Positions 1 to 64,000 of a stretch of 64,000 nucleotides of DNA are shown here, in pieces. A model generated the notes under the pieces. That model ran no database searches and was not told the origin of the DNA. It saw nothing but the letters and a program-made list of their open reading frames with translations. Both the position numbers and the translations under genes were made by a program. The DNA comes from Moniliella sp. 'wahieum' (taxonomy: Eukaryota), in the NCBI GenBank assembly GCA_003971905.1, contig RSEE01000046.1, forward strand, positions 62,001 to 126,000. The letters run 5' to 3'. Numbering within the stretch: the first letter of the stretch is position 1; each line of letters starts with the position of its first letter.

Positions 1-1078
<1,078 letters not shown>

Positions 1079-3393
1079 GATATGGGGCGCGAGGTGGAAA
1101 GGTGGGGGGAAAAGCTGCTCGCTATACTGACAGTGCTGTCCTCTGATGGTTTTGTTGCTTTGGTCCTGTTTACATCCGTTCTTTTCCTTTCCCCCTTGGA
1201 TGGATGACCTCGTTTCCCGTCTTTTCTCTCTCGCACCCACCTCGATTTTTATGGCGCTCAGGCCGCTGTCGTCTTGTGGCCGCTGCCGCGGCACGGCGGC
1301 GGGCTGGGGACTGTCTGCCCTGCTAACATGCACTCGATACCATCTCTTCCATCACCTCATCTCCCTGTTTTACCACTTGGACCTGCTCCCTGGTGCCGAT
1401 GGTGGAGGCAAGGATATCATGCGCGGCAGATATAGAGGGAGCTCGTTGATAGCGCCGATGCCGGGCGTCTGCGTGCTTCCCATTTCGGAGACTCGAGGCT
1501 TGGCGGAGGCGCTTTAGCCCGTCTGTCTTCAGCGCTTCAGTTGAAAAGGACTTAAATAGGGGTCGAATTTAAGCCATGGTAGGCGCGATGGGAGATGCAC
1601 ATACACCCAGGGCCGCCGCCGCCACCGTCACATGTCAAGCACTGTTACGTGTTACATGTTATGCCCAAGGAAGACGCCTGTGCATGTCTGACCTCCAGCT
1701 GCTTCGAATTCAGGCTGGGCCACCTTGCCTCCCCGAACACGCATAGTGACCATTATATTATCCGCCTGCACTTGGACGCACCGCGTCCTCCGGGCGCTCA
1801 GCTCAGCCTCCCTCGGGCGCCCCACTGAAACCAGCGCGTGCTGTCCCGGTGTGGTCGACTAGGGGGTCTGGCTAGTGACTGGTGGCAGTAGTGAGCGCGC
1901 TAGTGAGAAGTTACTTGTTACTAGGTACTTGTTACTAGGTACTATAGGTACTAGGAACTAATAGTGACTGGTGAAGCTAGTGGAGCTAAGTGACATCAGA
2001 CACTGAATACTGAATGGAGCGACTAGCTCGAAGTTTGAAAAGGGTAGTGATCTCAATGATAAGATCAATCGATAAGGCCCAAGGCCCTAAGGGCTAAGGC
2101 TACTCAGGCCTTCAGAGCTTCAGGACGCAGGCAGTGACTAGTGAGATCGATATAAAGGCAACGCTTGTCTTCAGCCGTACGACATGTTGCACAACGGATG
2201 AACGTCGAACTCCGCACACTGGTCCAATGCGTGTTGTATCGTCTCGCAATTGGTGATTAGTACTTAGTGACATGTGACATGTGACATGCGGCGTGCGACC
2301 ATGTGACCGTGACCGCGTGACCGGTGACTGGTGACCAAGGATGCATGATGCATGATGCATGATGCATGATGCACGATGCATGATGTTCGAGTTCGAAGCT
2401 CGATTGCTCGATGAGGCTGTGGACGGAGCCGGACGGAGCCGAGTGCGGGGTAATCGAGATCATCGGTTAGCGCTGCCTCAGCCATCAGCATCACCATGAA
2501 AATATGCATCAATCCGAACACGAGAGGAGAGATCATGCATCAGTAGTTGTGCACCTGGTGCACAGGCAGTAGAGCCGCATATGGCCCCAGTGCTTCAAGC
2601 GTCTAGCTTCAAGCTTCACGCGTCAGATCTCAGATCTCAGAGCTTCAGAAGATGCCACACGTATACAACGATCCGTCCGCGGCCAGACCCCATTGGCAAA
2701 AACTCGCCATCCCGCACGATCGAAGAGGGTATAGAATTGTAGCCATGAGTCAACTAGTCATCTTCTAGCGTAAGAGGTAACAGTGGGAGGGTGCGCTGCA
2801 GCCCAGTGCACATGGCGTCCTCCTTCCCTGATGGCCGGCGCACAAAGCTGAGGAAGAGGGCACTATACCCCACACCAAAACGAGATGCGATGCGATGGGT
2901 GGCGACGGGCGCGATCGTCTCTTTTGCCGCTCTCTTCCCTCTACCTAATTGCTGCCCCCTTCCCTTCCAGGCGAGCAAAGGGAGGGCACAGGGTTCGCAC
3001 GCATTTATCAGCCCTGGCCACTGAACACAAGGCTATACATCGGCCCAATGCCAATGGAGATGGATCAGGACAACTTCACACCGTTGCTGCACTTTTGAGG
3101 AGACGATCACTACACGACGAAGAGTGCAGGAGGTTGTCGTAGCACCACTGGATCAAAATGTTCTCCCGGTAACACTTTATTTTACGCTCGCGAGTGGGGG
3201 CACTGCCAAAATTAAAAGACGCTGTACGAGAAACAGATGTCTGTCCCTTTCCGGTGAGACAGTGTCAGTGCCATGTCTCACCACTGCGTTGGACATTTTG
3301 ACGGGGGAATTAATACAGGCCCAACATCAATAAAATCCAGCATAGTGGCCAACATGTATGGGCATTAATGACTTGCGCTCGTGCGCCCAGGGC

Positions 3394-3402
3394 ATATATA
3401 AG
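3394..3402 (+). promoter_or_regulatory. Putative TATA box
   Basis: ATATATAAG about 60 nt upstream of the ATG at 3463. Confidence 0.45.
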
Positions 3403-3462
3403 TACGGGGCCCAGATGTGCCCTTCCTCCCTCCCACCACCCTCGCCCCCCGTCACGCCCAAG

Positions 3463-6121
3463 CATGAGCACCTGGACGCTTCCTGTCTCCATCATGCTCG
3501 CAGCCCAACTTGAACGCACCGCACAGACCGTCGCGATTTGCTGGCTGCACCTCCTCCTGGTGAGCAAACACAAGATCGCCTTCTATCTCGCCGCACTCGA
3601 CTGGCCGCTCATTTTCACCCTGTTCGCCATCGTGGTGGTGGCGATGGTTATCGAAGTCCTTCTGGCTCGGTCGGCCCGCGTCGGACCGGCCTGCTGGTAT
3701 TCCTCTGGCTCTGTCTGTCGTTCTGGATGGACAGCGGCCGGGTGGAACTACGTGTGATGATGATTGACACGCTCGACATGGTCTGGGCCTTGGTTGGCTT
3801 AATCAAGTCAGCCCTGCCCGTCACACCCACGGAGGTGGCAGCCTGGGCGCATGGACAAGCCACCGATATCAATCGAGTTTTGCACTTGTTCACCGTCATC
3901 CTTACCAGCGACTGGCTTCGGTCACACTGGAACGACACGGAGCTTCCCCCGATCGTTCACCCCGTTTTTGACCCTTTCTTGTTTTTGCTCATTCTGCCTG
4001 GCGTCGGGCTAGGAGGCCAGCCTGGGGTGTGCCACATGGTTTCTTCCACGCATCGCCCAAGCTCCCACCAACCATCCTTCCCACGCGCGCCCCAGACCTC
4101 ACCCACGTTGAGGCCCACGTTGCTCAGGTTTCCATGAATGACCGCGCTCCTCCAGCCACGGTCAAAACCTGCTCCAACAAACATGGGGCTCCCGATACGG
4201 CAAAAGTTCCTCGCCTTCTTCTGCTCACTCACCGTCCACTATCAAGCTTCGAACCATTCTGGCTGAGCTCGCTTTCGCGTTGGCTGATGTGCTCGCCGTC
4301 CCATTGACGGCTGATGCGCTCGCCTTCCCGATGCTTGAGCTCGCCGTCTCGGTAGCCAAGTTTGCAGGGTCGGTGGTTGAACTAGCCATTTCGGTGGCGG
4401 AGCGTAGCTCCATCCTGCTGGAGCAGCTTCCCAACATTCTTGAGGTCTCTACCATTCTTGGGACCCAAGAAACCCCTTCCATTCAGGAGCCGTTCCTTCT
4501 TAAGGATACTCCCATTGTTGAGGATCATGCCCTTGTGGAGGAGCAAGCCCTTGTTGAGGAGCATGCCCTAGTTGACGAGCATTCCCTTCATCTTGAGGAA
4601 AAGGTTTCCATTCTTGAGGATCCTGCCACTACGATGGACCCTGCTCAACCCGAGCCTGTACCCACTGCTGAAGAGGCAGTTGCGATCCAGCCCAGTCCTC
4701 GTTCCCCGATTCCATCTGTTCGCACAACACCCGTTCGGGGTAAGTTTGACAAGCACCACACCAAGCCAGCGAAGCAGTTCATCCTGCGAAAAATGGGACG
4801 GGTTCATTTGGACGTACCGGCACCTTCCCCCTTGTCTAGCCGCACGGGCCAGCCCCAGCCGGCGGAGCGAACGGTGCTTCGTGCCCAGCGGCGTCAAGCC
4901 CACAAGGAGGAACTCATGATGAGAGCCAACGGCAGCGGATGGAGCGGGAAGAGATGGCTGAGAAACGAGCCGGGTTGGCGAACCAAACGGCATCTGTCCA
5001 GACCGATGAGGACTCGTCTGCTTCCATGTCTGTTGAAGCTATCAGCCCCGTTGGCTCCAAACCCCAATACACTCCACCCAAGATGGTCACGGCCGCCCCC
5101 CTTCCCCAAAAAACACAAGAACCCCATGCATGTGGCCGATGAAGTTGCCTTGCTGCGTTCGATTGGATGGGCTCAGCCCTGTGCCCGTCAAACTGAGTCG
5201 GAAAACTCCGACCAAACAGCCATCAAGAACCCCACTGCAGAGAACGGTGGCACGCCATTCGTTCCGGTTGATCGCCCACCTTCTCCTGCTCCCGTGATGC
5301 CCACGCCTGTTGAATCTGCAGATGATGAGGCGATGGAAAACGTTATCATTGCAACGGCTAACCTTTCCCACACTGGAGAAGACGATCTGATTCTCGTTCC
5401 CACCCCAAGTACCCCCCCTCATCAGGAGCTTATTCCTGGCAAAGAGGGTGAAGAGACTGTGGTGGATGAAGACCACAGTGTCGATGGAGAGGTGGAGGAA
5501 GACCAAGGTACCGAGACCGACTCCCAGGAAACCGATGGCACGGAAACCGAAGATGGGGTTTCTTGCGCTATTAGTACCCAGAGTACGGATGGCACTGAGG
5601 CCGAAGCCGATCACTCAGAAGAGCATTCCACTCCCAAAACGCATACTCGGCGGGGCTTCCGCGGCAAAAGCCGCAGCCCAGACATTCACCGCAGCAGCAA
5701 TCTGAAGCAGATGCTTGCTCTGGAGGCCTACCAGGAAACGCCAGAGATTCTGGAGCTGTTCGAGCCAACCTCTGAGATTGTTGTTAACATCCCCAAGCGC
5801 CACGTCCGGGCCGACGATGACCAAGCTGATCATTCAGAAGAAAGTTTGACTCCGACCCAACGTCCTCGACGGGGCCCCCGGAGCAAAACCCGCAGCCGCG
5901 GCATTCACCGCAGCAACAATCTGAAGAAGAAGCTTGCTCTGCTGGTTGAGCCACAACAAACGCGAGAGGTTCTGACGGAGCCAAGCCAATCAAACTCAGA
6001 GATTCCGAGGGTCCACCTCCCTCCCCAACGTCTCGCCCGGACCAGCGATCTCAGCATTGGAACCAGCCCCAGCTTTGCACTGGGCACAAATGCTTCGCGC
6101 TGGGCTCCCGAATCATTGTGA
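3463..6121 (+). CDS. Hypothetical protein with hydrophobic (membrane-like) N-terminus and long acidic, Pro-rich repetitive C-terminus; multiple frameshifts
   Basis: TATA followed by ATG (MSTWTLPVS); hydrophobic ORF pieces 3463-4137; 613-aa ORF 4280-6121; internal peptide repeats that preserve frame. Confidence 0.55.
4517..4588 (+). repeat. 4 x 18-bp coding tandem repeat (VEDHAL/VEEQAL/VEEHAL/VDEHSL)
   Basis: gttgaggatcatgccctt-gtggaggagcaagccctt-gttgaggagcatgcccta-gttgacgagcattccctt. Confidence 0.85.
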
Positions 6122-7141
6122 GGTCTGTGTTTTTCGTTTCACTTGTTCGCCCTCACTTGTTGTGGTGTATGACCCCTTTCTCGACCGTCTCCAACAAAAT
6201 ACAAAGAAAACTCTTTTGAAAAAACGAACCACGGGCATGCCTACCTTGGCGTGTGCAGCCGTGCACGCAATGGTGCATTGCCGTTGTGGCGATGAGATCC
6301 CTCGTCCGGATCGCATGTGATGTGGGCGCTTTACTCGTTTTGTCCATCTTGGAACCTTTTGGTTGTGGCATGTTTGGCATTTACAAGATCATTCGCGACT
6401 TTGAAAGTATGGTTTGACTGGTCTATAGAGATATAGTTATCAGCATTATGTTAAGCGTCCTCGAAGAGATGATGAGCCACATGGACAGTATTAAGACGTA
6501 CCGCCCCTCCACATAAGCGCACATCCAATCTACCAGCAATCCTGTCGACCAGCACTGTTGGTGCACCGACGACAAAAGGCAACTTGCGGATTTGTGTGCG
6601 CTGGCAGCACGGCAGCATGTGGCTAAAAGGAGGAGAGAATGTCGATATGTGGTTTGGCGGCGGCTCCAACAGATGGAAAAAGTGGTGGCAGGGGTCAAAG
6701 AATGATGGCCGACGTGGTGGAGATATATGGAGTGAGAAGGATAGCCGAGCGCCGGTGAGTTTAATGATACGGTAAGCGGATGTAGACGATACTTCAGGCG
6801 GGGGCACTTGCAGGGGAATACTAATTGCTTTCCCGCCCCCAAACCCCATCTCTCTCCACGGACTGAGTGATATACGAATCAATTGTTACGATGCCCTTCG
6901 TTTCTCATAGTTGGGGGCTGTAGATAGCACCTTCGCCGTGGCCATTTGCGCGGCTCAAATGGGTTTCAGAAGATGACTTTCATCACCCATGCGGCCCTTC
7001 AATGACATCAGTAGTAGATACAAAAAGCCAGAAAACCCAAGAGGGATATAGCGACACTCGACGTATTCAATGCAGTCGAACTTGGGCAAGCGTCATGTTT
7101 AGGTGTAGGACGACAGCACCATCTCCTGCGTGGGATGCATA

Positions 7142-7648
7142 TTATAGATCCTCTGACGAAACATCGCGTGCACCATCGGCTCCGCCCATTGCTGCGCGCA
7201 AGCGACCGAACCGAGTCGCCCGTTCCTTGGTGCTTTCCTCCTCGGACTCAGGAGTGGTGGCAGGGACTTGATCAAAGTCAACTTCAGACTGGATAAAATC
7301 GAACATGCTTTGGATGTCACTCATGGAGAAGGACTTGATCTCCTCTGTTGTAAGAGGGCGGTAGGGGTCGTCCGGGTCCCATTCGTCTTGCTTGGGTTTT
7401 GGGGTCATGCCAAGTAGCGAGGCAAAAGAGGAAGAATCCATCAATGGAGCGCCAACCGATGATGTAGTGGCAGAGCGGCGTACCCAGGCTCGCCGTGCAT
7501 GAAGCCAAGAAGCAAGGCGGTGCATACGGCCAGGATGATGAGGAGCGTGCGCAAGCGCGAGTTGCCGTGTTGGGATCGGCGCCCGGAGGAGTCCAAGCAG
7601 CCATGGATGGATATTTTTTTGGCTTAGAGAGCGAGCGGGTTTGGCCAT
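7142..7648 (-). CDS. Hypothetical protein; basic N-terminus, acidic C-terminus; divergent from the kinesin gene
   Basis: ORF MAKPARSLSQKN...DEWDPDDPYRPLTTEEIKSFSMSDIQSMFDFIQ; the true C-terminus may be frameshifted to 7099. Confidence 0.45.
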   Translation of the reverse strand: MAKPARSLSQKNIHPWLLGLLRAPIPTRQLALAHAPHHPGRMHRLASWLHARRAWVRRSATTSSVGAPLMDSSSFASLLGMTPKPKQDEWDPDDPYRPLTTEEIKSFSMSDIQSMFDFIQSEVDFDQVPATTPESEEESTKERATRFGRLRAAMGGADGARDVSSEDL

Positions 7649-8099
7649 GGCGCAGAGCGATATTGATGGTGGTGTTGCGGGAAGAGGGGGAGGGGGGGGG
7701 GGGCTGGTGCTGACAGTGGCGACCTGTTGGCGAGCGGAAGATAAAAGTACTTTACTGGCGGCGCCCCTTCCACGTGTCGCCTGGATGATGATGCAAATCG
7801 GTGCAACACCTGTGTTCCGCTGTAGCCATGTGACCTCTTCTAGTTTCAAGTCTCCCTTGTTTGTCTGTCCGAAAGGGTGACTGAGACTCGCGGGGAGCTC
7901 ATCGATCCCGGTCAGCGCTCAGCGAGGTCATCGCCTGCATGGGAGACTGGGCTGGAAGCAGCATCACGTGATGCGATGGCGCAGCTCGCGCAGCTGGCCA
8001 CCTGGCCGTGCAGGGTCCACAGTGTGTTTGGCTCTGCTCCACCACATCACCGCCTCCACCGTCCCACTCCGTCCCATCCCATCCACCCTCCATCCATCC

Positions 8100-11000
8100 A
8101 TGACGACGCCTCGGCGGTCGTCCGCCTTTGGCTTTGGCGTTGGTGGCGGCCCCAGCTCTGGCGCCTCTTCGCGTCCGCGCCACTCCATTTCGGCCGCCTC
8201 AGGTGCCCAGTCCCCCCCACCCCTCTCGAGCTCCGGCCGCTCTACCCCCGCCTCTTCTCTCCCACGCTCGTCCTTCGGCGGCTTACCCACACCCAAGCCT
8301 AGCATGCGCACCCGCTCACCGCTTCCGCCTATCGCGACCGCTGCCGATTCCCCCCGCTCTGCCGCGCGCGACCAGCTCTCTCCGCCGCCCATGACCCCCC
8401 CATTCTCTGTTAGCCCGCCCAGCCCCATGCCCACCTCGGTCCAGGTTGCGCTCCGTATCCGCCCCATCACCCCGCAGGACGCTTCGTCCATGCCCACCCG
8501 ATGGCAACGCTCTGTCATCTTCGCTCAAGGTGCCTCCAGCGTTAGTGTTGACCCCTCCTCTGGTCCCAACGGCGGCCCGAATGCCGCGACCCCCGGCCTG
8601 TCACGCGATAAGAAGCAGATCTTCGCATACGACTACGTTCTTGGTCCAGAGGCCAATCAGGAGGATGTGTACGAACGGGCAGTTCGATCTTGATTCCCTC
8701 TTTTGTGGATGGCTACAACACTACCATTCTGGCCTATGGCCAGACGAGCAGTGGCAAGTCTTATACCATGGGAACCGCTGCGGCGGAACTGAACTATATC
8801 GGTGCTGCCCTGGCTCCGTCTACGGGCATTATCCCCCGCGCTGTGTCCGACATTTTAGCGACATTGATCGTCGCCGTCAAGCGTCGGCGGGGACGGTCGA
8901 CTATACGGTCAAGGTCTCGTTCATTGAGTTGTACAACGAGGACTTGCTTGACCTCCTTGCTGATGGAGGCAGCTCCCAACCCTTGGTCCAAATTCGCGAG
9001 GATAAAGGCCACATCATTTGGTCTGGACTCCGCGAGGTTTCTGTTTCGTCAGTGGCTGATGTCATGTCCTACCTGGCCATTGGTACCGCGGCCCGACGCA
9101 CATCGAAACTGACATGAATGAGCAATCATCTCGTTCCCACGCTATCTTTTCCCTTACTCTCACCCACCGGCGCTCCACCAACGGGCGCGCCACGCCCAGC
9201 ACACCGCGCAAGTCCCTCGGCATTCCTCGCCCCGGCTCTTCCTTGGGTGGCCGTGTACCCCTTCCCGCCAGCAGCGCCAGGCATTGCGTCCTGGTAGTTC
9301 CATGGACATGGCAGACGAAGGGGAAAGTACAACGATTGTCAGCAATTCCACTTCGTCGATCTAGCTGGTTCAGAACGGGTATGTTGGCCAAACGATTGTT
9401 TCGATCAGAACTAACCTAATACTCTGCCAGCTCAAGCGGACCAACGCTACAGGTGATCGGGCCAAGGAAGGCATCTCGATCAATTCGGGCCTCCATGCAT
9501 TGGGCAATGTGATCAGTGCCCTCGGCGATCCGGCCAAGGCGCGGCGAACGACCCATATCCCGTATCGTGACAGCAAATTGACTCGCCTGTTGCAAGACAG
9601 TCTGGGTGGCAACGCGCATACACTGATGATTGCGTGTGTCCCCAACCGAATACAACGTCCGAGACGGTCAACACTCTCCAATACGCCAATCGGGCACGTA
9701 ACATCAAGAACAAGGCCGAGATTACGGAACACGAAGTAGGTGGGATGACTTGACTTATCTACAAGGCCAAGTGACCAAACTTCGGAAAGAGCTTGCAGTC
9801 CGAGGCTCTTCTTCCGGCTCGAGCTCAGGTGATGGTGGAGGCGCTCTCCAAGGCATTGCTGCCAAGGATGCAGCCCAACATGCCCAAAGCGTCATTCGTG
9901 CCCAGCAAGAGCGCCTTAGTCGATTGGCTCAGGAATTGGCCCAAGCTCAAGCGCAGAAGACCAGCCTGGACAGGCGGTTCGAGCTTCGTCGGGTCAGAGT
10001 AACCAAGAATTTCTCACTGCTGCTGAACCGATCATTGTCGAGTATGAAAAGGCGATTGATGTGCTCGAGGGTCAGATCAATTTGATGAAGGCTGCCTTGG
10101 CCCATGCCGAAGATATTGTCAACGAGCATGAGATCAAGATTGTCGAGCAAGACGATGAGCTTCACAGGGCCAGGGCCCAGTTGGCGTCCAAGGAGGAAAT
10201 CATTGCCGACCTACGTTCCCGCCTCGGGCAGGTCGCCGAGGGCGAGACGAGTGCTGCACGGTACGCTGACGAGCTAGAGACCAAAATCTCGTCGCACCTC
10301 GAACAGTCAACGCTGGACAAGTCTGTCGCAGGAGACTTGCGCCAAGAGCTAGCCAAGATGAAGAAGGCGAGGAGGCAGCGGAAGCGTATATTGCTGAACT
10401 CGAGAGCCGTCTGCTGACCTCGGACACGGAGCTGGCTGAAGCAACGGCAAGAGTGGAGGAGTTGGAACGGAGGCGCAAGAGCGAGATGCTAAGCTGGCCT
10501 CCCTCGAGGCTCGTCTCGATTCGTCTACAGACAAGAGCGTTGATCCCGTGCCATTAGAGGAGCTTGAGTCGCTCCACAGCGAGCTCCAAGCCAAGGAGAG
10601 CCAGCTTAAGGACCTTGAAGAACAACTTGCCGAGCTTCAGTCTACACACTCTCGGGAGAAAGAATCTCAAGCCTCTGAAGTTGCTTCTGCGGCCGCGGTG
10701 GCTACGGCCACTGCTATGACGGCTCTTCAAAAGGACTACGATGCAGAACGCGCCCGGATCCAGGAGAAGAGATGTCGGCGCTCAAAGATCAGCTAGCGGA
10801 AAAGACCAAGACGCTCGAGCTTCAGACAGCTGCATCCCAGCCGCCCAGGAAAAGGCTCAATCAGAGCTCGCTCGCACCCAAGCTGACCTGGCATCCGCTC
10901 AAGAGCGTGTAAAGGAGTTGGAATCTGGGTTGCAAGAACAGGAAACCAAGTTGCATGAACTGAAGGCAAGGAGGAGGAACTGATGAAATTGCGGGACAGC

Positions 11001-13231
11001 CATGCCCAAGCCCTAGCCGAGCAAGCCACGGCGCATTCGAAGTACCTAGAAGCGAAAGCCGAGCTTGAGCGTTTGTCAACCTTGTCCAAGCCCTTGGGAG
11101 ACGAGATGGAAGAGTTGGATGCCCGACGACGGCGGATCGTGAGGCGGCGGATCGACTGGGGACCCTCGAACGTTTCGGCCGGGGAGTCGGACTTCCGGTG
11201 TACGAGGGAGAAGAGTGAGTGCCTCTTCGACTTATAGCGCTCAGGACGACATGGACTTCAGTCCGGGGTCAAGAAGCCGGACATCCTCGCTCGCCTCCCT
11301 CTCCGGGCCGTCGTCGTCTGCTGGACAGGCTCGGAGAGACAGTACGATGCGGAATCGCCGGAGTATCCTCGCTCCAGTATAAGCCTGCCAATTCGACCCC
11401 GGAATGCGCGATACGAACGACACGAAGCATGTACGCACGCAGAGCTTTGCGTCTCGCCGTCCGTTGTCATTGGCATCCCATTCACGCGCAGCGAGCATCG
11501 CCTTCCCTGGCGCAGGGTCAGGGGTGGTGTTAGGCTCCCCACCCGGCCTGGGAATGGGTCAATGGGCATCTTACCACCTCCAGAGGAGAGTAGCGAGCGT
11601 TGGAGCGCAAAGTTTGTCGTTGGAGAAGGAAGTGAACCAGCTTCAAGGCACTGCGGGAGAGGGATGAGGAGCTATTGGCTCTCTCTGCCTCCCGGGACTC
11701 CCCTGCCACCACAGCTTCTGCCCCTGTCGTTCCTGCTTCAGCCCCTTCCGGGCAGGAGCCCGACCAGGCAAGTCAAGTCCAAGAGCTACTTCAACAAATG
11801 GCTCGCCAAGAAGCGATGCATCAAGACCAGATGGACGTTTGCGTGCACTCATCCCCCCAACGGCGCTACATGATCAACCAGCAGAGGATGCGCTCACGAT
11901 CCCTGTGCCCTTACCTGTCCTTCGACCGTCGTGTCGGGCGTCGAATCGAACTACGTCACCCCTTCTCTCGAGGCCAAGCGCTCCTTTCATCCCCCTGCAG
12001 CTACGGGCTTGCCCCTCCCTCCGTCGGAAGACTTGGTCTCTGAGGACGCCAGCCCGTCGAGGCCATTCCGGCCGAACCCCTGACTCTGGGCGGCTTGTCT
12101 GGAACGGAGCCGGAGGCCGAGGCTCCTACTGCCAATTCGTCAACGGCGACGGATGCGGCTGATGCTGAGCTAGTACGGCTGCGTCAATCGCATGCCCAGT
12201 TAATTCGCCAAGCCCAGGAGGCGGAGGAAGAGCACAAACGTCTCCAGGAGGAAGCCGAGCAAACCAAGGCAAACCTGTTGGCCGAAATGGAAGCGCTAAA
12301 AGAGGCTCACAAGGAGGAACTGGCTCGCATTGGTTCGACGCGCGAATTGATCTTGTCTGAGCGGGCTCGGCGCCAGCTGTCCCAGACGGGATCAACTGAT
12401 GAGGTCGACGTGGCAGATACGACCGTCACCGATAAGAAAGAAGAAATGGATCTTACCACGGCCGAGGAGATTCGAATGGAAGCCGAACAGGAGCGCGATG
12501 AGCTGATTGCCTCGCAAGACGCTAAGGTCAAGACACTCCAAGGTCAATTGGATCAGTTGGTGACGGAGCGGTCCTCACTGCATGAGCTCAGTGTTGAGCT
12601 AGGTCAGCAGGTGGAGCAGTTGGCCCAGCAGGCTGGTAACGATTCTGGGTTGGGTCCAGAGTCGGACGAGCTGAAACGCACCTTGAACGACGTGCAAGCC
12701 AAGCTTTCTACTTTGGTCCGCCGTTCAAGCATACCCCTTTCGGAAGAGGAATTAACCCGGATGTCAGCGAGCACCCTCGTGGGGGGCAATACCCATCCCA
12801 GTGTCGTCAGTGACGCGACGCGGTGATGACGACGGAGAAAGATGAAGAACTGCAGAAGACACGGGCTGACATGGCGCAGTTGCGCGAAAACTCATTCATT
12901 GCGAGGCGGACTTACAAGCCAACATTGAACTGGCATCCACGCTCGAGATGGCGCTGAACGACTCGGACCGCAACTTGCGCAAGGCTCGCGTGCAGCTAGG
13001 GGAGGTGACACGGGAGCGGGACCAGATGCACGAGGAGGTGCGCGAAACGCGTGCGATGTTGGAAGCCGCGTCGAGCGAGCTAGCAGGAGCGCTCCTCCGC
13101 CCATCAGAAGCAAATTGACTACGAGTCGCGCATGCATCAAGAGTCTGCGGACAAGGAGAAAGCCAAGGCAGCGCTTGCTGAACGTTTGGAGGAGGTGGCG
13201 CGGAAGAGGAACTCGCGCCTGTTCTGCCTGA
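8100..13231 (+). CDS. Kinesin motor (kinesin-4/KIF4-KIF21-like) with long coiled-coil tail; intron 9379-9430; many frameshifts
   Basis: [32 protein letters not shown] (P-loop), [68 protein letters not shown]; downstream Glu/Leu/Gln/Ala-rich coiled coils; tail ...RKRNSRLFC; end approximate. Confidence 0.9.
9379..9430 (+). other. Spliceosomal intron in kinesin gene
   Basis: GTATGT...CTAAC...CAG; removal joins DLAGSER to LKRT. Confidence 0.9.
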
Positions 13232-14558
13232 TGCGCTCACTGCCGCCTTGGTCGGATATGATACCCTGTTGGAGCCTAATTCTATCCCAATCATTGCTGC
13301 TGTTGCACAACGAGGTCACGTTGGCCTCTTTGGCCGCGCATGGAATGGCCTTCTGATCATATCACCCCACGTATCCGCACCTTCTCCCCCACTCGCGTGC
13401 GGATGACGACTTGACCAGGTTGCAAATGCGTGCTGGAGTAAACTGAAGACGATTCCTCCAATTCATTCGCCGCTTTGCTCCGCGCTCACCGAGACTTTTA
13501 GCCCCATCGACTCTACCTGTACGCTCATTTGAGTTGGAACGTGTTAAACATTGATATAAGCAGGAGAGTGCCGGCCGGTTGAGGGTTGAGGCGTTGAAAC
13601 GTCGAGACGTCGAGGCCCTTAGGCCCTTAGGCCCTGAGGCGAAGGGCGAAGAGGCAGATAGATATGGTGACGGACAGTCTTCCAGCTTCCACATGCTGAT
13701 GAGGCCGAGGCAGGTTTGGCCGGTGCGGTCACGGCAGTCGTGCACATCATGGGCCCGAGGCCGCACATGTGCATGATGATGAGATCATCGACTGTGCATG
13801 TGGCCTGTGTGATGTGATGCAGATGTGACCCACGGGGCCCAAGGTGGCAAGCATGTGACATGTGACATGTGACGATCGACTGGTAGTCCGCTAGTGTGGC
13901 TAGTGACTATAGTAGTGACCTATAGTGACCCGAGCTAGGACAGCGGGCAGCTATTTAATAGCTCACGCTGACGCTTGTCGCAGCTATAGTTTCCCCTACG
14001 CCTCACAGGCTTCTCGCAGCGTCGACTGCGCAGCCACAACTACGACGGAGGCACACATGTGCAACTGCACTCTTTTTTTTATTTTTTGGGCTTATCGACC
14101 TGCCTGCAGGAGAAGATGTCGATAATGCATGTACGATCGATGTTAATGGTCGTTGGTCGTATGTCTTCTCGGTCGCTCAGTAGTAGGTGCAATGATCGAC
14201 ACTAGTCACTATAGCCAGGTCATACATAGCTAATCGAAAATGCCGGTAACAAGGTTCCGGATAGATATGTGAGGCCTACGTACGAAATTCAAGGTGGGCA
14301 AGGCCCACAAGATTGTGCACCAGAAATTTCGATTAGCCATGTAGTATGGTTACACGGTGCGCTTAACGTTCGCCACGTCCGTCAAGATTGTGCCCGCCCC
14401 ATCAGCAAAAAGCGTATATCAGGGGCAGCCAGTGCGCATCCTTAGTAGTACTCGCTTCTTCCCCACGTTCCTTTTCTCACAACCCCGATTCACCCAGTAT
14501 CTTCCTTCCGCACTGGCGCACCTTTGAGTGAGTGCTCCAACCGGACCAGCCCGCCATC

Positions 14559-16585
14559 ATGATCGAGAACGGACCCGAAAACGTACTGCTGGTCGATGAC
14601 AATGCTTCCGCTACCGCTGCCATCGCCATGGCCGAACAGGCTGATGAAGAGCTAAACGAGGACCAGCATCTTTCCTGGTCCAAACTCATGCCCTGGTACC
14701 GCCGCCGTCGCCGTGGTGGATCCACCCCCTGATCTTTTTGAACGCCTTTTCCCTCGCCATGTTTGCCCCCGTCATGATTTTGTTGGTGAACCAAATGGTG
14801 TGCGAAGAGACTGTCGGAAACCCTGGGCCGATGAGTGGGGCAGGAGTGAGGCACGATCAGGACGTGTGTCGCTCCCCTGCTGTCTTGGCCGAGGCGGCTG
14901 CGTTCCAAGTACGTATGAGTATCATCTCAGGAATCCTCGCAATGAGCACCACCGGGGTTTGGTCCCGGTTAGGCGACCAATATGGGCGCAAATTGCCCCT
15001 GGCCGTGATGATGGCGGCCAACATCGCTTGCATATCGATCGCCCTTATCGCATCGCTTCTTCCTCGCTTGCTTCCAAATTGGCAACGCAACTTTCTCTAT
15101 GTTATCTCCCTCGTAGGTGGCCTAGGGGGAGGAGACGTTGAGCGACGCTGTGCCCAGCAGCTACATCGCCGACACCTCCACCTCGGCCAACCGGTCGCAA
15201 GCGTACGCGATGTGCAAGAGCATCTCTTACGTCGGGATCATCGTCGCTCCCTACCTGTCCTCGTTAATCATCAGATGGTCGGGAGGCGAGTTGACACCAG
15301 TCCTGTTTGCTGGTTTCCTTATAAGCTTATTCGCGCTTGTCTATGGAACGCTCTCATCCCCGCTTCCCGCCCCCCTTCGGGACTCAAAGAAGCGCGGGAT
15401 GTGTATACAGAACAAGCACGAGCTCGATCGGAGAAGCTGAAAGATGCCTTGGTGTCGGCCAAGACTTGGTCGGAACGGGCTAAGGCCTACGTGTTGTTCT
15501 ACTGGGCACCTGTGGTGGCTACCCTGATGGTTTTGTTCCCCAAAGCACAAGGTATCGACTCGGACGAGCACGAGGAGGATGTCGGGAGCGAGAGGGAAAG
15601 CTTGATGAATGGACACGGTAACGAAGCAAGCGGGTATGGGGCGACTAGCAGCACGTCCTCCCCGCCGCCCTCTCCTGGGCCAAAGCTACACCATCACTCG
15701 AGCCGGTCACATATCTCCATCTCCCATCCAGGTCATGGCCCGATGGGTGGACGGGATTGGAATGTAACCATCGTTGCGATGGCTATACTGATCCTCAACA
15801 GCGTCTCCACCGGTAGCGCCTCCATCTCTCTTTTCTATCTCCAACAACTCTTCCATTTGGCCGCATCAGACATCGGTCCTTTTATCTCTGGTTCCGCTGT
15901 CCTCCATGTCGTCGCCCTGGGTCTCGTCTTGCCTCTGATCATCTCGATCGGACAAAAAAGGAAAAGGAGCGCATTAGTCTGCCCAAGACAATGGCGGTCA
16001 AGGCAATTTGTTGGATGAGAATGGTCGTCTTGCTTCCCTATCGGATCACGACAACGAAGACAGCGACGAGCAGGCACCTTCCGTCCCACCCTTTACGCGT
16101 TCGGAGGAGATGGTGGAGCGGGCGTGGACACTGCGGGAGAAACATCTGGGTGCGATCCAGGATGGTCGGTTTGATTATCGTCTGGCGCTGGCCACCATCT
16201 TGGTCTGGAGCGTGGCGCATGTGGGTCTCTTTGAGTCGCGCACGTTGACCGCGGTGATTTTTTGGGGTGCCCTCACGGCGTTTGGGGGGGGCTTTGGCGC
16301 AACGCTATCGTCGCTGTTGGTGAGGCTGATGCATGACCCTGCCCACACAGGCGCCATGTTTGGAGCGCTCTCGGTGTTCAATGAAGCGTTGGGCTCGATT
16401 GCTTCTCCCATGGCGTTTTCGTGGTTGTATAAGCTAACTGCAGCCTCGGACCGCTGGGCCGGCTCCTTTCTGCTGCTTGCTGCTGGGATCGCCGTTGTGG
16501 TTGCCCTCGTTTGGCTACCTCTCTTAAAGTGCGCACGCCAGCTTCTCTTCCTCCACTGCCTCCGCGACCGGCCAAGAGACGGTAA
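14559..16585 (+). CDS. MFS transporter (SLC46/TetA-like); frameshifted; end approximate
   Basis: GVWSRLGDQYGRK (motif A-like), SSYIADTSTSANRS, many TM segments, two halves separated by a hydrophilic loop, TGAMFGALSV. Confidence 0.85.
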
Positions 16586-17100
16586 ACCAACTATGTTTTT
16601 TCGCTTCAGCCGTCGTCTTCACAGTGCCGTCCCTCTTTTTCGCCCCCCTCAGCATGTATATATGTTGCCTACTGTGACTGACCCCACGTTGAAGCTGGGA
16701 CACAAGACTTGCGTCTATTTGTTTTGTACAATGCACAGCCAATGGGAACCTTCACGTTCATCCAACCTTTCTCCTGAGACCGTCAGACATCTGTAGAACA
16801 TTCGTGCAAACAAGATCCATGGTTTGAGTGCGAGGGGAAGAAAAAGAACCAAAGCGGAAACGAGAGGGTTGCAGGAGGGCTCATGATGAGCAACGGCCTC
16901 AGAGCCGACGGGAACGGAAACACAAAATGCGGCGAAGACAGAGGGTTGGACGTTGGATCGGTTCGGGGCAAAGGGATATGTACCAAGGAAAAAAAAAAGT
17001 AGACAACAAGGTCAAATCTCCACCATCATCGTATGGGCCAACCCACCCCACCACCACCAAGGACTTAGCGCGTAGCCCTAGCCTCAAGCAAGTGGGAGAG

Positions 17101-18148
17101 TTAGGCAGATTCAACAGAGGAAGAGGCAGAGGAAGAGGTAGAGGTCGAGGGCAGTATGGCAGGGCAGCGACGGGTGAGGAAGTTTTGTTTCTCCATTTGC
17201 TGCGACTCGGTCGGAGGACCGCGTGGCTGCCGCACCGGCATCCGCGTCACGGCCATCGACCCACGCGCACGTGCACGCAATGGCGCCAGGCGCACCGGTG
17301 CTGTGCCTGGGAGGTCTTGCCCGGCGGCCGGCTCGGGCGCCTTGACGCTCGATGCACGCCAGGACGCCACCCGGTCCGCCAAGGCGACAGCACGTTGCTT
17401 GCTCGCTCCTCCCGCGGGCGTCGCTTGCGCTAGGGGGGAGGGTGGGGTGGGTGGGGTCCCAGTAGCGGCCTGCGACGAGGCGGTCGAGATTGATCCTTGC
17501 GGCGGAGATGCGCTCCGGTCCGTCACGCTGGCAGGCGGCGAGTGCAGCCCAGTCTGTTGGGGCTTGGGGGGGGAACTGATAGAGATGGGGTCGGCTGGGA
17601 CAGAGGAACCGGCCACAGCGAGACCAGGGTCGGTTTCTTGCCACAGAGTGGCGGGGGATCGATCAAAGTGCTGGTCGTAGGGCGGGGCTAGGGGCTGGCA
17701 GGTGTCGGTTCGACATTAATAGGGTCATAGACAGTGGGCGACCACTGCTGCGGCTGGGGGTGCGGTCATTAAGTTGGGCAGCTGGGAAAAGAAGTGGATC
17801 GTGTTGCTGCTGTTGCCGGTGGGCTTCTACATTAGCGAGGTGGATGCGGCGATGGTACTCATACAAGCGTTGCTGCTGCTGCTGCTGTTGCTGCATCTGC
17901 TGCCGAACCTTCTCCTGCTCGAGCAAGCGCAGGCGGTGCTGCTGATAAGCACGCTGCTGAACCTCCTCCTCGAGACGGAGCTGCTGTTGGTAGGCAAGCT
18001 GCTGCGCCTCCTCCTCGAGACGGAGTTGCTGCTGATAGGCACGCTGCTGCGCCTCCTCCTCGAGACGAAGCTGCTGCAGTTGTTGGAGTTGGAGATAGTG
18101 CTGGGTGCGTTGGTCGAGAAGGCGTTGCTGGACGAGTTGCTGCTGTGT

Positions 18149-18183
<35 letters not shown>

Positions 18184-18551
18184 TTTGATCATCATGAGGC
18201 GTGCCAGTTCGGCGCGCTGACGCAGCTGGAGTTGAAGGTGTTGCTCTTGCTGCTGTGGGGCATAGTCGCGGTGCGGAGATGGGTGGGATGCGTGGTGGTG
18301 GTACTGGTGCTGGAACGGGGGCGGGTGCTGAGGCGGAGACAGGGCTGGGCGTGCTGGAAGCCGTGGTGAGCGGGGAGTGTGTGCCCGCGCGATTCGGGCG
18401 CGGTGAGTTGGAGAGCGGCGAGATGGCGTTCAAGGGAGGCGTAGCCGTATGCGTCGGCGGGCGGCGGGTGGCCAGCGTAGGCAGCGTACTCGGGGGGTGC
18501 CGGAATGCCGGCAGTGGCCAGGCTGGCGTGGAGAGCGGCGCGGTCGGACAT
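17101..18551 (-). CDS. Gln-rich (polyQ) low-complexity protein with C-terminal PVRQPRGPP...NF motif; frameshifted
   Basis: ATG 18551 (MSDRAALHASL); polyQ tracts; QQQLRLEEEAQQRAY repeats; C-terminal PVRQPRGPPTESQQMEKQNF, a motif recurring in fungal proteins. Confidence 0.6.
17941..18075 (-). repeat. 3 x 45-bp coding tandem repeat (QQQLRLEEE[AV]QQ[RL]AY)
   Basis: Units start at 17941, 17986 and 18031 with few mismatches. Confidence 0.9.
18138..18186. repeat. CAG/CAA trinucleotide microsatellite (polyQ)
   Basis: (tgc)n/(tgt)n tract. Confidence 0.85.
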
Positions 18552-19729
18552 GTGGGTGGGGGGACACGGGGGGGATGCGGGTCGTGCGGCACGGGTGGCT
18601 GGTATCGGGGCAGAGAGCGGAGCGGAGCGGGGGGCGGACGAGGCAAACAGACGACGGGTGGGCAGCAGCACAAGTGCCGCGGAGGCTGGCGCAGGAGGAG
18701 GTGGGGGAATGGGGAGGGGGGGGAGGGGGGGGAGGAGGGAAGAGGCGGAGGCGGAGGAGGCGAGGAGGAGGAAGCGGGAGGAGGTGGTGGTGGTGGTGGA
18801 TGGTGGTTAGGCCAAGGGACGGCAGTGGGCAGCCCGGCGGTCTGAATGGCAGGGGAACCAAGACTGGCGCCGTGCTGGGTGCCCCAAGACAGCCCACCCG
18901 CTGCGGCGGCAACAGCCCTCCGATCCTCGATCCCCGCTTGCGGCGACCAGGTGCTGCTGCTCGTCACACGCTCGTCACTAGCGTCACTAGCACCCACTCC
19001 CCGACCGGTGGTGGCAGTAGCACCCGCAGCGCACCACGCCACCACCAGTCTCTGCGTCGCCTCGCCTCCCCCGTCACGCGTCACCGCCTCACTTCCCCCT
19101 GTCGCCCCTACACTGGCGCCATGCCGCTCCGCCGCTGCATTGCAAGCCACTGTGTACACGCTGGAGGCTGCCCTACTGCTTCACGCCGTCTCGGTTCCTC
19201 GACACTCAATAATCCTCATTGGCCTCATTAATTCTCATTAATCATTGGCCATCGATAATCTAATGGATCGCAACGCGTAATCAATAATGAAGACCAATTA
19301 CCCTCTCGCTACCCGCCTTCGCTCAAGTGCCCTAGCCCCCCCCCTCGCTACCGAACGTCAGGAATCCGTCTCTTCCACCACTGCCCCCCAAGGGACAGTA
19401 ACAGTCGGGCTATATGCGAGGGAGACCAAGGTCCTGATGTCACAGAGACGGGGGAAATGCAATATCGTTCGTGGGGGACACAAGAGGCATCGGGCAGAGA
19501 ACAGCCGTAAGGGAAAGGGAAAAGCGAGATGCACGGGATGCAGAATTGATGGAAATTGGAACGAGGTTTGGTATGCATGACACCCAGCGCCTACTAGGCG
19601 CTTGCCGTTTGACCACCACGCCCCACAGGCCTCAGGCTGAGGCCTCATAATCTCTCTGCCCACAGAGTTCACCATTTCACCACTGTAGTATAGCATACCT
19701 GCATCGCACTACTAAATACTCCCGCGTTT

Positions 19730-20622
19730 ATGGACCCCCCTACTATACATCTGACAAAATGGCACGGCTTTGAGCACTATGAACCCACAGTTTCTCTTGG
19801 CCACCACCTGACCTCTACTGCCCCCTCACCACTGGCCAGTGCTGGTCAAACTGCCCTCCGGTTCCGATACAGCCCACACCCCACCCCTTGTCTCGTGAGA
19901 ACCCTGAGCTAAGCCAGATGGGGGCTGCAGGTTTGGCCCGCGACGCGGTCGTTGGAAAGCGGACGCGCAAGTTCCACCTACCACCGGCTGTGCATCTCAG
20001 TTGGCGAGCCTGCGCATGGCGTCCCCTTTTGCTCCTCCGAACAAACGCGCCGCCATAGCGTCAAGAGAGTAGGGCCAGGTGGTAGGCTGCCGAGCGCAGC
20101 AAGTACGATGCCCTGAAGGCCATGGGCACCTTCTAGGACACGAATCTATAATACCTCCCCAGCACACTGTGCTGTTAGCGCGCTTCGTCTAGGCGGTGAA
20201 GATGAACGCTGATAACACCTTCAAGAAATTCAATGAAAGCTCTCGTCTCGTGGCCCGCGAGGACCTCCAGGACACCCCCGACTTTTATCCGGCGGATGTC
20301 CTTCACCTGTACCCCATCTGGTAGAGTCCGTGAGAGTCAAGCCACGACATTGAAGTTACTGAGTGCTCCATGCCACCATCGTCGACTCTTGCTCTCTCAA
20401 TTGATGTGCTCTACGCCGCGGCACCAAGCGGCTCTATACGACTGTGACCAGCAACATTTCCTCCTTCACGCCCTGGACCGTTTAGGCAAATGCAAGACAC
20501 TGCAATCCCTCCGTCTCTCCATCAACGTCGACATCTTCTTGCCGCCCAAGCCCCCCGACGGCCTGACGACCTCCCCCCTGCCCGACGCTGAGCACCGTCA
20601 TCAGTACCACCGTCCCTTGTGA
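19730..20622 (+). CDS. Possible hypothetical gene or fragment (frameshifted)
   Basis: Coding-like pieces MDPPTIHLTKW..., MNADNTFKKFNESSRL...DVLHLYP and LLHALDRLGKCKTLQSLRLSINVD; no family recognised. Confidence 0.25.
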
Positions 20623-21986
20623 TGGGGGCCTTTTTGTTGGGAGCCTCGGTTGGACTGCTCTCTGATTTCGCATTCGCCCCTCATCCACACCTGCTCAGGT
20701 GCCACAGCAAGTAACCCCTGGAACGTTCGCTCGACGCACACATCATGTCCTCCTGGGCACATCCATGGTAGATTGGAATGGCGCCCACGCTGCAGGCCAC
20801 TTACAGTGACTCAGTCAGGTACTCCTCAGTACTCAGTAGTACTCAGTCTGAGTGGGGAACTCACGGGTCACCAGCCCGCATGGTCATGTCACGTGTCACA
20901 TGTCACATGGCTAGCCCCCACACCCACTCTTGCTATCTACGTCTTTCCCCTCCTAAGCTCTAAGTCTCTATGCCAGTCCGCTTCAAGTCCCTCGGGTGAA
21001 TACCGCCACCATCTCCTACCCTCATGCCTCAGGAAGAGTGAGCCTCACTTCCCTGCTCCAGCGCTCGAATGGAACCGAGGCACTGAATCTAAATCTGGAT
21101 TCGAATCCGGATCTAAATATCAAATCCAAATCCACTCGCAAAAAAACTCAATCAATCTGCATGTCAGCGCGTGTGTCAGAGTGGCTCACGCTCAGCGCGG
21201 TAGGATCAACCGCGCTCAGCCGCTCAGCCTAAGCCGTTCAACTTACGGCTCAACGTAACGTTGGGTTCAACGCCCCCGCCCAGCCCTATATACCCGGTAC
21301 CCACAGCCCTAGTCAAGCTTCAAGCTTCAACTTCAAGCTTCAAGAGTAGCTCATGCAGCGAGAGTTCAACGTTTGAATTCATAGCATGGATGAATGGACA
21401 ACTCGATTGGATTGGATACGGTGGTACGCGCCAGTGTCACAAGGAGTGGCAAAGGCCTGCACACATCGTCCATCATAAATCAATCAGTAGCACTCGTATT
21501 CAGAAACCAGTACAACAGTGCATCAGCATCATCGATATCATCATGCCTGAGCACTACATCAGCGCATATGGATAATCACCCATTAATCATTGGGCATCCG
21601 CACTCCGTAACTCAGTGTACTCAGTACCAGTCACCGGTCACCGGCCACTGACTAACTCAGTATTCAGTCTGAATACTCACTATGGGCTGAGCGCTTGAGC
21701 CAGCACACCAGTGGTTCCTGAAGCTGAGGGAGGCCTGAATTAATCACACGCATCACGCATCACTTGTCACATGTCACAGTCGCGTTCAAACCCATCGTCC
21801 CTCCCACGCTCCCGTCGAAGCGGGCGGGCTGCGCCCCGTGCCCAAGATAGAATCCCGCCAGTCTGTGGGGAGTGGGTCGTGTTGGTCCACCGGCCACCCC
21901 TGTCCACATGATGCATGAGCGTGTGCATGACCACCCTCGTCTGGCACCGAGGGCCTGCGCCGGAGGAGTGACTGGAGCCTGAAGCT

Positions 21987-22027
21987 GTTGAACGTTGAAC
22001 GTTGAACGTTGAACGTTGAACGTTGAA
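21987..22027. repeat. (GTTGAAC)5+ heptamer array (TGA+ACGT class)
   Basis: gttgaac x5 followed by gttgaa. Confidence 0.95.
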
Positions 22028-22985
22028 GTTGAAGCTTCCAACTTGAAGCGACAGTCTGGGGCCCTGAGGAGGTTGGAGATAGCGTGGGCTAAGCGCTAAG
22101 GCTAGTGCCTGGCTTCCTGAGGCCCGAAAGTCTGGGGCCTCGAAGGGTGATGGCGGTGCCAATGCGAAGGTGAGATGTGATATGCGATGTGCGATGCGTG
22201 GTTGCATGCTAGGCGCTAGAACGAGATAGGGATTACATCGATTATTGAACCGGCCTAACCGGTAACGCGTTGCTGGTAGGGCGACGGCCTGCTGGTTTGC
22301 CGAGCCAAGTCCTGCCAAGTCTACTTACTGGTAGGGCAGCCATAATGCATAACCGGATAACCTGCAAGGAAACCAGCTCTGCGCTCCGTGCTCCGCGCCG
22401 CTCCCAGCTAAAACCCAGCTGCCCCAGACCACACCCGCCCCCTGCCCCTGGCCCCGTGCTCCACGCTCCACGTGCCCTGGCCCAGAGTCAGCCGCCGCTT
22501 CATGCGGCGCACACTGGCCCTGGGCCATCTCCGCTGTTCGTTTTGCCACTGCCGCCTGGTGCTTGCCAGCGCGCGCGCTTCCGGGGCCACTGCCCCCAGG
22601 CCACTCCCACCCGCTGTGTAAGATTGCGCATGTGCATGCGCATAACCCACTGGTACCCACGGCTACCAACCTCTTGCCGCCCGTGGCGGCCTCCCACTGC
22701 ATCAGCACATCGGTCCAGCAGCAGCAACCAGCCAGTATTGTGCTTATGCCATCGACATCATGCATCATGCACCATGCATCACATGTCACGCATCTGCCGC
22801 ATCATGCATCACCCACCTCACCGGTCACCGATAATCAATCAGCGACCACCAAACTTCCCATACGCGCCCCTGGGGGACTGGGCTGTTGTTTAACCAGCCA
22901 ACCGTCGGCGCTTTACGGTCTGTAGGTCCCCCCCCACGGTGCCCACCCTCAGGCCTCCCCCGCCACCGTCCTTCTTTTCCACGCC

Positions 22986-24876
22986 ATGGGCACCCTTCAT
23001 CGCCGTTCTCTCTCGTCGCCCGAGCCCGACCGCTCCGGATACGTGGCCGCCTTGACGCGCTGGCTGGTATCCGCGCCCTGCTTGCCCAGACAAGGCTCCC
23101 CGACCCGCTCGACCTCGGCTTTGCCTCCCCGTTGCCACCGACGACAGTGCGACGACAGCAGCGACGATCAACTCGTGCCAGCGCCGGCAGCCAGGTGCTT
23201 TGTACCGGTTTCCCTGGCGCTCGGCGGCGAGACGTGCTGCCTCTCTCCATGGTGGGCGGGAAAAGAGCGGCCCGGCGCTTGTTGACCGAACGACCGCCAT
23301 CGCCTAGACGATCTGGATTTGCGTCAGCCTGCTCCTCGCATTGGCGTCGGGGAGGGATAGCGTTTGGGCAGGCTCTCCTCTGTGGAGGCAGCCTGGGTTC
23401 CCTCTCTCTGCCATGTGAAGCAGCCAAGCTGGACGTATCCAAAGCCGCGCTGCAAGCTCACCTCGTTGCCGCCCGGGATCAGTGCGTCTGCTCCTGTCTG
23501 GTCTCCGGACGTGGCTCCCAATCGGGCGGGCTGTCGACCAAGTTGCCGAGCATGTCGCAAGTGCAAGATATTTCGGCTCGCTCCTCATTGAGGCTGGCAG
23601 TGCTCTAGCCAGCCTCAAGACCCACCTTGATGCGGCAACCGAAGCTGTCGGGGGCGAGTGGAGCCAAGAGATGGAGGCCCTCTTGTCCCGCACGGGGCAG
23701 GCAACCAAGACGCTCGAGGTTCGTTTGGCCGAGTGGGGCACAGGGGCCCGGGCGGTCGTGTCGCGGGCCAAGGGCCAAGCTGAGGAGCTGGAGATGCGCA
23801 TTTACGATGCAGCTCTGGACATGGCATCGGAGGGAAGACGGTTGATCACCTATGCTGATCTGCCGATGCTGTGGAGGAACAATGAGTACATTCTTACTGG
23901 CTATCGCTTCATCCCCGTCAAACGATGGCCTAAGCTCGTTCAGAGTACCTTTGAGTGGCACAACGAGACTCTGAATGTCTGGTCCCACCTGCTTGGCATC
24001 GCCTTGGTCTTGTCTGCCCCCTGGCTCTTCCCGGCCCCTTCTTCCTCTGACTTGCCCGGCGCGGCAACGACACCGATGGACAAGATCATCTCCTTAGTGT
24101 ACCTGGGCGCAGCGATCGAGTGCATGGCATTCAGCGTCAGCTGGCACGTCATGGCCGGCTGCTCCGACTTTCATTACTTCAATCTGTTTGCTTGTGTGGA
24201 TTACACCGGTATTGGTTGGCTCATCTCGGCGAGCGTGTGGACGGTGGTGTACAACCTGTTCTACCAACAGCCCAACATTATCTGGGCATATGTTACAGTC
24301 ACCTTCCTTTTGGCTGTGGTGTGCACGATTGTGCCCTTTATCCCTTGGTTCAACGAACGGCGCAACAAGGATACCGAATCGCCATCTTTGTCACCTTGGC
24401 CGGCTTTGCCGTCTTGCCCATTGCGCATGCCGCGTATGCCCATGGTGTGACCAACACTATCCACTACCTTGCCCCCGTCACCCCTAGCATTGTGGCCTAT
24501 GTCACTGGCTTGCTCTTTTATGCCACCCACTTTCCCGAATCGTACTTCCCCGGTCGGTTTGATTACATTGCCCATGCACATCAAATCTGGCACGCGGCCA
24601 TCGTTCTCGCCGTCTTGCTTCACTACCGCTGTGTCCAAAACTGGCACATCCAGCGCGCGGCCTTTGCGGACCCCGTCACCCTGCTCGGTGGGTCGACAAC
24701 CAGCGGACTGGGCAAAGTACTCCCCTTCCTCCCCAACTACCAAGATAACGAGGCGCTGCTCACCACCGCTGATGCGGCCGTGTGGGTTCCGGCAATCACT
24801 CGGTTCCCTTGCGGGAGGGGCGGTTGGGCGCACATATTCGTTCGTGGTGGGCTGGGTGAACGAAAGGCTGAGCTAA
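22986..24876 (+). CDS. PAQR/Izh (haemolysin-III-related, adiponectin-receptor family) membrane protein; frameshifted
   Basis: LITYADLPMLWRNNEYILTGYRF, WHNETLNVWSH, SVSWHVMAGC, DYTGI, FYATHFPE..FPGRFDYIAHAHQIWH; conserved Zn-binding His residues; start and end approximate. Confidence 0.92.
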
Positions 24877-25482
24877 GTTGTCACTCTCCCTTGTCCTGGG
24901 GCCACCTTCGATGGAAGGCCCCAAGTCCCGAGCCTCGCCTCGCCTGCTTGCTCGATTACTCCTGGTCTTTCCTGCCTGCATTCGGTCGGGCCTTGCTGTT
25001 ACTCTCCCCCCCCCCCCGTCATCCTTACAGACAATGACCACACCGTCATTTCCCCTTCCTTTCCCCCGCGCGCCTGCCTTGTCAATATGTTGTTGAACTC
25101 GTTCTCGCACTTTTAGAATTCGCCTCGCTCATTCCATTTCTATAAGCACTGGCTTCAAACAAACAGACCCATTTAGGGATTCTTCATCTACCAACCAACA
25201 CTTTCTTTGTTCGCCATAAAGACAATGGATTTTTCATCCGCCTGGGGCCAGGGCGAGTGTGCGCGGTCCAGCGTCAAGCCGACAGAGGGGATCATGCAAC
25301 GCATGACGAGCCCGAGGAGGAGGCCCAGGTAAGGAGGTAGGGGTAGAACAGTCCGCCGTCCCCCGCTCAAGGTGCATAATAAGGCTCTGCCAAGTAAGAC
25401 AGGAAAAGACCATGGCGGCCCAGAGAGGGCAGGGGAGGAAGACGCGATTGAAAGAGTTGCATGCATTGCATTGCATTGCTCC

Positions 25483-25901
25483 AAGCCGCCGTCTTCTTCA
25501 GCTCCTCGCCAGCAGCTTCCTCCGCTGCTGCTTGAGGTGGGTAATCTCAAAGCGCTGGAAGTCGGTCGTTGACTTCTTGGCCTCGCGAGCGGCCAGCGTC
25601 TTGGCCCAGTTGCTCGCCGCCCACTTCTCCGCCACACCGGCCTTCTCAAAGTACTTCTTCACCACCTTGGAGCGCGCAGCGCGGGGCAGGTCCTTGACCA
25701 CAAACTTGGTCAGGATCAAGTACTTGTACTGGAACGGCTGGCGCGCCACCCAGTGGTGGGGCCGTCAATGATCGCCCGGTTGGCGTCAATGATCTCGGCA
25801 ATCACCGCCAACTTGCCGTTGATCGGCGACGTTTCATCGTTGATCAGCACCACGCGGCCCACCTCGACAAAACGCTTGAAGGAGGACACTTGGGTCGACA
25901 T
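25483..25901 (-). CDS. RPL14: 60S ribosomal protein L14 (eL14); frameshifts near 25750 and 25505
   Basis: [19 protein letters not shown]...[42 protein letters not shown]...TDFQRF. Confidence 0.95.
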
Positions 25902-26059
25902 CTGCACCGCAAAGGAAAGGAAAGACGGTTAGCTACGTCGCGAGCCAGGTGGGCGCAAGCAGCTGCGGGTCGACGGGGCAGGCGGCCTTCGTTCATCAAC
26001 GGGCCCGGGCGCCTGTCAGACCGCCAGGCGGACGCGCTGCGAGAGAATGGGCCACGTAC
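25902..26059 (-). other. 5'-UTR intron ending immediately before the RPL14 ATG
   Basis: TTTACA|GTACGT ... GCTAAC, pyrimidine tract, CAG|ATG. Confidence 0.75.
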
Positions 26060-26360
26060 TGTAAAGACGATCTTGGAGAGAGATGGTGAGAACGAGCGAT
26101 CAGCACACGCCACCGTCATCTTCGGACGGGAACGCCAGCTCGCATCCCCAAACAGGCGCAGTGGCACCCAAGACCTGACACTCCCTCGATGCCCAGCTAG
26201 TAGGGTTGCTGCGGCGAATATTGCCCTAGCAGCGCCTCACGCGCCACACTCATTCAGGACCAGCGACCGGTGACCTGGAAATTGAACGGACCACTTCAAC
26301 CATTGCAACATTTCAATCAGCTCTACACAAAAGCGCCTCCCGCTTTGGGCCCTGGGCCCC

Positions 26361-27520
26361 ATGCGACGGCCCCATAGGCTTCACTCTTCACGCTTTGCCG
26401 TCACTGGGCCACCAATATCGAGTTGGGCAGCAGCTTTGAGTGCAACGCTCCTCCTCCCCTTTCACCGAGGGGTCCCCCGCATGCATGCCCAGGTTGATGC
26501 AGTTGCCCGAATGGGCTTTGGGGGAGAGAGCCTCCGTAAGGTGCACAGAGACCAAAGACACTGATCCGGCCATTCGAAGTCCTCTGCGACAGGCTCAGCT
26601 ACGTCTGGGGTAACCTGTGGCCCATCACTAGTCACTGCTCGAGCACCGATGGCACCGCCCAGTGACAGAAAGTGGCCATCTCCACGTTGGGGAGAAGGTG
26701 ACAATCGAAAGAAGTATTGGGCTTGGAATCGCTCCCAACAAATAGCTGGATCAGTGGTATGTCGCTGGGCTTACTCCCAAGGGCAGCGGTGCGCAGCCTT
26801 GTCCCCGGCCCAGGCAAGTGAAAGGGAACCGATGGAAATATTGAGCCTCTGTTGCAACCATTCATTTGCAGAAGGTACGGCTGGGACCAAGGAACTATAG
26901 ACCACCCTTTACTACCTTGCTGGCCCATACACGTCGCAGTTGGGCAGCCTCTCTCGTGCGGGATTCGGAACGAATGAGAGGAGGATATTTTCATCGTCTG
27001 AATCGCCTGGCTAGGCGGGGGCGAAGAATGCGGAGTGGCGCACAGTCAGAGTCCCCGGCGGACCCACACAGTACAGGCGCGGGGACCACGTTTTTTCCCC
27101 AAACCCGTCTTTGGCCCGGTCTGCAAAAAGCCGGCGTGCTCCATAGCGTTCTCCTCGGTTCTCGGTTTTAGCTGTGCTCGAATTGGCCGGTCCCATGTCA
27201 AGACGAGAAGATCAATCATGTACAGTTTCCGGTCATGGATCAGGCGCAGGCTCAAGCGGGTGGCCGACCGGCCGATTAAGGTCCAGTCAACGTGACCACT
27301 GGCCAATCTGCACTGGCACGATTCTTCGCCACCGACAGCTCTTGCCTGGCACAAGAGTCGATGGAACAATGTCGCCCATCTTGAGCACCAAGCCGACTTT
27401 GGCAGGTGATTTTGGAATACCTTGCTGGATTGCTTATGCCTGAGATCTGATGCCTGCCAGCAGGAACACGTCGAGTGGAGTACTTCAGTCTTCTTATGTG
27501 AGCCCAACCTCTAGCCCTCA
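26361..27520 (+). CDS. Possible PPR-like protein, heavily frameshifted
   Basis: tggaataccttgctggattgcttatgcc reads WNTLLD-AYA across one indel, which is PPR-consensus-like; other helical fragments (SSWAAALSA, FTTLLAH). Confidence 0.25.
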
Positions 27521-27702
27521 CTAGCGGTTACCTGACCTAAGGCCATGGATGCACGATCCCGTCAGGCCCCTCGATGAGGCAAAGGGTGTCAACTGACTAA
27601 CGCCGTTTTGCTGCTCCCAACGAGTCTACGAGTGGATGATGGCTTCCGTTTTGGTGGATTGATTCGCTTGTCATGCAGCAAAGTGGGGGCCAAGCCCAGC
27701 CA

Positions 27703-29142
27703 TTAGTAGAGCATGGAACTCATGTCGGCGCGGATGCGGTCGTAGGGGAACAGACCCTCAGTCCGACCAAACGCAGCAATCGCAACATCGCGGTCCCAAA
27801 GGTACTTGAGCGCAGTAGCCTTGATCACAGCCGGAGTCACCTCGTCAATCTTAGCCTTGAGCTGCTCCAGGGAGACACGGTTGCCCGTGCTGGCCAGTTG
27901 GTGACCAATCGACTCGGCCAAGCCGGTGGGAAGACCTTCGTTGAGCGCCAGCGAGACCTTGAGTTGCGCTTTAGCACGCTCCACGTCGATCAAGGTGGGA
28001 GCAATGCTCTGGCGTTGCCATTCCTTGAGGATAAAGTGAGCCGTGTCGTCCAGCCGTTCAATCTGGTCCGACTCGACATAGACACCCCACAGCCCCGTGT
28101 CAGAGAAGGTGGCTGAAGTGGTTGTACGAAATCGCCAACTCGCTCTCAGCAACAGTCGACGACAAGCGGCTCGACAGCAGCGTCGAAGCACCCAGAGAAC
28201 GATCCCAGTTACCCAGGATGGCTTGCAGCACGAGCAAGGGGACATAGTCGGGGCTGTTGTAGCTGGCTCCCTCGACCGCAATCGCAAAGTTGCACGTGGG
28301 GTACGCATCGTCACGGATCCGCACATCCGAGCCCACGAACTTGGTCACGGTAGGCTTGGGCAACAACAGCGGGTCGGAAACGGGGAGAGTAGTGAAGAGC
28401 TTCTTCGCCTCACTCACCAACTCCTCGTGGTTCACAGCGCCCGTGGCAACGAGGGTCGTGTTGTCGGAAACAATGTACTTCTCCTGGAAGAGCTTGAGCT
28501 GGCCCGGGAGCAGCTCCTTGACCGACTCGTCGCCCTCAATGGTCTGGCCAAGAGCCTGCTTCTGGAAGGCAACGGCATACAGATGCTCAAAGACAATGTC
28601 CTTGATTGGCTTGTCGGCCTCCTGCAGCTGGAGCACCTTGGTACGCTCCGCCTCGAACGCAGCTTCACTCAGATCGGGCTTCTGCAGCACATCCGCCAGC
28701 GCCGCAACCGTCTTGGTGGCGTCCTCGCCCAACGTCTTGACATAGAACGCGGTGCACTCACGCGACGTGTATCCATCCAGCTTGTAGCCCAGCTTCTCCA
28801 CCTCAGCCCCCGAAGCTGACAAATGCAAGGTCAGTCGCTCAGTTCGCAGATGGAGCACAGGGCGCAGGCAGCACACATACACTGGAGGGCCACCTGGCTG
28901 AACAAGTTGGCCAGGCCGCTGGCAGTAGGTGCGTCGGTACGGCTGCCAGCGCCGATCCAGGCGCCGACGGTAGCCGTCTTGGCCGCCGGGTTGGCCTCGG
29001 TCGCGATGGTCAGGCCATTGTCGAGGACGCTGATCTTGGTGACCGGAGTGCTGGGCGCGGCAGTGGCAAAGGTGCGGAGGGAAGGCACAGCCACCCGACG
29101 CACAGCAGGCGTGACGCGGGGGAAGAGCATGCGAGCCGACAT
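27703..29142 (-). CDS. Cytochrome bc1 Core 1 / beta-MPP (M16 family) homologue lacking the HxxEH motif; intron 28816-28880; frameshift near 28110
   Basis: Mitochondrial presequence; TKISVLDNGLTIATE, TATVGAWIGAGSR, YTSRECTAFYVK, FVGSDVRIRDD, SDTGLWGVY, VERAKAQLK, KYLWDRDVAIAA, YDRIRADMSSMLY*. Confidence 0.92.
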
Positions 29143-30138
29143 GGAGGACGGACAGACGACGGTCGAGGCAGAGGAGCTGGCCAAGGCAGGTTGGCTCTCG
29201 CCGCCCCTTCTCGGGTCGCCCCGGCACCGCCCAAGCTGGCTGGGCCGCACGGCCACACACTCGCCGTGTGCGGAGTCACCAGCACGCAGGGGGGCGCTCT
29301 GCCCGATTATTAATAACCCTACTCTCTGCCCTCGTTTTAGAAATGAATCGTGATCAAATGCTGGTCACAATGGTGTCCGTTACTGAGCACAAGTTTCAAA
29401 GTGTCAAATTGAAGGTGCAGTTCAATCAGAACCATAACACCTGTGGGAGAGTCGGGGGGAAGACGGGAGAATGCGAGTGGACCGAAAGTATACGCTTCCT
29501 TGGCAGTACACTACTATACTCAAAGATGCAAGGACTCGTTGCTACTAGAGGGGAGGAAGCATCGCTAGGACGGGAACTGAGAGCACTCAAAGGCATGAGG
29601 AATGAGTCCCAGGCTTACGGTACCCTAAGATGGGGGTGGCAACATTAATGACCGCAAAAGATGCTCAAAACGAAAGGATGCTGCGGTATGCTATGCTGAC
29701 TGATGGGGGGGGGACATGGATGACTAACACGTAACTATAAGGATCGAAGCTGCAGTAAGGGAGGTTGAACGTTGATCATAGTTGGGCCCCGGACAATCGA
29801 TAATGTGGATGAACAAGCCATGGCTTGCGCTGAGATGCTGAGGAAGGCTGAGGATCGTCATGCGAGGATCTATGCGCGAGTGGGCGGCAGTTGACTATAA
29901 TGGGTCAGGACCACAGTACTCGTTCTGAGTTGAAATGCCACGGGTAAGCCACTCTGCCTGCATAAGCGCGCGTCCTCCTGTCCTACCTCTTGCGCGGTCG
30001 CACCACCTTTCTATTAGTGGAAGCAGTGAAAGTATGGGGCATACGGCCTCTGCCTCGGTGCCCTAATACTACGGTCGCTGGCCATTGTTGCTCCGGGGGA
30101 GGCGCAAGCAATGTTATGCCGGACCCACCGCACCCGGC

Positions 30139-30149
30139 ATATATATAAG
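30139..30149 (+). promoter_or_regulatory. Putative TATA box of PMP3 gene
   Basis: ATATATATAAG about 115 nt upstream of the ATG at 30264. Confidence 0.5.
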
Positions 30150-30263
30150 TACTCTCATCTGCCGGAAGTAGTTGTCCGTTTTTTGCGTCTTTACCTCCTC
30201 CGCTACCCGTCTACTCTCCACACCGCTACCTTTCCCTTTTATTTTCTTCTCGTTTTCTTTGCC

Positions 30264-30584
30264 ATGGTGCAACTCAACCTACGATTGGGGCATTGTGAGT
30301 CAATCTGAGAGTCTCGTCGAATTCTCTTTTCGTGGGACCTAAGGCCTAATTGGTGAAGTGATGGCCCGTGTACTATGAGGGTGGTGAGCTAACATCATGA
30401 TTTTCCCTTCCTATAAGCTGCTTATCACCCTTGTCATTCCTCCCATTGGTGTGTTTATTCTTACCGAGGGTGTGGCATCGAATTCTGGATCAACGTGATC
30501 CTCACCATATGCGGCTGGTTCCCCGGCATGCTTGAAGGGCTGTGGTGCTTCTACATGCACAACCAAGACAAGCTTCAGGCTTAA
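30264..30584 (+). CDS. PMP3: Pmp3/RCI2 family small hydrophobic stress proteolipid; intron 30295-30417
   Basis: LLITLVIPPIGVFI..CGIEFWINVILTICGWFPGMLEGLW (joined across an indel) matches the Pmp3 signature; GTGAGT..GCTAAC..AAG intron. Confidence 0.88.
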
Positions 30585-31487
30585 CACCTTCGAAAAGATC
30601 TTTATCCTGTTGTGCATGGCTTCATTCTACTTCTAAGAGTGGGGCTATATACATGCACATCGACGGTCGATCTGTTTATTGTGTGTGGCATATGAAGCAC
30701 TACATGATTTGCTTTTCTCAATTTCTCCCCTTGTGGCTTCTGCTTTTATCATTCCCCCTCGTGTTTCACCTGGTGCGACTGTGACCTGCGAAGTGTTGCA
30801 TACGTTAACAGCATATCATGTTCACTGTTTTTCCTCTTTGTGACTGAAGAAGATGATGAACGGTATTTTCATTTTGCTGCTGTTGTACTCAGGCTGAGAA
30901 CTTTTAGGGGGGTAGGCGAGCCACTGTGGGTCACCGGCTCCTTTTGATACAGTGTATGGAGTACGCCCCATTCGTCAGTTCCCAATCGGCACTTAAAATT
31001 GGTGGTGGTCATGTCCGCGCCCACATGTTGGGCGTATAGCAGACAAAAAGACAGGCGCCAGCGCTCGCTCAGCTTGGGCACATCATCATCGACGTTCAAA
31101 CGTTCAACGTTCACTAGCTTCACCATAACCGGCTAACCCAGGGTGGGCACAGGGGCTGTGTCTGGCCACCAGTCACATGACTGGTGGTAACCGGTAACCG
31201 GTAACCGGTAAGCCACCCTGTCACCCTGTCACCCTTCGCGTAGCACCGTGGTCGACCACAGCATTCAATTGTTCAATAGCCACTCCAGTCATCGATCATT
31301 GGTCGCCGGCCACTCGATCACCGTTGAACTAAATGTTCGTCCAACCTTTGCCCTCTCCGCAGCTTCCTACTGGCAGGGACCTCCATCTTTGATCTCACGT
31401 ACAACCCAGGGCCAAGTCCACCATCACGACTGGCACCTCTCTCACCCCCCTTTTATCTTCTTTCTCGTCCCCCCCTCTTTGTTCACT

Positions 31488-31831
31488 ATGACCGATGTGT
31501 GCGAAGGTCTCTGCGCCGGCATCTGGATGTCGTGGTGTGTCAACTGTATGTCTCCCCTTGTCTCTATCGGCCCCAGTAACTGACCCCACCTGGCAGCGAC
31601 GATCGGCAAGACTGGTGCACATGCTGCGATTGCCGTTTTAACTGCTGTTGGGATGGCGGCGACTTGCCCCCCGAAGACGAGGACAGCCAACCTTCCCAGG
31701 ATGCCCCACCGCCCAGGTACACCCCTGCCATCACCCCCGCTACCGATGAACTTGGCGGCCCACTCCCCCGCCCAGAAATGTTCGAGTACTCGCCGACGCC
31801 AGAGATGAAGATGCCTACGCCCTTAACTTGA
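31488..31831 (+). CDS. Small Cys-rich hypothetical protein; intron 31546-31596; one frameshift
   Basis: MTDVCEGLCAGIWMSWCVN|STIGK..WCTCCDCRFNCCW...PPPRY...EMKMPTPLT*; GTATGT..ACTGAC..CAG intron. Confidence 0.6.
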
Positions 31832-32462
31832 GGATGGCCAGATTATTCTGGACACATTTTTACGCCGCTCATTCACAAGATCATTATGTCCTTCTCTTCG
31901 CGCCTCTTATACGCATTGTTTGTCGCGCTGTGCTCCTCCTAATGCGCTACCCTCTGCACCCTGCCTGCTATCCGCTTCTCCCTCGACCAAACTTTATTCA
32001 CTGGTTACCCCCCACCCTTAACCCCTTTTACAATCGTTCGCTTAGGACGTCTCACACGTCCGCGATGGACAGCAGGACCACGATGCCCCCTTGTTACCTT
32101 TTTGAATGGTCGTGTATTTGCGTCTGTCTTGGGTCTCATGCCTTTGAAACTGTACTTGCACCCACATCTTTTAACGTTATGGACAGTGCCAAGTTGACGC
32201 GTATATTTGAAAGGCTCAAGGGAGTGCTGATTGGAGTTCGTCATTCCAAGAGCGAAAAGAAGAGAGTCAAGGGGGGAGGTGATGCTACTGGTTGCCTTCA
32301 CTTTCTCGTCCCCATGAGGGAGAGAGAGGCCGTTGTCCGTATCTCAAAGTGTATACGGGCCAAGAAGAGTGAGTTCAGCGAGGGCAACCTTGATGATTGA
32401 TCTGGGCCTGCCTCGGACACCTTGTGCATTGACATGTGAGCCAGCATATTCCCGCCGAAGTC

Positions 32463-35400
32463 ATGGCTACCGCCAAGTTAGTAAAACCGTCCGAACCACA
32501 GCTTCACGCGCCACGCTCAGCCACGCCGCGCCCGTGGCTGCATGATGTCATCATCCGCTGGCGTAAGCAGCGCGCTCGTCACGTGACCGTTCAGCAGGTC
32601 ACAGACGGGGACAGCTTGAGGCCTGCGGCTCAGGCCTTGAAGCTTGACGCAGCACCGAGGCAGCACGCGCCACCGCCACCACCACCACCATCCCCACCGC
32701 GAGCTGAAGGCAAACGCACCTCGCCACGCTCTCGACGCTTGCCACCAGCGTGTGGTCCTGTCGTGTTCACTAACTGGTCTCGCTATGCCAGCATCATCCC
32801 CGGCTCTTCCGCCGCCGGGGGACGGGGGGGCAGCATCCAGCGTTCACCAGCAAGTTCCTGCAGTCCGAACACCGACGACCGCGACGCCGGTGCTGATGAA
32901 CGACCCGTGCCTGACGCTGTTCTCGTCGAATCCTACTCTTCTGCGTCCACAACTTCCACTCCCGCACCCACCGACGCGCTTGTGCCGCCCCTGCTGCTAA
33001 ACCGAGCAAGGCGGAGCGACTGGACCGCCGCCGAAACCGCGAGCTCGCTGCGCTCGCTTTCTCTAACCCTGGGCGCGGCTTTGCTTCGGCAGCGGAAGAT
33101 GATTCGGCGGATATGTCGACCAGCTCGACTCGTCGCTCTTCTCGCCGCCGCTCCTCAGCCCGCCAGCATGCCCAGCCCGCGCCCGAAGCACCAACTTCGC
33201 TATTCGCCCCCTCACCCTCGTCGCCGGCACTTCCCGCTCCAGTCCCAGCTCTGCCACCCCTCTCCTTCCTTGCGTCCAAATAAACGTCCTCGTATTGTGT
33301 TGGCGCGGCGCACATCCAAGGATGCTGAGCCAAACAGCCTCGCTGTCCCCTCCGCTGTTCCTGGTCAGGACAAGGGCAAGCAGCCGGGCCCAGGATCGAG
33401 AACCCACCGTCCCGCCCCCTGAAAGCATAACCGCTCCTACGGTCAAAGGCCGACGCAAGTCCACCACCTGCGTTACCTGCTCCGCCTCCCGTCGCCGCTC
33501 GGGTCCGGCGCGGCGGGCCAGCGGGCCCAGTACGATGTCCCCCTCCACTTCCCCTTCCCATCTGTGAGCGAGAGTCATCCTCCTTCTCGCAAACGCCCGC
33601 ATATCCAGTCACCACATGATGATGCGTAAGCGCTAGGCCCCTTCCGTCGTCGTCGATCTTGCCTAGCTCGGATGAGGCACAGGCTCTTGCCAGCTGGTAC
33701 CGCGGCCGTCTCGCTCAGCATTATCCCAGCGCCCGATTGGCGCCCCATGAGCCCTGCCCATCTACCCAAGAATATGCAGCGCTCATGGAGGCGCGCGCTA
33801 CTTATGCTCAAGCTGCTGTACTAGGAAGGACTGACAAGCTTACATTCGCTTTCCCTTGACCAGCCTCCAGGGCCTCTTCCACCTCGACCTCCCGAGCCAG
33901 ATGCGGAGACGGTGCAAGCGCGCCTCACCGCTCTGTGGAAGAAAACTTATTTTCTTGAGGAAGATGGACCAGATCTTTCTCAGTCCGATGGAGACCTTGG
34001 CCACGCGGCAAGGCCAAATTCTGGCTAGAATGGATCACCTCCGAAACAAGGCGACTGTTGGTGGTGGACTATCTTTCCGACCCGGATGCTCTACTCACGA
34101 GAAATTTGTCTTCCGATGAGACTGTGGCACCGCTCGCTCTCCCAGTAAATGCACCCGTACCCTCTGTCCACCGAACGCAATGGGCAGTGTTCCCTCTCGA
34201 GATACCAGGATTTTTGCCACCTACCTCCACGCCCTCACCCTCCCGAGCGGCCGTGCCAGGAAAATCGGCTTGGGATATTCTGATCGACGCAGTCCCCACT
34301 CATGCCAAGGCGTTGCGGACGGCAAGGGAGCACGTCTTCGGGGTACACACAAGGTGGCCAAAATGGTTGCCCAGTATTGGGAACGCGTGGCATCCAAAAG
34401 AGAGCGGGAGCGCAAAGCAGAGGAGAGAAGGGTGCGAGCCTTGGCCCGTACCACAAGCCGCGAAGTGGCCAAGCAATGGCGCCTGGCTATCACTGTTGTG
34501 CGCAAGCGCAAAGCCGATCTGGCCCGCGCGCAAGACGAGCAGCGCGACGTGAGCAACTCTCCCAGATCCTCCAGCAAAGTACGCGCATGCTCGAACACGC
34601 CAGCGGGGTATGACTCAAGGGCACGTCTCTGAATTTGAATACGACTCGGTTTCCGATGGTAACAACGATAACGGCATGGAGCTCATTGAGGAAGAGAGAA
34701 GAGGAGGAGGAGGAGGAGGAGGAGGAGGAGGAGGAGGACCTCACCGGCATCTCCATGACGGATGTTTGAAACGCCCGACGCTGATCATCTTTCTGTTGGA
34801 TCCGATATGAGCGACACGGCCGGCCATCACAGCACAGGGATCAGCTTGCTCGCCAACTTATATGCTGACAACTTGCCTAGCCCTACCAGTTTGGCGACCG
34901 AACGAACAGAGGCTGCCAGAGAAGAGAGCGAGGTGGATGCTCACCTGGGTGAAAGCGCTCCTCCTATAAAAGATCATGCGTCTGAACCAGCCCTGGCAAA
35001 AACGATGGATGAAAGCGCCTCGGTCGATGCCCCGCTTCCTTACGATTCTCCCCGTAACAGTGCGGGGAGTGAAGAGGACGTTCATATGGACGACGAAAAT
35101 GCCGATGACGAGACGAGGATGACGACTTATTGGCTACGGCCGACATTCCACTTGAAGAGCTTCTCAAGAACTACCCTGACTACATTCCTGCCGCTGGACC
35201 ATGTGCTACTTCCGAAGCAGGCGTCTTTCTGAAAGTGTTAGGGCGAATGATGCACATCCGGATATGGAAGGGTATCTCCTTCCTCTTGACTCGCCTTTAT
35301 CTCCTCTTTCGGATGTATTCCGAAGAGAGGAAGACCAGGACGCTGAAGCGGACCGTGCGATGATGGAGGAAGACCAAGCTGAGACTGACGACTCGGATGA

Positions 35401-38400
35401 AGATGCGGGCCTACTCGCTGATGCTGATATTCCTATTGATGAGCTTTTGCGGAGGTACCATCGACTGTCCGATGACGAAGATCTCAGCTCTCCTTCGCGT
35501 GTCGATACGCCTGATCAGGTGGAGCCGTCTCTCAGTCAGTCCAACTCGCGGCCAAGCTTGGCTAAACGCTCGCTTGACCCTGGTTCATTCAAGGAGATCA
35601 AGCTTTGGACCGAGAGCCCTAGTGATCTCACAGAAGAGGACGTTAAGACGGACGATCACTTCCACCTGGGCCGGGCCCGCGGGCATAGTGCCTCATCCAC
35701 TAGTGGAGGAAATTGAGGATGACGAACAGTCGGACCCAGCGGCGGACAAGGAGGATGCCCCCCTCTCTTCACACTTGATTTCCCACTCTTCTTCGCGGGA
35801 AGTAGCGGCAGAGGCAGCAAACGGGACCGAACCCCGGATCCGTCCACCATTTCTTCTTCGTGGGACCCTTCGCCCCTATCAGCAAGCTGGCCTAGAGTGG
35901 CTGGCCGATTTGTATTCCAACGGCATGAACGGCATTCTTGCTGACGAAATGGTACGTCCCCGACTTGCACTTGATCAGCTGTGGTACTGACTTTATTCTA
36001 TCCCAAGGGACTTGGTAAGACGATTCAAACCATTGCCCTCCTGGCTCACTTGGCGTGCGATCGAGGCATCTGGGGCCCGCACTTGGTCATCGCCCAACGA
36101 GCGTCATGCTCAACTGGGAGATGGAGTTCAAGAAGTTTCCCGGGTTTAAGATCCTCTCATATTACGGAAATCAGCGGGAGCGCAAGGAGAAGCGTATTGG
36201 CTGGCATAAGGAGAATTCGTTCAACGTATATTACGAGCTACCAACTCGTCCTTGCCGATCAGCACATTTTCCGTCGCAAAGCGTGGATGTACCTTATCTT
36301 AGATGAGGCGCATCACATCAAGAATTTTCGTGCCAAGCGCTGGCAAACCTTGCTTGGCTTCCACTCTCAGCGTCGTTTGCTTTCACCGGAACCCCTCTCC
36401 AGAACAACCTGATGGACTATGGAGTTTGATGTTACTTCCTTATGCCCCACGGGATTGATGATGTGGCTGGCGGGGGCGCGTTGCCAGCATCAAGGACTTC
36501 CAAGATTGGTTTGCCAAACCCGCTGGACAAGGCGATCCAGAGTGGCGACGGCATGGATGCCCAGACGCGCGACATGGTCAGCAAGCTGCATACCGTGTTA
36601 CGTCCCTTCATTTTGCGGCGTCTCAAATCCGAGGTGGAGCGAGAACTGCCGCACAAGTATGAGCATGTGATCACCTGTCGCCTTTCCAAGCGGCAGCGGT
36701 TCCTCTACAACGATTTCATGTCGCGTGCGGCCACGCGCCAGTCGCTTGCGTCGGGCAACTATCTATCGATCATCAACTGCCTTATGCAGCTGCGCAAGGT
36801 GTGCAACCACCCCGACTTATTCGAGGTCCGTCCCATTGTCACCCTTTGCTATGGACCGGGCCGTGGCGGCCGATACGAGATCAAAAACTTGCTCGTTCGC
36901 CGCTCTCTTGGCCGACAGGACGCCAAGAGCTTGGCCAGCCGGGAGAAAACGTTGGATTTGGGGTTCAACCATCCCCGCGACCATGTGGTGGTAGAGGAGC
37001 TCCGCCGGCTCGACCCTTCTTCGCCACGGAAGATGAGTTGTGCCTCTTTGCCCCCGGCGGTCGTTCCCGACACTTCTTCCATCTCGGCCTATCGTGAGTC
37101 TATGGGAGCGTACAACGAGGCAATGCATGCACAGCGTTGGGCACACCACCATCTCAATGCGATCCGGTGCCAGGCCACGCCACCTTCGTACAGTACCGAG
37201 CTACTTCGTACAGTTCGGGCGTTGGGGGGCGAAACGCAACTGGTGCCCCTGTCGGTGGCGGAGAAGAAACGTACGACATATCTGGATCGTTGTGATGCGG
37301 TATCAGAGCTATCCAGCCTTACGAGGGACGGATGCGGCAGGGGGAAGACCTGATCGACCGGTTTGCCTTTGTGACGCCGGCAGTGTATGCGCCTGGGATG
37401 GCCCAGCTGGCTTTGCCTGGCGTGGAACCATTAGCATACCCTGAGCTGCGCGAGCATGATCGGGACATCTTCCACAACGCCGCCGCCAAACTCCAAGTTG
37501 CGTTCCCTGATGCGTCCTTGTTGCAGTACGACTGTGGTAAACTGCAGCAGTTGGATCGTTTGATGCGACGCCTCAAGGATGGTGGGCACCGGATCTGATC
37601 TTTACCCAGATGACCAAGGTCTTGGACATTCTCGAATCTTTCCTCAGTTTCCATGGCTACCGCTACCTGCGCCTCGATGGGGCGACCAAGGTGGAAGACC
37701 GGCAATTGCTGACGGAGCGCTTTAACCGCGACCCGCGCATCACTGCCTTTATCCTCTCGACGCGTTCCGGGGGGTTGGGGATCAACCTGACAGGCGCTGA
37801 CACCGTTCTCTTCTATGACCTGGACTGGAACGCGGCCATTGAGCAGCAGTGCATGGACCGCCCACCGGGATTGGTCAGACGCGCGATGTGCACATCTACC
37901 GCTTTGTCTCCGAGCACACGATCGAGGAGAACATGCTCAAGAAGGCCAACCAAAAACGATTGCTGGACAATATGGTGATCCAACAGGGCGAGTTTAGTAC
38001 CGAATCCCTCCTCCGTTCCGACTGGCGCGACATGCTCGACGAGGGCGGACGCACCCTCGCGGGTGTCACATTGGCGATGAGGACACCGAGTCGGGCCGCG
38101 ATGTGGAGCGGGCAATGATGGCGGCCGAAGACGAGGAGGACCGTGCGGGGCCCAGGCGGTGCGGCAGGAGATGATGGTGGACCAATCCGACTGGGGCGCC
38201 GACGCGCCGCCCGGGGAGGCGGGTGGCACAGGTGCGGGTCGAGTGGGAGGACGCGCTGGGGGCGGGACGGGGTTAGAGAATGGTGCCGTGGAGGAGGAGA
38301 GGAGGAGGAGGAGGAGGAGGAAGATGAGGGGATGAGGAAGAGGCGAAGAGGAGGAGGAGGATGAAGAGGAGGAGGAAGATGAGGGGGATGAGGAAGAGGA

Positions 38401-38488
38401 TGATGAAGAGGAGGAGGACGAGGGTACGGTGGACGACTACATGCTGCGCTGGGTCGAGGCGGACTGGGCCTTCTTTTCTAATCTATGA
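32463..38488 (+). CDS. SWR1: SWR1 chromatin-remodelling ATPase (H2A.Z exchange; SNF2 family); intron 35952-36007; many frameshifts; start approximate
   Basis: HSA-like region (KERKAEERRVRALARTTSREV-type, ~34330-34560); LLRGTLRPYQQAGLEWLA; NGILADEM|GLGKTIQTIALLAHLAC; YLILDEAHHIKNF; LSKRQRFLY; LMQLRKVCNHPDLFE; FPDASLLQYDCGKLQ; FILSTRSGGLGINLTGADTV; C-terminal GTVDDYMLRW. Confidence 0.95.
34701..34738 (+). repeat. (GAG)n microsatellite (poly-Glu) inside SWR1
   Basis: About 12 GAG/GGA units. Confidence 0.9.
38290..38420 (+). repeat. Acidic GAG/GAT low-complexity tract with a short internal duplication at the SWR1 C-terminus
   Basis: gaggaggaggaagatgagggg(g)atgaggaagagg occurs twice. Confidence 0.8.
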
Positions 38489-38725
38489 GTGGGGTCGTGT
38501 CTGTCGGTGGATCGCCCGTGTCTCGCCATTAACGTTTAACCAGCCGCACAGCAGAAACACAGCGCCGAGCACTAGGGTTTACATGTCGGCAGTAGGGTTA
38601 TGCGCCTCCTGGGCCTGCAGGGCCGAGGTGAGAGGAGAGAGGAGTGGTCCGCCTCGCCGGCCACCGCTCGATCGTCGACAGCCATCTGGGCGCCGCCTCC
38701 AACGGCATTCTCCGCCAGGTGCTCC

Positions 38726-39842
38726 ATGTCCCCCACGGCTGTGCGCCACCCGCGCCCGTTTGCGCCCCCCCCGCAGACGCTGGTGGCTGACGCGCTGCCG
38801 CCCTGGCCTTCGTCCCTCGCCGGCCTGCGTGCCGCTGCCGAGCATGCCCAGGTCCCCGTCGTCGACTTGGTGCGGGCGCTCGTTGTCCACCAGGGCATCC
38901 CGCCCGGCTGTCCCTCTGAGCTCGCCCCCACCGGTAACACCTCGTCCCAGCCCGAGACCACTTGGCGCAGCGTGGCGTGGAAGCTGCTGTTGCTGCCCGC
39001 TCCAAGCGGCACGGCTGACACGTCGCCCATGTCAGCCCAAGCGTACACCGATCTCGTTCGCCGCGCAGCTTCGCGCGAAGCGCAGCAAATCTCCAACGAT
39101 GCCTTTCGTACCTTGGCGACAGATCCGGCGTTTCGTGCCCGTGTATCGGATGCTCAACTAGTGCGGTTGCTCAACGCCTACGTATGGAAGCAAGACTTAC
39201 GCTCCTCCCCTGCCTCAGAAGCTGCTACGCTCCTCCTCCGCCAGCCCTCCCGGAAATTCACCGGCTGGTCCGAGCACAGCCATCAACCAAGCGCCAGTGT
39301 ACATGCAGGGGATGAATGTACTTTGTGCACCCTTTCTCTATGCTCTGCCTTGGGAGTTGGAAGCATTTGCCTGCTTCTCCGCCCTGATCGAATACCATTG
39401 TCCGACGTATGTGCTGCCCACCTTGGCGGGAGTGCATCAAGGCGTCCAAATCCTCGACCTTTGCCTGGCCCATGTCGACAAGGAGCTGAGCGACCATCTG
39501 GCTGCGAACGGGCTCAATGCACAGCTCTCCTTCGCATCTGTCTTGACGCTGGGCGCTTCGCAGCCCCCGCTAGCCGAAGTGCTCAAGTTGTGGGACTTTT
39601 TTTGGGCGCGGGGGGTGCACATGAACCTGCTGTGCATTCTCGCCCAAGTCAGGTTCCTCCGGACCAAGCTCTTGGCCACCTCACGACCTATGGATCTGCT
39701 CCGCTCCCTCCCGCCTCTCGATGCCAAAGCGGTGATTGTGGAAGCACTCGCATTGGAACAACGACTTTCCCCCGACTTGCTCGCCTTGATCCAGGCCCAT
39801 ACCCTCCAGTACCCCGTCAAGCTTCCCAACCCACTGCCGTGA
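38726..39842 (+). CDS. BUB2: Bub2/Cdc16 TBC-domain GAP (mitotic exit/septation network); frameshift near 39270
   Basis: WRSVAWKLLL, QISNDAFRTLATD..F..RV...LVRLLNAYVW, YMQGMNVLCAPFLY, CPTYVLPTLAGVHQG, FASVLTL..QPPLAEVLKLWDF. Confidence 0.92.
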
Positions 39843-40056
39843 GTTACAATACCCAGCTACGCTCCCGCTTGAAGCCATTTTCGTTACAGCTACATACATC
39901 GATCCTGATCATCGGTAGATGTTTCGCATGCCTCCCACCGGGAGATTCAATGCATAAGGGGTGGAAAGAAGAAAGGGGCTCAGATCAGAGCTGCGGTGCC
40001 GGTTCGGATTCACCTGGGAGAGAAAACGGGTGTTACACACATCCCGTTCGGTTGGT

Positions 40057-42188
40057 TTAAGCTGCGGCATGAACCGGGTCGGCGAAACGACATGGACCGA
40101 AGCAGCTTGCTGCTGCTCCAGTGCCATAGCCTCCAACGAACGCAACAGCTTGTCCGACCACAGCGGTTCCGCTGCCTCGTCCGACTCGGACCGGCGGAAA
40201 AGGTCTGCCAGAGGATCGGTTCCGTCCTGCGGGGCCTTGCGCAGCTCCTCCGAGCGGCGCAAACCCAGCTTGGTCCACACTTGGTCCAATGCCTGGACCA
40301 GATGGTGGACGTCAGCCGAAGTATGGCCCGGGGTGGGGTGGGTGAGGTGAGCGCAGACGTTCGTGACCCATGGGTACGGTGGGGAAGTTGATCGGCTGAA
40401 ACGTAGCATCCGTGCTCCTCGAGAAGCATATCGGATGCCGCCTTGGCCTTGGCCGCGTCGCCGACAAGAACAGGGACAATGTGCGACGGGTTGTGCTCAA
40501 GCGGGATGCCAGCTTGGCTCAGCAAACGAACCGTCTCGCGCGTACGGACTTGCTGCGCAATGCGCGATTCGTTGCTCTCCATCAGCACTTCCACTGCGTC
40601 CGCGCGCCCGTTACCACATGGGGAGGAAGCGTGGTGCTAAAGATGAACTGAGGTGCGTACGAACGAATCATGTCGATAAACCGGTTGGATCCGGCAACAT
40701 ACCCTCCCACGTTCCCGTACGCCTTTCCAAGTGTACCGGGATGATGTCAATCCGATCCATCAGCGTCGGCTTCTCACCCGGCTGAGCACCGCCGCGGGCT
40801 TGCACATCCCAGTCGAGATGCTCAGCAACGCCGGCACCACGAGGGCCGTACATCCCCACCGCGTGAACCTCGTCGAGGAAGGTCAATGCGCCATACTTCT
40901 CCGCTAGTTCAATGGTCTTTTCAATGTGCCCGACCGTGCCCGACATGGAATAGACCGACTCAAACGCAATCAGCTTGGGGGTGTCAATGGGAAGAGAGGC
41001 CAGTTTGGCTTCAAGATCGCCATGTCGTTGTGCTTGTAGATCAGCTTCTTGGAGCGGCTATGGCGGATGCCGTTGATCATGCTCGCATGGTTCATCTCGT
41101 CCGACAGAATCACACAATCCGGAAGTTTGGATCCTAGGAATCCCAAAGTCGCGTCGTTGGCAGCGTAACACGAGCCAAAGACCAACGCACCATCCTTGCG
41201 GTGCAATTGGGCCAACCGTTCCTCCAGATCCTCTACCGCACTATTGTGCCCGGCAATGTTACGAGTACCGCCGCCAGCGCCAGCACCATACTTGAGGAGC
41301 GAGTCCTGCATTGCCGCCAGCACGCGCGGGTGGCGGGACATGTTCTGGTAGTCATTCGAGCACCAAACCGTGATTTCATACTCTTCGTTTTGGAGATGAC
41401 CACGAGGCGCCCGACCGGCAAGGCGGTTGATATTGTTAAAGTACCGGTAGGACTTGTCGGTGTGCTTGGACAAGAGCTGGTTGTGATAAAACAGTTCATA
41501 GTCGAACCCAGGCGCTTGCTTCACTTCCGGGGCCGGGAGCGGTCCGAGTCCCGAGCCGGGAGTGCGCACCTGCTTCACCACCGCGCGACGGCGAGCCGCT
41601 TCCAGCTGCGCCTTGGCCTGCGCCGTCACCTCATCCACCGACTGACGCGGAACCTTGCCCTCGAGCGTCGCCTGTTCGACTGCCGCCGCAGCGGCCACGT
41701 GAGGGCACTTGGAAGCATCACCATGTCCGTTCGTAAGCACACCTTGAGTGGCATGGATCCGCGAGAGCTCGTCCGATTCCGAGTGTTGGCCCAGCGGCGC
41801 AGCTTGGCCGGTACGAGCCGAGGTAGACATGCCACGGCCTGACCAGCGCTGCGCGAAAGGGCAACCCGAGGCACGAGGGGAAGCAACCTTGTTGCTCTTG
41901 GCAAAGACAAGTGCGTTGAGGGAGCCACCGTACACCGCAGAACCAGCCGCAACACTCATTGCGATTTCCTCGTGGCCCGGGATGGAGGCAAGGTCGTACT
42001 GGCTCAGGTCAACCTGGTCGCGGATGGCGGCCGACATGACAGGGCAACGCTGGGCGCTGACCGCCAGACGGGTGGGGCCGCCAGCGATGAGGGAGGTGGG
42101 ACATGGCACGCAGCTGGGCCATGGGGGTGTGGCCAAGGAAGGGGCACGAAGTGCGCAGCGAGCGCAGGGCATTCATGCTGCGATCCAT
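40057..42188 (-). CDS. HEM1: Mitochondrial 5-aminolevulinate synthase; frameshifted; end approximate
   Basis: [111 protein letters not shown]. Confidence 0.96.
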
Positions 42189-43716
42189 GGTGACGAAGGA
42201 GGTGGTGGAGGGGGGCGGCGCCAAGGACCCAGCTGGTCAAGAAGAAGTAGGCTGGAGATGAGCCGGAGAAAAGTCAAAATTGAAATGTGCTTTGCAACTC
42301 CACGTAAGCCCTGCAAGGGGCTGCCATCCTGTGCAGGGTGTGTGCCCTCCTGTGCCCGCGCTCGCAGGCCGGGATGTCATCGATGCTCGAGCATCATGCA
42401 TCTGGAGCCACAAAGCAAGCGATCGCCGACGGGCTCGCAGGGGGGCAGTGAAAGACTGTATTAATTCGGACATAAGAGCATTTTGGTCAAGCCCTGTGCC
42501 TTGTCGGGTTGGCAGGGTATGGTGAACATGTGAGCAGAAGTGGAGGCAGGGCAGCGAGGCAGTGTGCGGCCCTCGGTCTGTAGCGGGGCACTGGGCCCCA
42601 GAGTGGCCACGCGCAAACGCAAGCCCCGTGTCCCAGGTACCGAGCAGCAGCCGACAGCAGTCCCTCCGATCTCAAACCCCAGGCCCTCGTGCCTCGGCCT
42701 CCAACCTCAAATTCTCAAACCAGGCGGTGCTGTCCAACGCCTGTTCGGTTTTCTGGTCGACATCCATCTTTGTGTTTCATCTCGGCGGGGTCAGCTCTGC
42801 TTTGCGCATTCCTTCGTCTTGCCCCTACCTTGTTCTCTCCCACACCCGCCCAAACGGAATCGATCAGATTGAAATTGAAAAAGACCGCCGATCCTTCGGT
42901 ACGACTCAAACGCATTCGCGGTACGCGTGGTAACGCCTAAGGTAAAGTTACCGGCTACCTGCTACCCATGTACCATGTTACCGGTTACCATGACCTCACC
43001 GGTCACCGGTCACCATGCATGGCCTGAGGCGCTCAGGCGCTCAGGCGCTCAGGTATGTCACAGATGATTGGATGTGGGCAATATCCCCTGCAATACCCAG
43101 TCGCGTGGCCGCTTTGCCACTGGGACTAAGTACTAAGTACCGACCTAGTAGCTAGTGACTGTCACTAGTTACAAAGTCACATGTCAGTGACTAGTGAGCG
43201 CGTGAGCTAGTGACTAGTGACTAGTGACTATTAGTGCCTAGAGACATCCAGGCATTTAAATTGCCAAGCCAAAGCGCGCGCAGCGCGCAGCGCCTATCCA
43301 GCTTCCAGGCGCAAAAGAATGAGCCAATTTCAATTCTCATCATTCTGAACCATGCGAATACGAGGTGGTTCTCTCTCTCCCTAATAATAAAGTGTTCAAG
43401 CAACGGACTCTATCACACAAAAGATATGACGCGATGACGCAGGGAGAAAGGTGTGCACAGCAAATAGATGGACGTAGGGGGGGGGGTAAGAAAGTAACAC
43501 GCCAGACAGCAGCAGTTGGATAAACGGGAGACAGTGTGAAATAAGCACGAGAAAGAGGAAGAGGTTCGAAGAATAAGGAGGGGAGAGGGAGAGAACAAAA
43601 GAACTAAAGTACAAGGGTAACGTAGTGTATATATGCGACCATCTCTTACCGTCTCGTACGGACAGAGGGAGAAGAGAAAGAAAGATGCGAACACGCCCCT
43701 CAAGCAAGGGACGGAG

Positions 43717-45399
43717 TCAAGCCCAACCGCAAGGAGCTTGCATCCATACAGTCTGGCCCCGAGAAAGGTTTCGCGAAAGAGTCGGTATCCAGGCCATCGA
43801 GTTGCATACCATGAAACAACAAAATTCGGAATCCTCTCCGTCAAAGGGCGAAAGATGACGGCTTGGGAAATCCAGACCGCCACCCAAGTCTTCGCCCATC
43901 CCGATAGTGCAGACACTCTGTTCCGTGCTCGAGTCGGACTGGACCGGACTAGGCGCGCCAGTCTCCCCCAGGCTGTCTCTTGGTAGGCGAGAGTCGCCGT
44001 CATAGCCTAGAAACGATGGCGTGTTGCGACGGCCAACAAGCTGGAAGAAAGAGATGCAATGGATCCCGTTTCAGCCTTGGCCATTTCCTGATGTTCTTCC
44101 AGATCAGATCCCGTCCAGCCAAGGATAACATCACTGGCTGCTCGCATGGGGCTCGGCTTGGTCATATGGGGAGAACAGACACTGGAAGGAAGATCATGTT
44201 AGCCTCCCGATATCAACTAGTGAGAAGCGAAATGATACGTACCCGCTGGACTTAGACTTGGCGAATCAGAGGATGACGGCGATGCGAGCGATGACAAGCA
44301 AGAGGGTGACGAAAAGGCATCTTGAACTGGATTTTTCGTCGTAGCCATCTGGTGGAGCTGCAGGGGAGAGGATGTAGGGGCAGCCTGGCCAAAGTGCAGG
44401 CCCAAAGCAGTAGGCGGAGAGGTCGTTAGATTCGCCATATCAAGCATAGGTGAAGTATGGAGGGGAAAGGGCAGCAGCTTGGCATCGTAATTCAGCAAGA
44501 ACGAGTTCGAGTTCTGCATTCCCATCATAAAGGGGGGGAAACCGCTCGGTGGGCTGGCTAATGTTGGATTCAGATCAGTCAGGACTGAATTGGGACTGCC
44601 ACACAAGTGTGATGCCCGACTGGAAGGAAGGGACTGCGTCTCTTCTCGGCGGTTCTTACGATTGGGACGATGCGATCCCCCCGAATCAGCAGCTTGACTG
44701 TTGCATTTGAGCGCGAGTTGGCATGCGGAGCGCCTGGCTGGCATCGCACCACGGCCTTCTTTCCCATACGCCATTCAGAAAGAGCTTCGGGTGCTAAGGT
44801 CCACCAGGCTCCCTTACCCGGTACATCAGAAGGGCGTGGAACCTTCAAGAAGATGTTTGTTTTAATTGACAAGGTTGACTTGATGCGATTCTTGACTTTG
44901 CCCTACAAGAGAAAAGATGCTCTAGTCAGTCAATGGATTCCCGTACGGAGATGTGGCAGACCAGCGGTACGTACCTCCCAATCCTTGCCAACGGCCCATT
45001 CGCGAATCTCGGGGAAGATTTGGCACATAAAAAGAAACAGATCCTGTACTACCATGTGCGGGTCGGCCTGCTGAGCCAACGCTTGGCAAATCATGTCACA
45101 CCAATTGAGTCGGCTGCCCACCAAGAGGCCCTGGGACTGGGCAGTGGGAGGCCTCATGGCCTTGAGCTTGTCGACAGCCGAACCCTGTGGCATGGAGGCG
45201 GTCGATGAGGCCGAGGCGCAGTGAGAAGGAGTGATGGAGGGTGGCCTGGCAACGTTCATTGGCCCCTGGGGATTCGGTGCTGCACACACGTTGGCAGCCG
45301 GGCGGACGTAGGGACGATAGCGGCGGCACCGACCAAGTTGAGGGGCACAGGATATGGTGGGCAAGGGGAGCGAGGAGGCAGACGGGTAGGGACCGACAT
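43717..45399 (-). CDS. Forkhead/winged-helix transcription factor (divergent); introns 44903-44974 and ~44180-44241; ends approximate
   Basis: LNWCDMICQAL...VVQDLFLFMCQIFPEI...KDWE|GKVKNRIKSTLSIKTNIFLKVPRPSDVPGKGAWWTL follows forkhead H1-H3 and the F.KV.R...GKG..W wing. Confidence 0.82.
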
Positions 45400-46771
45400 G
45401 GGGACAGGGAGCGGTGGTGGGGGCGGGGGAGGAGTAGAGAATAAACGAGATAGGAAGGATGCTAGCTGGATGCACTGCTGTCTGCTGCTGCCTGGCTAGT
45501 GCAGGGCTGGGCTGTCTGGGCTGTGGCCATCGATCATCGACCGTCAACCATCAGCATCATCGCCAGCAGAATGCAGAGCCAAACCAACCGAGACAAGCGG
45601 AGTGCCACTGGCGAGCTGCCGGGGGCAACAGTGGGCGCCAGTAGATCGCAGCAGGCGTCCTCTGCCCCAGTGCGCGCATGCGCCTGAAACAAATCCATTT
45701 ATTATCGACTATCGATGCAGCATCGCATGACATCATGCATCATGCCGTTCTATCTACATCTAGCAGCGTCCGTGCGCTGCCCCCCCGCCGTCCAGCCGCC
45801 GTATCTAGCTATCACATGTCACATGTCACATGTCACATCTGAGATCTGAACCGTTCTCCAGCGCACGTCCCCGTTTCTGCCATCGGCCGCAGGAGGGGCG
45901 TGCGCTTTTGCAAGTTGCTGCGTCGGCCCACAGCGAGTAGGAGCCATGCAGAGTTTGGAAGCTGGGCACTGGGGGCGGGATGCTGGGCGCTGGGTGCTTG
46001 AAGCTGGACTGATATCTTCTTCAAAGCTTCAAGCTTCAAGCTTCATTAATCATTGCTTCATCGTTCAGTACGTTCATCGACATCGATCATCGCACAATAA
46101 GCCCATTGCTGTTGCGCGCTCAGCGCGCTCACATTCACAGTATTCCATGCGCTCAATATTCAATCTCAATCGGGCGGTGCGCGTGTGTCTAAGACCCGGA
46201 CCAGAATGGAGGGTGTAGCGCGGGGAGATGGAGGCATTGTTTCCGCTCGCAACCGACGGAAGTATTCACCAACGCTGCTATCATAGAGGGAAGACCGGGA
46301 CTGACTCAGTACTCCGACTCGGTACTGACTTACTGACGTACTGATTTGCTGTGATAATATGCAGCACGTGACACGTAAGTACTGAGAAGAGTACTGATGC
46401 ACCGATGCTTGGTGCGGCTATTTTGTCCTGTACACTGTGTGGCCTACTGTGGCAGACAGTGTTTGACCCGGTTGTTATACGAATGTCCCGCTTGTCCCTT
46501 GCGTGTGAGCCTTTGTCACACGTCACGCGTCACGCCGTGGCTTCACTTTTTCTGAGAAAACGCAGGCATGGCCGGGATGCCCGCCAGTGATCGGGTGAGA
46601 GGCGGAAACCTTTGCGGCAACGCAGTACGAGCGGATAAAGCAAGGAGTGAAGAGTTCCTTTGCTGTATGGGAGAGCTCGCTGCTCGCGGCCCACCGCCGG
46701 TGATGAGAAGCATGAAGCACATCCAACATGGGTATCTTCACAAGCGCTAATTAACGTTTAACTCTCAATAT

Positions 46772-47250
46772 TTAGACAGACGGATGATCGATGATCGGAG
46801 TCGGAGTCACCTCTGCCATGCTGTCGACGCCTTTAGCATCGTATAATTTGGTGGGCGAGACGTGCCAAAAAGCCAGGACCCTCCGAGGCACCGCCCATCG
46901 ATCACACCTCTCTCGGTAGTCCCCAGTATGAACCTTTGGATGTGGTTGTAATAAACGGCTCAGATTGTCCCAGTCAACGGGGGGGACTTGCCAATGAATG
47001 CGGTGATCGAGAGGTGATGCCGATGGGTCCTGCCAATCCCCCATAGACATTGCCAAGTGAGTAAATGCTGAAAGCATAGAAGTTGAAGAATGTACTAGGA
47101 GAATCCGAAAGGACGACTATAGTGGACCTCAGGCTCGCTGTTACTAGGTATACTGACGACACGTCCCGCAACTACATATGTGACCTCCATGATGCCCTCA
47201 CGGTATACGCAATCAACATCTTCCCCGCCTAGACTACAGGAGCTACTCAT
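46772..47250 (-). CDS. Possible small hypothetical gene
   Basis: TATA-like CTATATAAT near 47550 and a pyrimidine-rich leader; ORF fragments MSSSCSLGG.., FFNFYAFSIYSLGNVYGG. Confidence 0.2.
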
Positions 47251-47697
47251 ATTAGACACAAGAGAGCAACCAAAAAAGATGACATTAACACTGCGAAGAG
47301 AAAGGAAGTGTGTCGACAAAAACGTACGTCAAACTGATTATTAGGTGAACAGACAGAGAAGATATGGGACAATAGGGAAGAGAAGGAGAACCTAGGTTGC
47401 CGTCGGTCACATTCTGCCACCATCAGCGACAGGCACCAGAAACTGTGCAGCAAACCTGCACGACCTCTGTGGTTTTAAGACTTCGGCCAGGAAGGAGGGG
47501 TAGGGATGGTAGAGAGATTGCCATCGTTGTAGAGGGAGTGTGCGAACGATTATATAGCCCCCGACGGGTGGGAGAGAGGAGATATGCTCGGTGCTAACGA
47601 CCCGATGCCCGCAACCCACCAAGGTCGTACTCGTATTGTAGGCGGCAGGACTTCAGCCACACATCCTCGTCTGAACTAGCCACCGCGCGATTGTGCA

Positions 47698-50403
47698 TCA
47701 GAAAACGCCACGGCGCGATGAACGAGGTGTGTACTCCCCTCCGCGGGGGGCTTTAGGTACGGACGGATAGGCGTTCAGTGCACTGTCAGGCGCCGCAACT
47801 TGGTACAGTCCAGCCCCCACAATGGAGCTTGTAGCGGAGCGTGGCGAAGAAGGATACCTGACTGTTTCGTACGTGTATCCGGACCCGTTTTTGCCTACCG
47901 TATTCATAGAGCGACGAGCGGGTTGCTACTACTCTTCTTGGCACGAGTCACTTTCTTGACCCTCTTTGGCGATTCCTCAGCGCCTTTCAAGGTCCTCAGC
48001 TGGGGAGAGGCGGGCACAGAGGAAGCGGCGACGGTTGACTGTTCATCCGGAGAGAAAACCCAGTTGTCAGCCGAGTAGCCCGAGGCCACTGGGCCTTGGT
48101 TGGGTCAAAGGGAAAATCCAGTCCCAAACTCGAGGCTGCGACTGGGTAGTTGGCCTGGGCCGAGGTCCAGTTGGGCTTCTTGGTGACTGGATCCGTGTTG
48201 CCCCATGCCGCATTGCGTGTGGTGGGAGTGACTTGTCTCAAATTGGTACCGCCACGATCGTCGACCGTTGGCGATTTCGACCAATTCGTGCCTGCACCCA
48301 AGGGGGTTTGAGGACCCACTGAAGCAGGACTACTGGCTTCTGGCTCCAAAGCCCTCTGGCCCTTGCGAGGCGTTTGCTGCGACACCGATATCTCTCTGGC
48401 TCAAGAGGAGGAGGGAAGGAGAGACTGCCGGGGTCGAACGAGTTGGCTTTGACGACTTGGACCCTAAGTCACGGAGGTTCTTGTTGGTCCGTGTCTTCCA
48501 CGTAGAGTGCATCGGATTGCGAGACAACTCATCCCAGAAGATTCTTCCTCCTCCACAGGTAAGACCGAGTTGCCAACTTTGTTGGACGAACGCTTCTTCT
48601 GTGGGGTAGAGTGACGTTTTCCGGATTGAGAGGAGGGCTGCGATGGAGGAGTCCCCCTTGGCTCTCTCGGTCAGGGATGTCTTCGTGGTTTGCCTCGGCC
48701 GCAGCCACAGCAATGTCCGTTTTTAAAACTGTGTTCAAGCGAGAGAAAAAGTTACGCTCATTGTGATCATGGTGTTTGCTGCTCATGTCCTTCTTGCTGT
48801 TGCGCTTCAAGGAAAGATGGCGCGAGAGCTTAGGTGAGGAAGGAACAGAGCTGCTATTGTCATCTTCCCCATGATGGCCGAAGGAGGCTGGAAAGCTGTC
48901 AGGCTGACCTGCAGCTCCCATAGCATCGCCATTGGGACCGAGGTAAATGCACCGTTAGGCTCAGATCGGTGCTTCCGGTGGTGAACCACACGACGGATAG
49001 TGCGCTTTTTGACCAAGTGGAGCTCCGGGGTGAGGGACACGTGAGAAGGAGGCGAATCTTGCGTTAAGGTAGTGCGTTGCCGTACGCCCGCCACATACGG
49101 TCCCTCACGCTGCACCGCATTGTTGTCCTGGTCTGACGAAGAGTACGCCCGCTCGAGTTCCTCAGGTTCGATCTCCCCAGTAGGGTCAGGAATACCTCCG
49201 AGGTCTGAGGCAGTTCTTGTGCAGGGTCCGGGCTTTCCACCTCACCCGCAACGTCCCCAAGGGCTGTCCCTCAGCACCGCTGGGAGGAATGACGACAGCC
49301 CCCACTTCGGCGGTATGGTAGGGCGAAGGGCCCCAAGCAGCTCAGAGTTGTACGGCTGAATCGGCACCCTCTCCTCGGGCGTCGAGCCCGTTGCGCTCAC
49401 ATCAACGTCCGACTCAGCCCGTGGTGTCTCGGATGTTGCGAAGCAGGGACAAAGACCGGTGAGTGGACTTGACGCTCATCGTCGCGTTCGAGTACGGGTT
49501 CAACGGCAGCGTTCCCAGCTCCCGCGGGTAGGGCAGGGGATCGACACTCTGGTAGCTGGGCTCCGGCTCGTACAAGCTCACTGCCGGGAGATGTGTAGAA
49601 GCGCCAGGAGTAATGTACTGAGGCGGGACACCGCTCATGTAGAATGCTCCAGGCTGTGGACTGTCATTGCTCCTACGAGGAGCGGCGTACTCGGGGACAG
49701 TCTGGGAGTTCACTTGGGGTTGCGAAACTGCAGATTGATGCGCTGGGAGACAGGGAATGAGATGTGAGCGTTCCTCTCGAAAAATAAAATAAAGAAGGGG
49801 GACTAGGGTGCCTGGGTGGGTAGTAGATACCAGCCAAACTGTCGAACCGTTGCAGTCCATCCGTAGCAGCCTGTTGGAGTTGCGCGCCATACCGTTGCAG
49901 GGCGAAAAGACGAGCGCGCGTATGTTCGCTCAAGTTTGAGTACGGGTCTGGGACAGGGCGTTTTGCTCGGATGCAAGGACGGTCTCACAGGCAGCGAGCT
50001 CTTGCTGTGTGTCGGTGAGTACCTGAGGTGCTTATCCTCCTGGCCAGCCTTGGGCTTCTTTTTGGTCAGGCGCACAAGACGGGAGACAAGGATGCCACGG
50101 TCACGGGAAACTTCGGCGACGGCGCCCTCGCGGCAGCAGGGCTTGGAGTCCAGCGCTGAAGTTAGTGACGGAGACAGTGTAGCCTTCCAAGGCCGTGTTG
50201 GCAGCAGTAAGGGCGTCGGCAAGGATAGCAGTCTGTTGTGTTGAGTTTGGGCCGTCGGGGGTGGCCCACGCCGACGTGACAAGGCTGCTGGACTCGGAGG
50301 CGGTACGGACGTAACCAAGAGCGCTGGCGAGCTTCTCCTGTGAAGCAATGAGGTTGTCGAGCAGCTTGGTGTCAGCATGCTTGTTCTTGCCCGAGCCCAG
50401 CAT
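47698..50403 (-). CDS. Hypothetical protein with N-terminal Pil1/Lsp1-like (BAR-type) helical domain and long Ser/Pro-rich tail; probable intron ~49743-49830; frameshifts
   Basis: HADTKLLDNLIASQEK...SAWA...LADALTAANTALEGY...VAEVSRDRGILVSRLVR resembles a basidiomycete family with an R.REILV.RL motif; tail ends SSRRGVF*. Confidence 0.6.
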
Positions 50404-52109
50404 GATGATGAGGACTACGAGGTAATAGACAAGTGGACAGGTGGTGGAGTAGGAGAAAGAAAAGGGATTTTGGCGGGCGGGCGAGGGAGGAGGAGGATGC
50501 CTTTCACTCGAAGGGGGTGCGCAATGACGACAGAGGGGCACACGGCAGTGGCCTGCTGGGGAGAACGTGCTGAGCAGGCCTCGTTCGGGGTTGTTCCGAG
50601 GGGGCTCCCGCGGGGGGCATCTCCCCGTGGCTGTGTGGGTACTCAGACTCTTCAGCAGCTAGTGACTAGTGACTGCGAAAGTGCGTATATCGCAGTAGGA
50701 CTGGAGGAGTGTCGAAGATGGCGGATGTGGTCTGTGCCATGCACTGTGGCCATTGTATGATAGCTGAGGCTGCTCAGGCTGCGCACTATGACATCATCGA
50801 AATCGAGATCTCTTCAAGATTCGGATCTGGGGCCCTCTGGGATCTGGCATCTCTGACGCGTGACGCGTGACGGTTATATTAGCCCGTAAAAATTAAGCTC
50901 CTGCCTGCGTCTTAGGCCTTACTGCCCTTTTGCTCTCAAAGCGCTTCTCCTCGTTCAATTCCAGTACGAATCCCAGCCAGCTATACCACGGCCCATGGAG
51001 CCCATGGTTCCAACGCCTATACTGGCGGCGGCAGAAATGTACAGCATCAGTACCATCACAGTCCTCCTACACTGCAAATACACTCTCTAGGTATTACACT
51101 GGGTGTACCGTCCAGGATCCGTCATTTTATCGACACAACGTCATTTCTGAATTTCTGAATCAGCCACAGTCAACGCTGTGCGCGTACTTCGCATTCGTCT
51201 CGGCCGTCTTGGCCACATGGTCAGGTCGATTGCAACGTGACGAATCTCAACAGTAGAGGTTTTTTGGGCGAAGAATAATAGAGAGAGAGAAAACTCGTTA
51301 GGGCTGTGGAAAGATAACGTATACGAGCCTGTACCAATGCATGACGGAGCCAAGAGCGTTTGCTGGAATCAGCGCAGGCCTTTCAGTACATCGGAGGCTC
51401 GCCAGGAGCCCTACAGCCCCCTCTGATGAGGGAAGGTCGAAGATGGACGTGCTGTGAACCAACACTGAAGGGACGAGAGGAACGAGAGAGAGAGGCCCAG
51501 GGGATATGTTCCAGAAGGTGTTACACCTACAATAACAGACGTACTCTCTCAGACACAAAAGACGGTTGGCGGGGGCTGTGGGTTAGCAACCCCCCCCCCG
51601 GATGTCTGCCGCGCTCATTAATCATTCGCATCCACGCACTATCTCCTCTTGGAAGCGAATAGCGGGCGGTACAGGTCCTGACCTACTGGTGGCTTCCCTA
51701 GTATCTCAAAAGCAGGTTTTGGCGCCAACAACCAGCACACGCTGGACGAGGAGATCGCCTTATGAGGCGCAGCGTTTCTTTATTGCCCCAGCCTTAAAAA
51801 GCTCTGTAAATATGGCTGCAACATAGGGATGCGCATCACATCACACTTGCCCCATTGGCACCCGGTGATCGAAATGTGATGTGAATTTCAAGGGTGATGC
51901 ATGATGCATGATGCATGATGCAGATGGATGAAAGATGGAGCAACCACGCGGTACCTGCTGTAGTCGTTTCAAGTTGCAACACTGACGAATGAATGTTGCT
52001 TTCAAATCGCTTCCCAGTGCAGTATTCCGCTCCAGAGCGGAGTTGGTGGGAAGGTGGCCATGACCTTCTTGGCTGGGCAACCTCCGCCTGAGCTTGAGCT
52101 TGACCAACC

Positions 52110-53196
52110 ATGGCGCCCAGGACAGCGAGCATGCTGGCCCGCCTTACCCCCGCCATGGTGGGAAGCACCCGCCACGCCGGTGCTTCTCATCTTCTTGTAC
52201 CCTCCCTGCTTGGGCGGCGCACGTACCTCAAACCTTCCTTTGACACGGACGAGACGTTCCTCGGCTTGAAGCGCGGCCTTGAGGACAAGACCAATGTTAA
52301 CGTGCCTGCCCCTCCTCAGCAGCCTGCGCCTCCTTCTCAACCTCCAGCACCTTTTCCTCACGGACCCGGTCGTATTGGTGGTAAAAAGCTCCGTGTGCCG
52401 TACCACGACCTTACGGGCCAGCCGCTTCCCCAAAGTGTTATGATCTCAGCTTCCCAGCCAGGGTTCCTTAAACTGGACGAACTACGCCGTCCCGACCTGC
52501 TCGTTCCGGAGGGTATGCCAGAGCCTGGTGAAGACCCAGCCGATGTGGCAGAGAAGGAAGAGGCGGCCGGCGCGGACCTCAAGGGTCTGGAGATGCCGCC
52601 TCTGACGGGTGGGCCGGTGCCCAAGGCGTTCACGGTGGCGCCTACGCTTCCCAAGACCCATGGGTATCTGGTGGGGACGCTACTGTATGAGTGCTACCGT
52701 ACCGAGCCTCAGTGGACACAGAGCATGAACATGTTTGCCAACTTTGCCCGGTGGACCGCGTATGCTTTGCGTATCCCCACGTCCAATGTGGTTCGTCTCC
52801 CAGAAAAAATCGAGACGTGGACTACGCCCAAGTCGCCCTTCGTTCACAAGAAGCGCCAGCAGGTGTTCTGGCGTCGGACAAAGCGTGCTGAGATCCATCT
52901 CTATGATGCGAACCCCGAAGTGGTAGAACGCTTTTTCTACTTTATGCGATACTGGCACCAAATGCCCGAAATTACCCAAAAGGCCACAACGTACCGGTAT
53001 GTTTTGTTGGCCTCCACATATCTACCATTAACATGGACTGACTCTTTCTTTGTTTTGGCTCAGGATCGAATCGCCAGGGTACGGTACTCGGATGCTGCAG
53101 AAGGTGGAGGAGGAGGATTTGCCTCAGTTGTTGCGCGAAACGCGCGAATTTGCTCCGTCTGCCCAGTTGAATCAGTTGGAGCAGAGCTCCGAGTGA
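52110..53196 (+). CDS. RSM10: Mitochondrial ribosomal protein uS10m; intron 52997-53063
   Basis: Arg-rich presequence; VRLPEKIETWTTPKSPFVHKKRQQVFWRRT..IHLYDANPEVV; the spliced last exon reads in frame to TGA 53196. Confidence 0.9.
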
Positions 53197-53599
53197 TGAC
53201 CTTGTCCATGGGCACATGCATAACATGAATTCGACGGATATCTGCGTTGTATGTGTAGATAATTGCCATCGCTATTAACCTGTGTCTTCCGCGTGACCGC
53301 GCCACAGCTGGTTGAAGCAGGAGGACGATACTGATGGGCATGCGCCATCCTCACTCTCCTGTGGGAGTAGCGCGCAGATGCATGATGCATGATCATCGAT
53401 GCTAATCATCGATCGGCGTGCGATGGCAGGACGAGGTCACCAGTACAGACAGCCGTGCAGGCCCCCAGGAATGAGCATCTTGGATGAAATGTTCATGTGT
53501 TACGTACTCCCATCGTGCGCGTGGAGCGCCAAGGTCTACCCTTTGGTTCGGGCAGATGGGGAAGGTGTCCACGCTACCATCCCCATCACTACCTTTACC

Positions 53600-54267
53600 A
53601 TGCCTGAGCCAACAGGACTGAGCAACTCGGCTTTCGCCAAGGTGGTGCTTCATGCCGCCAAGTTTCCCTCATCAAAAGTGATTGGGTTTCTGCTTGCCGA
53701 TAAGGAGGGGGGGCAGGTGAGCGATGTGGTTCCTCTCGCACATGCATGGACTGGCTCGCGCCAGCTCTGGAGGCGGGCGGTGCGCTGGTCGAGATACGCT
53801 CGCAAGACGCAACAAACTATCTTGGTCTGTACGAGGTGCCTTCCACCGCGCCTTAAGGAGACATCACCTAGCCTTCCCACATCTCGCCTTGCTCGGCGAC
53901 TAGCGGTGCGGACGGGCAAGCCGGTGCTCGTTTTGGTCGTGGATGCAGCCGCGCTCTCGATCCGAAAAAGTCGTCCCAAGCCGTATCTTCCTTCTCTGTG
54001 ACCTCAACGGCGACCGACGCTCTCCCCGCCAGCCCATCCGAGTTCCCTGTTTCCTCTCCTCCCGCGGCCGTGCAAGTTCACATCGCGCAGCTGATAACGT
54101 CGGGCAAGGAAACGACATTGGTGGATTTTGAAGGTGGGTAGAGTCCCTCCCATTCTTGGTTTTGGAAGCTCGCTAACCCACCAAATTCGGTTTGGATTGA
54201 CAGACTCGTTGGCGGATCCCACCGCGACTGGCTTATCAACTCGGCCGTGCCTTTGCCCAGCGCCTAA
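53600..54267 (+). CDS. ER membrane complex subunit 8/9 (UPF0172, MPN-like); intron 54134-54203; frameshifts
   Basis: LSNSAFAKVVLHAAKFPSSKVIGFLL...DVVPLAH; C-terminal LVDFE|DSLADP..DWLIN. Confidence 0.85.
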
Positions 54268-54999
54268 GTTCACTCTTCCCTTTCGTTAGGGGTGCGTGCC
54301 AGCGCACTTCAATTAACCCTTGGCCGGGTTCGTCTCCAAAGGTACATGTTTGAACGGGAGTTCGTGCATCAATGGTTACCGGTTAACGCTCAAGTGTCCA
54401 TAGCACCCTTGTGGGCTCTAGGTTCAGGATCCTCTCTTGGATGGGTTCGATGACGATGGCGCGAGAATATCAAACACGTTTTTGTTATCCTTCAGAGAAT
54501 GGGACTCAGGCTGAGGTACTAATCTGTGTGCACTGGACGCGCGAGAGTTGGTACGCTGATGTATATTGATGGTTCTTGTGACAACACGTGCCAGTCCTCA
54601 ACAAATGTTTGCTCTTTTGTACCGCGCATTGCATGAAGCTGCTCTGATGACGGACACAACCTAGGATCGATAGCAGCTCAATCATTAATCTTCAGAGACT
54701 ACGGTGTGTATGAATCAACGGCTGCATTATATTCATGTGTTTCTGTAAAGTACAATCGTGGCTGTGTACACTCACTAGCTCATACCAGGATTAGAAGCTA
54801 ACGGGATGAAATTAGCTGCCAGCATTGCCTTTCCCTCCCGCGTTATAAATGGACGTACTATAGGGGCTGTCGTGCTCATAGGAGTTTTCTTTTGAAAAGT
54901 CTGACCCAGCTGTTGAGCCACCGCGGGTGGCTCGGGCGTTTTGTCCAACGTCCCTTCAGCCCTCCCCAGGCCTAGGAGTCCCGTTGTTTTCTCGCTTAT

Positions 55000-55689
55000 A
55001 TGTCTTTGTCTTGCAGCCTAGCCCCTGGTGGCGACTGGTTGTTTGTTCCTCTACAGAGACACGTTGTTGGCTGGCTTAGTTTACCACCACCACTAGTGCG
55101 ACTGCATCACCGAGGACCATCAGGACTCCATATCTCATCTCAACTGCAACAAAAGTGGTCCCGCGGTTATCGATACGGTATATGTCGTCCGCAACGAACC
55201 TACTGTGGAGGAAGAGTATGGGTCGAGGCGCGGGCGGAGGTCTCTGCGCACCGACTACCCGCGTGATGGGGCCAGGAGCAATCGGAGGATCAGGAATGGA
55301 GGTGTACCGCACGCTGCGCGACGCGGAAACGCAGGAGGCGCCAAGCGCGTACCGGAGAGTGTGCATGAGAGCACCGTGACGCCTTTGGAACGCTGGGAGA
55401 AGGAGCTGCTTCGGCTGCTGGAACAAGCAGAATGCAACAAGAAGGCCAAGTACCACGGATGCACTCAAGATCCGTTTTCCCCCTGGTTTTGATGACGCGA
55501 AGATACTACGGCACAACGGGCAAGATGTTTGCGCACTGGAAGGATTTGGCTACTGAATCTCAATGGAAATGGTTCCTTGCTCGGATGTCTACCGCGTTCA
55601 TCCGTGTCCACACGCGCTACCTCTGGTACGGGACCGGATGGCGAGCACCAGAGGGTGCTGATATCCTGGCGATCCCCCTGGTTCCCTAG
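55000..55689 (+). CDS. Possible hypothetical gene (frameshifted)
   Basis: TATAAAT at ~54844; ORF fragments LERWEKELLRLLEQAECNKK and MFAHWKDLATESQWKWFLARM; no family recognised. Confidence 0.25.
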
Positions 55690-58575
55690 CAATGGTAGCG
55701 CTACCAAGTAACTCACGCAAGATGAACAGGTCGGTTTAGGTGTAGCGTCTCCCTGTCCCAGCCTTAAGCTCTGTCATATGATATGGATACAGTATATGTG
55801 CGAGATGTACCAAGTGTTTCGTGCTGATTCAAAGTGCTAAGCTTGTGAGGGACAATTGAAGGGGCGGAAGAGGGGAGGAGGTGGATGAAACTTGAGGTTG
55901 GAGGTCAAGGCTGAGAATTGAAGAGCCACCATTACAGAGGCAATGTTGAAGCTTGACGCTTGCTGATCGAGATATCGTAAGATCTCTGAGAGATGATGGA
56001 TGGGGCCGGACGGTAGTATACACATCCTCGCTGCGGCAATATAGAATTAATGAAAAGTCTGGGGCACTCCTGGAGGCAGTTTGTGAGGAACTCTTCAGCG
56101 GGTACCTTGCTTTCGTAACGCGTATAACACGCAATAATGTTTGCACCATGAAAGTTGGTATATACGTTGAACTGTGGTCGTGGAGGAAGGCATCCTTGGC
56201 TAATACGGAAGATCGGGTTTCGATGCATCACTGCCGGGTTGCTCCTCTCAGATCTCACACCTCTCGAACCCACTGTCTTCTGTATTAGCCAAGGATGTCA
56301 CGGGCGGGCGCCGCCAGGGGGGCCGCCCTGGGTTTTTTTGGGGTACAATCCCTTAGGCGACGGTAGGTCGACTCACGGTAGTTTCGGGCTTAGGCTGGTT
56401 GGTGTGTCCGAGCGGAGCTAGGGACGAGGAGAGGCCTTTGGTGGGGCGGCTGCACGTGTGGCAAGGCTGCGTCTGCACCGGCTTGGGCCGTAGTAACGTG
56501 TCTGAAGCCTCCGGGACTTAGGGACGGGAGGAGGCAGCGGCGGACAAACACTGCCTTAACTGGAACTGGGAATCGCCGCGACCGAAGGAGGGCTCGCGCG
56601 ATTGGACTGACGAAGGGCTGGAGGACGAGGTCGGAGGAGATGTCGGACGCTAACAAGAGGAACTGCCTGTACTGGATCAATTGGCTGGAAACGGGCAGGA
56701 GTCGGACAGGATAGGCGGGAAAGGGACGAAGGTGGAGACGAGAGATGACGAGATTGGAAGGGGGGAAAAGATCCCCATCAACCAGGGGTACAGGCAGGAT
56801 CAAAAGGGAAACGGATACAAGAGGGGGTGTAGAAAGGAAGACATGTCAAAAGCGGGGTTGGTCGCCGCAGGCGCGACCGAGAAAGGAAAAGGAAACGGGG
56901 CCGGGGCGACAGTCGTCGCCACGGCACTGGAAGCTCGGTGGCCGTATTTAGGCCGGCCGACTTGGACTTGGGCGGGGGGCGACTATTGTCGCGCGGAGCA
57001 TGGCCCTTCGGCCACGATCTTAATTTAGCCAACCATCATCACACTTGATTGGCCTGCGGTGCACGCTCTACTTGGCATGTGCGGAGCAGGCGGGCCTTAG
57101 CTTGGGTCGGACCATCTCGTGTCCGCCGCAGCCCGTGACAAAGGATGTGCTTAAAGCTTAACCACTGCACTATTGAGTACATTGAGTCTGGATGGGAGCG
57201 TCAGAAGGATAGACCTCTAACACAAGTGAAAAACGCTGCCGGAGGAAGGAACTGCTTCGACTGTTGGTGGCAGTGGAATGCGACAGGAATGCCAAGCGCC
57301 AGGGATTCACTCCAGAGCCATTCTGTCTGCTGATGATGATGATGCGCTGGTGTTGTGTCGCATGTCACCAACAAATGGTTGGCGAGCACACACTAGAAAA
57401 GTCTTCCTCTGAGGAGTCTGGTCGGAAAGAGGTTAATTCACTGTGGCTCACATGTCTGCCAAGATCTTTCGTATCCACGTGCGCAGCAGCCGGTTTGGAA
57501 GCGAATGGCGGGGGGCGGGGGGTTCTGAGATCTGATGTGCTGGCCAATCAAATACCAACTGTGGCCGTTGAGGCGGGTGGGCACAAGAGCAAGCAGCACA
57601 CGCCGGACGAGCCCAGTCGTGTGCCTCACTCACTGCGTCGATGCTTTCGTAATGTACACAATGCATCATGCATCATGCATCATGCACCATCGATCGATCA
57701 CCTCGATCACCGCCCACCTGCATGACCCCATGCATCAGCGCACCTCGGGTGCTGAAATCGGAACTGCGCCGACGGGAGCCTAGCCAGCCCAGCTCCACGA
57801 GCTAGCCACTGCCTGGCCCCCGCGCAGATCCACGACGCTGCGCCTCGCATGCGGGCAGCCTGCAGCAGTATGCAGGGGGGGTTGCCTCCCCAGTGGCTGG
57901 CGTGGTGCCAGGGTCGGTCGGCTTGCTTTATAGCATTAGAGCGCTTAGCGCTTGCAGCGCTTCGTGGTACAGCACCTGGGCTCGACTGCTGCCTCTTCGT
58001 CGCGGCTGCGCGCCTGGGGAATGGGCAGGCGGGGAGGTTGCCCAGCACCTGTCGATAATGCGGGATGTGATCTGCATGGTCCATGCGTTGGGCGGCCCCC
58101 CATCACAGCATCACCGGTCACCGGCACCAGGCGGCTGCCCACCGTGTTCGGTCGGAGTCACGCACAGCTCAGCCCATCGATCATTGATCGTCTTGATCAT
58201 CCTCAGTGCAGGGCACTGCTGCTGGGGCACGGGGGCACCATGCCCCCTGCTGCCTGCATGCAGCTTGCTTCTTTGTTGTCCAGCAGTGTGCTCTGCTGCG
58301 TGCGCTGAGCACTCTGGATGATGCATGATGGCGCGGCGCTCGGTGCTGGGCTGGGCGCTGCTCCAGCTGCTGGCTACTGGCTACTGGCTACTGGCAGCTG
58401 GCAATGGGCAACTGGTGGGACTGGTTGCTGGGGGCGGGCAACTAGTTACCTGCTGCTCGGCACCAGCATCAGCGCATCCGTCTTCTTCCCTACCTTTGCC
58501 TCCGCCTCTCCGCCTCCACTGTCTCCTGCTCCTCCTCCTCCTCGTCTCCGCCTTGGCGACTGCCCTTCCTGCGCC

Positions 58576-60018
58576 ATGGCCAGCAACCCTCCACACACAC
58601 CATTCCCTCGTCCCCTTCCCAGTCTCCCCCCGGTCGCCCGTCTGGCCCTCGACAGGGTGTCGTCCAATTCGACTGCTACGTCTCCTTCCTCGTCCGCCTC
58701 AACGGACGACGACCCCTCCTTCTACGGCCCCCGCTCCACCCGCTTCCACCCGACACATTCTTCCACCGGCGGCAGGCGAACACAATCGGCTCATCGCACT
58801 GCCTCTGGTGCCACCAATGCCACCACTGTTCCCACCAGCACGATTCCACTTCCAACGATCGCGCCCAATCCCATCCCTTCCTCCTACGCCGGCTCCAGCC
58901 GGTCCCCCTCCGGCACCCCCTCCAAGTCTCAGTCAGCGCAGGCACCCATCATCAGCGCCAAGATTGGTCCCGGCTTACTGAATGCGACGTTGCCAGACCA
59001 CGGCCTCATCCAATGCCTCCCTGCCATCATCAACATCACCGCTGCCCAGGACCAGGCGGTATCCATTACAGTGGTCGACTACCATAACATTCTCGAGCGC
59101 CTCGACGTGACCATCCCGCCGCCTGTCACGCTCTGGAACTGGACTGAGGTCGATTTCCCTGCCGGGACCGAGCTCCGGGTTGAAGTGGCAGTGGGTGGGG
59201 GGGATGTGAGCTCCCCCAATTGGGCTAGTTGGGTAGGCTTGACCCACGTTCACTTGGGCCAGAATGTGTCGAGTTGTCTTGATGCGGGCGACGTGGCCAG
59301 CTCGCCACAACGGCCTAAACATCATCATCGCAACTTGGGCACCATTTTGGGTATCACCATCCCCCTCGTACTTACGATTGGCTTGGTGGGGGCCTTGGTG
59401 GGCCTGATGATCCTCAGAAGAAAACGAGAGCGCAAGGACCGAGCTGCGCGTGCGGCTGACCCAGCCACTCAGCTGGAAGACTGGCACGATCGAGCAACGA
59501 TGATGTGGGAGAACAGCAGCCGCGGGCTGATGCGGCACATGACTCGTCCCGATGGTGGGCGGCGTGGCTTATCGCTGGATTCAAGTACCAACTTGACATC
59601 CGGAGGGATGCATCCCACCGCCTCCGAGTCCCCCTTTGATGATGCCGAACACGTATCCCCCTGGAGAGCGATTCAAGATGCGCTTCCGACATACAAGCAA
59701 AGTCAGCGCGAAAGTCGGCGTGTGGCGCTCCCTTCGTACACCCGTGCTTCGACGTTTACGCGCGCCATCCCCTCCAATATGACCCGCTCAACCAACCCTT
59801 GGCCTGGTCTTCATCTCGACCCACCTTCACCTACCGTCCCCCCAACTCCGGTAGAGAGGAATGAGGCTGACCAGCTGCTCTCGCCCGTCCCCGAGAGGAC
59901 TGCGGAACCCCACAGGCCAGAGTCTGAGCGGACTTTGTCGTTGCATTCAACCGGAGCTGAGTCCTCAGCTCTGGGCTCGACGTACCAGCTTATCGAACCT
60001 TCCCAGCCTCGTCCATGA
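58576..60018 (+). CDS. Single-pass membrane protein: Ser/Thr/Pro-rich N-terminus, beta-rich Cys-flanked domain, TM helix, cytosolic tail with LPxY motifs
   Basis: Intact ORF; IQCLPAIINIT...WNWTEVDFPAGT...VSSCL; TM LGTILGITIPLVLTIGLVGALVGLMIL followed by RRKRERK; LPTY and LPSY. Confidence 0.75.
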   Translation: MASNPPHTPFPRPLPSLPPVARLALDRVSSNSTATSPSSSASTDDDPSFYGPRSTRFHPTHSSTGGRRTQSAHRTASGATNATTVPTSTIPLPTIAPNPIPSSYAGSSRSPSGTPSKSQSAQAPIISAKIGPGLLNATLPDHGLIQCLPAIINITAAQDQAVSITVVDYHNILERLDVTIPPPVTLWNWTEVDFPAGTELRVEVAVGGGDVSSPNWASWVGLTHVHLGQNVSSCLDAGDVASSPQRPKHHHRNLGTILGITIPLVLTIGLVGALVGLMILRRKRERKDRAARAADPATQLEDWHDRATMMWENSSRGLMRHMTRPDGGRRGLSLDSSTNLTSGGMHPTASESPFDDAEHVSPWRAIQDALPTYKQSQRESRRVALPSYTRASTFTRAIPSNMTRSTNPWPGLHLDPPSPTVPPTPVERNEADQLLSPVPERTAEPHRPESERTLSLHSTGAESSALGSTYQLIEPSQPRP

Positions 60019-61264
60019 ACCATTTCTCCCTCGCTTGAACCTTTCCTTCCCTCGCATAAACTACCCTCCACGGACTTGTCCCCTTTCATGTGCCTTCCCC
60101 CTTTGGGCCCACAGTATGCTGGTCGGATCAAGATGCACTACTCCTTCGCTTTTTTTCCCGCTGCCACCACCATCCCTCGTGTTCCGTGACCATGCATGAC
60201 CCCTTCTTTCATGTGGTATTTGTTGTTATCCCGCCGTCTGGTCTCATTCGCTTTTGGTTAAGCGTCACTGCGATCTCATTGATCATCCGAATTCATCCCT
60301 CTGTCCTGTTTCACTCGTGGCTCTCCCTCCCTGTGACTAGGCGCTTCAATGAGCTTCTTTGCTATACGGCTCTTGCCATGAGCAAGGCATCATTTGATTC
60401 TGACGTTGACAGTAGGCGTTGGTGTGAGCTGGTGTGCTATGACACAATCGGCGGACCCCCAAAGATGGAGTTGGCAGCAGCGGCGAGCTGATGACTCGTT
60501 GGTCGTTGTTGTTGGGAGCGCTAGTGGGCAGACAAGGAGGAGGGAACTAGTCAGTACTACCGAGCCACTCAGTGAGTCGAGCACCAAAATCTCCACATCA
60601 ACGTTATTCGTACTCACCTATCGATCGTACGTTCATCGATCAGCAAGTTGTCGATAAACCTTGTACGCCTTTATTAGGCGTTGAGGCGCGTTAGGCCATA
60701 GGTGGCTTTCCTGGATAAAAAGACGCCCCCCCGCCAGGGGCAACTTTACGCCACCATGTTGTCCAGCACCGGGCGCGTGTAACGCACAGGCCACATGTGC
60801 TGCAAGCCGCGCAGGTGGGCGCGCAAACTAGGCGCTAAGAGAGATCTGGATTCCGGGTCTATCGGAGGCTTGCAACATACAAACCTTAGTACACTGGCAA
60901 TCGTGCAAAACGATGGGCTTGCTTGGTCGGTTCAGCTCGCCTCCCCCAGTACTCAATCCCCATCTAACTCTTTCCCCCTACCACCTGCAGTGCCGCGGCT
61001 TCCATCTCGTCTGCTCCACCGCACAGTACATTGCGCTTCCTCCTTCTCTCTCTCTGCCTTCCCACCGACCACTGGCTCTTTCCTCTGTACCAAGACACAT
61101 TCGCACCCCAATCGGCCGTCTCAGTGTGGGTGTGTATACACACTGAGGGGTTATTGTGTTGGAATCCAAGCCTGCCTAAGCGGAGGTTAGAGAGCTGCTC
61201 TCCACAGGGCTAGCTCTCCGTTTACTCACACTGGGACATTGGGCGCTGCTGTACCCCGGCCAAC

Positions 61265-64000
61265 ATGGCAGCCAACACCGATCCACCATATTCTGGAACC
61301 CCCAATTTCCTGATGGAGAAAGGCAATCCACCGGATCCAACTAATGGGACAGCGCCCTACACCCCACGTGCTTGTGGCGGTCCTAGTTTACTCCCTCTCC
61401 GGAATGACCATCGCCCCCGCGATGTTTCACCGAACGCATTATCCGACCCACAGCAGGGACCATTGCAGAGCATCGTTCAACCTCGTCTTGGTTGCACTCC
61501 CCAGGCTGCGAGCCAGGAGCACGATGTGCATCCGAATGCGCCGGATCAGCTTCTCCCTCCCCCCTTGCTCCGGGCCCGGGTGTGGTACTTCGGGTGAACT
61601 TGATGGGAAACACGACCGCTGCGGTTGGTCAACAGGACAAAGCCAATTCATTTAGTCCACCAGGTCCGGATTCGAAGTGTGTACCACTCTCGCGCTCTAT
61701 GCATTGAAACCCACACTTACCTTGCTTCATGTAGCGCCTCGGCCATGCTTGTTCCAGGTTGGGGGGGCTGCCTAGCCCGCTACCGAGCCAAATGAGCAAG
61801 AGCAACATCGAACCCGAAGAGGATTGGGTGCAGGGCTCAGGATCGGGATCAGGACCGCAAAGCTGCACGACTATCAATCCTACTTGTACCCTAACGGCCG
61901 CCCCATCTCTTTGGCCCATCAAGGAGGAAGTCAAGTACCCCATTAGGCCGTCTGCACATCCGCAAAGCAGCATTGACTCCCCAGCCTTGTTCCGCACACG
62001 ACCAAGTGACGCTGAGGGAACACCGATGCTACCCGTCGCTGCTGCCGCCTTCACCTCGCCGGAGGTCTTGGTGGGGGAATCGGGGCGCGAGACCAAGAAT
62101 CCATTGGATGGGTTGGCTCCAACATCTCATGGGGGTGAAACAGATGCGCTGCTAACCACTCGTGCCTTTGAACAAACGCCAATCCCGGTCGCGTTTCACT
62201 CGCCATCGCAAGGTATGCACCTATCCTCCCCCCTTCTTCTCCCCCAAACACTAACACGGTTATAGATGTACTGTATATGTAGATCTCCTTCCTTCCCCAG
62301 CCCAACCGAATCCAAAGATCCAGCCCTCCTCTCTCGGAATCGTCCGCCAAGACCCATGCAATGAGAATGACGATGCTTCAGCGCCCTGTCCGCCGGTGCA
62401 AGCGTCTTCGATTGACGAAGATATGGCTACATCTTCATCCCAAGAAGTCTCGCCATTCATGGTAGGAGATCGGATCTTTATCGACCGCTTCTCACCTACG
62501 CCACAACCTGATGGAATGAGGAAGGCAGGGAATCGTGGGCGCCCGAGCTACCGCTACCGATCCAGCTGGATGCACCTGGCTCTCTCGATCCATTTACCAA
62601 CAGGGTGGAGAAATGTGTGGACGCGTGGATATCGCATCTGGTAGACTCGATTGGTCTCTTCAGTAAGCCTGCAATGGTGTCCTCGCCGCAAAGTGTCAGT
62701 AGCGCCGTTCCTTCGTTCCCTGTGCCCGAGGATAGGGAGGCAATCCAGGAAGATGAGGCGGTTGATCGCTCGTTGCATGCTTCTTCGCCTACGCACCCTT
62801 CCCCCCACGGAACTGGGCATGTTCCGGACCTCCCACGCTCTTTGTCCACCGAATTGGCTACAAGGATGGAGGAGGGAACCCGGTGTGGTTCTTCGAAAGA
62901 GGCTAGCAACGTCCCGGAAAGGGATCCAGCTCATTTCGTGACGGGGGTCTGCCGGCGGTGGGGAGGGGCGATATGGCCAGCACGGCAGCAGACGGTCTCC
63001 AAGGTGCAATCGCACTGTACGAAGCAAACCATCGCTTGAATTTGGATCTGGAGCAGGTCAAGGGGACGTTGGCCCGACTCGCCCCTGTGTCCTGGCCCTC
63101 CTTAGCTCGTTGGACAGGATGAAGGGGGCGGTGGATGAGCTCAAGGCTGCCATCCATTCCAGCTCTCATATTCACGATGTTCTTCTCGCCCTACGTGACC
63201 CACGCAAAAGTGGAAGTACGAACCAAGAGGGCAGCCTTGATTTACCCGACGAGAAGGGCGCAACTCATTGCCATCGGGCCACGTTTCCCCTTCCCACGGA
63301 GGGGGCGACCATGAGAGGCTTCAGTTGGATATGCTCTCGGCGGGCCTGATTGACCGAATGGTGGGCGCCATCAAGAGCGCCCTCGGTCCGAGTCACATTC
63401 CCAAGTCGGCCTTGTTAGCGCAATGGCCTTGCCCATGGTTACGGACTGGTTTGAAGACTTTTGCGAAGAGGTCCGCGGCGATGTGGAATCGTCCATGTAC
63501 GACTTTATGGGCAAGGTGGCGAGATGGAGTGAAGGTGGGCTGCCTCTTCTCTTCCAGGATGAACCTCCGTCGTCCTCGTATGGGGTTCCTGACGAGGCCG
63601 GAAAAGGGAGAGACATGAGTAAGGGTCACTGTGCAGGAGGCTTTCCTGTGACCGAACCAACCAGACCGTCGTCGGTTTATTCAGAACAGGAGGTTGCGGA
63701 ACCTGAGCCAGCTGCTACCGCGAGCTTAGCCGACCTGATACGCCGTACCGGCGCTTCATTCGAACGGCATGCAGCTCGGGTGCGTACCTTGGAGCTGGTT
63801 GAGCAGTTAAAGAGAAACAAGAGCATTCCCACCTTGTCCTGGCTCAACTCCTGCAAACCCAACACTGCCAAGTCACTGTGCCCCGCCACGGCTCCGGCGT
63901 TGGGACGGACGGTTCCTGTTTCTCTTCCGCGGGCCCACGTGGGCAGACGAGATGGTGATACCGATCCTGCAGGAGGAACGGCGGATGCTTCAACAGCAGG
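61265..64000 (+). CDS. Large low-complexity hypothetical protein, 3'-truncated; probable introns ~61664-61734 and 62212-62264; frameshifted
   Basis: Chain of Ser/Pro-rich plus-strand ORFs; canonical GTATGC..CTAAC..TAG intron. Confidence 0.45.

Follow-up and report, generated by a model that had tools for sequence, protein, structure and literature searches.

The window, by which we mean the whole 64-kb stretch of DNA analysed here, contains 7-base repeats built by a rule, a T-N-A triplet (TNA) alternating with a 4-bp palindrome, and the observation is real and very strong. New here is that most loci are not arrays but single, fixed, polar 12-bp units.

The TNA-palindrome rule

A palindromic 4-mer between two TNA triplets occurs 97 times in the window where 7.7 are expected, whereas the same arrangement with a non-palindromic 4-mer shows no excess (107 versus 102.8 expected); the comparison that the first-pass annotation had proposed genome-wide comes out, within the window, in favour of palindromic cores only. 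There is no palindromic excess in the window when ANT, CNG or GNC triplets take the place of TNA, nor any excess with spacers of 2 or 6 bases between the triplets. The cores include 14 of the 16 possible 4-bp palindromes, AATT and TATA being absent from the window, which bears out the earlier impression of one geometry shared by about a dozen cores. Where the flanking T and A are missing, hexamers of the form A-pal4-T show no enrichment (105 versus 125.9 expected), and the palindrome by itself is therefore not the selected object. TCA and TGA (TSA) are the commonest triplets (76 of 92), and the highest fold excess is that of TAA/TTA, with 16 instances against 0.16 expected. The middle base is identical, not complementary, in both triplets of 92 of the 97 cases; as it differs in just five, a simple fold-back (inverted) duplication is ruled out.

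Exact period-7 runs of at least 15 bp number 32 in the window; in 30 third-order Markov simulations of it they average 1.0 and never exceed 4. Since all null models were trained on the window itself with its arrays included, they are conservative. The repeating unit is a 6-bp palindrome plus one base in 25 of the 32 runs (0.1 expected), 24 of these 25 being of the A-xxxx-T type, and the same scan of the window finds no palindromic excess at periods 4–6 or 8–11. All 24 coordinate ranges listed in the first-pass annotation contain the units reported there: 15 of 21 seven-base arrays are perfect, six match at 0.63–0.98 because of indels or compound arrays, and three short GGCC/TTAA cases are single TNA-pal4-TNA units.

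Anatomy and polarity of single units

Fifty-nine of the 73 loci in the window are single units and the other 14 are multi-unit chains. The canonical single unit is 12 bp long and polar, 5'-TNA-x1x2/x2'x1'/TNA-x1x2-3', and can be read as a 5-bp direct repeat (TNA and the next two bases) joined by an inverted x1x2; a typical example is TCA-CT/AG/TCA-CT at 26625..26636 on the forward strand. The 2-base junction is an inverted copy of x1x2 in every canonical unit. Canonical 12-mers number 110 in the window against 0.55 expected, and canonical-only cases outnumber mirror-only ones by 97 to 1. The modal run length is 12 bp, below the 14 bp of two full units, and the 5+2+5 form accounts for 52 of the 127 period-7 runs of 12–13 bp where about 6 are expected. 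Enrichment extends to variants in which the 2-base inverted junction is kept and the repeat is 6 bp (7 versus 1.4) or 7 bp (5 versus 0.3).

Among the 54 single units with the same N in both triplets, period-7 identity extends by 2 bases on one side only in 18, and by (0,4) in one; symmetric 5-bp (x1'-TNA-x1) or 7-bp palindromic targets were rejected, the corresponding (1,1) and (2,2) extensions being found once and twice. With arrays included, loci whose left and right extensions sum to 2 are one-sided in 21 cases and two-sided in one (p=0.0025). On the strand that bears the 3' extension, N is a pyrimidine at 26 of 33 polar loci (p=0.0013), the polarity and the 5+2 form being post hoc findings from one 64-kb window (33 and 54 loci). 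The polarity is not reproduced in a small control set (4 of 11), which consists mostly of AT-rich contigs of other organisms. Orientation along the window, taken as a test of replication direction, forms 14 runs versus about 17 expected, which is not significant.

Distribution in the window and elsewhere

The DNA is nuclear, with its best named matches in Ustilaginomycotina, and is not prokaryotic, as it encodes kinesin, SNF2, ribosomal L14e and forkhead domains and has split ORFs; searches of the window with Rfam (gathering threshold) and ARAGORN gave no hits. The intergenic bias noted in the first-pass annotation is upheld, with two of the 73 loci in confidently coding DNA (16,748 bases of the window, containing 621 of its 2,671 TNA sites), on a coding map that uses codon usage trained on 1,801 Pfam-supported codons; the map errs on the side of caution, labelling 26% of bases as coding and overlooking at least one exon with Pfam support. 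Candidate intron gaps, about 1.9 kb in all, contain no real matches to the units.

An intergenic cluster of 15 rule-conforming matches (1628..2641) includes (TGA-CATG)x2 at 2267–2288, at least three copies of TGA-TGCA at 2340–2385, and a mixed in-phase chain of TCA with AGCT, CGCG, GATC and GATC at 2609–2641. The largest cluster, with 23 matches (19074..22827), contains a TCA-AGCT array (21313–21344), TCA-CCGG (21630–21644), four TCA units (22758–22827) and the longest array, (TGA-ACGT)x5, which is exact over 41 bp (21987–22027). Ten matches at 29307..32647 include TCA-ACGT (31092–31113) and (TAA-CCGG)x3, canonical on the minus strand (31186–31211). Nine matches (42978..43230) lie in the spacer that borders the ALAS gene on its 5' side and a forkhead-like gene on its 3' side, among them (TCA-CCGG)x2 at 42996–43014, TAA-GTAC at 43125–43140 and at least two copies of TGA-CTAG at 43207–43230. 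A further 14 (45733..46797) include (TCA-CATG)x3 at 45812–45838 and a mixed chain of TCA-AGCT, AGCT and TTAA at 46024–46052.

Elsewhere, a (TGA-CATG)x2 array (13852..13873) lies upstream of an MFS transporter gene, and TGA-CTAG (50659–50674) and (TGA-CGCG)x2 (50854–50872) are found on the forward strand in the region 50659..50872. Also on the forward strand, a (TGA-TGCA)x3 array (51895..51922) precedes the ATG of the mitochondrial ribosomal S10 gene by about 190 bp, and a (GATGCAT)x2.4 array (53377..53393) ends 6 bp short of the start codon, at 53399, of a UPF0172 gene. An array of at least two TCA-TGCA units (57661..57686) is on the reverse strand and points the other way from the array at 51895. 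In some arrays there are ATG...TGA mini-frames directly before start codons.

Palindromic and non-palindromic cores stand in a ratio of 0.91 in the window and of 0.083 in 406 kb of metagenome DNA unrelated to it, and a few fungal-looking metagenome contigs show the pattern weakly. The boundary phases of seeded (TGATGCA)n arrays in metagenome loci were dropped as a control, as the search pattern fixes one boundary.

Multi-unit arrays

The 14 multi-unit chains consist of identical units arranged head to tail, up to 5–6 of them, and imperfect units such as 8-bp variants are propagated within arrays. Eight of the 14 have boundaries that deviate from 7n+5, and slippage or further events are therefore needed; multi-unit arrays are also far commoner than random re-hitting predicts, so that a second process must be assumed. 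Array orientation has no consistent relation to neighbouring genes in the window. The arrays are self-complementary except at every seventh base, as described in the first-pass annotation, but its suggestion that they extrude hairpins fares less well: predicted single-strand hairpins, which place TNA in a triloop, are weak (−1.9 to −13.3 kcal/mol) and clearly better than shuffles in one of eight cases.

Origin of the units

We tentatively favour, at a little under an even chance, the reading that the units are mutational scars of a 7-bp insertion at TNA, followed by slippage and a coding filter, and not a sequence code; the putative insertion is deduced from the structure of the units. The 4-bp palindrome would then be a product of the junction, and therefore any palindrome can occur. 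At its birth, a strand end two bases 3' of TNA would enter a zero-loop hairpin or turn-around intermediate, a step that may resemble either the off-centre opening of a sealed hairpin yielding P-nucleotides or a polymerase that turns onto a displaced flap of 5 nt, and the end would finally be rejoined 5' of the same TNA for a gain of 7 bp. The 7-mer so added, x2'x1'-TNA-x1x2, amounts to a two-pair stem with a TNA triloop. Where two or more units are present, ordinary replication slippage could lengthen them into arrays of up to 5–6, carrying imperfect units along, and scars would persist outside coding DNA only, because a 7-bp gain shifts the reading frame. As the process appears one-sided and strand-biased, an endogenous nick- or flap-initiated replication or repair error is favoured over symmetric transposon excision. 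Counting against the model is that it leaves the restriction to T-N-A, as opposed to A-N-T, C-N-G and G-N-C, unaccounted for. Of the options in the first-pass annotation, the one that fits this anatomy is a mutational process specific to the lineage, in which a hairpin-type step at TNA is followed by slippage; the PIF/Harbinger-type 3-bp TWA duplication offered with it is contradicted by the 5+2 structure.

Excision by a cut-and-paste transposon with a 5-bp TNANN target duplication and hairpin-sealed flanks (hAT/Transib/RAG-type chemistry), with arrays built by repeated insertion and excision plus slippage, seems unlikely to us. Hairpin-type cut-and-paste elements classically leave a direct duplication of fixed length at a sequence-specific target, together with a zero-loop palindromic junction, and a duplication of fixed length is what the 52 of 127 runs and 110 canonical 12-mers display; presence or absence of a single element family would also account for lineage specificity. 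However, an element with inverted terminal repeats should leave P-nucleotides from either flank, and the units are strictly one-sided (97 to 1) and strand-biased. Within the window, Pfam finds no transposase domain in the 410 of 483 ORFs of at least 70 aa that were scanned, and none of 22 inverted-repeat pairs is a TIR element, despite about 60 scars in 64 kb; we know of no transposon superfamily with a 5-bp TNANN target. A target duplication of TNA itself, with transposon-end remnants as cores, was rejected: about 14 element families, each with its own termini, would have to be assumed, and the first half of the core equals the downstream flank. We give a similarly low probability to ordinary microsatellites filtered by structure, in which all 7-bp duplications arise and the quasi-palindromic ones persist and expand by forming slipped hairpins that evade repair. 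The arrays of 5–6 identical units, the propagated imperfect units, the TNA triloops and the lack of long perfect 6-bp palindrome arrays in the window all suit this explanation, but it gives no reason for the need for T-N-A, as C-N-G and G-N-C would form stronger stems and yet show no excess, for one-sided 12-bp singles shorter than two copies, or for the missing palindromic excess at periods 5, 9 and 11. Moreover, hairpin chemistry is universal, yet 406 kb from other organisms is without the pattern; hairpin energies are modest, with seven of eight not clearly better than shuffles; and the smallest members are not the whole tandem duplications in random phase that slippage-grown repeats would begin with.

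Functional cis-elements, either arrays read by a factor at 7-bp spacing or hairpin, cruciform or nucleosome-excluding promoter elements, are more doubtful still. Units are intergenic, clusters fill presumptive promoter regions, and some units lie near start codons (e.g. the arrays at 51895–51922 and 53377–53393). Apart from the fixed T and A, however, symmetry is the sole feature common to the 14 cores, and because a protein cannot require palindromy yet accept 14 cores, the factor-read code raised in the first-pass annotation is not supported; nucleosome positioning, its second option, likewise sits poorly with single 12-bp units at most loci and with the variable orientation relative to genes. 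Genes on the same strand can have one and the same array type upstream of them in either orientation (51895 versus 57661), units are also found on the 3' sides of genes (e.g. 42978–43230 and 1628–2641), the hairpins are weak, and a period of 7 bp does not keep phase with the helix. An assembly or base-calling artefact is extremely improbable given about a dozen different unit sequences with a precise internal rule, their strong depletion from coding DNA, and the occurrence of the same canonical units in independently assembled metagenome contigs.

Going beyond the scars themselves, it is possible, and we hold this with less assurance, that a fungal lineage has a putative, hitherto undescribed site-specific DNA-processing activity at T-pyrimidine-A that writes stereotyped 7-bp insertions, each a 5-bp duplication with two turned-around bases, through its non-coding DNA and yields a self-renewing, rule-based repeat family; candidates would be a nickase, a hairpin-forming nuclease, or a peculiarity of polymerase or flap handling. 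Such a family would take up a measurable fraction of each intergenic region and keep remodelling promoters. If the scar reading holds, the units amount to a mutational signature that is clean and can be counted, its target (T-N-A), length (7 bp) and polarity all being defined; transposon and immune-receptor biology apart, eukaryotes to our knowledge offer few signatures this sharp. A search in Ustilaginomycotina could then be directed at one particular enzyme or repair defect. The units would also show how microsatellites of unusual unit length come into being, and not just how they expand, and would steadily supply variation in promoters and 5'-UTRs, because some arrays bear mini-frames next to start codons. 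Standard repeat surveys, as far as we know, end at 6-bp units, and a 7-bp class would therefore have escaped notice.

Comparison with known systems

A full-text literature search, with subscription journals outside its coverage, found no description of the TNA-plus-palindrome rule. P-nucleotide junctions occur at hairpin-sealed ends, as in V(D)J coding joints and the excision footprints of Ac/Ds and other hAT elements, where a direct target duplication flanks a zero-loop palindrome formed by the inverted last bases of one flank, typically two. The window units share the direct duplication and the 2-base inverted zero-loop junction, but they have a duplication of 5 bp that begins with T-N-A, the inverted copy always comes from one side, the process is strand-biased, arrays form, and there is no element in the window. 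PIF/Harbinger elements duplicate a 3-bp TWA that lies within a longer palindromic target, and the trinucleotide and the top fold excess of TAA/TTA are reminiscent of this; the window repeat differs in being 5 bp with two inverted bases, in having TSA as its commonest triplet, and in the lack of any such element in the window.

Short template-switch mutations, treated in a four-point model (Loytynoja and Goldman 2017, PMC5453318), are local replication errors in which a few bases are copied from the complementary strand before synthesis returns, giving small inverted repeats and complex insertions. The 2-base junction is, as in such events, the reverse complement of adjacent sequence. Template-switch events, however, are not known to be bound to one trinucleotide or length, nor to seed genome-wide repeat families, whereas the window units are enriched for T-N-A only and are mainly of the 5+2 form. 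Bacteria, too, have heptanucleotide simple-sequence repeats (Rehm et al. 2015, PMC4692102), which are likewise of period 7, intergenic and present at many different loci per genome; they differ in their bacterial hosts, in units that are mostly G-rich or non-palindromic, and in often forming inverted array pairs, with no T-N-A-plus-palindrome rule reported.

In hairpin-forming microsatellites (such as CAG/CTG or CGG), slipped strands are probably stabilised when the repeat pairs with itself, leaving a regular mismatch. The window repeats self-pair with a regular mismatch as well, but those microsatellites each have one fixed unit, whereas the window has a rule that spans 14 cores, with a fixed trinucleotide and a period that is not a multiple of three.

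A seven-base-pair repeat with palindromic cores

Period 7 is strikingly over-represented among the 118 Tandem Repeats Finder rows for the window, and 18 exact runs reach 2.5 units or more at period 7, compared with three each at periods 6 and 8. The window has 32 exact period-7 runs of at least 15 bp, whereas 30 third-order Markov simulations gave 1.0 on average and never more than 4. In 25 of these 32 the unit is, in some rotation, a 6-bp palindrome plus one base (0.1 expected), and 24 of the 25 have the form A-xxxx-T; no excess of palindromic units is present at any other period from 4 to 11. The first-pass annotation described these as arrays in which a T-N-A triplet (TGA, TCA or TAA) alternates with a 4-bp palindrome, and all 24 of the coordinate ranges that it listed contain the units assigned to them. 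All of these counts come from a single 64-kb window, and expectations from Markov models built on that same window.

The proposed distinction between palindromic and non-palindromic cores holds up against the Markov null, in that palindromic cores flanked by T-N-A on both sides exceed expectation (97 observed, 7.7 expected), with non-palindromic 4-mers in the same setting at 107 versus 102.8. Palindromic cores flanked by A-N-T (5 observed, 6.7 expected), C-N-G (21 and 22) or G-N-C (20 and 24.9), and palindromic spacers of 2 bases (26 and 27.2) or 6 bases (2 and 1.7), show no excess. By triplet, the observed and expected counts are 76 and 2.2 for TCA/TGA, 16 and 0.16 for TAA/TTA, 4 and 0.3 for CTA/TAG, and 18 and 2.0 for ATG/CAT, with other triplets at about 1–1.3 times expectation; we infer that the ATG/CAT excess comes from reading the TGA-TGCA arrays in a different register, as ATGCATG holds both TGCA and CATG. 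Fourteen of the 16 4-bp palindromes are represented. A-pal4-T hexamers without the flanking T and A show no enrichment (105 versus 125.9 expected), so the hexamer palindrome alone is not the object, and the middle base is the same in both triplets of 92 of the 97 matches, such that the paired TNAs constitute a direct repeat.

Anatomy of single units

Most loci are not arrays, with 59 of 73 carrying a single palindrome between two TNAs. Among the 54 singles with the same N in both triplets, period-7 identity reaches 2 bases past the 10-mer on one side only in 18; other extensions are (1,1) in one, (2,2) in two and (0,4) in one. Flanking bases match at rates of 54–70% at positions ±1 and ±2 and near the 27% background at ±3 to ±4, and when arrays are included a total extension of 2 is one-sided in 21 cases versus two-sided in one (p=0.0025). 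Runs are thus most often 12 bp long, under the 14 bp of a tandem duplication.

This 12-bp canonical unit, TNA-x1x2/x2'x1'/TNA-x1x2, is a 5-bp direct repeat whose two copies are linked by the repeat's final two bases in inverted copy (the 5+2 form, which like its polarity was identified post hoc). It accounts for 52 of the 127 period-7 runs of 12–13 bp, versus about 6 expected, and the canonical 12-mer is present 110 times over both strands versus 0.55 expected. The mirror form, in which the repeat's first two bases supply the inverted copy, is found alone once, the other 13 mirror counts being TGA-TGCA-type units in which both forms coincide. Variants with longer repeats (6+2, 7 versus 1.4 expected; 7+2, 5 versus 0.3 expected) retain the 2-base junction and have their additional bases 5' of the TNA; the fixed point of the units is the end two bases 3' of the TNA. 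On the strand with the 3' two-base extension, N is a pyrimidine (C or T) at 26 of the 33 polar loci (p=0.0013) and in 17 of 21 in the strict polar class (p=0.007), and the left flank of polar loci is weakly G/C at –2 (25/33), with T seldom at –1 (3/33). The identical 12-mer TCATTAATCATT is present at three separate intergenic sites (19235, 46043 and 51615), where it may have arisen independently each time at a TCA-TT site or may be a binding site that the three have in common.

Location of the units

The 97 matches form 73 loci within 13 regions that match the gaps between Pfam-supported genes. With 1,801 Pfam-supported codons as its training set (third-position GC 72%, A 8%), a coding map assigns 16,748 bases, with 621 of the 2,671 TNA sites, as confidently coding, and just two of the 73 loci lie there, one of them a chance-type match without flanking periodicity. 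The loci are depleted in coding DNA, in keeping with the intergenic pattern originally described. The coding map is conservative, such that the remaining DNA is not all non-coding, and the gene map is approximate. Candidate intron gaps (~1.9 kb) contain no real matches. In total, rule-conforming runs span 1,110 bases (1.7% of the window).

Units are found on the 5' as well as the 3' sides of genes, and one array type lies in opposite orientations upstream of same-strand genes (51895 versus 57661). At 53377–53402 and 58315–58330, short ATG...TGA frames carried by ATGCATG-type units lie immediately ahead of, or at, the first ATG (53399 and 58318) of the ORF downstream, where gain or loss of a unit could alter upstream ORFs or start context.

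Origin of the units

The first-pass annotation offered a cis-regulatory code read by a protein factor as one explanation, but palindromy distributed over 14 different core sequences can be 'readable' only through base pairing and not by a protein. The annotation also suggested that the arrays could extrude hairpins or cruciforms. Folded as single-stranded DNA, eight arrays have predicted hairpins of –1.9 to –13.3 kcal/mol, the seven uniform ones with a predicted stem closed by a TNA triloop and one mismatch per unit, and the 47-nt TGA-ACGT array alone folds clearly better than its shuffled versions (z = –4.6; others +0.2 to –2.5). The 12-bp single units are unable to form a stable structure, and with such weak predicted hairpins a structural or cruciform function is unlikely for most loci. 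Stability also fails as the source of the T-N-A specificity, as A-N-T flanks are not enriched.

A simple account of the palindrome is that it is a junction where x1x2 meets an inverted copy of itself. Two mechanisms would be expected to leave a zero-loop inverted copy of two bases beside a direct duplication of fixed length: the opening of a hairpin-sealed end two bases off centre (P-nucleotides), and the turning of a polymerase on a displaced 5-nt flap, with the 5' end of the flap ligated afterwards. The proposed 7-mer insert, x2'x1'-TNA-x1x2, itself has a stem of two pairs and a TNA loop, and from this and the junction anatomy the units are read as putative scars of 7-bp insertions at T-N-A sites. 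Slippage would then expand the scars, which would account for the many 2–6-unit arrays and the propagated 8-bp variants, and frameshift selection would purge them from coding DNA. A mutational origin was among the original suggestions, and its hairpin-type and slippage steps are favoured here; its fold-back component is excluded, since an inverted duplication would yield TGA...TCA rather than the identical middle base seen in 92 of 97 matches. Excision scars of a symmetric transposon are argued against by the strictly one-sided and pyrimidine-polar units, and no transposase or terminal-inverted-repeat element was found within the window, where the transposase search covered 410 of the 483 ORFs of at least 70 aa (the other 73 being ORFs of 70–94 aa beyond 39.1 kb). 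The one-sidedness and pyrimidine polarity point instead to a strand-specific process that begins at a nick or flap. Full-text searches, limited to literature outside subscription journals, returned no description of such a rule.

Units in other DNA

Metagenome contigs recovered by searching for exact matches to one unit repeated three times provide a control set of 119 loci (406 kb), of which 80 have flanks of 5 kb. Apart from the seeded core, cores are palindromic in 120 cases and non-palindromic in 1,451, a ratio of 0.083 (chance 0.0625), compared with 97 and 107 in the window, and the rule is therefore not general to DNA or to array-holding genomes. Seven control loci sharing a contig-name prefix, all chosen via the search seed, have a ratio of 17 to 73 (0.23), with the rest at 0.074. 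Canonical-reading units are present in the flanks of these seven (e.g. L020, L046 and L053), and the extension class is (0,2) in L020 and both L053 loci; L053 contains (TGA-ACGT)x2 plus TGA-AC and (TGATGCA)x3 (4405–4423 and 5001–5021) 600 bp apart, and encodes a protein of the fungal family DUF6535. These three contigs look fungal and carry canonical units at a lower density. The same process may operate at lower intensity in other fungi and may not be confined to one lineage, although the strand polarity is not reproduced in the controls, where 4 of 11 polar events are pyrimidine.

Chains and variant arrays

Five of the 14 multi-unit arrays have 7n+5 (or +6) boundaries, and the remainder are fuller. 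Two chains (2609–2641 and 46024–46052) contain different palindromes in phase. At two junctions the TCA phase switches to the TGA phase across a longer palindrome that has a single T at its centre, ACTCAG-T-CTGAGT at 20836–20852 and AGTATTCAG-T-CTGAATACT at 21655–21680, which suggests local inverted pairs of units. Period-8 arrays are present at 13588–13640, 31214–31235, 43027–43053 and 46322–46344; no parse under the rule fits that at 31214–31235 (CACCCTGT), and the other three follow the 7-bp rule with a single base added (e.g. TCA-G-GCGC and TGA-C-GTAC), as would be expected if an imperfect unit had been propagated.

Gene content and other features

The window (GC ~57%) is eukaryotic nuclear DNA with split reading frames. 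Pfam matches identify on the forward strand a protein kinase (75–761), a kinesin (8395–9736), an MFS transporter (15126–16793), an HlyIII-family protein (23419–25034), an SNF2 helicase (35975–37975), a RabGAP (39162–39839), mitochondrial ribosomal S10 (52104–53225) and UPF0172 (53393–53998), and on the reverse strand ribosomal L14e (25501–25764), mitochondrial processing peptidase beta (28103–29364), 5-aminolevulinate synthase (ALAS; 40013–42172) and a weakly matching forkhead (44582–44902). An ALAS fragment has 84–86% identity to unnamed proteins and is ~70% identical to named proteins of Sympodiomycopsis, Jaminaea, Thecaphora, Sporisorium, Tilletia, Exobasidium and Malassezia, which places the source organism within the Ustilaginomycotina.

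Long low-complexity coding sequence occupies 17663–19159 on the minus strand and 38290–38423, and includes a 45-bp x3.1 repeat (17937–18077), CAG/TGC runs, a proline-/glutamine-rich ORF and a GGA run of ~45 copies. At 56191–56340, the 22-nt arms of an inverted repeat (95% complementary) are separated by 63 nt, and a GC-rich stem and a T run come after them. The arrangement resembles a terminator or the gene of a small structured RNA; Rfam gives no match there at gathering score. A 25-nt inverted repeat, 84% complementary and with arms 71 nt apart, lies upstream of the MFS transporter gene (14223–14343).
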